64,000 nucleotides of DNA from Adineta vaga (lineage: Eukaryota; Animalia; Rotifera): assembly GCA_021613535.1 (NCBI GenBank), contig CP075493.1, positions 9,734,001 through 9,798,000 of the forward strand. The letters are read 5' to 3'. The position numbers were made by a program, and so were the translations under genes. Every line of letters begins with the position of its first letter. The stretch's first letter is position 1. Shown piece by piece: positions 1 to 64,000 of the stretch. The notes below the pieces were generated by a model. It was not told where the DNA came from. It did no database searches and saw nothing but the letters and a program-made list of their open reading frames with translations.

Positions 1-19
1 CTTTTGTCTTTTGATTTAG

Positions 20-260
20 GTGTTGGAAATGACAATGATCTGTATCGGTTGGAAACAACAAGAGATGAAGAAATGAAATCGAAATATTATGATCCAATCA
101 GTCATTTTCCTGATAAGATGGATGAACTGTTGGATGCATTGAATCGAGTAGGATAGTTTGTTTTGGAAGCTCATTGATGCAATTTTGCGTGTTGTAGGTG
201 TATATGGATCAACAAAGTTCTATATCAACGAAAGAATCACAATCAATGCCTTTGATGTGA
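20..260 (+). CDS. 3' end (last two exons, 20-147 and 198-260) of a polycystin-1-like (PKD1L/REJ-type) gene; the rest lies upstream of the window
   Basis: Exon GVGNDNDLYRLETTRDEEMKSKYYDPISHFPDKMDELLDALNR is flanked by ttag/gt. It is ~95% identical by hand count to exon 6706-6833 (minus strand) of the polycystin-channel copy. Last exon VYMDQQSS...LM-TGA. Confidence 0.75.
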
Positions 261-833
261 AATGCTTGTAGTATGAATGGATTCAACACGGAAAAAGGAA
301 ACAATTATTAGATGTTGTGAATGTGCTTTACTTGATATATTTATCTTTTTCACTTTGCTTTTTTGTAATGTTCGAGAGAAGTCTGCATGCAACCATTGAA
401 CTATAATAATATCATCGTCGTATTTACATAGTGTTCTCTTATGGTGTGGGATTGTGCATGAGGTGTCTGTTGAAGATATCTCGATGAGTTAACAAATGCT
501 TTTATATCTGATTTTCAATAGTCGTTACGAGAGGAACTTGGAATTAGACAAAGTGTTTGTGTCGAGTGTCGGCGATGTACTCATTTCATACTCTTGATAT
601 TCACTATGCTTACTTTGAGAGATTGATTCATTTTGAAAAGAAAACAAAAATTAAAATAATTACCAGTCCATAAATGTGTTCTTTAACGGTGAAGAGAAAA
701 TAGATATTAAACTGTATATTGTTCAACATTTTCTAATTTAATTCTTCGTTAGAATATACTCTAAAGGAAAATAATAGTTCTTTTTTTAAGTTGCTCTTTA
801 GATGAAAACAGAAACCAATTGAAATAAAGATTG

Positions 834-2248
834 CTATGCTGAAGACATCATGTCTAGATATTGAACAAGACCATCTTTATATTGCCCAGCACCCTAAAAT
901 TAGAAAAACAAAATAGGGTAACTTATCGAGTTATTTTTCTAATCAAATTTCATGTCTGAATATTTCCTTCTAATATACTACATTACGATAGACTCAACGA
1001 ATGGAGTCATCTATCTTTCTATTTATGTAAAGTAAGAAAACTTATTCTTTACTTTATATTCAATCATTTCTGGTGGCCAATTTCTTACAGCACCCGCTAA
1101 ACGTTTGGCTGTCTCTGGTTCGTTTCTACAAACATCTTCCATTTTTGTCATATGTGTTTTAATTGTAAATAGAATTGTATTCGATTTTGGTAAGCGTCTT
1201 AATGTTTGTCGTTCAGTACGAAGATACATCAGTTCACCTGCTGTATCCTTCGTAATCAATCTTGAATCCTTTTCATCGATTGCTGTATGACAAAGTTCAT
1301 TGCCAATCTGTACTAAAGATCGATAGACAAATGATGATGTAGTATATGAAGATTAGAACATACATGTCCAATTCACACGTTGAACAGGATTTTCTACTTT
1401 AAGTTTGAGAAAATATCTGTCCATTGATGTTCGTAGTTTTTCTTGAAAAAATGGCACATGAGGCATATGAACTGATGCTAGTGGTAAGCCACATTTTGAT
1501 TTTGGTAACCATCCAGATGGAAAACAAACGGCTAATGCCTGTAAAATAAGAAGAAAAACTCTTTTTCGTTCATTTAATCATCGATTAAAATAAGAATATA
1601 AATACATTTGCATAATATGTTTCTTCATTAGCAGCTCGTTGCATAATTACAAGATCCTCTTGTACAAGTAATGAAGCTATTTCCAATGGATGTTTATGAT
1701 TTGCTTCTGTTAAATCAAATAGTTTTCCAGTAATAAGATTAGTTATTTGTGTTTTCGAATGATTTCTTTGAAACATATTTGGATATTGATATGGAAGATG
1801 TTCAATCAACATTTGTAAGGTTTCCATAGCACCAGCATATGCTTCATCTTTACATATAAATATGTCACTTCGACGATTACTATTCAATAATTTTTGTTTC
1901 AATATTAATTCTTCGCGATAATTTCGATCAATTTGTATCCATTCAAGAATATTCAAGGATTGAAGTCCTAGATTAATGAATAGAAATTTTACAAATAAAT
2001 CATTATATTACCCATTGTCATTTGAAATGGACCATCTCGAAATGGACGATACCTAATTATTGGCATTTTATCAGGCGATTGTTCTAGAATTTAATTACAT
2101 ATTTATCTGTTTTATTTCATTTCACGAAACAATTATTATTACCGAGATTGGCATTTGGATTAATGGAATCATTTGATTCAATTTTAAAGTATGAAAATAA
2201 GAAATAAATAACGACAACAATAATCGTTACATACACAAGAGCAATCAT
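834..2248 (-). CDS. DUF3445 / heme-dependent oxidative N-demethylase alpha-subunit-like protein with N-terminal membrane anchor (multi-exon)
   Basis: Spliced translation contains YRPFRDGPFQMTMGL, EWIQIDRNY, LLVQEDLVIM, AVCFPSGW, SVHMPHVP, PVQRVNWT and LRTERQTLRRLPKSNTILFTIKTH, all recalled DUF3445 motifs. Start MIALVYVTIIVVVIYFLF. Confidence 0.85.
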
Positions 2249-2600
2249 TGTGATAACAAAGTTATAATTTTAACTTTCAAATGTACTTTCTTAATATAAC
2301 ATCATCGTAACTTGTAAGATATATCAGTAGAAGAATGAGAAGAAAAAAAGAAATAAACATAATTTGTTTCTTTTTAGATAACAATGATTCACTGAGATGA
2401 GTATATTACGTCTTTATGTTACAAAATAGAAGATATCAACTAAAGAGAAAATATCCGTTTTGAGCACATCTTACAAGTTACAAACTGTATTATGTATGCA
2501 TGAAGTGATAATATTTTTTTTATTTTCGCAAAAAAAATACATTGAAAATTGAAAAGTAAATTGAAATAAAATGGACGGATAGAAAATGTTATTTTTCATT

Positions 2601-4306
2601 CTAAAATAAATGTGAATATGTACGTTTCTTATCAGTAGGATTTTGTTTTTGTGCAATACGTCTTGATCGATCTTGTTCTCGATTTGATTTTAATTTTTGA
2701 TTAATAATATATTCTGATTCTTGTCCACATTCTGTCATACGTAAATCAAGATATAATAATGTATTATTTTCTTGTAAATTTTCTTGCAATGATTTGCCAC
2801 TATCACTACCTAAACGATTAGCACTAATATCAATTTTAATGAGTGTTTCATTTTGACGAAGAATTTCAGCTAATTTTGTTCCAGTTTGTTCGGAAAGATT
2901 ATTTGAAGATAAATTGACTTCACGTAATGATTGATTGATAGATAGCGCTAAACAAATAGCACGACCACCATCATCACCAATACGATTTAATCGAATATTT
3001 AAATAATCAATTGTATTGGATTTAGTTATACCATAAGCAATTGCTTGTGCACCTGAAACAAGTTATTATCATTTCTAATCTACGATTTTGACATATTTTT
3101 TACCTTCAAGACCAATAAGATTGTTACATAAATTCAATCGAACTAGTTTTGAATGTCCATTAAGTAATTTGGCAATAGCTCGACAGCCACCTATATATAA
3201 AATGATGACATTAATCTGTTTGAAAATGAAAGTTTTCTTTGCTTTACGTACGATCACCAATTTGATTATGTTCAAGATTAAGTTCTTGTAAGGTTGGATG
3301 ATCAAGTAAACTGTCTCTTACTAACATACGTATTTTAAGATCATCAACTTTACTTCGATGTAAATGTAAAACACGTAATGTTTTACATTGTTGAACAGCT
3401 TTAGCTAATATTTGACAATCTTTCTTTGTAAATTCAAACATTGTCCATTCAAAATTCATTCCACAACCTTTGACACCATAGACAACATGAAATTCTTCAA
3501 GATTTGGTAAACGTTTAATTAATTGAGTAAAATCAAAATGATCACTTAATGGTTTCTTTATTTCGGCATCAGGATCATTCGGAGATTCATTCTCTTCATC
3601 ATCATCAAAATATTCATCATCATTGTGAAGTATTCGATCTTGTATTTCAACTGGTGGTAACAATTGTTTTATATCAAGTCTTTTGACATATTGAGCACCT
3701 GAAAAACAAATTTTGACAAAACAAAATAAATCATTGAACAACTCACATACCAAGATCAACATAATCAAATAATTTTTTCATATCATCTCTACCAGGTACA
3801 AAATTTTCAACAACCTCTTCAATATTTTTCTCAAAATAGAATCGTTTCCATGAATTATCATATTCCTTAATATCAACCACTCGCCATTTTTCCTTACAAC
3901 ATTTTTCCCAATAACTTTCATCTTCAATTATTGGTGCTGTGACTTTAAGTGGAATATTAGTTGATAAACTTTTTAATAATTGATCTCGATGTTTATCTAA
4001 TAATTCATCATATTTAGGATTTGTATCAAAACTTTTTACTAGTGAATTTAATGCTAAATCTGTTAATGCAGGAACGATACGTAAACTCCATTCCAGATCA
4101 TCAGCGATAATTCGACGAACAGGTTTTAATTCAGGGTTAACCATTGAATACTGAACTTCATTTTGAGCAGCTTCTTCGATTGGATTAGGTATATTTTCAC
4201 TGGTTGCTGCAGAAAGTTCAACCGTATCTGTTGTTGTTGCTCCTGCTGGTGCAACTGCAGTCTCAACAGATGCTGATATTACTGGAGTAGAAACCTCTTC
4301 AGACAT
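2601..4306 (-). CDS. TCTE1: Dynein regulatory complex subunit 5 (TCTE1/DRC5), LRR protein
   Basis: RRIIADDLEWSLRIVPALTDL..., YWEKCCKEKW and YGVKGCGMNFEW match TCTE1, followed by RNI-type LRRs. Three introns. Confidence 0.92.
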
Positions 4307-4431
4307 CTAAAAATACATAGTATAAGTAATAACAGAAACAAATTTACACATCATAACAATAATAATAATAATAAGACTATTGCGCACAAAATAAAGAGAC
4401 AAAAAAAAGTAATACAATTAAGTAATTTATT

Positions 4432-6022
4432 CTAATCATCATCGACTGGTGGCAACCAAAATATCTGAAAGAAAAATATATCCATTTGCTGTTTAAAAAT
4501 AATTCTATGCAAACCATATTATTCGATGCTGTTGCCAACATAAATGATTTCGGATTGAATTGCACTGTTTGAATAGAATCTGAACTATTATCAGTAGTTA
4601 ATGTGGTCAGTTTTTCACCATCAGCAGTGCGCCAGACATGAACACGACCATCTGTTGAACCTAGAAAAATAAATTTCAAAAATATGAAATCATGTTTTGT
4701 CTGCAGTTAAATATATGATAAAATTTTGATGACGAAGAAAGAACTTCAACTCATTATAAATCTACATCACAAAAGTTTATTCTTAAGAGAGCTATTGATG
4801 TAATCAAATGAAATCGTACTATATTTTATTAAGATGAATGATACATACCACAAAATACATATTTCGAATCAGGACTAAAGGAAGCTTCTAATGAAATATT
4901 TTTTGTATTTTGATGTCCCTTGAAATAAAAATAAATGGCATTGTACATTAAATGATTAGAAAAATGTTTTAATTCATTACAGTAAATGTATGTAGAAGTA
5001 CTCCACTGAATGCATCAACAAGTAATATTAATGAAGTGTTTGTAGAAACGAGAATCATTTTTCCATTAGGACTAAATTTTAAATGAGTCCATTCAAAATC
5101 ACCTTCACATTCATATTTTAACATTTCAAAAGGTCCCTGTAAACAAAAAAACAGTTTTTTTTATTCAACATAGAATCACGAAAATCGAGAAGTAATCTTT
5201 CTACTTTTTCATGATTCCGAATATCATATAATCCAATAATTTGTGAATCAATTCCAACACCAAATGCTAATCCATCTGGATCATAATCTACCACTGGATT
5301 TCCTGGTGTTATGATCAAGCCCTATTTCAATTGATAATGATTAACTCAACATATGGTATGTTTTCGTAGTTATTTACTTGACAAAGTGCACTTCGTAAGT
5401 CCCATAGACGTACAGTTCGATCAGCTGATGCTGAAAGAAATGATTTATCAATTGGTGAAACAGCTAGACTTCGTACTCTATAATAAACATCGTTATTATT
5501 CAATATAAATGAATATTCTTTTAAAGGTCGTACTTTTTCGTATGTCCTGTATAATAACGAATATATTTACTATCTGACAATGATAGATATCGAATACTAT
5601 CTACAAGAAAAAATAAAATAAAGAAGACAAATTCGACAACAAGTTTTATCTTACCATCAACTTTCATTGAACAATGAAGTGCTTGTTCACCACTTCGTGT
5701 GAATCGTATCATATCACAACCATATTTTTTACTTGGAATTGGTCGTTTTGGTCTAAACTTAGCCTTTAATGAAAATTTTCATTAGAAAAAATATATTCTT
5801 ACAATCCAGCTTCACAATCATATACAACAATTGTATCATCATCTGAACTCGATATGAGCAAATCACCTACATAAAAAAAGAGAACTCACCAAAATGAACA
5901 ATATTAAAATGTAAAATTAACCAACCGTTTTTATTGAAATCACATGCATTTATTCGTTCAGTATTCTCACGAAAAACTTTTGTCATACGAAATGATTTCA
6001 CATTCGTATCATTAATCAACAT
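4432..6022 (-). CDS. WDR82: WD repeat protein 82 (SET1/COMPASS, PTW/PP1 subunit); a short upstream coding exon near 6108-6123 is possible
   Basis: SFRMTKVFRENTERIN, SSSDDDTIVVYDC, SKKYGVDMIRFT, IRYLSLSDSKYIRYYTGH, and C-terminal FWLPPVDDD-stop. Confidence 0.93.
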
Positions 6023-6309
6023 TTCTTGATTTGATTTGATTGAAGAAACAGGCAGAAATGTCTTTCACACAACTTCCAATCTTTTGTTGCTAGGGATGTG
6101 TTTTACCATCATGACTTGCGACATCTTTCGATAGATTATTGTATTGGTTTTCATTAATAACGATATCAATAATTTCCATTGTTCTTTTGACCACTTAATT
6201 CGTACAATTCTATAAACAAAAATTATTCTCAACTTAATTTTCTTATTCAAACGAGCCTATTTATAATCCTATGTAAAGTAACAATTTCAATGACAACGCC
6301 ATTGTGCTT

Positions 6310-6319
6310 CTGATTGGTC
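6310..6319 (-). promoter_or_regulatory. CCAAT box (GACCAATCAG) upstream of the WDR82-DRC5-DUF3445 cluster
   Basis: ctgattggtc on + is an NF-Y-type motif a few hundred bp upstream of the WDR82 ATG. Confidence 0.35.
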
Positions 6320-6428
6320 AATGCTGAGCATGCTGTCGTGCATTATCAGTTATCAACTTTCGTTGTGAAATATTTTTTTCTGCTAATCTATACAGAACAA
6401 TTTTAAAAGAACGGCATCTAATTATTTC

Positions 6429-6645
6429 AGGGTGTGTGGGTAGGAGTCAAAAATATATACTCCCATCCACACCTCCCAACTCTGAACAATAAACACATTT
6501 TTTGGTCCCAATGTTGAAAAAACTTCTATATAATGAACACATGTGAAATGAAGTAATGCGCACGAATGAAACAATCGAGGATAATAAAAAAGGGTGAGAA
6601 TGTGAGTGTAGTATATCTTTTGACTCCGACCCCCACCGACACCCT
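6429..6645. mobile_element. MITE-like non-autonomous DNA transposon (~217 bp) with imperfect terminal inverted repeats
   Basis: Left end AGGGTGTGTGGGTAGGAGTCAAAAATATATAC versus reverse complement of right end AGGGTGTCGGTGGGGGTCGGAGTCAAAAGATATAC. The ends are GC-rich in an AT-rich background, and no convincing gene lies inside. No target-site duplication seen. Confidence 0.6.
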
Positions 6646-8870
6646 CAAGATACACCTACAACACTCAAAATTCCATCAATTATCATACAAAAAAGACTAT
6701 CATACTCGATTCAACGCATCCAACAGTTCATCCACCTTATCAGGAAAATGACTGATTGGATCATAATATTTCGATCTCATTTCGTCATCTCTTGTTGCTT
6801 CCAACCGATACAGATCATTGCCATTTCCAACATCTAAATCAAACAACAAAAGACATTTCGATTTGCATCTCGGAATGATCCATCTCATCACATACCAATC
6901 CATCGTTTTAGTTTGTCATACATAAATGATAAGATATGTTGATCATGTTTTGCTTGCATTTTGCTTGCATCTCTCACCACACGAAAACTCTCATTGATAA
7001 TTGTCAGAAACATACTCATACAAATGAATACGACAATGACGATGAAGAGACTGAAACAAAATGGACCAAGAAATGCTGCTGCACCACTCAATTCCTGTAC
7101 ATCAAATTTCATCAATGTCATTTCGAATAACATTTGTGTAGTGTGTAACACACTTGCACAAGTCGATAGTTTGGAAACAAACAAGAGATAGAAGAGAATG
7201 ACGAATGCCATGAATACAATGGTAAACATGCATCCGAACGAGAGAAGTTCATTGGCAGCATATCGAAGTGTTCGTGCAAATAACATGAGACGATGATTGA
7301 AACGACACAGTTTTACGAACTTGATCGTTGCAAAGAAACATGAAAATGCGAGTAAATATGTGAAGAGATCATTGATATAGACAGCTAATTGAAGATTCAT
7401 AAAAACATATCCATTGGTTTGTTCGAATAGTTGACCGATGCGAAGTGATTCACGATATCGCCAGATGTAAATGGCAACATTTGTCCATGAACAAACAATG
7501 ATGCCAACATTGATGAATGACCAGAATTGACAAAAGTATTTCAGTTTCAGTTTCATCACCGATTTCACTTCTCCAATCATCATATGAACAATGAACATCA
7601 TGTAGAAGATGGTACAAATCAATTGCGACAATGATCTGAACACTAAAGAGAAGAGAAACGAGCATGTGAGGAAGACTACACGAAACTCGTAAACATATCC
7701 ATCACTATTGTATGTATGATGATTGCCAATTGTGAGATATGTATCTAGTTGATCACTTGTTTGATAGTGAAATGCTTGTTGAATGGATGAACTAAATGAT
7801 TTCGTCGATGTTTGATTGTTTGAGTGAAGATAAGGAATCCATCCTGGTTGAAATAATTGTTTTTCTTGATCGGAGAAACTATAGTCATGAGTACAGTGAG
7901 TGAAGAGATGTTGCATGGATGAGAATGATTTGAAGTGACATGAATGTGATTGAATTCTAAGTTGTCTCATTGTAATCCATCCAATTAATCGATTAGATTT
8001 GTCATTGATGAAACCAGAGAGATTTCTAGGTAGATCTCCATTGTACCATTGTTGTGCACGAATATTGTCAATAAAACTCGTTTCTAACCAATTCCAATAC
8101 TGATCGATAGTTGAAATCTAAACAATGAAGCTTTGTCTTTTCTTTGGAGTAGTGATGGAAGAGGAGGGTTGACTCACCTTTGTATAATCATTGTTGATCT
8201 GTTTGGTGTTGTGAAAGAATTGTCGAAGATGATGAACTTGATAGAATGCATGTTGATTACTGTTGGAATAGGTGATGACAAAGAGAAGAGCAAGAAAGGT
8301 GAACTAAGTATCGAATGTAAGCAAGTTCAGTTTGATCCAAACGATGAGGTCGAGTTTTGGATCGATGGAGAAATGGTGAATCATTGTTGAGTTGAGGATG
8401 ATCTTCGTCGATGAACTCGGCTGCTTCTTGATCTTTGTCTGTATTTCGAATGAAGAAGGCAAAGATGATTATCACTGCTATTCAGTGATCGTTTAATCAC
8501 TTGATGATCGTCACCTAAAGAACAATACAGAGAATCGTTCTTGTCAATAAAAAGATCGTAACATTTTCCACCAGTGTATAATGTGGAAATATTGATTGAT
8601 TGATTAAATGTCCATGTAGCCACACCATAATTATTATTATCTACATAGATAGTACCATCATCAGTGGCAGACAGACTCACTGGATAAGTATTGTTCCTAA
8701 CAGCGAGTGTTGTTGGAACTGAAGAGTCGTTAAACCATACTTGAACCAGACTAAGTTGTTGGTTAGCAACGTAGGCGATGTTATTGTTGTTTATGAAAAT
8801 ACCATAAGGGTATGTGCCAACTGTATTGTTGTCTGCAAAAGTGATTGCTGTTGTAGCTGAAAATAGGAAA
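6646..8870 (-). pseudogene. NHL-repeat/polycystin-channel (PKD1L-type) pseudogene with multiple internal deletions
   Basis: An NHL/beta-propeller segment (AITFADNNTVGTYPYGIFIN...CYDLFIDKNDSLYCS) is joined out of frame at ~8470 to TM/polycystin segments (YSNSNQHAFYQVHHLRQFF, RLIGWITMRQLRI, GYVYEFR, LCRFNHRL, LGPFCFSLFIVIVVFICMSMFLTIINESF). There is a frameshift at ~8310, a missing segment at ~7680, and the last exon is cut at the MITE. Confidence 0.75.
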
Positions 8871-10023
8871 CATCCTTCACAATCATTTAAGAACGTGTTA
8901 AACCAGATATGCCAGAAAGTCAAGTTGAACAATGCGTTTTTATTTGGTCGCATGGACAACAACTAGCACTAAATACGATTTGCTCTTGTATCGCATCTAT
9001 ACGAGTTTCTCTTCAGTATTAATCCTATCTTACCTGCATTTGTTTCTATTACTAGTTCGATGATATTGCCAATGGTAACTTTATTGTTCACTGCTCATTT
9101 GCAAAGAAGTTTCATAACGTGAAATAAAAGAATACTTCAAAGCCATGATTATCCTGTCCTTACTGTCCGACAAATATTAATCTGTACTTAAATGATTTAC
9201 CTTTCTTTCCATTGATGATCAATAGAATAAACGTCCACAAACCTAAGCTATTCATGGATAGCATCCTTTCGAGGATATCTTTTAGTTATAGTATTGATCA
9301 GTAGGACGTTGAAATGTTTTTACTAGTATTTGCAACCGATTCTAATAGAGAAAAGTCTACAAATGACAACTGCATGTTTGTATTAGAATTTTTTCTTTAT
9401 GTTTAGTTTTATTCGGAATCGACGGTATAAACATCAATGTAAATAAATGGTCTATAGTCAGTTCTTTTTGTTCCAAACAATTCATATAATAAACCATCTG
9501 GAATGGTAACCTACACTTTCCGGAAATTACTAGTTAAGTTTTCGAAGAATAAATATTGATTTTTTCTTTAGATTGTAAAAAGACAATAAAAATATGTTTG
9601 TTTTCGTCTACACGATCTCTGTCAATTTTGACTAAACGTCTACTCTATCTTGCATGTTCAAATGGAGCCTACATGATCTGAGGTTACCTGTCATATAAAT
9701 ATCATACTAGAATTCGCGAATTATGAATACATGATGTATAGCGACGTCTACTATTGATCTATATTATTGGTAGGAAAGTTTATATATGTATAAGGACAGA
9801 ATTTAATTTCTACCTACATGAACATGAAGTGAAACGAAATGAGGTGTAATAATCATCGTTTTGTTTTTATAAACTTCTTGTATTTGTCTATTGTTACGCA
9901 AATCTTTGATTTCTTGTAGCTTTTTAAGCAATTTAGTATGTTAGTCTACGTTTTACTTTTTTCTTAATCAAGTAAACCGCAAAAATTGACTTGATTTTTC
10001 TTATTCTAGATAAAAACTTAAGA

Positions 10024-11246
10024 ATGACTTGGAATTCAGCTTGTAGTATTGCATCCGATGATGAGAGTTCTCGACATAGTTTTCTATCCGATTGTGATTC
10101 AGAATTTGATCTAAAACCACCACCACGATATCCAGCAGAAAAACGATCATATTCTACATCAAATAAAAATACGATCACTCGTCTTGAACCACCTTTAACA
10201 AGATCAAGAGCAAAGGCACTAGAAAAATCCATGAATTTAACACAACTATTACCACAACAAAAACGTCAATCAACATTACGACGTAGTATTGATACATTTA
10301 CTGGAATGGCATCAACATTAACGAATAGTTTAAATAATACATCGATTCTGTTTCCAAAACAAGAATCATCCAATGAACGGTTAGTTACTTGATAAAAAAA
10401 TATATCAAAAATAAAACAAAGATTCGATCATGTTTTTATTTTAAGAATATCAACTTCGCCATTGGATGGTGTTAATATATTAGCTGATCGATTCGAAAGT
10501 TGTAGTTTAGATGAAGGAAGATGTAAGAATTTTATTTTTCTTTCAAATAAAAATAATGTCAATATTTATTTTAATTAGTAAACAAAAATTGTCTTTGGCC
10601 AAGTCGAGAAACGAATAGTCATTATCAACGTCCTATAAATCCATCACTTTCCAATCAGATGTTTGGTACGAATTCAATTTCTCCGCTAAATAATTCCCCA
10701 TTATTTGCTCAATCATCATCACCTCTATTCGGTCAACAACAACAAGCTCAATTATGGTCTCGCTTTCGTTATGCTGCTTCAACTCTTCGTGATCACATGT
10801 CCATTGAACAAACTAATTCAAATCTTCAACAAGTTCCTTCGAATATCTTCACATCTAATCATAATTATCTATTTAATCTCAATGATCAATCTACTATGTT
10901 ATTACCTGCACAAACAGTACCAACTCGTTTATTAACATTCCCCAATCGTTCTCTATCATCATCATTGCAACCTCCAACCGAAGAATTATCATCTTCTCTC
11001 TTCAGACAACGCAAAACTACATCCACAACAGATCCGATACCATCTACACGTACAGAAGATGTTACTGTTCGTCAAATATCTTCATCCAAAGTCTTCTTTA
11101 CATTAACCATATTCATCATTGGTCTTACACTTGGTTATTTGTTAACAAATACACTACCACCGAGTATTGTTTGGACATTATGTATGAAATATTTGCATTA
11201 CTTATATATTTACCTTCAAGCTATATTGAATTACTTTACTAGTTAA
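10024..11246 (+). CDS. Uncharacterised S/T/Q-rich protein with C-terminal hydrophobic (membrane) segment; 3 exons
   Basis: ORFs 9991-10392 and 10659-11246 can be linked through GT-AG introns (~10380-10445, ~10523-10577). C-terminal VFFTLTIFIIGLTLGYLL. No family recognised. Confidence 0.7.
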
Positions 11247-11583
11247 TTATTGTCATATATAATTACTTTGTTGTTTTCTTTTTCTTTTTGTTAAGTTTAA
11301 TTTACGTACAGTGATATGTAATTGTTGTTGTTGTTGTTGTTGTTATTATTGTTCTTTCCTTTTCATTGTTGTAGTATCATCAGTTTTAAATAAAAATATG
11401 ATTTTGAAATTGTGATAACAAATTTTAAAAAAACACCGAATATTTTCTTAAATTAATCAATTCGATTGAAATACATGAATATGAATAAAGAGAAAGAAGA
11501 AGAAGAAGAAGAAGAAGAATAGAAAAAAAGTAATTGTATATTTTATTCCAGAAAGCAAAAGAATAGATGTGATAAGTAGATGT

Positions 11584-13278
11584 TTAGGAATGTTTTTTAT
11601 TCTCTGTTTCAGAAGTATTAGCTGGTATATGAGATGATTTTCGTAGAGATTGATGTGTTGTAGCAGCACCATCTGTTGTTTCGATTTCATCACAATCATG
11701 TAATAATTCAAGACTTTTAATATATCGATGTGAAAAAACATCTATTGAATATTTAATTCAATGAATTCAATTTTAGAAAAACATTCTCTTACCTATGTAA
11801 AAAGACGCACCATTGTAAACACTAACAGCAAATATTGAACAAAGAAAAACAACATTTACATACCTAGAAGAAAGAACAATTTAAAAAGAAAAGGAATATG
11901 TTACAAATGTTTACTTACATATTTCGATAATACCATAGACAAACTGGTAAAATTGATAATAACATATAAGCAAATTGTAAAAAGAAATAAAACACAACTT
12001 TATATCGATTGATTCCATCATTGGATCCATCAAAACCAAATTTTTGTATAAGACGTGAAACAAAACCATCCTTATCTGCTAATAACCATGTATATGATGT
12101 TGCTCGTAAACCTCGTGCAACTTTATCACGACGTCCATAAATAATAAAGGCATAATACAATACTTGCCATATTAGATAGAAAATAACTGTATAGAAAACA
12201 GCAGTTTTTGTATGAAGCGATGAACCAATATGAACAATAGCTGGATAATGTTCCCGTTGAAGTTCAATTGGTAAAAGCCAACGAATTGTAAACAATGTTA
12301 ATGGTGGATACCTATTCATCAGATAGAAACGTTACGAATCAAAATTGAATAAATTTATTTACATATGAATAAATAAGCTTGTAACTTTGTCAAGACCTAT
12401 GCAAATATGATTATTTAGTCTATATAGATATGATTATAAATTATATATCTTACTATGAAAAACGAGTGAATTTCTCCAAAGAACTATTGCAAAACCTAAT
12501 GGTCCATGGCTTAATGTATAACAAACAGTAAAAAGAATTTTTGATGATGGAAATATCCACAAATAGAGTAGAGTTAAAAGATTAACAAAATAGCATAGAT
12601 CATAGACTGAAAAAAAACAAGAAAATGAATTTTTGCTTTTTCAATGAAAATATATAATGTTCAATTTACCAAAATAATGCCAACTTTTACGTTTATAGAT
12701 AAGAAATCGAAGTGTAATCAAAAATAAAGCTTGATAGGTGTAAACAAGTGGTAAAATATGTGGCCAACGGCCAGCTAGAATAATCAATAATAAGTGATTG
12801 TCGAAAAGAAATTCGGTTCTTTATACCAATTAATGGTGAAAAACAAGCATTCGCAACTCCAATGGAAAATGAAATTTTATCTCGTGTTCGAATAAAACTT
12901 GGTTTTTTTATATTTTCCGACCATTTATGAATACGTTGTTGTAATTGAGTCTTTAAAAGACGCTTTTGTGCTTCAAGTTCATCAATAGTTCGTCGTAAAC
13001 GTTGCCGAGAATCTTCTCGCCGTTCTTCAACTAATTTATCAATAGATTTAGTTTTGCTATTGAAATGAAATTTTCGTTAGATTCTTACTTTGAGTTGTTA
13101 TATTATCAATTCTATCAGAAACAACTTCAAGAAAATCGTAAAAATCAAGTTCTTCTTCATCGTCATTGAGATTTTCATCACTACTATTTTCTGCAGTCAA
13201 AATTCCATTAATTGAATCTCGTCGTATTTCTTCATCACTTGAATTTTTTTCATCTTTTAATATATTCTCGTCAGTCAT
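11584..13278 (-). CDS. GPC1: Glycerophosphocholine acyltransferase (GPCAT, Gpc1/DUF2838 family), multi-exon
   Basis: RDKISFSIGVAN, RFLIYKRKSWHYF, YDLCYFVNLL, SHGPLGFAIVLWRNSLVFH, LDKVTSLFIH, YPPL, RATSYTWL and YNGASFYIDVF. Confidence 0.88.
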
Positions 13279-13362
13279 ATCTAGAATAAATATATACATC
13301 TGACTTTTTGAAATATTCACTTAAATTTTTAAATAGTATCGAATGCTAATTCTTAAATGCAT

Positions 13363-15052
13363 TTATGTCCACCAGAAATTTACAGAAAAACTAGGTGAAA
13401 GAGACCGAACATAATGCCAATGACGAGCAGGCATGTAAAGCATATCACCAGGTTGAAGAATAAATTCAACATACGGAACATCTTTAAATAGAGGAAATCG
13501 ATCGTAATCAGGATTTTCAACATCAATCTAAATAAAACTACAATTTGATAAATAGTCATTCCGTTGGATGAACTTACGGAACTCGTATTGTTTAACATAG
13601 AAGAACCAAGCGCATACAATCTTGAAGAATAAATTGGATCATATAAACGAATGTATTTTTCTCCAACGATCTAAATGAAGACAATTTTGTTCAATTACAT
13701 TCATTTGTTTTATATCATTACTTGAGCAAGAAGATTTTGTTTAGGATCATTATGTAACGGAGAAATAGTTTGCTTTGGACCAATCCATCTAAAATTAACA
13801 TTTATAATAGAACATTGTCTCGTATTACAAATGATCAACATACGCATTGAGATCAACTTCTTCATCTTCATTTTCATTTTCATGTAAACTTATGTAACAA
13901 TAATCGGGTATGCAAATATCTTTTTTCAAATCAGGAATCTATAGAATAAAATAAATAGATTATACATACAAACAAACAAATGTCTTCTTCTTTACTTGAT
14001 CTAATAAAGGATGTTGAGCTAAATAACCACGTTTTGATGACTTTAAGAAATTCGACATTAACATAGATATATCTACGTAAATAATACGACTTACTCTTTG
14101 TTTGCAATATTGATTGACAAAATCAGCAATTGTCATTAATTTCTGTGTCCAATCATCATCTGAATAACGACTACCTAATTCAATTGGTACTGTTCGATCA
14201 CCAGCTGATTTAATTAGATATTCAAAACTATAAAATCAATATTAAATGAAAATATCAAACAAATATGATCTTACCTCCATTTTTTCATTGCTGGCCAATG
14301 ATCAATACATCCGGTAAGAATCACAGGTTTCTTTGTTTGCATATAACACGTAAGAAATTGTTCTATCGATGGACAGTGAATACGTTTAATATCTTTTCTT
14401 GGATCAAGAATTGGAATTGACATCCAATTGAAATTCTTCTCTTCCTCCTCCTCCTCATCACCATCATCATTATCGAGACGGATTCGTTTTGACGTAAACA
14501 AATCCACATCCTAAAAGTAATCGAATTTCATTACAAAATAAGCGCAATGTAAAAAAGATCAATCTAACTACTGATTCTTCTTTTCTGAGATTTTCATTAA
14601 TAATATCAATTAATTCATTAAATTGTTTTTCAAGTATTGGTCCTCCAAGTAAAATTCCTAGATCACATTTCTTCACAATATCCTACTAAAAAGAAATACA
14701 ATCAATAATTCAATCGAATGATATGATACTATACATTTACTTGATAATTATCATGTAGTATTACTGTACAATCAGCAAGAACATCAATATAACAAGCATA
14801 TGCATATAAATATCGATATGCTGGTTTAACATTCTGCCATATCCCAGTATTTAATTTCTCCCATGAATATTCTAGAACAATTTTGATATAAAGTTTGATT
14901 TTTTCTATTTGTTGTTTTGAAGATAATAAATTTCGAGCTGTTTGTAAATAATTTACTAAACATAAATCAATTTGATCTTTTGTAAAATCTTCATCGAAAA
15001 CATTCAATTGTAGATGTCCGATTATGTGTTGAATATTCGTATGAAAATTCAT
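13363..15052 (-). CDS. KDM8: JmjC domain protein JMJD5/KDM8
   Basis: SWEKLNTGIWQNV, CDLGILLGGPI, KPVILTGCIDHWPAMKKW, RTVPIELGSRYSDDDWTQ, GYLAQHPL, TISPLHNDP (HxD) and HWHYVRSLSPSFSVNFWW. Confidence 0.93.
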
Positions 15053-15179
15053 CTATAAAAACAATGCATAATCAAAGAAAGAGAGTTTACGGCTAATTTT
15101 TGACTAAAAGAAAACGAAAAGAAACAAAAAAGAGGACTTTGCTAGATTGAAAAATATATAAATAAATCAATGAATTATT

Positions 15180-17861
<2,682 letters not shown>

Positions 17862-17900
17862 TTGATGTTATCAAAACAATTTAATCTAAAATAGATTTGA

Positions 17901-18902
17901 TTAGTGAAAAAAATCTTGTAACTTTTTTTGGCAAAATTCAATCTTATTCTTATCAAAAATTAAATCACAAGTTTGTAACATCAATTGATAAATATCTTCT
18001 TTAGTTAAATGAAATGTTTGAACTAAATCGAAGATTTCCGATGATAAACAACAATTCATTAAACCACTGTCATCTGTACAGATTGCTAAAGGATGTTTAT
18101 TTGTATAGAACAAATTAAAATGATGTTCTGTTAAATCAGATAAATTCATTGTTAATGAATTTGATGTTGGACATAATTCCAAAGGAATTCGTTCTTTAAT
18201 AACACGTTCTTCTTGATCATTTGTACGAAAATTAAAGTGACCAAGACGTGTAGGTTTATAATCAAGTATAAGATTATTTTCATGTGAACATTCTTTATCA
18301 GGTAATTCACCGATATGAATAGTTGTTGATAAATTCATTTTTTTAGCTAAATCAAAAACTGGAAGAAAACGTTCGAAAGATTTTATATTCGGATCACCGG
18401 ATAAATCAAGACCAACTACATATGGGCGATACGTTTCAGCTAGTTTCAAAGTTTCCATAGCTTGTTCAACAGTTTGTGTTCGATCAATACTTAAGATTAA
18501 TCGTGAACAAATTTTCTCTTCATAACCTTTCATAATCTCTAAAATTGCCTCGATATAATTCGATGATGAAATCGTTCCATTATTAAAGGAACGAGGGCGT
18601 GTACGTAATTCAACATACATGATGTGATCATCAATAAAATCTTCCAATGTTTCACGTGTAATACGACGAATATCGTCTAAATTTGTTACACATGAACGAA
18701 GTAAAGCAAATTTTTCGAAAACATTTGCCATTCTTGCATGCGTATCACCCGAATGAAAGTCTTTGTCCAATGTATCCAAACGAAGTTGATCCGTTGATGA
18801 CGAAAGTAATTGACGAAATGTTGATGAACGAATACATCCATTGAGATGTGCATGAAGTTCAATTTTAGGAATTAATTGACAGAAACGACGCAGATCGTCC
18901 AT
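17901..18902 (-). CDS. ADAL: Adenosine deaminase-like protein (ADAL/MAPDA, N6-mAMP deaminase), intronless; in-frame ATG also at 18932
   Basis: PKIELHAHLNG, YVELRTRP, RLILSIDR, VVGLDLSGDP, TIHIGE, RLGH, LELCPTSN and ICTDDSG. Confidence 0.92.
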   Translation of the reverse strand: MDDLRRFCQLIPKIELHAHLNGCIRSSTFRQLLSSSTDQLRLDTLDKDFHSGDTHARMANVFEKFALLRSCVTNLDDIRRITRETLEDFIDDHIMYVELRTRPRSFNNGTISSSNYIEAILEIMKGYEEKICSRLILSIDRTQTVEQAMETLKLAETYRPYVVGLDLSGDPNIKSFERFLPVFDLAKKMNLSTTIHIGELPDKECSHENNLILDYKPTRLGHFNFRTNDQEERVIKERIPLELCPTSNSLTMNLSDLTEHHFNLFYTNKHPLAICTDDSGLMNCCLSSEIFDLVQTFHLTKEDIYQLMLQTCDLIFDKNKIEFCQKKLQDFFH

Positions 18903-19183
18903 TTTCGCGGTGTGAAAACTTCCAAATAACATTAGATAGATTTTATTCTACAGACACTTATGACGCTACTTTCAACGAATGAAAAGAACTTGCTAGTAGC
19001 GCTATGAATGCGTCACTTATTATACAGATGGAGCAACAACTCAGAGCTGATGAAATACAAAGAAGAAGCCAATTGAAAGATGATTCGAAATTAATCATTA
19101 TAAATTTTTTTACTTAGTTATGATGATCATTGAAATATAAGTATTTTCTTTTGCATTATTCCAAAGTATCGTTTACCTTGTTA

Positions 19184-20476
19184 ATGTGTACGATGTTTTT
19201 CTTTTCCCTCGTGATTTTATGTGAATTAACAATTGTAATCTCATCTGATTTCGGTAGATTTATTTAAAAGATCTAATCATCTGAATATCGAACTTTTTTC
19301 CAGGTCGATATGATTTAGTTGTCGATAAAAATAATAATGATGGAATAACACGTTTCTTTGTTGTTGCTGATTGGGGTGGTTTACCATTTCGACCATATGA
19401 AACTCCAGCTGAAATTGCTATTGCTAAAGCAATGGGCATTTTAGGTCAAAAACTAAATACTAGTTTTCAATTAGCATTAGGAGATAATTTCTATTTCGAT
19501 GGTGTAAAATCAGCGAATGATTCAAGATTTGAAGTAAGATTGAACTTTTTACAAAATAATGCTTATTTGTAAATGTAGCATACATTCGAACATGTATTTT
19601 CGGCAGCATCCTTACAAACACCATGGTATGTGGTAGCTGGTAATCACGATCATTTAGGAAATGTTTCAGCACAAATTGAATATGGTAAATTATCCAAACG
19701 ATGGTAATAACAAACCGTTCATAAACAGAATTGATTTTTCTGTCTATTATATTGAAAACATTTTTAGGATATTTCCAGATTATTTCTATACATTTTCATT
19801 ATGGCAAAGTGATCAACAAAAGAAATTGATTGATTTTATCATGATTGATACTGTATTACTTTGTGGTGGTACAAATTTATCCGATTGGGAACATGCTCCA
19901 TTACGAGGACCTGAAAATTCGTATGTAGCTGATCTTTATTGGCAATGGATCGAAGAACAGCTTCGACAATCAACGTATGTATTGTATTGAAAGATATCTA
20001 ATTAATTGATGATGATCTATTTTTTTAGTGCACCGTATTTGATAGTCAGTGGTCATTATCCAATTTATTCAGTTGCTGAACATGGTCCAACTCAATGTCT
20101 TGTTGATCGTCTTCGACCTTTACTTCATCAATATCAAGCCACAACATATCTTTGTGGACATGATCATAATCTTCAAGTAACAAAGATTAGTTAGTTAATA
20201 AAAGATTATACATATTTCTTTCCATTTTAGCATTTGGTTGATGATATGGATGAATCACATTTGAATTATTTCGTTGTTGGCGCTGCAAATTTCATTTCAA
20301 ATAATCATGACCATACGAAAGATGTTCCGGTTGATTCATTGAAATTCTTTTGGGGTGGTTCAATTGTGTTTGGTGGTTTTGGATTAATTCAAGTAGATAA
20401 TATTCAACTGAATTTTTCATTTATTGATCGTTCAGAGAAAACGTTGTATCAAACAACTTTAAAACCACGCTTTTAA
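19184..20476 (+). CDS. ACP5: Tartrate-resistant purple acid phosphatase (ACP5-like), copy 1
   Basis: Signal peptide, then ADWGG, LGDNFY, AGNHDH, SGHYP and CGHDHNLQ. Five short introns. Confidence 0.9.
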
Positions 20477-20668
20477 TTTGTGATATTTTTTGTTTTCTAA
20501 TAACAAATAAAAAACAACTGATACTTTTCTATAAGAAATATCTATTGCACTTGAATTCTTATCTTTAACATACAGAAATCTAACTAGGTTATCTCTATTT
20601 ATTTTGCAAACATATTTGCATCTTCCTTACATACATTCACTTTTTTACGTTGCTACTGTTTTGAAACA

Positions 20669-21976
20669 ATGTTGCTAATCTTTCTAGCATATCTTACCAT
20701 CGTTTATCAAGTTTCAATTGCGTTTCCGTCTAGCTTTGGTAGGTAGTTTCTATAAAACTAGAAATTTGTTGACATTGAAGTATTCTCATTATGTAGGTCG
20801 ATATGATCTAGTAGCAAAAGAAAATGATGATGGAACAGTAAGATTTTTTGTTGTTGGTGATTGGGGTGGTCTACCAGTTTCACCATTTGATACACCATCC
20901 GAAGTAGCAATAGCTGATGCTATGGGTAAATTAGGTGTGAAACTAAATACAACTTTTCAATTAGCATTAGGTGACAATTTTTATTATGATGGTGTTCAAT
21001 CAGTAAATGATTCAAGATTTCAAGTACAAAACTTTGATTTATTTTCTTTTTTTTTACAAAAATCAAAGCTAATTTGTTTGTTTTAGAATACTTTTGAACA
21101 TGTGTTTTCTGCTACAGCATTGCAAACTCCATGGTATGTCTTAGCCGGTAATCATGATCATAGAGGTAATGTTTCTGCAGAAATTGAATATGGTACAACA
21201 TCGAAACGATGGTGAGTGTGTATTGGTTTTCTTTATTTTTCTATGAATCGTTATATTCTAATGTAAACAGGGTATTTCCAGATTATTTCTATTCATTTAC
21301 ATTATGGCAAAGTGATCAACAAAAGAGATTGATTGATTTTGTCATGATTGATACTGTTCTATTATGTGGTGGAGATACTCTATCCGATTGGGATCATCGA
21401 CCATTAGAAGGTCCTACAAATGAACTTGTTTCTGAGGCATATTGGCAATGGATTGAAGGACAACTTCGTCAATCATCGTCAGTATCCTACAGTGACATAA
21501 TAAATTTGATTGATTTTCGTTGATGAAATTCTAGAGCACCATATCTAATTGTCAGTGGTCATTTTCCAGTTTATTCAGTTGCTGAACATGGTCCAACTCA
21601 ATGTTTAATTGATCGCCTTCGTCCTATGCTTCATCTATATCATGCAACAGCATATCTCTGTGGACATGATCATAATCTTCAAGTAAAAGTGATTTATTGA
21701 TCTATTAAAATGAGTTTCTTCCAATTTTAGCATTTATCTAATGATATGGACGGAGTACATATGAATTATTTTGTTATTGGTGCTGCTAATTTTATTGATC
21801 CAAGCCAAGAACATGCACAAGATGTTCCAGCTGATTCATTGAAATTCTTTTGGGCAGGCTCACAGGTTTACGGTGGTTTCGCTCTAGTTGAAGTCAATAA
21901 TACACATATGAGTTTATCATTTGTTGATCATTCAGAACAAACATTATATCAAACAGTGATGACACCTCGATCGTAA
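20669..21976 (+). CDS. ACP5: Tartrate-resistant purple acid phosphatase (ACP5-like), copy 2 (tandem duplicate)
   Basis: Signal peptide [18 protein letters not shown], then GDWGG, LGDNFY, AGNHDH, SGHFP and CGHDH. Same intron positions as copy 1. Confidence 0.9.
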
Positions 21977-24557
21977 TTTGAATTTTTTTATTTTTTATTT
22001 TTTTCTAAAAAAATAAAATCTACGATCAATTTAAAAATTTCCAAGGAAAAAATGCTATAAATGAGTTTATCGCCATAAAGTGTGAGTATGTACGTGCCTA
22101 TACAGTCAATGATCATTAGGATCTATCGAAAAAAAAATTTCCATGTATATATGCATATCAAGTAGGAGATTGAAGTGAGGACAAGTCATAAAGTGTGATC
22201 GGCATTGAGAACTGAAATGATTATTGTTGTGTTTGTCCGATATTAAGCATGAAAATCTTGTGCATACTTAATTCTCCTAAATAAATATTCTCAATCTATT
22301 TGATGATCAAAACATTTTATCGTTATAAATCACACTTATTCTTCTTTTTGGCATGAATATTACTCATCTAAAATTCAACAATTATGTGTCATATTTGCTG
22401 TTTCTCTTCACTGATCAATCCAATTTGATGTTTACTTCTTCTTCTGACAGCAACAGAAAAATCAATAAGAACACTTAAAACGAAATATCATTAGTAATTC
22501 GATCTGATCTATTCTGTTATAGACACGCGTACGTAATCTTCATGTTACTGAGCCATGAACCGCCTTTGTAATATGAATCATAAAAATGTTTGCTATTGAT
22601 TTTTTTCAATCAAAAATTTCGTCATCAATAGAAATGCGACGATGACTTAATAAAGTCGAAAAACAGATTGTCTCAAGAGAACAGAAAAGAAAAAGAAAAT
22701 GTAGACATTAATGATCAATTATTCTTTTTTTCCCTTCCATTTACACAACTGATATTGATTAGACAGAAACGAATAGTGATGATAGTTAGTCGTTGCTCGC
22801 CAGTGATTAATAACTTATCAACAAGACATGATGTTCAATATCATCCTATCTAAATACACATGTTTGCAGATATATAATGTGTCCCATTTCTATCAAGAGA
22901 TCGATCGACATCTGATAGGGTTGAAATATGCGCGTGCCGAGCATAGAATTGAGGCGGAGAGATTGGACGGCAATTAGTTTTCAATGTATTCATTCGAAAA
23001 TGGCATTTCAAATCATAGAGGTATACATTTCCGACAATTGTATGTTTGATGTAGTGATACTCAATTACACTAGTCGGTTTAATCAAGTTGCCATTTAAAA
23101 GAAAAATCAAATATAATGAACAAAAGAAATGGTTTTTCTCCTTTCTTTCTTTCTTTCTATCTCTCTCTTTGAGATTAATCAATGGATGAATGATAACAGA
23201 AGGAGAAGAAAAAGGAAAAAAGACAATTGTTTATGTCACTCAAGCAAGACAGGCCATAGTCAAACTAACAGAAGGAAGAAAAGAGCCAAGACATTGATGC
23301 TTGTTTAATTATTTTCTCATTAATCTGTTAATTGGCTACGTTGGATTGTATGTTTAAGAGCAGAAGAAGAAAAATAGATAAGCATAAGAATACTACTAAG
23401 AATCTGTTATTATTAGCTATTCATAAGAGAAGAATTCTTTTTCTCATCATTTTGACGTTTTTCAGACGACTTTATTAATGTTACAACTTTTCTTTTATTA
23501 TATCTCTTAAATTTTAATTAAATCATGGATAAATGCTACTGGCGTTATTGGTAGGTATATATGAATCGTATTCATTCATTCACTTCATCATCTCAATGTG
23601 TAAAAGATTGATTGCATGAGAAATAAAGACAATAGTACACAAAACCCAATTCTTCTATCTATTTGTGTCTCGTCGCATAGAGGAAGTACACACACAGACT
23701 ATTGACATAAATGTATATACATTCATACATACACACGGTATTCACTCTCATCAAACTAGATTTTTCATTGTCGTTTGTTTAAACAGAAGAAGAAAAAAAG
23801 AATGAGCTCAAAATTCGATCGTTATCATTGTCTAGAAGAAGAGCTCAGATGATGGCGCGACAGCACGTTACGATGGATGAATAAACGTGAAATCTATGCT
23901 GCGTCATCTATTCGAAGGTGTATGTTAATCTTTGTACTTGAACCTATGTGTAGAAGCTGGATAAATTAGATGGGGAGAGAGAGAGAGAAAGAAAGAAAGT
24001 AAGAGAAGAAAGAATCAAAGTAAATAAAGAACGAATAAATGTAAGTATGTACGTAGTACGAAAAGAGTAAAGTTTTTTTCTGTGTTATTATTGTGTATCT
24101 CTCTCGCTCTTTTACTCATCTCGTCCTTTCAATATGTATGTATGTGTCTATGTCGATCTTTTCATAACTCTTACGATTTGAAATAGTGATGATAGATGAT
24201 GAAAATTCGAGGACGTGATCAACTTCGAGACACAACAACAAGTAAGCTTGACATTTCCTTATAAATGTAACAATGACACTTCTATTGTTCTTTTATCAAT
24301 GACAAACATGTCTTGATTATGACATATTTTACTAGTATGAAATAAAAATCTGAAAATCGGATATTTTGTCTATCTAGAACCATTACTTGTTGATGATTGG
24401 TGGAGTAAATATTGCAAAAAGCATGATTTATTCCCATTGGACTCTTTTTTTTACTGTTTTTTCTTCTTTTCTCTATTCACACATTGTGCTATATGAGAGT
24501 ATAGGAAATCGGATATTCACTCTCTTACTCGTTCGTTCTCGCGCACTTCTTTTATTG

Positions 24558-24900
24558 TATAAAAATGCAAATATGTGAATGTGTAAGAAGAAGAATAAGA
24601 AGAGAGTGAGAGGAGAAGAAAAGCAGAGTTAGATCTAAGTGCGAATTTCTCTTTCTCTCTCTCTCTTTGCCTCCGTGAAAAAAAGAAAATAAGAACATTT
24701 TGTTGGAAGAGAACTCGTTCTATACTGTATACATTTTTTTTCTCTCTCTTCATCACATCTCGTTTTTATCAATCAAACTGATTTTGACCTTTTTGAATAA
24801 ATGGTATTTTCATTAGATTTATAGTCTCTCACATACATACGTCTCGAACGTTGTGTCATCTATTCACAGCAGCAACATTTTCTGCTCTTTAGAGGTAAGT
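24558..24900 (+). promoter_or_regulatory. Putative TATA box and non-coding first exon of NR4A ending at a strong splice donor
   Basis: TATAAAAA at 24558 and AG|GTAAGT donor at 24895. A matching acceptor TTTAG at 27062 lies 10 nt before the NR4A ATG. Confidence 0.4.
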
Positions 24901-25824
24901 GATCTTTCTTGCTTCGCTCATGTGATTTTGGCATCTGATTAAATACACCTGTGATGATGATATTTGTTCACTGAAGAAGAAAGAAAAAAGAAAGAAAAAA
25001 AAACGAAAAGAAATATCTGTGACATTAAAATGAGAAATAAAATGACGATGACATTAACAATTCAACAGAAAAAAAGAATAGAAAAGATAGTGACATTTAT
25101 TCAGATTTTCTGATCATCTTCTTCTGTATTATGACCAATGGATATTATGAATTAATGGATTTTAATCTTCTTGAAACTTTTGTAAACACATACTTACATT
25201 GTAGGTTTTCTTTTTCTATTTTGCTCTTGAGATTTTGATACAGACGATAAGACCGATGATCGTAATCGATCAATCGTATGATTAGATTTGATTGGATAAG
25301 TTTATCAAATAATTTTATCCAATCCTGTGTCTTTTAGATTGAGTCGTAGCAGAAAGTAGTCGATAATCGATGAGTCCATTTGAAAGTTTTTTTTTACCGA
25401 ATCTATCCCAAGAAGAAATCGTTCACGAAATTTTCTGTACTACATACCGTGTATTCTAACGTTGATGAGGCTAGCAATGACGATGACGACTGTCTCGTCT
25501 CAGAATATATATACATGTGCTCTAATGCTGAACTTTCGGTGTGCTATTCACTGATATTTAGAAGCGAAAAGTCAATGTATTATCAATGAGAATATCATCG
25601 TTTTTTTTTCTCTTTTTTTTCCTCTCTTTTTCTTGGTGGCCACTGTCTATATGAATGTCTTTATGTACATGCACAACGATAAGGTCGCGTCATTTCTAAA
25701 AATGTTAAACATTCTTTTTGTGCCATTTTGGGTACATGCCCGCCTGCTGTCGTCATCGTTGCGCGACAACAAAGGTTAGTTATGTTTAATTTCTATATTT
25801 GGGTGTCCATCGTCGCCATACTGT

Positions 25825-25839
25825 GGTCATATGACCTTT
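25825..25839. promoter_or_regulatory. Nuclear-receptor response element: GGTCA-ta-TGACC palindrome containing an NBRE (AAAGGTCA on minus strand)
   Basis: ggtcatatgaccttt in the presumed NR4A first intron. A second NBRE lies at 24785-24792. Confidence 0.35.
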
Positions 25840-27072
25840 TTTCTATTCGTTCTGAAAACTAATATTAAAAAACTTGTGCCTGTCAATCATTGACACACAT
25901 GTGTTTAATAGCGGCAAATTTGTTTTTATTGAAATGATCCTCGTGTAAATGATCGATACATGTGTATACATTACTATAGTTAATGAAGTTTAAGAAGTGT
26001 GCGTGTTGGCGGCATGACTAATTTCTTAGCTGTGATCTTGATAAAATAATTATAAAAACATTGAATTAGGATGAGTAAATTTAGTAAACTGAGCATTTCT
26101 TTATCCACTTGTTATGTCCTTATCTCTATATATAGATTTACTAAATCGATTTTTCTCTGAACTTTTCCGATAGAAAATGCTGATGATAATGATCAATGAC
26201 TATATAATTGAGTTCGAAGAAACTATTTCATTTGTCGTTGAATGAAGGCAAAATAAAGAAGAAGAAGAAGAAAACTAACATTCTTGTCTATGAGATAAAT
26301 CATCGGTTTTTTTTCATGTTGAATATGTTTTGTTTTCTCATTCATCATTCGTATGTTCAATGCTTTTTCGTGTGTTGACAGGATACTAGTTGTTACAGTT
26401 CAACTCGCATTGACGTGCTGTCCCTTTCGGATATCCTGTACATATCATCATCAAACGTCGAACATACCGCACATACATACGTCAAAACATATGCATACGT
26501 TGTCAGTTCGTCAAATTAGCTGCGAGATATTTAGCAGTGATCATTATTTTGTTCTTTCGTTGTAAGGAAGAAATAAATCTGGAAATAATTTTAGATCAGG
26601 AGTCTATATCATCTTTAATGAATGAGAAAGCGACCAACACGTGTTCATACTGTTAGAATCAACAATGAGAGATGCATATAATGTAAACATTTCCGTAGAC
26701 AGATACAAAGATCTGGTCAAATTAAAAGCAAGTCTCTAATTAACTAGAGATTATAAAAAGAAAAGAAGGAAGCGAAGAGTAAATTAGTGAGTGATAATGA
26801 TGATGAGCATGAACAGTAATATGAGATGGGATGAGAGAGAAAGAAGAATAAGCAAGTAAACGCGTGCCAAATGCCACCAAAAATAAAGAGACTATCCGGC
26901 AATGTTCGTTAGTCGACCTTTACCAATTCTTACACGCAAATATTTGCTCTAGATTCATCATTACTACGTAGAATGATAAACAAAGAAATATAAATAAGAA
27001 ACATCATCAAATCAAAATGAATTTAAAAAAATAAATAAAAATTTGCCATTCTTTTTCTTTAGTGCACGTATC

Positions 27073-29717
27073 ATGAATACAGATAATCTTGGCGTTAGTG
27101 GAGCAGGTCTCGGTGTCACCAATGATCCCTATGGGCATCATCATCATCACCTAACTCATCCTCATCTTCTTCCACCTCATCATTCACAACATTCATCAGC
27201 ACTCTATTGTTCTTCGTCCCATCCTTATACGGAATTATTTTCTCCATTTTCTACTGATTTTATCGCATCACACGATACAAGCTCGAATAATGGTGTACCT
27301 ACAGATTATTTAACTCTACAAAATTCGCTTGATTATGTTGTTTCACAGCATCATCATCATCACCATCAACAACAACAGCAACAACAGCAACATCTTCATC
27401 AAATAACATCATCATCAAATGGCGAACGAATGCCATCTTCTACTGGCACAGGTATTACTGGTTCGGATTCTTCTCCATCGCATTCATTTGCAACAAGCAG
27501 TGGCTATTCATCAGCAGCTGATTATTACAATACATCAATATTAAATTCCAAGACAGGTCACAATAATGCAAATACATCGAGTACAAATAACTCGATCAAC
27601 AATAACAATAATAATAATAATAATACACCGACCACAAATACAAGTAGCCATAGTCCATATGATGGAACATCAACAGCAAGTACATCATCACCACCACAAT
27701 CTACAGGATATTTACCGACAACTATTAAACAAGAAACAATGATGCCAGGCACATTTGCCATCGATCCGCATAGTAATTATGGTACGTTTTAAATCTACAT
27801 CTTTCATTTCATTTCATCATATTTTCTCCTCTTTTTTTGTTCATCAATAGGAAACATTAATGGTTCATCAACGGTAACCAATCTTGGATCAACAAACAAT
27901 TCGAATAATCCAAATTTTGGTCTCGGTGGTGTTGATGATTATAGTTCTTCATTATATCATTCATCTGCAGCAAATGGCTATCCATCTTATTCAACAACAG
28001 GTCTTTTACAAACAACTTATCCTGTTGGACAATATGGTGTTTCTCATTCTGATCAAATGCGATTGTATAGTTCACAATTAAAACATGATTTTGGGTAAGA
28101 AAAATAAAATTTAGATAAGATCAATATTGAAAAAGTTCTTTTTGATGTTTAGCATTGATATGCGTTTTAAATTAGTTGGTAATCAACGTGTCTCACCAAA
28201 TGCGGAAGTCTCTCCATCACAACTATGTGCTGTTTGTCAAGGTAAATTACTCCTTATCATATTCAAATAATAATATCTGTATCCCACTATTTATTTACAG
28301 ATTCAGCTCAATGTCAGCATTATGGTGTTCGAACTTGTGAAGGTAAATTCATTATCTGATTATTTTTTTTCTTCTTCTTATTCTTTCGGTCTTTTTCCTA
28401 GGATGTAAAGGATTCTTCAAAGTAAGTTGAATTCTTCTATTGAAGAGATAATCTCTTTCAATCGGATATCTAAATAGAATTGTTTCATGTTTATTTAGCG
28501 AACAGTACAAAAGAATGCTAAATATGTATGTTTGGCAGATAAAAATTGTCCTGTAGATAAGCGACGTCGAAATCGATGTCAATATTGTCGATTTCAAACA
28601 TGTATTGCTGTTGGAATGGATAAAGAAGGTATGTTAGAAGATGATCTTAATCATCTATTCGTTTTTGTTTCTAGTTGTTCGGACTGATGCATTGAAAGGT
28701 CGTCGTGGTCGTTTACCATCAAAACCAAAATGTCCGAGTAGTCGTCAACCGAATAGTTTTCAAACTCAATTCTGTCGTTTCTTTAATGATTCCATACCAA
28801 ATCCGGCCAATCTTGATTTTAGCAAATTAAATGTAAAGAATTTGTTTATTTCGAATTGAAGAATTCTATTTGTTTCTTTTGATTTTAGTATCGAACAGTG
28901 ACAAATAAAGAAAGTTTATGTGAAGAAAAATTACTTGTTTATGATGCTTTTACACGTTCATGCGATATAATTAAACAATGGGTCGATAAATTTTCATTAT
29001 TCTATTCCATTCAAAATAATGAACGTGATCGTTTATTTTCGAATTGTTTATTAGAACAAATTGTATTTCGTACGGCCATACGTCTTGATGGTGATCGAGT
29101 TGTACTATGTTCTGGTATCGTTGCACATAAAGTTCAAGTTAATTATTTACTTGGTGATGTAGCACAACTTATTTACGATTATGGATCAACATTAAAAATG
29201 CATAAAATTGATTCAATCATCGCAGCAACACTTGCATCAATATTATTATTAGATTCAAATAATTCTGGTAAGAATTCATCGGATTTGTCGTCGATAATTC
29301 ATAGGGAAAAATATTCACTCATATTTTAGATTATGTTTATCATCGAACACCATTATCATCAACAGTTACTGAACTTTATCAAAAAATTGTTGATTCATTG
29401 AAAGACTATTTAAAACAACAACATGAAGATAGTTCAGTTTATTTGCAATTATTAGATCGGCTGAACGAAGCCAGACGTATTGCACACATTTTAAGAAAAC
29501 GCCTATCACTCTATCGACATACAACTGGATTAAGCAATACAATGAATACATTACTTGATCTTGTGTATGTAAAAATAAAATTAAAAAAAAAACTTTATAT
29601 ATTATTTGTTTTCTTTCTCTCATCTTTTCTAGATTGGAATGTAAACCAATTTCAAATGATTTACAATCGAATAACGAAGAAAATTCAACGTTACCATTTA
29701 TTCAATATGATCTATGA
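27073..29717 (+). CDS. NR4A: Nuclear receptor subfamily 4 group A (Nurr1/HR38-like)
   Basis: [62 protein letters not shown] plus the A-box [19 protein letters not shown]. His/Gln/Asn-rich N-terminus and a divergent LBD. Confidence 0.95.
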
Positions 29718-31954
29718 CCACATTTTTTTTCTTTTCATTTCTCTTCCTATTTATAAACTTTTCTTCCAAAAGTATTATTTCAATCGATTGCCACCATCAC
29801 CGATGTTCTTCAGTAGTTATTTAAGTCATACGGGTCACACCTTTGTTTGTCTTCCATAACCTACACCTCTACACACCTTCAAGATTCTTTTTTGATTGTC
29901 TTTCGTTCTTGTTGTTGTACAGCACTTGATTAATAATGATGATAATAACGACTGAGGGACAAACATATACATCCAAAAACAAAACCGTATTTTCTCTTCC
30001 GTTCGGTCTTCCACATCAAACCCTTTCATCTTCACTGTCACTAATTTGACCGATTTGTTCTTATTGCTTGTATACAACCTTTGTGGTCTTTATTCTTTTT
30101 TTTTCATTTCCTATTATCTTTGTTATTGAAACAGAGATTGCTTTGCTCTTTTTCTTTTCTACTAAATATTATGCGCAACGAAAAAAAGGAAATTCAATAA
30201 AATAAATTATAGAAAATGAATCCGTCAATATTCATTCATATGTTTTACAATAATTCGTCTGAAGGATTTTATCGAATTCTATCAATGTTTCAACAGTATA
30301 GTCGAGATTTCGAGACTGAACTATTTATATAAGATATACATCTAAGAATGATTCTATTATATGAATATACGATTTTAGAACTCATTTCTAATAAATCGAA
30401 TCGGATCGAATTCATTGATACAACAACTCGTTTGATCATTATAAAGATTCTTGAAAATTGTATTATTAATTATTAAGTCAAATGATGAATTATTGTATTC
30501 GTGGAAGATGTTCTGTATTTTTGAAGCATAATAAGATCACTGAGGAATCCAGTACTAGGGATTATGCTGTAGGCGAATTTCTACAAGTACTTGACAATCA
30601 ATTCTCAAAACACCGAATAAAGTTGGATTTATATCAATAGTAGTTAGAAATTGATTAATCGACATGTATCAATATTTGATCATAGAGGATATTCTGGAAG
30701 TGGATAATTCATTCAAAACTTCGATTTTTATTGAAGAGGAACTATTTGAACTGGTTCTCTTCGTATCAGTGCTCAATTCTATGACTATCATTTCACTTTT
30801 GCCACCAGTTTACAACGTAGATGTCTCAGAAAGATGTTCTATTTTGCCTTGTTTTTTGCGTAGTTACAAATAAATTGAATTAACTAATCAAAGAAAGAAA
30901 CTTTCTGTTTGTTTGTTTCTTGTATGTAATCAAGAAATGTGAGACAGGTGTGTCTCGATGTTCGCTAGCGTGGGTTGTTTGTTTTTCTTGGGTATATGAA
31001 TGTGTTCGATGTACACTGGCAATTATCATCACGATGATATTTGCCGAAATGTTACCAGTGTATTGGTATATATATATATATGGTACGTATACAATCGACA
31101 ACCGTTTTGAATTACAAGAGAAGAAAAAAAAAACTAAAAGGGCGATTTGGTATCTCATTCCTTCGATCATCGTTGTTCTGTATCGATAATTATATTTCTT
31201 AAAGTTTTTCGTTTCTCCTTTTTTTATATGTTTAGTTTCGATTTTAATAATTGTATGTTTAAATATGATTGTAAAAAGAGCAATCGGATGCCGATCTAGC
31301 AATAATGGCGTCGTCAATGTCATGTCCTTTACTTAGAACAAAAGAAATTGTTCTTTCTCGACTCCAATCACCAACCAATCAAACAATGTATGTATAAACA
31401 CATATGCCAATCTTGTCGTTTTTTCCGGTAGTATTGATGTGTTCTCTATACTCATCATCTATCTGGTTACAAATGTTCTTTATTTGATATGACTACAAAG
31501 ATGGAAGCATGAGCAGAGAGAGAGAGAGAGAGAGAACGATGGAGAGAAACTTTTCACCGATGTTGTCATCGCGGGTGCCATATCATCATCATCACCATCA
31601 CAATAACATTGCCTGAAGGTTTCATCTACCACCAGTTGCAACTAATCAGGCTACTTTTGCGTCTCACCAATGTTGATCTCTATCTAGACATCTATTCTTT
31701 CATTCAGCTTTTTCTTGTATGGTATGTGCACCTTATTCTATTTGTACATTTTTTCTTGATGCACTGATGATGAAGATGTGTAATCAAAGGAATGAGAGAG
31801 AAAGAGTAAGACAACAACAGGTGTTCGTGTCTGTTATATAGTGCTATTAAGAAACAGAAAAGTATGCGTATGTTGCGCCTATTGTTAGTCAATAGAAAGA
31901 GATACAAACTGCTCAAAATACATCAATTGTCTATTGTTCTAGAAACAATCAGTA

Positions 31955-32883
31955 ATGTGTGACGAAACCGAAGAAAATCTTATTGAAGACACAGATTCAG
32001 AAGATGAAACAACAGGTATTATGACTGATACAACAACATCAATAGGCAACTCAACAAGTACAAAAACGGTCGTTAACGGACGAAAATCTCTTCGAACACC
32101 TAAATGTGCACGTTGTCGAAATCATGGTGTTGTCTCTTGTCTAAAAGTAAATATGTATATATGAGAGGCAAAATTAATCTTTTTTCGGTTTGTATTTATT
32201 AGGGTCACAAAAAATATTGCCGCTGGCGTGATTGTACGTGTGCAAGTTGTTTATTAGTTGTCGAACGACAACGCATTATGGCTGCTCAAGTAGCTTTACG
32301 TAGGTACGTTAAATTATCATAAAACAAAATGATAATATAGCATTTCATTAAATCTGATTTTCTTTAGACAACAAGCAACAATAAATACAAATAAGACAAC
32401 AACAGTGACAAACAGTAATAAATATCGAAGTTCAGCTCTATTTTTAGAACAAAAACGTCTTGCTGTACAAAAGAATTTAAGACAATTACAAGAAAGTTCC
32501 ATATCCCGCGATGTTATTCGAAGTAAGATACCATCTCTGATCGTATGTCTTTCATAAAACGTTTGTTTTTTTTCTATTTTGTGTTGCAAGGTCTCAAAGC
32601 TAAAAGTCATAAGAATGAAAACAATAGTTTAAATCGTTTTGCTACGACTCCAGTTCTGAATGATCGATTACGTAAACGTCGTTGTTTTGCTGATAAAGAA
32701 TTGGACAATATTCCGGCAATAGCAACAACAATTGAAACAATGGTAGTCAACAGTGCTTTTCGTATGGCAAATTTATCACGTTTTCGTACACGAGATACTT
32801 TAGTATCATCATTTTCGACGAATAAATCAACACAAAAGAAATTGACTGATTTTTCTGTCGCGGCCATTATTGGTCAAAGTTAA
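31955..32883 (+). CDS. DMRT2: Doublesex/mab-3 related transcription factor, DMRT2/Dmrt11E class
   Basis: DM domain [58 protein letters not shown]2-type motif [14 protein letters not shown] and C-terminal FSVAAII. Confidence 0.92.
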
Positions 32884-33135
32884 TCTATTTTATACTGTTT
32901 TATGAAAAAATTATGTTTGAAAGAAATGAAAAAACTATTTTTTTTCCATGCCTACTTCTTTTTATGTGAACAAAATATGCGAGTGATATCTATTCTATGA
33001 TGGATAACTGAAGAATCAATGTTGAAAAAGAGAGATTTTTTTCGTTGTACCTGCAGGCATACAGTACGTAACAACGATCTTTAGATTGTGTCAATAGTCG
33101 ATCACATGCATCATTGAATGCATCGTTTGGAATTG

Positions 33136-33162
33136 TATATATATATATATATATATATATAA
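33136..33162. repeat. (TA)n microsatellite
   Basis: Direct read of the sequence. Other short simple repeats: (GA)n ~31516-31534, (GAA)n ~11496-11518 and (TTG)n ~11323-11345. Confidence 0.85.
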
Positions 33163-33895
33163 ATATATGTCGAGAGTAGATTCTTCTCAATAACCTTATT
33201 CACTACTCTCGACATTTATTTTATTGCCGTACTAGTAATGAGATCCGATGCATAGGCAACTTTGTTTTTTCTTTCAGGCAAATCCATCGTATAACCGTTG
33301 TTCATGTGACTATGCATTATTTCGATAGAACAGGTAAGTATCGAAAACTAATAACTCTGTGACAATTTCAGATTCTTGAATATGAATACTTATGTGATAA
33401 ATTTGACCGATTAATTCCGACTGGAAAAGAATGAGTGGATAAGTACGGTGTCATCAGAAATATAATGTAACATTTAAACAATTTTTTCAGTATGTTAAAC
33501 ATTAGCGTAATTGAAGTTAAGAGTATGTGTATCATGTAATTAAAATTAATATCTCGCAAAGATTTTTGAATTACTTCTTTTTTAATAAAAAGTTTTTTGT
33601 TAATTAAATAATAATCTGATAAATTATTAGCTGCGTTATCTAGTACTTTTCATTATATCTTCACAGCTTCGAAAAATTAGCATTTAAATTTTTATATTTA
33701 AGTCAGTATTTCAAAACAAAACATAAGCTATTTAATTGTCATAGTGCCCGAAAACATTAAAATCTTACAATTAAAAATCTGCTAACTGAAGCTATTAATC
33801 CTATGTAATAGATGACATTTCTTCAACCAAATATAAGCTTACAAAACATGATAAAACGTTTTATTTCATAGAAGAATCAATCACAGTATAATGAA

Positions 33896-34186
33896 CTAAG
33901 AATGATTATTAGCAAGAAAAGTATTTCGATTGGTATCTATTTCCGTAGCCACTGTATTATATGCAGGTGGCGGCTGTTCCATTGGTATTGTCCAACACAT
34001 TTGCGGATGCTGTAATTGTTGATGAGGAGGTACAGACGGATAATATTGAGGATCAGGACACACGACGACTTGCATAGGATATGGCATAATATGTCGATGA
34101 GCATATTTTACACGTACTAAATATGCTACGATAGACATAAATATAGAAAAAACGGCTATTCCAATAAAAATTGAATACATAGTCAT
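33896..34186 (-). CDS. Small single-pass membrane protein with Pro-rich tail and PPxY motif (WBP1/VOPP1/Shisa-like architecture)
   Basis: Hydrophobic SIFIGIAVFSIFMSIVAYLV, basic stop-transfer RVK, and a P/Y/Q-rich tail containing QPPPAY. The ORF is open up to 34264. Confidence 0.6.
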   Translation of the reverse strand: MTMYSIFIGIAVFSIFMSIVAYLVRVKYAHRHIMPYPMQVVVCPDPQYYPSVPPHQQLQHPQMCWTIPMEQPPPAYNTVATEIDTNRNTFLANNHS

Positions 34187-35157
34187 ATCTTTGAAAGATC
34201 TGTGTGTACCGTCGTAAGAAATAAGATAGAAAAGAGAAGTATGGAAAGTTTTATACTCGTTCACGGTCTCTTTTCACTAATACGAAGAAAAAAAGAATAA
34301 ACTCCGAGAATATTTTCTTTTCTTCGCGTTCAAGGTTACGCGGGTGACGATGATAACTCCATAAGCTCTGAAGTTTTTGCCTGCCTACATATAATTATCA
34401 TATTTGACAGTAGAATATTTTATGATGTTACGCGCCCTGTAGTGCGTAAAAGAAGAGAAATCCACGTGCTTTCTATTCTACACTGTGACAGACGGATTTC
34501 ATTTCTTTTTATTTTCTTCATAAGTATCTCATTTAATCTGACCTTTTTTTGAATTATTCTTCACGCCTGCGTACTTAACAAAGACTTATTATTATTATAA
34601 AGACAAAACGAACTTTGCCATGAGGATGAATCTTTTCCGAGTTAGCAAGTCATATATTTCATATTGACATCATAGATAGACGAGAGTCTAAATCTTAGAA
34701 GATTATGTTTAATAAGTAAGATATTTTAATCTTTCAATTGGTTTTCATCGACAAACTTTTCTTTTTATCGTTTGAGAAAAAAAAATAAGAAAAAAAATGT
34801 CAACAGCACATATGATAAGAGAATCAGAAGAAAAAGGGGAAAGAAACATCTAGACAAGACATTGAAAGCCCTAAAGCATTGGATGTGTCTTGTTTTGAAC
34901 TGTAGAAATACGAGATAGCCGTATTTACAACCATACGTAATTCCCAATATGGAGAGAAGCAAGAAAATGAACATTTCTATTCTAACAAAAAGGAAACGTG
35001 AAGAGAAAAAAAAACGGATACATATACAAGCATCTGCATAGAACGAATATCCCTGAAGGAAAAAGAATGGAAACAACAACAAAAAATAATATATAAACAC
35101 GTCACCAAATTCTTAAAGAACCGGACACGTTAACTAATAGAGAGAACTAAAGAAAAA

Positions 35158-38100
35158 TCATTCAGTAACAACGACAACAGTTGAATTTGTAGTACATTCG
35201 TCATGTTCTTGTTGATGATGATTATTATTGGAAATGCGTACATGAAGATCGGTAAATATCTGTTCAATATATTGCTTTAACATTATATCTCGACTATCTG
35301 AACTTTGCGAGACCTTATAAAGAAACAAGATATTGATGAAAATATCGTTGCAAAAAAATATTATCTTACTGTTGAATAAAGATTTTCTAATTCATTCAAT
35401 CGTTTATGAAGATCATCAACAAGATCATTGATAACTGGCATACGATCGTCATTGATAATTGATTCACTAAGAAAATTTTAAAGAGTCATAATTAAAATAG
35501 AGATTTGTAATTTTGAATCTATTTACTCGTCTTTTGTATCATTCATTGCTGTTTCTGATAATGCTGGTTGTAAAACTTTATGTACTTGTTTTATTTGTCG
35601 ATAGTCAGGTATTGAAATACTTCGACGAACTTTAATATCTTTTGAACTATCATTGTCATTTAATGTACAAGCTTGTAAATCATTTGCTGTTTCCAGAGAA
35701 TCAGAACTTTCAATTGAACATGTACTTGATGAACGTTTTGCTGGTTTATTTGGTGAACCTGGTATATCTTGAAGAAGCAATGGTTTTAAACCGAGTACAA
35801 CCGTTCGATAAAAACAATCTTGAGCCCATTTAGGCATTTGATCATTGGTTGTATTATCTAATTCTCGTAGTGGTAAACCGGATGATTCTTGTAAAGAGGA
35901 ATTTGATGTTAGATGATGATAATGTTTTGTTTGATCGTTCTCTTTCGTTTGATTTATTTTTGTTGGAGATGAAGTATTTGATGATGACGTGGATGAAGAT
36001 GATGATGGATGACTCGGTGCAGTTGGCAAATTGGGCGGACGTCGAGGAACACGAGAGATTTTTACTCGACGTAATGTTGTTACTTTTGATTGTGACATTG
36101 CACTAGCGGAAGAATAAGATTTTGTGTTGAACGAGATTTCGTCATGCTTTTAGAAACTGATATTGGACGCGTATCTGTAGGAATAACAGAAGGTACACGA
36201 CGTGCTTGAGTATTCATAGTTAATGATGTCGCAGATGTGGATGAAACAAAAGTTGGTACTGGTGGTGGAGTCGATGATGTTGTACCTTCACGAAGTTTAC
36301 TCATAGAACTGGATGTATGTGCTGCATAGGATGGAAGACAAGAATGAGATGAAGATGAGGATGTTGTGTCTCCAGTATTATTGTTCAGTGAAAGAGTTGA
36401 TGAACGAAAACGATCTTCAGATTGAGCTCGGTTACCTATTAAAAAAAAAGAAATATATAGAATGAATGAACAAATCAACATTGACTGACCACGAGTTTTT
36501 CGTGTTGTTGATGCTTTTGGTGGTGCTGTTTTCGGTTCAACGTTATTTGTCATGTTTGATTTTCCATTTTTATACGTGCGATTGGATGAAATAGAAAGAT
36601 CTTCTTGTGTCGTGCTTACTGATGTGCATAATGTTTCTGTCATTCTAAAAAGAATGAAATATTTATATAAAAATAATCTGATTGATTTGTTTTCGATATC
36701 GTACGTTATTTCTTTCGATACTGAACGAAAACGAGATGAAACACTTTTTCGTCGTTGAAGTTGCCGTGTGGAGAGTTCATCATCAATAGTTGTATTTTCT
36801 ATTAAATTCTCATGATCATAATTTTCTATAAAAAATGAATTTATTTTTCCATTTGTTGTATCTGCATTTGTTGTTGTTGGATCATCTTCTATAGAAAGAA
36901 AGATCTCAATATAAAATTTAGTAATAACAAGAAGAAACATGCCTTCATCGAGAAAAACCGATTCATCGTCTTGTGAACTTGCTGAACGAATCATTTTATC
37001 TGATGAACTAAAAATACAAAGGTTTTCACATTGTATAGAACATGCATATTTTGTACTTACTCTTCATTGACAATATCCGGCAACGGTGCACGTGTATTTT
37101 TTGAATCAAATGGCTAAAACAAAGTATACTCTTTGTATTGACATATTTTGAAAAATAAACTACAAACTGGTATCGAGGTTCTGCTGTTGCCCATAAACTA
37201 CGTTGCCGTTTTGATTGTGGTTGATGTTCTTCGATAATACTTGGTGTCTAGATGATAAAGACATGACTTCTTAAAATAACATAATATACACTATCGAGAT
37301 TATCTACCTGTGAAATTGATTCTTCCACTTCGGTACTAAAACAATATCATAGATGTTGTATATTTATCAAAAGAAATGAAACTTACATTTCCAAATCAGT
37401 TGATTTTGCTAATGATGCTGATTGTAATCGACAAAGAGATGGTACAATTGCCAATTCCGAAAGATTCCAAACGAAGATACAACTAAAATTTCCGAGAAAT
37501 AATGAAAGATAAAACAGAAAATCATTCAGTAATCTTACCTATCACCCGATATCGTATATAGATGATGTCCATCATGACTAAATTTTAAATCTGTAACAAT
37601 TTCACTATGACCACACAGTGATGCAACACATTCCGTTGTAATTATATCCCAAAGATAAACACATTTATTCGAACATGATGTAGCTAAGTATCGGCCTGAT
37701 GTGTCAATATCGATTTTGATTAAATAACCTGTATCGTCATTCATTGAACCCTTACATGTTCGAACTCGTTTACCATCTTGAGTATTATACACTCTATAAC
37801 ATAAGTACGTATGTATGAATACAAAGTATTTTGTTTTCATTTCTTTTTACCTAATCATTCGATCTTGACAAGCTGTGTAGACAAGTTCACGATTATGATC
37901 GATTGCTAGATCATAGAATGTTTGTTTTTCTACAATATTATTGGAACGAATGAATTGATATTTGCCATTTTCAGTCTACAAAAAGCATTGCAAATCTTTG
38001 TTATGTATTTTCTGTGACAAACGATAATGTCTTCTCTTACTTTAGAAATTGATCGAAATATCAATGATTTATCAGCACTACATGTAATTAATTGTAGATT

Positions 38101-41100
38101 TGATGTTACTGATGAAACTGTAAATCGAACAGCAGTAATCGCCGCAGAATGATCATCTAATGTTGCTACGAGTTGATACTCTTTCGATGCATCAAAGATA
38201 TGAACAAAACGATCACGACTGCTTGATGCCAAAAATGTTATACCTAAATTTTGTTTTGAACAAAAGATAATTCATTACTATTCAAAAGTAAATACAAACC
38301 CCAATCTGTTGATTGACCATAATCAACGCTAAGTACTTCACTATCATGTGCTTCAACAAGGGCAATTTGTTTAAATGTTTGCATATCAAGTATACGTATA
38401 TTTCCATTACGATCACCAATAGCGATGGACGAACCATCAGGATTAATTTTCAAACAGCGACCACCGATTTTTGGAACAAATTCAGGTCGTTCTACAATGA
38501 AAATGATCGCATTTATTCTTATTAATTTCCTTGACACTAAAAGAGAGTTTTTCATTTACTAACCTTGAGTTGTTTGACTATCGCAAAGTTTGGAATAATC
38601 TTCATCTAAACAGACAATTTTTATTAATTGTCTACTGAAAATATTTGCTGCTGGAGATGGTGCAAAATATGAATCAACTTCACCATGATCTAACGACCAA
38701 AATCGAATAGTATTATCAGATGAACATGTTATACATGTTAAATGTCGAAGAAATGAAGGTGATGTAGTTGTTCGAGCATATGTCTAAAATTCATTTAATT
38801 TTAGGTTAAAAAGAACAAAGACATGAAAAGATCAATTTACTTCAATTCCCCAGACACATCCTGCATGATACATATGTGAATCACGTTTTTTAATTGCTTT
38901 GCCGTTTTTAATATCCCAAATGTAGAAGCTATGATCACTGTAGAAACATGTTAACTAAAACAAAGTTCGAAAGAAAAACAATGAATAAAGAAAAATCATT
39001 CAATTTACCACTGATTTATCTTCATCTAAACAAACAGCAATCGTATCTGGAAAGGATATATTCTGCTGTTGAGGATAGATCATTTGACTACAAGAACGAA
39101 TATGAAATCAACAAACAGCATTTTGAATTATCTTACTCAATCGAGGTGATAAAACTAATATCAACACCCAAATAATGTGGTAAAGGTATCGACATAATAT
39201 ATTCAAGAGTTTGAGGAGAAAATATATAGATAGCACCTTTGGCACAGCCAACCACCAGATATAAATCACCGATAGCTAAACAATTAGTTTTCTCCTATTT
39301 AAAGAGTCAATAGAAGATTTAAATCGACAAGACAATGTTTTCTTACTTGAAGATCTCGTTCACCTCGCATTTGACGTTGTTCATCAAATTGACAAATAAG
39401 ACCATTTGATGTAATCACATAAGTCATTCCAGCACAATCACCACGACCACAAACAACATCAGTAAAGAAATTATCTTTACGTTCAGCTAAGATTGCATAA
39501 CGACCACGTAATGGAACAACTTCAAGCTATTTTTCGAAGGAGAAAAACAAACACTTCATCTTTTATTCTTATTTCGAAATAACATACCGAAGCTGTCGAT
39601 ATTAAATACCAAAATTTTACATGACGATTACCAACTGTCACAAAATAACTTCCATCTTCAGCAAAGGCAATACGACGAATCTACAATAAGACAAAAATCT
39701 TATTCATAAAAATCTTCAAAAAAAGTATAATAATCTTACAGAACATGTACATTTATTTGAAGCCAATTTTTTCTTATCTTTCCAACTCCATACATAGATA
39801 TTACCGTCATGTAAAGAACCAATCGAAACAAGACGATCAACATTGGGTGAAAAACACTAAAGAAAATGACATAATAAAAATATTAGTTCTATTCCAGATG
39901 AATAAATTTTAATTTTGTGAAAGTTTTTAGTCAATAAAGAATATTACTTAGATATACTTACAACTGAATCGATAGCAAATTTATGATCACCTAACTCGAT
40001 GGCAACCGTTTTATCACCAGCTAAATCCCATACGCGAACTTTAGGATCATGTCCACACTAGAAATAATATAAAAATGCACATTTCATACTTTTGATGAGG
40101 AATCAAATTAAAGAATTTACTTCGCCAGTTGCAATGTATCGTCCATCGGGAGAAATTGATAATGATGTAATCGCTTTACGAGCAGTATTAATAATGAAAT
40201 CTTGTTTTTGTGTATTGATATCATAGAGAACAACAGTTGAACTAAGAAAGAACAAATATTCATTAGATATCAATTAATTTCTTGAATTAAATATCATTGA
40301 TTACCCTGCAGCATAAGCTATCGTTGAACGATCTTGACTGACAAGTGAATTTGAGATTGATGTAAAACCAAGGACATGTTCAAGATTAACTTGAAACTAA
40401 AAGGTAAATGCATATTGATATTCAATAATATATATTCAAATGAAATGTCATACTCGAGATGTACTCGATGAAATATCAGATCGTTGAGCTTTACGTTTAA
40501 GTGCAGAATATGATGTCATATTTCCAAGACTTGTTTGTCGACGACGATTAAGATAGAGTGGAGATGAGGAATGAGTATTTTGCGCAAATGAGGCAGTATT
40601 GCCAATTGATAAAGGTGTTGAATGTTGATAGCATTCACTAATTCGCTTATTGGTCAATCGAGTTTCGTCTAAATGAATGATACATCAGAAAAATGAAGTA
40701 ATGATAAGCAAATACCAAGATAAGAATGTGTATATATACATAGATATGAACGGATATATATACATTACAACAAAGCAAAAAAAGCTATTACCTGTTGACC
40801 TCACACAGCAGTGAATATCCTTGAAACTTAGTCACTTATATATTTATAAAATAATATATATACACACAGACCATGCAAACAAAACGTAATCATACAAACA
40901 TATGTTTACACACTAACTAATCATTATCCACAAGTATATAGTTGTCCTTCCTTTCTCTTTCCACTACTACTCATATATGTATATATATATTGATTGTTTG
41001 ACGATGATGATGAGAGGAAGGCCATGTGGCATCGACACAAACATCATCGATCAAAATCAATAAAAAAAAGAAATAAAATCTAACTAATCCGTTTCGAAAG

Positions 41101-41469
41101 ATAACTCAACACTATTAATTAGAATATTATCACTAACATAAAAACGAACGATAATGAATTAAATGAAAAGGAAACAGCTGAGGCATACTCCTTTGGTGAA
41201 TATCGATGCTGTAATGATGACCCATTATAGAATTATTTTTTTAATCTGATAGTTGTTGAAATACAGAGAAAAATGAAGAGAAAAAAAGCAGAGATTAAAT
41301 TCAAATGTATACCGTTTCTTAATGTTGATAATTTAGTTAAACGTTTAACTTTATTGGATTTATTTAATTTAAGTGTGGAAGATCTTGTTGCCAAACGATA
41401 ATGATGTGTTGACGATGATAATGATGTTGATGCTGACTGATGACGAGTTTCATGTTTCTTATGATGCAT
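35158..41469 (-). CDS. WDR62: WD repeat protein WDR62/MAPKBP1; first exon uncertain; apparent 1-nt frameshift at ~36116
   Basis: [101 protein letters not shown] and [14 protein letters not shown]. Confidence 0.88.
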
Positions 41470-44400
41470 CGAACAACGACAACAACAATAACAACGAAAG
41501 ATACAACATGTGAAAAGAATAATTTAGACAGATATTAAATATGAGAACAAGAAACTGTCTGACTAACTAACAAACAGACAAATCCTATTGTTAGAAATAG
41601 AACAAGTTTGAATCTAGAGTGAAAGAAAAAAAAATGATGGAAAATGTCAAAGTAAACGAATAATACATGTGACGAACGATATCGTAGGCGAGTGTTAAAT
41701 GACACGTTCAAATTTAATTCGTGATCAAGTGAACTTTTTTTTTCTCTTTTAAAGAAGAACAAAAAATGCAAGGGAAGTATATTTGTTTAGTGAATACTTA
41801 TAAAAAGTAAATTGACCAAATGTATATATATATACACGTACATATACATACACATATGTATACTCATAAATGATAAGTATGCGATTACTTTCAATATTGG
41901 AAAAAATAGACTAAGATTCAATTAGTTTCTTTATCAATATAGCAGAAGAAATGTGTAGATCATTAACTTAAGCTTATGCGAACAATAAATCTTTACTAGC
42001 TATTGTTTGCTTACGTTCTGCATTGATGAAAATATCAAATGACACTCACCAAATGAACGATGTATTAGCCCAGTAGCATTATTAAAACAATACGTAGAGA
42101 AAGAGACGGATGCTTGACCGGATAAATAGCCAGAAGGCGATAGGCTATCACCAGCTGTTGTCATGATCGTCGTTTATAATGAAAAAATGTAAAGAAAACT
42201 CCTCACGTTTCGTTCGATTTCTGCTAGCACGTTTTATTGCCAAATGTTTATTTTCTAGTCGTGCATACACTTCTGACGATCGGTTGGTATGTAGTAGTAG
42301 TGCGTGAAGATATCACTACCATAACATACCTTTTTCTTTCTTCCTTTTTTTCTCTGCTATTTTTGTATGTTCATCGTTGCTGCGAGACGACGACGACAAC
42401 GAACTGAACGGATGAATATATATGGGTTTATATATATACGAGTATGTGTACAAGTGTGTTCCTTTTGTGCGACTGTATGTCACCTAGGGATTCACTTTGT
42501 GTATATATATGTGTAAAGAAATAACATTGTTATATGTACAGTTGAATACAACTATTTCTTCTTTGCTTTTAATCATCAGGTATGGACAGTGAATTGAGAA
42601 GTAATCAATGCGAGGGTTGATGAAAAGAAACAGGGCGGATCAATCTAAAATGTTCAAATCATTCTTTTTACTTTCGTCTAATTAAGTACACATTTACCTC
42701 GTTCCTATATCGAAATTCTCATAACATTCAATTATTGTTTTCGATATTGATCGACAAATGTTCAGAGAAAAAAAATTGTTTTAACACTCAATTCTTCCGA
42801 TTGTCTTTATAAAAGAATACTTGTAAAAAAAATTAATAGAAAAAGAAAAAAAAAAGAAAAGAGACCTTCGCTTGAAAGTTGACATGTCTAAAATATGAAT
42901 TGACAAATTCTCCTATATTAACGGCAGCTAAAAACAGGAACAAAAACTAAGAGACAATGAACAGGGAGGAAAGAATGTAATGATTTCATATGGTGAAAAT
43001 TTTTGCGAATCAAAAGCAATTTCATACTCTCTCTCTCTCTCACTCAAGGGAATCAAAACAATATGTATTCTATTTATATTCTGGTAAAAATAGAATTTAA
43101 CATTATTTGAAATTCTTCAAACTGTCTAAAAGCTTTAAAAATAATTCTTTTGGAACAATAGAGCGCCACCTATCGACCCTTTAAAAATCCTTATTACTAA
43201 AATTATGTTCAACATGGAACATATGTAAGAAGTATTTTCTAAAATATGTTTTCAGGTTAATTTCAGTAGATAACTCTATAAGAAAATTAAGATATGATAT
43301 TTTGTATGAAGATGTTTCGTTTGAGTTTGTTTTAGAATGTTATGTAAACTAATTGTTAATAATGTCTCTTCATTATTGTCTAGGGCTAATATTATAGTGA
43401 GATCGTCAAATTAGAAGCAAAAGTTGTGCTTATTAACTTTGACATGATTCATTAAATTGCTATATGTTGGTTCATTCGTTCTTTTACTTTTTTTCTGTTG
43501 GTCTTACATCGAATCTATCGGATATTGCACAGTCTACTTTGTGGATCACTCTGCATTCGTTTCCATTCGTTCATATCACGTTGCTCATAAAAGTATCCCC
43601 GATGGTTGATTGTCCTATTCTTCTTAAATACTCTGACATTGAAATCCAATTTTCTAAATAGTGTTGTTAATTTTCTACTAAAAATACATGATGACAATAC
43701 GACATCTTTACAAAAAATTAATAAAACATATTTGTCCATCATCACGGGCCCAATGATACGCCATTGTATACGGATAATATCGTTTGGCCTGGTTACTTAT
43801 TCCTCAGTTTTATAGCCAGGATACTCAGATGTTTGGGTAAGTTATAATATGTCTGCTTAATTTTCTTCTTTGATTCCTCTCGTCGAAATAAATCTAGTCA
43901 CACACGGGCAAATGTCTCAGACCTTAACTATTAAGCATCATGTTAGAATAACTCCACGAGCTGATCATGATATTGTTAACCGTTGTTATTGAAATCACTT
44001 TCTTCTGTAATTTCTAGAGCGCATTTATCTTATCAAATAATATCTACAGATATACTGAAAACAAAAATTATGCAATTTGGAAGAGGAACGATGTGTAATG
44101 TATTAGTGATGACAGAGGTAAGAATTATGAATATGTTATGAGATTAGTGAGATTTTCTACAAATAAAAGCTTTGAGAATAAGTGACTATTTAATTCCAAG
44201 CATAGAAAACAAACAATCAGTTCAATATCGAGAAAGCTTTTTGATTACTCACTATATCGATTAGCGTCAGAAATACTTATATTCAGCGTATTGTCAAAGA
44301 TGGTATGTCAATCAGTAAGCCTGAGTAAATATGTTTTCAGAGTAATGAAAAAAAAGACAATAAAATGAAATATTTTTGAATATCGATGGTTGAGACACTT

Positions 44401-46229
44401 CGTGAATATCCGAGTTAGTTAGATAGATTACCGATTTATTTGCTGAATAAGATTATTATGATTTTTCTTTTCGAAATTCATCTGAGAATTCTTAATTGAA
44501 AGACATGTTTATCTTCATTATTTCTTTTAATATTGCAGGTATCTTCACCGTCCTCAATTATTGGACAATCGTCGTCAATGATCATGGTTTTCAAGAATCA
44601 AAAGATGAACTGTTTTTATTTGGCTCATGTTATAAAAAAAATAGAGAATATGTCTTAGGGTCGATTTGACAGAATATTAGCTTACGACTAAAAACTGGAA
44701 TACTTGAGTGTTATGTAAGAGATAGATTAAAATTAACATAGGTTCAGTAAAGAGTCTAGAGAAATAACTCTCTATGGAGAGAAAACTCGCCATGAAGAAA
44801 GAAATACAAGGGATACACACCAAGTTTTCAGTTAATAAGGCCTAGACAAACGTTTGCATATCTAAAGTGTAAATATATCTTTCATTCGCTGCATCAGATA
44901 AAGTATTTTCTCGAACTGATATCGTGTTGATGTTTGATAAAAAAATAACATTAACAAAAAGTTTCTTAGAACAGTGATGTTTTTACAACAAATTCACGTC
45001 TAGGTTGTTCAACATTTCGAATTCTTTTCGTACTTTATTCTAACACTGACATACTCATAGATTATAAATGAATATAAACAGAAGAGAATTATCGGAATAG
45101 GTATATCTAGATTTCATAGGAGAAAAAAAACGCATTGTTGAAAGGACATAGGTTGATTGGCAATCGCAAAGTTAATATACGAGACTGTACAGCTAGATCT
45201 TTGTTTGAAATGCAATTGTTTTAGTAACATCTATTTTCTTTTTAGTCCTTCAATTGACAGACCTCTCAGGTAGTGATGATAGTGACTGTCATGGTGATGC
45301 TATCATTGGGTATGTTTTTGAGCGTCGATGCTTTTTTCCTAATTTGTTTAAATAAAATGAATTAAAAATCAAAAAAATATTTTCCTTGTTTAAGTATAAT
45401 TTAATTGTCAAAAAATGTATCGAATGAAAGGTTAGAACGTAAGATATTATGCGATTTGAGGGCAAAAGCTAGGCAATATGAATGTGAAAGGATGCTTATC
45501 GACTATATATAGCAAACGTTCCCATCATGAATAATCCAACATCACAATCTCTTTTGTCTGTTTATTGGACTGATAGGAAACGTGAGGTGAAGATGAAATC
45601 ATAGAAGATACATATGCATCATAAAAAACCTTCTAGTTAATATTGAAAAATCTGAACTAAATGAAATGCTTGCTAGATAACTATCTCAAACATCAACTGA
45701 AAAATATTCCATCTGTGAAAAAAGACTTTTGACATCAAAATATCCGTTGGCCATTCATTGTCACTTATGACAATACAAGTTGCTCTAAGTGAAGTAAAAT
45801 ATTGTTGCATTATAAAGAAATAAGTGAATGATTTCTTTTGAATTCTGTCGAAAGTATTTCGCGCACCTTCGATAAACACAGTGAAACATTCTTTTCATTA
45901 ATGTATTTTACTGACACACATAATGAATCATTCCCATATGACTCGTTCATTTTCTTTCTATTTTTAAGATGCTATCATTTTACGTAGGAGTTCGTTACCC
46001 TGCGCTGTTATTAGGAAATATAGATGTAAAATTGTTCATCTTGAACAAAAAAAAATAATGTCCAGAACTTTACAAGTCGATTCAAATTTTTATAAAAGTG
46101 TTAAAAGAAAAAAACTAGAAAACAGACGTCATGGAACAATTTAACAATAAAACGTTATTTTTCAACTGTAGATATCATGTCATAATTCAATACAAGTATG
46201 ATATTCAAAAAGAGTACAAGATAAGTTTT

Positions 46230-46793
46230 TTAATCATTATTCTGTATTGTTCGTTGTGTATTTTGATTCGATGAAGCTGGTGTTGGTCGTTTACTGTGTC
46301 CTGTTGTATGATCATGTGTTCGTTGTTGTTGCATAGCGATATCACATGGTGTGTATAATTTACTATTTTTGCTTAGTTTCAAATGTTCTTTATGTTCTTG
46401 AAAATCTTTATTCCATTCACGTACGTCATATATACCTTTTGCATTAGCTATTCTTTCTCGATATTCTGCGTTGGATTGTGATGTACGTAACGTTTGTTGA
46501 CGACGCGTTGGACTAGTCGAATGATGTGTTGCTGGTGCATGTATAGTTTTCGATCGCATAATACCGAGTAATTTTCGTAATTTAAAATCATTTTCTTTTG
46601 CAAGTTGTTTCTTTCTTTCTTGTGCTTGATGATTGTAATGTTGAGTTAGGTGAGGATATTCAGTTGGTGTACTAGTATCTAAACCACTTCGACGTTGCAT
46701 TTCACCAATCTTTTTTAAATGTGCTTGTTGTTTACGATCTTCACAAGATATTTGAACACGTGAGAGACGATTGACTGTCACATAACCTGACAT
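46230..46793 (-). CDS. CFAP97/KIAA1430 (hemingway)-domain protein, intronless CDS
   Basis: The pattern HLKKI...LDTSTP..YPHL...LAKENDFKLRKLLGIMR...NAEYRERIANAKGIYDVREWNKDFQEH resembles CFAP97D1/2. Confidence 0.6.
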   Translation of the reverse strand: MSGYVTVNRLSRVQISCEDRKQQAHLKKIGEMQRRSGLDTSTPTEYPHLTQHYNHQAQERKKQLAKENDFKLRKLLGIMRSKTIHAPATHHSTSPTRRQQTLRTSQSNAEYRERIANAKGIYDVREWNKDFQEHKEHLKLSKNSKLYTPCDIAMQQQRTHDHTTGHSKRPTPASSNQNTQRTIQNND

Positions 46794-47233
46794 GATAATA
46801 ATCTAGAAGAGACAAAAGAAGAAAAAAATGACTAGTTGATAATCTCCGCCATCTCTCTTGTTCCTGAGAGGCCGCTCGATTCGATCTTATCTATCGACTG
46901 GAGCATATAAATACTAATCGCAATTTAGACCACATATGAGAGAGATGAAATGAGATGAGATAGATACAGTTAGTTATAGTTAAATTCGATTGTGAAAAAA
47001 AGAAACTACAAACGTGTGTGCAAGTATATAAAATAAAAGTGTTTTTCTTTGTTACATTTTTTCAACGTTTACTAAGCTTCCATTGAATGTGTCGTCGGTG
47101 TTGCACCACGAACAAAAAAAACAGACGCATATACTTCAAATAGATTTTTAACTAAAAAAAAGAAAGAAAGAAAGAAAAAGAACTTATTAACGACAAATGT
47201 ATAAAAATAACATTACATATTTGACCGATTTAG

Positions 47234-48783
47234 ATGGATAATGATGATGTGATACCAACATTAGTTGATGAAACAACAAAAGTACCAGTAACTATTCTAA
47301 CTGGTTATCTTGGTATATTGTTTAAATGCTCATATCTATATGATTTGAATGATTTCTTCTTTTTTTTTCGTGAAAGGTGCTGGTAAAACAACATTACTCA
47401 ATTATATTCTTACGGAAAATCATCAACGACGTATTGCAGTTATTTTAAATGAATTTGCTCAAGGTAGTGCGATGGAACATCTCTTATTAACAGCAACAAC
47501 GGATGACACAGATGGTAATGGTCGTCAACGTTACGAAGATTGGCTTGAGTTACGTAATGGTTGTTTATGCTGTTCTGTCAAGTAAAGTATTGAAATAAAT
47601 GAAAAGAATCGATGAAACCTTTTTATTCTCGTTTGTCTTCAGAGATGTCGGTGTACAAGCAATTGAACAATTGCTTGAAAAACGTCGAAATCATTTCGAT
47701 TATATTCTACTCGAAACAACCGGTGTCGCTGATCCATTACCAATTGTGAAAATGTTTTGGTTAGATGAAGAATTACATAGTGATTTGATTCTTGATAGTA
47801 AAAATTGTAATAAAGATAATTTTTATTTATCAATTATGCTTTATTTAGGTTTAATAACTGTGATCGATGCTCATAATGGATTGAAAGTAAAAATTGAAAT
47901 GTGACATCTTTTCATGCATTTGACATATTTAGAATTATGCAGATGATCGTCATCAAGAAAAGGCCTTATGGTCAAGGTAAACGATTATTATCCTTGGATT
48001 TTATTTTACAAAAAAATTTCTAATAGACAAGTGGCAATGGCAGATGTAATCTTAATCAATAAAATCGATTTAATTTCTTCAGAAGAAAAGACGAAAATAA
48101 TTGAACTTGTTCGGTATAAATAATAACTATTCATATCTACATGTTCATTCAATCTTTTCATCGAGTGTAGATCAATAAATATCACTGCACAAATCTATGA
48201 AACAACACGATCATGGTATATTTGACCTTGTGTTTCTCATTTATAAAAGACATTCTATTGATTTGTTAGCATTGACTTATCACTTATACTTGATCGGAAT
48301 GCTTATAGTAAGAATTCTCCACCTGATTACTTTTTGAAAAATATTGCTGATCAAACAACAACATTAATACCACATGGACATCAAGTAGAGCAGATGAATA
48401 ATTTTCTTATGTTTATTATGAGATCTTTTTACTAGATGCTTAGTTCTATAACAATGGAATTCAATGGTGAATTTGATTATGAAAAACTTGATCAACTGAT
48501 CATTGAATTATTATGGAATGAACAAAATTCCAATCAAGAAATTGTTCGAATGAAAGTATGTAAAATCTTTTCTTTATCTTAGTAATTTAACTTTATTATT
48601 TAGGGTGTTCTTTGTTGTCAAAATGAATTAACTTATAAACTTTTACAAGCTGTTGGTCAAATGTATGAATTTATTTCTACAAATGAAAAACATAATGGTA
48701 GTCTACGAAATTGTCTTGTTCTTATCGGATCAAATCTCAATCAAGAACTTTTACGAGAACAATTTCAAAAATGTTTGAAATAA
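47234..48783 (+). CDS. ZNG1: Zinc-regulated GTPase metalloprotein activator (ZNG1/CBWD, COG0523)
   Basis: [42 protein letters not shown] (CxCC), [18 protein letters not shown] and C-terminal RMKGVL. Confidence 0.93.
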
Positions 48784-48828
48784 AAGAATAAAAACAAATG
48801 TTTGTTGAAAATGATAGATGTTATCTAT

Positions 48829-49269
48829 TTATTTATTTACTTTTCCTCGAACATAGTTGGTTATATCAATTTCTGGTTCGAATAAAAATACATGTAATGC
48901 ACGTTCATTTTGTGCTAATGGATGAACAGCTATTTTGTTAATGAAAATTTCTAAACCACGTCGTCTTTCTTCAATAAAATCATCTTGAAAAAGGCCATTA
49001 TCTTTTCGAAATGGCAATTGTCTTTGCCAAGCTTTATCAGGTAAAGGTGGGACAGCTATTTTCGTATCGGCACGTTCTAATTCTTTATGTAACCATTCAA
49101 AATCAGAATAACGTCGATGAATAACTGATTCATTCTGTTTAAATACTGGTAATGTTGTTTTAAATTTCACTGTATAATCAACATATCGTTTTGATCCAGT
49201 ACCACATATCACCGGTGATGTGACTTCAATCTGAAGCGATGGTTCGCTTGTTTGGACGGCGTTAAGCAT
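48829..49269 (-). CDS. SNX3: Sorting nexin 3/12 (PX-only), intronless CDS
   Basis: TTLPVFKQNESVIHRRYSDFEWL, VPPLPDKAWQRQLPFR, FIEERRRGLE and HPLAQNERALHVFL. Confidence 0.93.
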   Translation of the reverse strand: MLNAVQTSEPSLQIEVTSPVICGTGSKRYVDYTVKFKTTLPVFKQNESVIHRRYSDFEWLHKELERADTKIAVPPLPDKAWQRQLPFRKDNGLFQDDFIEERRRGLEIFINKIAVHPLAQNERALHVFLFEPEIDITNYVRGKVNK

Positions 49270-49377
49270 GTTTGTGACTATGTGTTTGTCAAAGAGATGA
49301 ATATATAAATGAGATAAGATATCAGCTTACTTTTTTCTTTTTCTTTTCAATAGGAACATTATAAAAATGATGTTATT

Positions 49378-51117
49378 TTAGAGAACAAAAGAAAAGAATA
49401 ATGTACAAAAAAAACAAACTGTTCGAAATGATGAAAATTTGTTCATAAAACCTGAAGATGATAAGGATTGAATAGATTGATATAAATTTCCATCACGTAA
49501 ATATAATTTAACTTCTTTACTCTGAACATGTGATCCATCTGTACAACGATAGGAACCAATATCAGTTGGACGAGAAGCAAGTATACTTAAAACAGTTACT
49601 GTTGCGTTAGGTAATTCAGTCGAGATTGTCATATGACTTGCATCGGACAGAAGTGGTTTACCATCTTTAACAAGAAAAGAAGATGAAAAATTTATGATAA
49701 TTTTGTTGTCGCATGAAATTTTACCTTTTAACCAAGTTATTTTATTACGTCGTACTCGATATTGTCCAGTAAAATTACAAAAAAATTCTGTTCTATCGCC
49801 AACTGAAATAAGAACATCACTTGGTTGAATATTCACAATAACATCTAGAGAAAAAGAGAAAGATTCAACAAATACGAACTTCAATATCTCATTTATTAGA
49901 ATGATATCTGTTTATGCTCGATTTTTAACTCAACCGTGATTATCTCTTCCTCTCCCTCTCTCTCTTTGTCGATAACATATGTTTGTTCTTTCCGATTCTT
50001 TTTTCATATAAACATTGAATACATATGTGTATATATCTGAAGTAATGATTCATTCTTTTTGATCCTCTCATGCTTTTACCTTCAACGACAAGTTTAACAT
50101 TAGATCGTGCTGAAATTTGACCATTTCTTTCGACAACATGACATTGATAATGAGCAGTATCGGATAAACGTATATCATTGATATGTAAATCCCATTTTGC
50201 AGGTGAAAGGCCATGATCAAAACTATAATAAGCAACACTAATACGAGAATCTTTCGTAATTAATGATTTGCCAACACTTAATGGTGATTGACCAGCATCA
50301 GTTATTTTATACCACATAACCTATTTCAATGATAATACTTAGCTTGATTTACTCATTCTTTAGAACTTACTCGTTCAGGATCCATAATTAATAAAACAGC
50401 TTTACAAGGCAATATCACGGATTGCTTTAATACACTCGTTATTATATGTTCCTGTTCCGATCCGGTTGATAATTCAAATGGTTGTTGCTCAATCGCTAGA
50501 GCACGATAAACATCTACATGAAACATAATAAAGAGATCAATAAATAGAGACCGGACATTGCATGTCTTTTTTTTGTCTTAGCTATTCTAAATGAATATTA
50601 GGGGAGAAATGATGATCTAACTTCTTCTTTTTCTTCTTCCTCAAAGATCATAGTCTGTGATTGTAGTATTTCTCTGAAATTAGACACGCAAGATGCTTGA
50701 AGCAACATCCGTTGTCCACTCCTACTTAGAAATTGTCTCTCCAATTGTTTTTCTTTCTATCACTTGAACAATATGTCACTAAAATTCAAGCGAGAAGAAG
50801 AAGAAGAAGAAGAATATTCTTAATGATGAATAAATAGAAAATTGAAAATAGCTTTTCTGAAGAACTGTTCAATTGAATCAATAAGACGATATTCATTACG
50901 TATACAAGACATGTTACTCTTTGGACTATTGATTGAAGAATCATTCACTATTTGCATATGGTGCTCAATTCAAACGATCAGCATTTGACGTCAAGTTACT
51001 GTTACATTGTATCGTTTCTTTTTTTTCCTAATAAAATTCAATATAAAATCATTTGCTACTTACGACTAGTGAAGATAAATAAGATCAAAGTAACAAAGTT
51101 AACCATCCGTAGTTCAT
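49378..51117 (-). CDS. Two-Ig-domain cell-surface protein (Dpr/ZIG-like), signal peptide plus hydrophobic C-tail (GPI-type); start at 51117 needs a 1-nt correction, otherwise 51106
   Basis: Ig1 SVILPC...VMWYK...WDLHINDIRLSDTAHYQC. Ig2 EFFCN...ITWLKDGK...LSILASRPTDIGSYRC. The protein ends in a hydrophobic tail. Confidence 0.8.
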
Positions 51118-53109
51118 AATTAATGATTTAATTGTTTGATTCGTTGTTGTTCAAAGTGAGGTGATCGTATTCTAATAATAATTTACGCGTGTGTAACTCA
51201 TCTACTGTCGAGGGAGCATTTTTATGGCAATTATGAGAGACGAATGAATGAAAGCAATAGAACTGAACAGTTCCTTCTTCCTTTTTCTCCCTCTCTCTTA
51301 CACGCTCTCTCTCTCGGTCTCTCTCTTTGCTCGTGTCGAAGAGAAAAAGAAAAGGAAGAAACGGATGATGACGAAAAAATGACTAGATCAACATGAATAC
51401 ATAAACAAAAGTAAATTGAAACATAAAGAATAAAAGACAGATAGACAGATATATAGAGATTTAATATGATCAATTGTTTCAGCATATGAAATAATGTATG
51501 AACATAAGATATTTTTAATCGTTTTTTTTTGTTTTCTTCTCTTCTTTTTTTTGTTGCAAATCTTTTTTTGTACATGTCCTTGAGTACCGTAAATCTTATA
51601 TTATTTCCTATTGAATATTTTCCAAATGACATGCTTGTCAATCATTATAGCTATTGTTCGTTAACCCGAAGGAAAAGCTTACAGTCAGTGTATATCATAT
51701 GATTAAAGGATATCACAAAAACGCCTCGCCTTGAAGCGACGAAAAGTAGGAGAAAAAAGGGAGAGAAAGAGGAAGAAGTCAATGCAATTTATTTGTCCAT
51801 GATTTCAATATTGACATGAATGAGAATGATTGACTTGGTTTTTTATTATTCTTAGACGAGTCAATCAATCTGAAAAGTCCTTCTAAGATTCTTCAGTTTC
51901 TTCGTTGATAGTTAGCTCCTACTGGTCTCTTATTCACCCCAGGGGTATGCTCTCTGACCACAGGGTGGTACATGATTGCATCATTGTATTACTGCTTTGT
52001 CTTGATTCTTTTCTTCATGATGATGATGTCAAAGTTGTATCTCGCTTGCACCATTTTTTCTTTCTTGTTCGAAATTTTGTCGATCTATTGGAAAAAGCGA
52101 GAATGAATACATATCTCACAAAATAGATTAATTGTCAAGCGGAAACGGATGCATAGTATCTCGCTTGAATTCTAATTAGTTTATATCTGTGATTAGAACT
52201 GGTCAAAAATAACAACAAGGATGTATGTTTGAGTAATTTTATTGATTTTAGTATTTGCTTATTGACCTTGAATATGATCGACAAAAAAAAGAATCATATT
52301 GAACAAGTCAGTGTTATATGATTAAGATTTCTATTCAATATTTTCTCTGAGAGTGAACGGATGCCTCTCCTCTTGATCGATAGGATGTTCAATGATGAAA
52401 AAAAAAGAAGAAGAAAATCATGTGTGATTATAATGAATGTCGAAAAGGAAAAAAGAATCTATGAAACAAAGAGAAAGAAAGCCGAGAAAAAAAGAATGAA
52501 AGAAAACGATAATTGGCATTTTCTTTTTCTCATTATATTGAAAAGCCCCAAGGGAATTTTGCTTGAATCTTCTAATCATTTGTATGCTAAACTATGACCC
52601 TGTAAATTGCTCATTCTAATATGTTACGATGACAAAAAGAAAGATCTTCTACATCGAAATCCTTTCTTTAGTTTACAAAAGATCATGTCAAGAATATGAT
52701 GAGGTCGGAAATCGAACAGTTGGATGTTTTAATGTCTGCTAATGAACACATCTAATAGAATCAGCAATTGTATTACAGACGGCTGCACGAGTATGGACAA
52801 TGTGTTACATGGAGAGTGAAGTTTTGTGAATAAATCATTCACGAATAAAATACAATGATTGCGTTCAGATAGATCTGTTATTCATCTTGATAGTATAAAT
52901 GGATGATGATTTAATCTTTGCAGATCTATTTTCTTGTCTCGAGCTTTCCTAACGAATATTTACCATCGGATATCATTGTTTATGTTTACAATATGAAATT
53001 CAATCATAATTCATATATCCAACTAATATATTTTTATGGAATGCAGTCAAATAAATAAAAAAAAATCAATAATTCTTCTTATTAATTATTTCTTTCTTTG
53101 CTCACAACT

Positions 53110-53986
53110 TCAGTTAGATTGAAACGTCTTCCAAACTTCTTCCAAATCTATTTCTTCAAAATTCTTCACTGTTCGCCATGTTCCGTACTCTTCCAATGTT
53201 TCCTTCTTTGCTGATGTTAATATCCCAATACATTTTATTTGAGCCGTCACTGCAGCACGAACGCCTGCTATTGAATCTTCGAAAACGACACAAGCATTTT
53301 TATTAATATTCAAACGTTGAGTTAGTTCGAGATACATTTCTGGATTTGGTTTACCTTTTTTTGTGTTAAAAAGACAAACTCAAAAACTGATTTGAATGAT
53401 GTGATAGAGAAAGAAAACATACCAATTCCAAATTCTTCAGCAATAACAACAGCATCAAAAAATGTTTTTATATCAATTTTCAATAGATTCAATTCAAATT
53501 CTGTTACTTTTCGAGTTGCATTCGTTGCTAATCCTAATCATATAGAAAAAAAAATCGATTTCAATCATTATTGATTTCGTATGTTTACCAATTTTTAATT
53601 TTGATCGATTTTCTTGAATATAAGCAATAATTGTTTCTAAACCCTTGGTCGGTTGAAGGTTTTCTTGTGCTAATTGATAAAATAACAAATCTTTTTTCTC
53701 TCCTACATCTTTTCGTTTATCGTCGGATACATCTGGTAATAATGCACGCGTTATATCATCATTAAATCGACCTATATATGTATATAAATAAAGAAATCCA
53801 ATGATTCATCAATAATCTCTCTCTCTATCTCTATTTGCTTTTACCTGAAATATTTTTATCATAAAATTCTCTATCAATTTCTTGTTGATGAGTATTAATA
53901 TCAGCAAGAATTTTCTGCCAAGCTTGAAAGTGTATTGAATCGGAATCAGCTAATGTTCCATCGAGATCAAAGAGAATTCCGTACAT
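53110..53986 (-). CDS. HAD-superfamily phosphatase, CbbY/beta-PGM type, resembling plant Sgpp and bacterial homologues
   Basis: ILFDLDGTLADSDSIHFQAW, FYDKNISGRFNDDITRALLP, GLATNA, GKPNPEMY and VVFEDSIAGVRAAVTA. Three introns. Confidence 0.88.
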
Positions 53987-54108
53987 TATTTTGCTATTTT
54001 CTAGAAAAATTTCTTTATTTAAAATATAATAAATACTTTAATAAATATCATTCTATTCGTTTACAAAATACAAGAAAGTGAAAGGTTGGAGGGATATTTA
54101 TGTCATTC

Positions 54109-56533
54109 TTAGGTGGTGCTTGTTTTGAAACGCATTGCGTGTCGAACAGTTTTCATCAGAAGTAAATTAAGATCTGGTGTTGGTAAGACATTTTCATGTG
54201 GTAAAGCCATACGACGAGGAAAAAATATGTAATCAAGCTATATATAAGAGAGAAATAGTGGTAAACGTTGTAAAAACAAAGATCTTACGGGATAATTGAG
54301 AAAATTACAAACATTGGATGTGTAAATATCGGCAAAACGTGCTAAACGCCGATGAAAATAAGTCGGAACAGTATGGTACGGAAAATAGAACCGAAATAAG
54401 GATTGAGAAGATCACGAGATTTTGCTCTGGAAAATATAAATACGAAATATTATAAATCAGATAGAACAGTTTACCTTTCTTCTTCTTGTTCAGCTACCCA
54501 AGTTTTCATAACAAGATCTGCTTCTGAGCCGGGAATAACCTTGAATTAAAATTGAAATTTCGAGTTAAGTTCAACATAATCAATTATGGATTCTAATAAT
54601 CTTACTTGTAATTTATCGATAAGCCATTGAAGAACAGTTAACTAATAGAATCAATTTTAGTTTTATATATGAATCAATATAATCTTTACCCATCGTATTG
54701 TTTTTTGAAATGCATCTGAATTCATAATATTGATCTCATCCTTGTAGGAAAAAACAAGTCAATTATATATGTTCAATCGATATGAAACTACCTTACTTCA
54801 ACTTCTTCAAGAATCGCACCTGTTCTCCATCCATATTTGAGAAATAAATCCTAGAATATACAAATTTAATCATATTCATCATTATTCAAATAACAAATAA
54901 ACTTACTGCTAAATCACCATAGATATGATCACCAATATAGAGAACATCATTTCCTTGCCAATGTTTCATTTCTATTAAAGTCGTTAGATTACCCTGTAAA
55001 CAAAATCAAATCTGTAGAATACATTTCTTTCAAAAGAAAAAAAACATGAATAATTTACTTCAACATAAACTTTCCCATGTTCTATTTTCAGTACTCGATC
55101 CCATGATTTTGATTTTTTGCTTACATCAATTTCACGAAATGGTCTAAAAACATCAAAATGAACGTCAATTCAATACTTTATTCACTTCAAACCTTTTCTG
55201 TTCGGCAAAAAATGAAGGTTTCCGTGCTTGACATATAATTACATCGAAAAAATTTTGCCAATTATCTCCGAGCAAATAACTCATTCCAAGATTGACATAC
55301 CAGTAAGCACTATTAGTAATTAGGAAGATTTGTTTATTTGCATCATGAAGACGTTGTAAAAATGGTTTTAAACGAGGATTCTCTTCAAAATACATCTCTA
55401 TGAAAAGATTAGAATCCTATGTATGAAAATGAATATCTACTATTGATGAACTTACCGACGTTTTCTCCAACTTGACGATGCATCATTCCACTTTTATGAA
55501 ATGCACTAACTGCTTCCTAATAAATGAAATTGATAATTTTATATTTTCATTCAGATTATAACTTACTCGAACATCATAATGTACATATTCCGAAGCAAAT
55601 GGAATACTATTATCAATAAAATACTGAAGAAAACAAAAGGATTTTAGTGGAAGAAAAATCTAAAGATTTATTTATATTTATCTACTTGAGTAACATCACG
55701 TAGAAGTGTTATTTCAGAAATTGAAAATATATCAACATATTGAAACATATTCGATGTTCGTCCTAGATAACCCACAACGTCAACCGAGAGTTTCGTACCA
55801 TGATGTGCAGCAAGAACTTCTTCATCTGGTACGGCACGCATACCCCTATTACATGAATGAATAGTATTCAATTGAATTATTTGAAAACTATAAAGATTAC
55901 TTACTGATAAACAGTTCCTAATTGAATATTATGATAACTATCAACTTTCATTAACCAGCCACGTTTGATATCTAAATGTAAACCACGTGCACCCATGCCT
56001 GGTCGATAGCAGAAGTTCATAATATCATCAGGATACTATATAGAAAGAATAGATCTTGTTTCTATTAAGAAAGATTGTTTATTATAATTCTTACTCGTAA
56101 AGTTTTAACGAGAAATGTCTTTGCATTGTCATAAATTAATGAATGTAATGTTGATTTATAACGTGCTAAAGTATAATCTAAATAGAAGAACATTTATGTA
56201 TTCATGTCTAGTAGATGTATGAAAAAAGAATAACGAACCAAAATCAAAACCATATACTTTAATGTTTTGTAGATCTAATTCATTATTCGAAAAGATTCCA
56301 TTTGGATTGACTTTTTTCGAATAGGGATATGTTGAAGCTAATTACAAAGATGAAATATATATTCAAGAATAAAATAAAATAAATAATTATTTACAAAACG
56401 CTTCATGCTTTAATAACTCATAAAGTTGTTTTAATTCTTCTAATTGACGTGCTGCTTGTGTGATTGATCGACGAGGTGAAGTAAAGATTTCGGAGATAAA
56501 ACGATAATAATATTGTTTTCGACTGTTCAACAT
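54109..56533 (-). CDS. 5'-nucleotidase domain-containing protein (NT5DC2/3 class); apparent 1-nt frameshift at ~54376
   Basis: IFSNNELDL, YGFDYTLARY, RGLHLDIKRGWLMKVDS, FLITNS, FDVIICQARKPSFF, LYIGDHIYGDL, GWRTGAI and NPYFGSIFRT. Mitochondrial-like presequence. Confidence 0.88.
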
Positions 56534-56830
56534 CGTAGAAAATATGTACACAACTGAGATTCATAAATATTATGTTATATATTCTGTTTCTGTACGATTC
56601 TTAGTTTTAACAATGTTACATGACTGCTGCTGAGTTAATACAACCAGTTCGCGTGCTGATCAACAGAGGTCTATAGAAGGCAAGTCTGATTAGAGTAAGT
56701 TACAGAGAAAGAAAAATAGGACGTGAAAAACTTTTATTAATGGTTCAGTCTCAGCATGTCTGATTTGTAATAGCAAATATTGATAAAATTTCCGTTTTAT
56801 AACTGATTTCCGATGTACATCGGTACAAAT

Positions 56831-57948
56831 TTATCTATTTGCATAAGCATACAATAATGTTTTTGATCGTCTTAAGATTGATTCATTTTCCATTACAACA
56901 ATTAAATCTTGAGTATTTCCTCGGACAATTCGAATTGGTTTGATCTTTTGTTCATTATCTGTTGTTTTCTGTCGTTTCAAACGACTTTCACGTAGAACAA
57001 GACATGCTGTTTCATCTGCTTCTCGTTGTCGTAAGTCCTCTAGTAAAGATAATCGATGATCACGTGGTGTTTGAATACATTTTTGTTCTCCATTATGTAC
57101 ATTCGTCGTTAATTCAACTTGTCGCTGATGAAATCGATCTATATTTAAATTTCGATTGGATTCTCCAGTTTGTGCTTTATTTAATTCGACTAAAAAACGA
57201 ATTTGTTCACGAACATTACTAGTCATTTCGTAGATATTTGAATTGAATAGACGTGTATCAAGTCGATGTTGAGCAAAGAAGTGAAGACGTCGAATGATAT
57301 ATGTGAGAAATGCATATAATGTTTGAAGAAAGACATGTTCACCACATTGACTTAAATGAAAATTCTTTCGTGCAAAACGATTAATTAATTTTTGTTGATA
57401 AATATTTGCATCTGGTCGAATATAAGGAACTAAGTCTTTTTGACACGATGAAGTAAGATCGATTAATTGAGGACATGATGGTGGAAGACGAAAATGAGCT
57501 TGTTGTAAAGATGGAAGTCGTGTTGAATCGGATGAATTAGAAATAACATTCTCAATACGAAAAAACACTCGTATGGTTTACTGATGCGTAAAAAAATGCT
57601 TACCGATGATGATGACGTTTGTAATGGAATTGATTTGAAGATTTCCCATGAATATGGATCATATTGATTTTGTTGAAGATATTGATGTGCTAATGGAATT
57701 GTTTCAACAAGAAAGAGAGTTAAACTATGTTTAATAGTCACATTTAGAATCTGTTGAACATTTTGAACAAATGTTTCGATAGTATATGATGTATTAAAAA
57801 GATGACGGACACATTCTTCAACATTCACGGTTAGATCATCATTTGTCTGTGTCGATGAACGTCCTTGATTAGGTTCACCTAATTTGATCAAACGTATTAA
57901 TCTCTCTCGAAGTTTTGAGATTGATTCAAGATGATGTACAGTCTCCAT
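56831..57948 (-). CDS. TAF4: Compact, divergent TFIID subunit TAF4 (TAFH domain plus histone-fold/C-terminal domain), one intron 57552-57603
   Basis: TAFH-like LIRLIKLG...NVEECVRHLFNTSYTIETFVQNVQQILN...LFLVETIPL. C-terminal YEMTSNVREQIRFL, LRQREADETA and RIVRGNTQDLIVVMENE..RRSKTLLYAY parallel TAF4. Confidence 0.75.
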
Positions 57949-58324
57949 CAGTTCCAATGAATTAATTATCGAAATCAGTTGTCATTTTGAAAGAGAGATA
58001 TTTTAATTAAGCACTTTCTGTCGATTAGAAATGTTTTTCTAATCATATGTATTAGTGTAGGTTCAATCTTTTATCACTCGAATGATTGCAGACGACATCT
58101 GATGAAAATATTCGTTCGTTCTATCAACATAAATGAATATCAATACATTCAGTATGCTACGATTTAGAAGTTCTTTTGATTTAAAAATTAAACAATATTT
58201 AAGCAAAAAAGAGTCATGAATCAGTTCTTTGAATCTGAATCGATTATTCAAATGAGTCATTGTTTATTTGGCGACATATTTATACAATTGAGACGACAGA
58301 CGACTCTCTTCTTCTTTCATACAA

Positions 58325-59694
58325 ATGTCTCCACGAATTTGTTTGTCAATAACTTGTTTGATCTTATCTTGTTATTTAGTTACAAGTAATGAAGAATGTC
58401 AATTAACTAATAGTAACGAACAAATTGATGATTGTAATTGTCGAATATCTGATTTGAATGAACTTAATAATCAACGTCTTTATCCATTATTACATCAAAT
58501 AGTTACGAAAAATTATTTTCGATTTTTTCCAGTTAATCTACGTAAAAAATGTTTATTTTGGTCAGATGATGGTCAATGTTCACGTCGCACATGTGCAATA
58601 AAACCGTGTTCAATTGAAAACTTACCTGAAGCATTTCGTACTCGAACTGTTCACGAAAATGAACATTGTTCAACGGTTGATACAAATTCTTCACTTGGAT
58701 TAGTGAATAAAAATATTAGTGTAGTACATAAACAAACAATTGAAAATTGGATTCAATTCGATGATATTCAATCAGATAATTTTTGTGAAGTTGATGATGA
58801 AACTTCAATTGATATGGAATATATCGATTTATCAATCAATCTAGAACGTTATACCGGCTATACAGGTCCATCAACTCAACGAATCTGGTCTGCGATCTAT
58901 AATGAAAATTGTTTCTTTCTACCAGATTCGAAAATTTTCTATGATCTGCAACAAAAACGTTTAAATATCAATAAAATGTGTCTTGAAGGTCGAACATTTT
59001 ATCGTCTTATATCAGGCCTTCATACAAGTATAACCATACATTTATGTGCACAATATTTTTTTCCAACAGTTACCGGTGGTTATTCAGGTTCCGATGGACA
59101 TTGGGGTCCAAATTTGGAGGAATTTAAAATACGTTTTGATCCTGATTTAACAGCTGGTGAAGGTTCAAAATGGTTGAAGAATGTTTATTTTCTTTATTTA
59201 ATTGAATTACGTGCTATATATAAAGCACGTGAATTTTTTCAAAAGCAAACTTATTTTACAGGCAATGAAACGGATGATATCCATACGAAAGAATTAATCA
59301 TCAAGAACTTAATAAGAGAAATTGAACCATTTGCAAATTATTTTACGGAAGATAGATTATTTCAAAATGGCAATGATCTATTAAAATTTGAATTTAAACA
59401 ACATTTTAGAAATATCACTCGAATTATGGATTGTGTTGGTTGTGATAAATGTAGATTGTGGGGAAAATTACAAACCCAAGCACTAGGTAAGTACAGACAA
59501 AATTGATTTTCTTTATTAACAATCATTTTTTTGGCACTTCAGGTACAGCTTTGAAGATTCTCTTTACAAATAGCAATTCCATACAATTACAACGATCAGA
59601 AATTGTTGCATTGTTCAATGGATTCAATCGAATATCAACAAGTTTATATCATCTTGAACATACATTCAAATCATGCATTAAAAAAGAGAATTAG
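58325..59694 (+). CDS. ERO1: ER oxidoreductin 1
   Basis: Signal peptide, then NYFRFFPVNLRKKCLFWSDDGQC, ERYTGYTG, RIWSAIYNENCF, FYRLISGLHTSI and RIMDCVGCDKCRLWGKLQTQALG. One intron near the 3' end. Confidence 0.96.
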
Positions 59695-60000
59695 ACAAAA
59701 TAAAAAATTAATTACTAAACTTCTACATATAATCTCATCTATTTTACTTTCTTTTTTTGTGAATTCATGTTTCAAATATGGTACTTTCATAAATAAAGAA
59801 CTCGAATAATATGATTCTATTAATCGATCTGAAAATATTAAGAAAAAATTAATATTTGTTATCAGTTGTAAGATTTATCAATGGAAATAAAATAAAACAG
59901 ATGATTGAATGCACCAATAGAAAGAAAAAATAATAACATGAAAATACTAGTTACAGTATCATAATAGTAGAATAAAAATAAATAAATCTAAAAAATTGAA

Positions 60001-63000
60001 TCATTTATTTCGAACTTGTGATTGAGTAATTCGTTGAAATTCTGCGTCTGTTAATTCTGTATCTAGTTTAGAAACTGTATGTACTAAGCTGTCACGTTCA
60101 CGACGTAAAACATTAATTTCGACTTTTTGAGCATCTAATTCCGATCGAAGACGTTCATTTTCAAGACGAAATGATTCTAATTGACGTAATTTTTCGTGTA
60201 AATCATCGACAGAATTCATTTCTGGTAGAAGTGATATGGTCGTATTTTTTTCATCTAAATTAAAACCATACAAATTGATCAAATCTTCTCAGATGAAATC
60301 TTACCCTGAGGATTTGTTTTCTGAATGATTAATTGTCCATCAATTTGTCGAAGAATATGAAGATATTCAATATCCACTTTTATTGGAGGTTTAATATCGA
60401 TAAATGTTTGTGTAGTTAAATATTCTTGTGGAAACTTTAATAAAGAAGATTTTGATTATGAAAGAACAATTATTAAAAATCAGACACTTACTTCGAGTGT
60501 AAATTGAACATTGTTTAAAGTTATATCAAGTGGTAGAATTTTTATTGGTTGATTTTGTCGTATTAATTTTTCTTCTGAAGTCAAAATTTCTTCGAGATTT
60601 TGTGTTAAGACATCAAGTGCATGATTAGCTATGACCAATGAACGATCATGAACTTGTAAAGAAACAATAGGTGGTGGTGCTGATTCACCTTTTTGAAGAT
60701 CAATACGAATATTTATAGGTGGAACATTTTCATTGTTATATTCATCTAGAAAAGTATGATAATGAATTGAATTGAATTGAATTAATAAGGAAGTTTTTCA
60801 TACCAGGATTTTCATTTTCGAATAATTTCGGTTTGATTGCATCGAATTTTAATGTAGAAAATTCATCAATACGAAGATATTTTGCATTACATGCAATATA
60901 CATTGGTTTATCACTTTTCGTACTATCTTCTGTAATACAAATATTGATTTGATTAATTTTAAGAAATACACCATTGACCTAGAAAAAAAAACTCTAACGG
61001 ATCAATTTTTATTCTTATGTGAATTTACTGATTCCATTGCAGTTTTTCGAACACTTTTCTTCTCTGTTAAACTTATACAATCATCATCAAGTTCAATACG
61101 CGCTGCTTTTTGTTGATCAAAATCATTCGTAAATAAACTTGCATCAAGATCAGCATCTAAATCTTCTGTTATATCCAGTTGTGATAAAGTATCATCACTA
61201 TTATCGCTCATATTCATTGATGATGCGATGGATGAACCACGTGTACCTTTTGAAAGTATGTCTAATCCACGTTGAAGATTTTCTTCAAATTTTGATTTCT
61301 TTGAAGCTGGTATGGATGGATTTTTCGGTGGAATTGGTGGCTCTATTTTATTTGCGATAGGAATAGTTGGTACTGGTGCTGGTGCTGGTGTTGGAGTAAC
61401 TACTTCATCGATAATAGTTGTATCAGGTATGTCATATGTCACTGAATCGATTTCTACTTCAGGTAAACTTGATGAAGAAGATGTAGGAAGATCGAGTGTT
61501 GCAATCTCTAGACCATCGATAACAGCTAATGTGAATGTTGTTGGAACCGTTAAACAAATTGTTATTTTCATTTCATCCGTCGGAATGACAGATGACGTTT
61601 TTCGTTTGATTAGATTTGTTTGAATTGTATTTCGATCAATTATTTCAAGGAATAAACCTAATTCATCGACGAGTCGCATAATAAATGTATATTGTCTTTG
61701 AGAAATTTTCAAGATTGATGGAGTTTCAAGAACACCAAGGATATTTATCCATGAATCTATTCAATTGTATAAGTATATAGCAAAAAATATTTTCTATGTT
61801 CAAAACCAAGAATATGTTTACCTTTTTCATTCCTATCAACTGCTGCCCAACCATTTAATGATAAAGAACTAATTAAATTTTGTTTGACTAATCGAACAGC
61901 ATCTAATGATGGTAATGGTGTAAAATCTAGATAGATACTTTCAGCAGCAAAATGCCAAATATCACATTTTGCAGACTATAACAATAGAACAAGACTAACT
62001 TTTGTCTAAGATATATCTCTTACTTTCTTCAATGAATCAGTAGTCATCGTATAATACGTCTGAAGTGCCTTTGCACCTGTTCGAGATTCTGGTAAACTAC
62101 CAGTTTTAATACACAATGGATTATTGTATAGATATGTATCGTATGGATGTTTTTCAAACAATGGACTAATCCGTGTTGTTGCAGTCTTGGACAAAGGCCA
62201 TTGATTTTGTTGAAAGAAATTCGCCTTTTTAAATAATGCTAAATGTTCTTCAAGTTTAGCTCGATTACTATTTGGTTCTATTCGTGTGTTGGTAATAGAT
62301 ACTTTCGAAATATTTAATTCAAGAATTTCATAATACTGTTGATTAGATTCGTCTTTTTTCTCATCTCCAACATTTTGTAATTGACGATTGTTTGAAAAAA
62401 TATCCGAACTGATAATAATCTAGAATTACAACAATAATGTACCGAAGAATTCAATCGAATATTAACAAACTCGTGGTAACATTGCTTCAAGTTTGATTTC
62501 TACATGTTCAAGATCAGCACTGGGTACGTCCGTTTTCAATACACCGGAATTATCCTGATAAATAAGAAGAAAATACAAAAGTCTCTTTTTCCTTTTTTCT
62601 AATCAATTTACTAATGTTATCGATAGAGTGGAAATAAAAGCATGAAGCCAATTTGACGTAACAAAATCGAGGCGAAAGAGCATGGGCATTATTTGAATGT
62701 ATAAATCACTATTTGGTACTAAAAAGCAACAAGAGAATATATTGATTTTGTTTAAACTGTTTTACCAGGAAATGAATAAGGTAATGGATAATAATATTCA
62801 CTATGTTGAATATTAATAAGACCGAAAGTATCAGGCACTTGATAGTATGTTTTATCTGATGCAAGTAAGGGTCGACGTCGTTTTTGATGTTTATCATTTG
62901 TTAGAGAAACCGGATAGAACACTAAATCATCGATATTGATAACACTACATGATTCAAATAAACGAATACGATTGGTTCGAAGAGCTTTTTCAAATCTTTT

Positions 63001-64000
63001 TGCTAGAAGAAGAAGAAGAATATCGACTAGTTTAGTTTGTTTTCCTCGTAAATATATGAACTTACATATATCATCATTGGGTACAGAAGCTTTAGCGATA
63101 TTGAATTGTTCTTGCCATTGTTCATATAATTTAGTTGCCCATTCATGACGATTAAATGCTTGAATTTCATTGTATTTTATCCAATGTTTTTTCGATGATC
63201 CAAATTCATGATAAGGATAATGATCGAGAGAAAGATTTGCAATAGTTACTTGAATTGCACCATTTTCAACTAGACGATCAGCTGAAGAACGAAACTTTTT
63301 TTCGTGGATCAAACAAAAATGTAATGATCTACATACTGGCAGTACCTGAATCAGCAATGATATGTAAGTCTAATCGTTTAATATTAAAATGCATCGATGT
63401 TTCAATGATATCAAATCGAGTAAAAGCATCAGTAGGTTGTTGGTCAATACTTAACTGATGAAATGGATTTGCCAATTCATATGAGCTATTTGTCGATAAT
63501 TTAGGTGGAAATGTTGTCGTTTGTCCTTGTCGTTCTGATTTCTGCAAGAGAACAAATTCTTTGTTTCAATCAAAATTCTCTACTTCACTAGATAGTTTGT
63601 AATGATATAGACTTACATTTAATTGATCTCCAACTTTTTGTTTCTTTTGTTCAGATGCTTGTTTCATTAATTGTGTAATTTCTTTATATGCATTCAATGC
63701 TGAATTGAATTGAGCATCATTAACAACAGATAGAAAATCATCAAAATTTATCATAACTCGAGATGTAACGAGAGAACTATCTGCAAAACAATCAATGATT
63801 ATTAATTTTTTAAAGAAAATCTATAAAGAAACAATACCTTGTATATTCTTCTTCATTGCAATTCGTATTCGACACGAATTTGCAATGAAACGTAATGCTG
63901 TTCCTGGAAGATTAGCATCATTCGACGAAGCTTGTATACGCGCGTTTTGCCAAGATATTTCCTTTCAAATTTACAACAAATTCATTAATAATTATACGAC
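60001..64000 (-). CDS. BLTP3: Bridge-like lipid transfer protein 3 (UHRF1BP1/UHRF1BP1L); 5' part lies beyond the window
   Basis: IETSMHFNIKRLDLHI, GAIQVTIANLSLDHYPYH..HW, SEYYYPLPYSFPVPNSDLYIQ, and a C-terminal coiled coil. Confidence 0.85.

Follow-up and report, generated by a model that had tools for sequence, protein, structure and literature searches.

The window, a 64,000-nt stretch of Adineta vaga chromosome contig C1 (C1:9,734,001–9,798,000; GC ~31%), carries three tight clusters of co-oriented genes: WD40 > DRC5 > DUF3445, ADAL > LETM1 > JMJD5 > GPC1, and TAF4 > NT5DC > HAD. All ten genes lie on the minus strand, and gene content, strands and the spacers before the terminal genes (352, 84, and 122 bp, recounted by script) agree with the original prediction; the remaining coding-to-coding spacers measure 39, ~126, 125, and 297 bp. 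The claim that DUF3445, GPC1, and HAD stand last in their clusters was likewise borne out, as a convergent gene follows each: a plus-strand polycystin-1-like gene left of DUF3445, a plus-strand gene facing GPC1 (9976–11243), and, after HAD, a convergent 202-aa gene seen in R. socialis and A. ricciae.

Gene Content of the Three Clusters

Cluster 1 begins with a WD40-repeat gene (~4432–6022, start approximate; minus strand, as for all cluster genes and spacers below); its WD40 repeats were confirmed by domain matches, and the more specific name WDR82 is that of the original prediction. A 125-bp spacer (4307–4431), with AATAAA at 4426–4431 and an AG at 4307–4308 that adjoins the next start codon as part of an acceptor-like tttttAG, leads to a DRC5/TCTE1 leucine-rich-repeat gene (2601–4306; best PDB match dynein regulatory complex subunit 5, E = 8e-32). 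The DUF3445/HODM_asu-like gene (PF11927; 834–2248) is modeled with six exons and five GT-AG introns of 44–159 nt, and encodes 344 aa with a hydrophobic helix at the N-terminus; it exceeds the family-model cut-off of 25 bits with scores of 95 and 154 bits. The DRC5–DUF3445 spacer (352 bp; 2249–2600) has room for a separate DUF3445 promoter, and no AG was found directly before the DUF3445 ATG.

Cluster 2 opens with single-exon ADAL (adenosine deaminase-like; 17901–18932), which is divergent from a plus-strand gene starting at ~19285. The ADAL–LETM1 spacer (39 bp; 17862–17900) contains an acceptor-like ttttAG 15 nt past the ADAL stop. LETM1 (15179–17861; domain match and RNA contigs) is separated from JMJD5/KDM8 (13363–15052) by 126 bp (15053–15178) that RNA contigs from run X6 identify as LETM1 3′ UTR, and the JMJD5 ATG directly follows the AG at 15053–15054. 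The 84-bp JMJD5–GPC1 spacer (13279–13362) is, according to RNA contigs, the entire JMJD5 3′ UTR, and holds the acceptor AG at 13281–13282. The terminal gene (11584–13278; 435 aa, eight exons) has PF10998 (DUF2838) matches on exons 3 and 4 and is 33–45% identical over ~350–400 aa to proteins named glycerophosphocholine acyltransferase 1 in UniRef; it belongs to the GPC1/GPCAT family and is predicted to encode the enzyme. Five of its introns are confirmed by RNA contigs.

Cluster 3 consists of TAF4 (56831–57948), head-to-head with ERO1 (plus strand, from 58325); an NT5DC-type 5′-nucleotidase gene (PF05761; 54109–56533) 297 bp further on; and a HAD-IA gene (53110–53986; 226 aa, four exons) whose model is identical to annotated A. 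vaga protein I4U23_003141. The NT5DC–HAD spacer (122 bp; 53987–54108) contains AATAAA, ~30 nt 5′ of the HAD ATG, and, 14 nt before the same ATG, an acceptor-like tttttctAG. Matches to TIGR02009, TIGR01509, and PF13419 on exons 1 and 4, together with motifs I–IV (DLDGTL, LATNA, GKPNP, and FEDS), place the product in the beta-phosphoglucomutase/YqaB subfamily as a putative phosphatase.

The terminal genes lie in a gene-dense core region, 9.7 Mb along an 18-Mb chromosome. Their short GT-AG introns (five in DUF3445, seven in GPC1, and three in HAD) are of bdelloid type and their GC3 (0.13–0.19) matches that of neighboring genes; thus, all three are old. On the contamination criterion they are resident genes, in a chromosome-scale contig with metazoan genes on either side and host-type introns, and with spliced RNA for GPC1.

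Conserved Gene Order

Rotaria sp. Silwood1 retains the order LETM1 > JMJD5 > (WD40) > GPC1, and Didymodactylos has ADAL > (remnant of the last LETM1 exon) > JMJD5 > (WD40) > GPC1. The acceptor before GPC1, together with the letters AT ATG ACT GA, is conserved in Rotaria, which has an 86-bp spacer. R. socialis and A. ricciae likewise retain NT5DC > HAD, and there the acceptor lies 13 nt 5′ of the ATG. Both the JMJD5–GPC1 and NT5DC–HAD pairs also persist in the ohnologous region on A. vaga chromosome 4. GPC1 and HAD stay last behind the same partners across bdelloid genera and in the ohnologue, with variable flanking genes, and these two arrangements are older than both the duplication of the bdelloid genome and the divergence of bdelloid families. 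Of the proposed TAF4 > NT5DC > HAD unit, the NT5DC > HAD part is conserved, but TAF4 is not a conserved member: neither the ohnologous region nor other bdelloids show it linked to NT5DC. Annotators' gene models repeatedly merge these cluster neighbors into one.

Origin of the Terminal Genes

Horizontal transfer was assessed by hU ≥30 or AI ≥45, plus phylogeny, where hU is the best non-metazoan minus the best non-rotifer metazoan score in bits, and the hU threshold of 30 is taken from a published account (PMC3499245). For GPC1, a search that included NCBI nr, with the Didymodactylos orthologue as query, gave 120 best proteins, all scoring at least 230 bits. Every organism named among these 120 is bdelloid or fungal, with neither other animals nor monogonont rotifers; the non-bdelloid matches carrying a name are all fungal, the best being from Endogonales (45% identity, E = 1e-100). 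The top fungal score of 355 bits, with no other animal down to 230 bits, implies an hU of at least ~125; the window GPC1 model itself scored 291 bits against Gongronella. Trees place bdelloid GPC1 among Mucoromycota, Mortierellomycota, and Dikarya (SH-aLRT 82 and 94), apart from chytrids, Blastocladiomycota, and aphelids, but these trees were built without animal GPC1 sequences, which exist (PMC5122774), and a position outside Fungi proper was not rejected by the AU test (p = 0.072). GPC1 is probably an ancient fungal-type acquisition.

The window DUF3445 protein shows the same ~37% identity with fungal proteins as with members of the other DUF3445 clade in bdelloids; it scored 201 bits against a fungus, with no animal among the matches, and all relatives carrying names are fungal or bacterial. 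In the tree its long branch falls neither within the clade of fungal plus bdelloid sequences nor within the actinobacterial clade. It is very probably foreign, a divergent copy from a fungal/bacterial family. A second DUF3445 paralogue is intronless, 50–53% identical to Ascomycota, and adjoins other foreign-type genes and a transposase; its sequence is clearly fungal in affinity, and it is the clearest case of horizontal transfer among the genes examined. This paralogue stands alone, with a divergent upstream neighbor 1.2–5 kb away (A. ricciae and R. socialis).

HAD appears to be a bdelloid-specific, bacterial-like phosphatase. Its nearest non-bdelloid relatives are 25–31% identical, and its best PDB matches are bacterial (80 bits vs. 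27 bits for human PUDP, a weak comparison confined to PDB). A foreign origin is possible for this gene, with somewhat less than even odds. The original prediction had suspected that all three terminal genes are foreign: by the usual similarity criterion GPC1 and DUF3445 are indeed non-metazoan-like, and HAD is bacterial-like at ~30% identity.

Alternatively, all three genes could be native, with GPC1 an ancestral opisthokont gene that survived in bdelloids but was lost or diverged in other lineages, HAD a fast-evolving native HAD-IA gene, and DUF3445 an old eukaryotic family with patchy loss. The reported presence of GPCAT in animals outside the chordates and arthropods (PMC5122774) fits such a history, as do the AU result for GPC1, the lack of a close relative of HAD anywhere, and the introns and host-like composition of all three genes. 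It is at odds with the GPC1 hU, which far exceeds the threshold, and with the exclusively bdelloid and fungal names among the 120 best matches; with the fungal or bacterial identity of all named DUF3445 relatives; with the 53 bits by which HAD is nearer to bacterial than to human chains in PDB; and with the lack of a monogonont orthologue of GPC1, DUF3445, or HAD among the matches listed. We consider a native origin quite improbable.

Spliced-Leader Addition and Polyadenylation Sites

RNA contigs (Logan) from three studies were aligned to positions 12001–18000; such contigs cannot reveal transcript starts. They show the introns of cluster 2 spliced. One GPC1 contig (run X1) continues beyond 13282 into nine loose letters, CTTACCAAG. 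Read together with the genomic AG at 13281–13282, they spell CTTACCAAGAG, identical to the 3′-terminal 11 nt of the spliced leader of rotifers, GGCTTATTACAACTTACCAAGAG (PMC3795323). Thus, GPC1 mRNA is trans-spliced to the spliced leader, which joins it at the AG two bases 5′ of the ATG, on the evidence of nine letters in one contig from one run. Read evidence for the leader concerns GPC1; DRC5, JMJD5, LETM1, and HAD have acceptor-like AGs. The genome contains ~59 copies of spliced-leader RNA genes (22/23 or 21/23 letters; reversed control, 0), which represent a single sequence family.

Run X6 has loose T17 ends, the minus-strand form of poly(A), at positions 13280 and 15052. The poly(A) tail of JMJD5 begins at 13280/13281, which is the GPC1 acceptor AG, and that of LETM1 at 15052/15053, which is the JMJD5 acceptor AG; both mapped junctions therefore have an intercistronic distance of zero. 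No canonical AATAAA was found within 30 nt of these two poly(A) sites. The original prediction of a trans-spliced cluster with read-through thus gains the leader on GPC1, with its 3′ end found on the mRNA, and poly(A) sites at acceptors, but no contig bridging two genes was seen among the RNA contigs listed for 12001–18000.

Probable Operon-Like Organization

The clusters are most likely operon-like units of the Ciona/Oikopleura type in a compact genome that uses spliced-leader trans-splicing (probability roughly 0.55). The pre-mRNA of a downstream gene would begin 5′ of its acceptor, within the transcription unit of the preceding gene, through co-transcription from an upstream promoter. The spliced leader would be added at an AG 0–14 nt ahead of the start codon, and the upstream mRNA would be polyadenylated at that same AG, so that no intercistronic region would be left. 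The terminal position of DUF3445, GPC1, and HAD may reflect how these genes were first expressed.

A possible, if somewhat unlikely, alternative is that the genes are compact independent units with their own promoters in the 3′ part of the upstream neighbor, the leader trimming a 5′ outron, the U-rich tract and AG doubling as cleavage context for poly(A) at acceptors, and the tail positions being due to chance. Contig depth differs several-fold between neighbors, with LETM1 far above ADAL, and downstream GPC1 is covered ~2x as deeply as JMJD5 in X1, X2, and X6 (three studies); these differences, compatible with internal promoters and equally with differential mRNA stability, count toward independent units, as does the lack of a bridging contig. 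The leader alone is no proof of an operon, since Pouchkina-Stantcheva and Tunnacliffe reportedly found it in 2005 on 50–65% of bdelloid mRNAs. Native pairs are also equally close (39, 125, and 126 bp), and short spacers are therefore not peculiar to foreign-like genes. The chance that all three foreign-like genes would be last is 1/36 to 1/24, and this value (~0.03–0.04), calculated for clusters of 3, 4, and 3 (or 2) members with one foreign-like gene each, is post hoc with n = 3. Against independent promoters, a spacer of 84 or 39 bp that is wholly upstream 3′ UTR leaves no room for an intergenic promoter; bdelloid families and ohnologues share the order of the genes and the position of the acceptors but not the flanking genes; and the anatomy equals that of accepted Ciona operons.

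The operon-like reading is closest to what is known from Ciona intestinalis, Oikopleura dioica, and the rare SL1-type operons of Caenorhabditis elegans. These likewise have short co-oriented runs, a single spliced leader that serves operonic and other genes, an upstream poly(A) site abutting the downstream acceptor at a distance of ~0–1 bp (median intercistronic distance of 1 bp in Ciona; PMC7986045), and neighbors that are often fused by gene predictors. The A. vaga clusters differ in that the last cistrons are non-metazoan-like and canonical AATAAA is lacking near the mapped poly(A) sites. Operons in Rotifera have been listed as "not determined" (PMC2481426), and our literature search found no published description of rotifer operons.

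Co-oriented clusters of 2–5 genes, resolved by trans-splicing and conserved in order, are also a feature of SL2-type operons in C. elegans, but these have a spacer of ~100 nt between poly(A) site and acceptor and a dedicated SL2. The one spliced-leader family and the zero distance at the two mapped junctions do not fit an SL2-type operon. In trypanosomatid units, as in these clusters, the position at which the upstream mRNA ends is linked to that of the next trans-splice site, and no consensus poly(A) signal appears to be involved. A foreign gene placed inside such a unit would require no promoter. The trypanosome poly(A) site, however, lies 100–300 nt upstream of the acceptor rather than at it, and the A. 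vaga units are short (2–5 genes), have cis-spliced introns, and are bounded by ordinary divergent promoters.

The distance of DUF3445 from DRC5 and the missing acceptor at its ATG count against the operon-like reading.

Proposed Link Between Terminal Position and Horizontal Transfer

The original prediction went further and proposed a rule, by which promoterless foreign ORFs landing 3′ of a host unit would be expressed at once by read-through and trans-splicing. The rule predicts that, across the genome, the final place in operon-like clusters would hold an excess of horizontally acquired genes. In its favor, each of the three clusters in the window has a non-metazoan-like gene at its end, two of the arrangements are of the age given above, GPC1 is trans-spliced, and the tail of an operon might be the least disruptive place for an insertion. 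A related idea has been published for gene transfer in trans-splicing organisms, in which spliced-leader trans-splicing may ease the expression of transferred genes, with rotifers cited (PMC6053224); the broad link between the two is therefore already in print. Opposed to the rule, there are only three cases, picked after the pattern had been seen; the stand-alone intronless DUF3445 paralogue is a counter-example; the origin of HAD is ambiguous; TAF4 is not conserved in its cluster; and the published account places foreign genes in subtelomeric regions (PMC3499245). Furthermore, because all three terminal genes are ancient, their present position need not equal the landing site. We regard the rule as unlikely.

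The terminal genes otherwise resemble bdelloid genes previously attributed to horizontal transfer (Gladyshev 2008; Boschetti 2012; Flot 2013) in having a non-metazoan best match, linkage to metazoan genes, gained introns, and expression. The published examples show enrichment in transposon-rich subtelomeric DNA, whereas these three occupy gene-dense core sequence, as the last members of conserved clusters.

Organization of the three gene clusters

The window (64 kb, 31% GC; C1:9,734,001–9,798,000) lies on a six-contig, 100.8-Mb assembly of A. vaga whose proteins bear I4U23 locus tags, and its setting is the gene-dense core, not a subtelomeric region. Exon models were built by eye and by script; Pfam and PDB were searched exon by exon, and the joined models were used for local BLAST and trees. 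These exon searches bore out the gene names originally proposed for the minus strand, except that the gene called WDR82 is supported as WD40 only. The first cluster comprises this WD40 gene, an LRR gene that matches dynein regulatory complex subunit 5 (DRC5; E = 8e-32), and a DUF3445/HODM_asu-like gene (834–2248; model of 344 aa in six exons). The second comprises ADAL, LETM1, JMJD5 (with KDM8 N-terminal repeats), and GPC1 (PF10998; 11584–13278; model of 435 aa in eight exons, five introns being backed by RNA joints). ADAL, the first gene of this cluster, is intronless and an ordinary gene, with matches to ADAL/MAPDA of both plants and animals. The third comprises TAF4, NT5DC (PF05761), and a HAD-IA gene of the beta-phosphoglucomutase/YqaB type (53110–53986), for which the model of 226 aa in four exons is identical to the annotated I4U23_003141. 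All of these genes are on the minus strand.

On recounting, the terminal spacers of 352, 84, and 122 bp proved exact; the further spacers are 125 bp (WD40–DRC5), 39 bp (ADAL–LETM1), 126 bp (LETM1–JMJD5), and 297 bp (TAF4–NT5DC). All three terminal genes truly close their runs, with a convergent neighbor in each case: a polycystin-1-like gene on the plus strand lies left of DUF3445, GPC1 is faced by a plus-strand gene at 9976–11243, and HAD is followed by a convergent 202-aa gene (in other bdelloids). Also in the window, a large exon (6891–8117, minus strand) of a polycystin-2-like channel gene has a GC3 of 0.35, vs. 0.07–0.19 in all other coding pieces measured, and odd G-rich stretches occur at ~6450–6660, in the spacer toward the WD40 gene.

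RNA anatomy of the ADAL–LETM1–JMJD5–GPC1 cluster

Among the new findings, the strongest concerns this bdelloid-conserved cluster, in which a fungal-type GPC1 is the last cistron: its RNA anatomy is operon-like. Contigs from four sequencing runs (three studies) were placed on 12001–18000, a range that spans three junctions; the runs represent RNA, because the contigs skip introns of 51–67 nt with GT..AG ends. In run X1, one GPC1 contig matches the genome as far as 13282, where nine further letters follow, CTTACCAAG (minus strand); joined to the genomic AG at 13282–13281, they spell the final 11 nt of the spliced leader of rotifers, GGCTTATTACAACTTACCAAGAG (PMC3795323 Table 1). The loose end is therefore the 3′ end of the leader, and the mRNA of GPC1 is trans-spliced at a site two bases upstream of its ATG.

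In run X6, T17 precedes the JMJD5 contig at 13280 and the LETM1 contig at 15052. These are poly(A) tails that start right after the acceptor AGs of GPC1 (13282–13281) and JMJD5 (15054–15053), respectively, each junction being ambiguous by one base on account of the A that follows the acceptor AG. Because poly(A) addition is at the acceptor of the next gene, the spacers are the 3′ UTRs of the upstream genes, and the intercistronic distance is zero. The AATAAA signal was not found <30 nt from the poly(A) site in the 3′ UTR of JMJD5 or LETM1. Among the contigs listed for 12001–18000, none bridges two genes; contigs cannot reveal transcript starts. Contig depths in X1 are unequal (LETM1, 53; JMJD5, 9; GPC1, 18; ADAL, about 0). 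The ADAL–LETM1 spacer (17862–17900) has an acceptor-like ttttAG 15 nt past the ADAL stop codon; polyadenylation of ADAL at this site, on the pattern of the two mapped junctions, would leave it a 3′ UTR of just 15 nt.

Operons resolved by spliced leaders are known from nematodes, tunicates, flatworms, and chaetognaths. Both mapped junctions share their poly(A)-at-acceptor anatomy with the operons of Ciona, which often lack an intercistronic region and have a median poly(A)–acceptor distance of 1 bp; rare SL1-type operons of C. elegans have the same anatomy (PMC7986045). For rotifers, operons were listed as "ND" in a 2008 survey table (PMC2481426), and a 2025 paper names rotifers only briefly, as one of the lineages that have trans-splicing and operonic transcription (PMC12460157); a full-text literature search found no description of operons in Adineta or rotifers.

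Conservation of gene order

The order in Rotaria sp. Silwood1 is ADAL–LETM1, JMJD5, a THOC3-like WD40 gene, and GPC1, followed by a convergent gene; in Didymodactylos it is ADAL, a remnant of the last LETM1 exon, JMJD5, WD40, and GPC1. In Rotaria, where the spacer measures 86 bp, the acceptor and "AT ATG ACT GA" are retained at the true GPC1 start. The THOC3-like WD40 gene between JMJD5 and GPC1 (about 6186–9884 on bdelloid contigs L009/L010, about 6600–9173 on L008) is missing from that position in A. vaga; we rejected the window WD40 gene (4432–6022) as its equivalent, because no similarity was found between the two. The NT5DC–HAD pair is retained in R. socialis and A. ricciae (annotated gaps of 172 and 154 bp), and an acceptor lies 13 nt ahead of the ATG. 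NT5DC is preceded by different genes in different species, and TAF4 is missing there in both R. socialis and A. ricciae.

Within A. vaga, a collinear ohnologous region on contig C4 (2.25–2.32 Mb; C4:2254184–2316980 is the counterpart of window 9976–56560) retains LETM1 followed by GPC1, and NT5DC followed by HAD; JMJD5 and ADAL have been lost, TAF4 is absent, and an extra truncated HAD copy is present at C4:2307830–2308456 (annotated I4U23_017852). Both arrangements, LETM1–GPC1 and NT5DC–HAD, are therefore older than the bdelloid genome duplication. The C4 region holds no ohnologue of cluster 1, and the window-type DUF3445 is single-copy.

Public gene models fuse neighbors within the cluster: ADAL with LETM1, and JMJD5 with WD40, in Didymodactylos and Rotaria sp. 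Silwood1 (L008–L011), and JMJD5 with GPC1 in A. ricciae (protein P0257), the largest fused model reaching 1602 aa. Such errors are to be expected when gene prediction ignores operon-like spacing.

Origin of GPC1

Exon 6 of GPC1, used as query in an exhaustive profile search, gave 112 representatives. The Didymodactylos orthologue, which shares 57% identity with the window model, was then the query of a word-index search: all named non-bdelloid sequences among the 120 best matches were fungal, with Endogonales on top (45% identity, 1e-100), followed by Mortierellomycota and Basidiobolus; these 120 (down to 230 bits) included no other animals or monogononts. GPCAT is present in animals except chordates and arthropods, and forms its own clade (PMC5122774). 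Since animal GPCATs exist as a separate clade and fall outside the 120 best matches, the bdelloid GPC1 has far nearer relatives among fungi than among other animals. The hU of GPC1, a lower bound from those 120 matches, is at least about 125; the threshold used in the field is 30 (PMC3499245).

Maximum-likelihood trees (LG+C20, quick search) were computed from rows in which bdelloids were the only animals. In the 73-row tree the bdelloid GPC1 clade falls with Mucoromycota and Mortierellomycota (SH-aLRT 82), and in the tree of named rows a split with support of 94 places bdelloids on the side of Mucoromycota, Mortierellomycota, and Dikarya, with chytrids, Blastocladiomycota, Basidiobolus, and aphelids on the other. 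Constraining Fungi proper to one clade costs 17.7 log-likelihood units, but the AU test on the quick tree does not reject this constraint (p = 0.072). GPC1, a phosphatidylcholine-remodelling enzyme, is likely to be a fungal acquisition common to all bdelloid families examined. The window GPC1 shares 84–86% identity with a protein of Rotaria sp. Silwood1, yet groups apart from the A. ricciae protein P0259; two ohnologue lineages older than the Adineta–Rotaria split would explain this.

Origin of DUF3445 and HAD

An intronless DUF3445 paralogue (protein P0001; locus L001, C5:16004866–16006017) has only bdelloids and Ascomycota as named relatives, the latter at 50–53% identity. The window DUF3445 has about 37% identity both to the paralogue clade and to fungi, is far from actinobacterial members (25–30% identity), and sits on a long branch that falls outside the clade of bdelloids plus Ascomycota (support of 99). 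Judged from these matches, the family looks non-metazoan. Copies of the paralogue are also present on C2 and at C1:17.23 Mb (related loci L097 and L098), and models from R. magnacalcarata fuse it to a PF05141 (DIT1/PvcA) domain.

For HAD, a word search with an intron read-through frame (L083:585–1019) as query recovered bdelloid relatives only, and a metagenome scan for a spliced transcript copy recovered only intron-bearing genomic contigs of other bdelloids. A bacterial donor was sought and not found: all 52 loci recovered are ≤31% identical over full length, bacterial genes having 25–31% identity. In PDB, the top-scoring chains are Thermotoga TM_1254 (80 bits), an Entamoeba HAD, and bacterial beta-phosphoglucomutases, with human PUDP at 27 bits; the nearest Atlas clusters are bacterial. 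The bacterial affinity of HAD is suggestive only.

Neither DUF3445 nor DUF2838 is listed, by name or by Pfam accession, in the supplementary tables of the bdelloid HGT papers searched, and those of PMC3499245 do not list "haloacid dehalogenase." DUF3445, GPC1, and HAD have a GC3 of 0.13–0.19, like their neighbors, and introns of 44–159 nt; if they are acquisitions at all, the three are old.

Foreign genes at cluster tails

The original prediction was that foreign ORFs could be domesticated at the tails of operon-like clusters, through read-through and trans-splicing. The genes, order, and spacers on which it was built are confirmed and sharpened here; the chance that all three genes, one per cluster, would be last is 1/36 to 1/24, a post hoc value with n = 3. 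A counter-example is the clearly fungal C5-type DUF3445, which stands alone, its divergent upstream neighbor being 1.2–5 kb away. Around it are foreign-type HPPK/pterin-binding and beta-lactamase genes, which adjoin it in A. ricciae, and a transposase; this may represent a small foreign-gene island. The proposed route is plausible for GPC1 and HAD, and the case is weak for DUF3445, with its 352-bp spacer.

The most far-reaching reading, to which we give a probability of roughly three in ten, is that Ciona-type operons exist in bdelloids, with the 3′ end of the upstream mRNA formed at the next acceptor, and perhaps by it, without a canonical poly(A) signal, and that before the genome duplication such units took up fungal and bacterial genes (GPC1, HAD, and possibly DUF3445) as their last cistrons. 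That transferred genes may benefit from spliced-leader trans-splicing has been proposed in print, with mention of rotifers (PMC6053224); the specific "operon tail" version was not found in the literature searched. If true, foreign genes would have a second way to become fixed, at operon tails in the core genome, beside the subtelomeric route. If the anatomy is general, bdelloid gene models would need re-annotation, since several public annotations visibly merge neighbors, and analyses of promoters and UTRs would have to be revised. A long-standing question, that of the first expression of a promoterless foreign ORF in an acquisition-rich animal, would then become directly testable with existing RNA-seq and long reads.

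Spliced-leader RNA genes

The exact published 23-nt spliced leader is absent from the A. vaga genome; ~59 spliced-leader RNA gene copies match at 22/23 or 21/23 letters (reversed control, 0), with T as the first base vs. G in the published leader. Many copies form divergent inverted pairs 154 bp apart, and local arrays are present on C5, C2, and C6; examples are C1:2551160–2551336 and C5:9884356–9925969.
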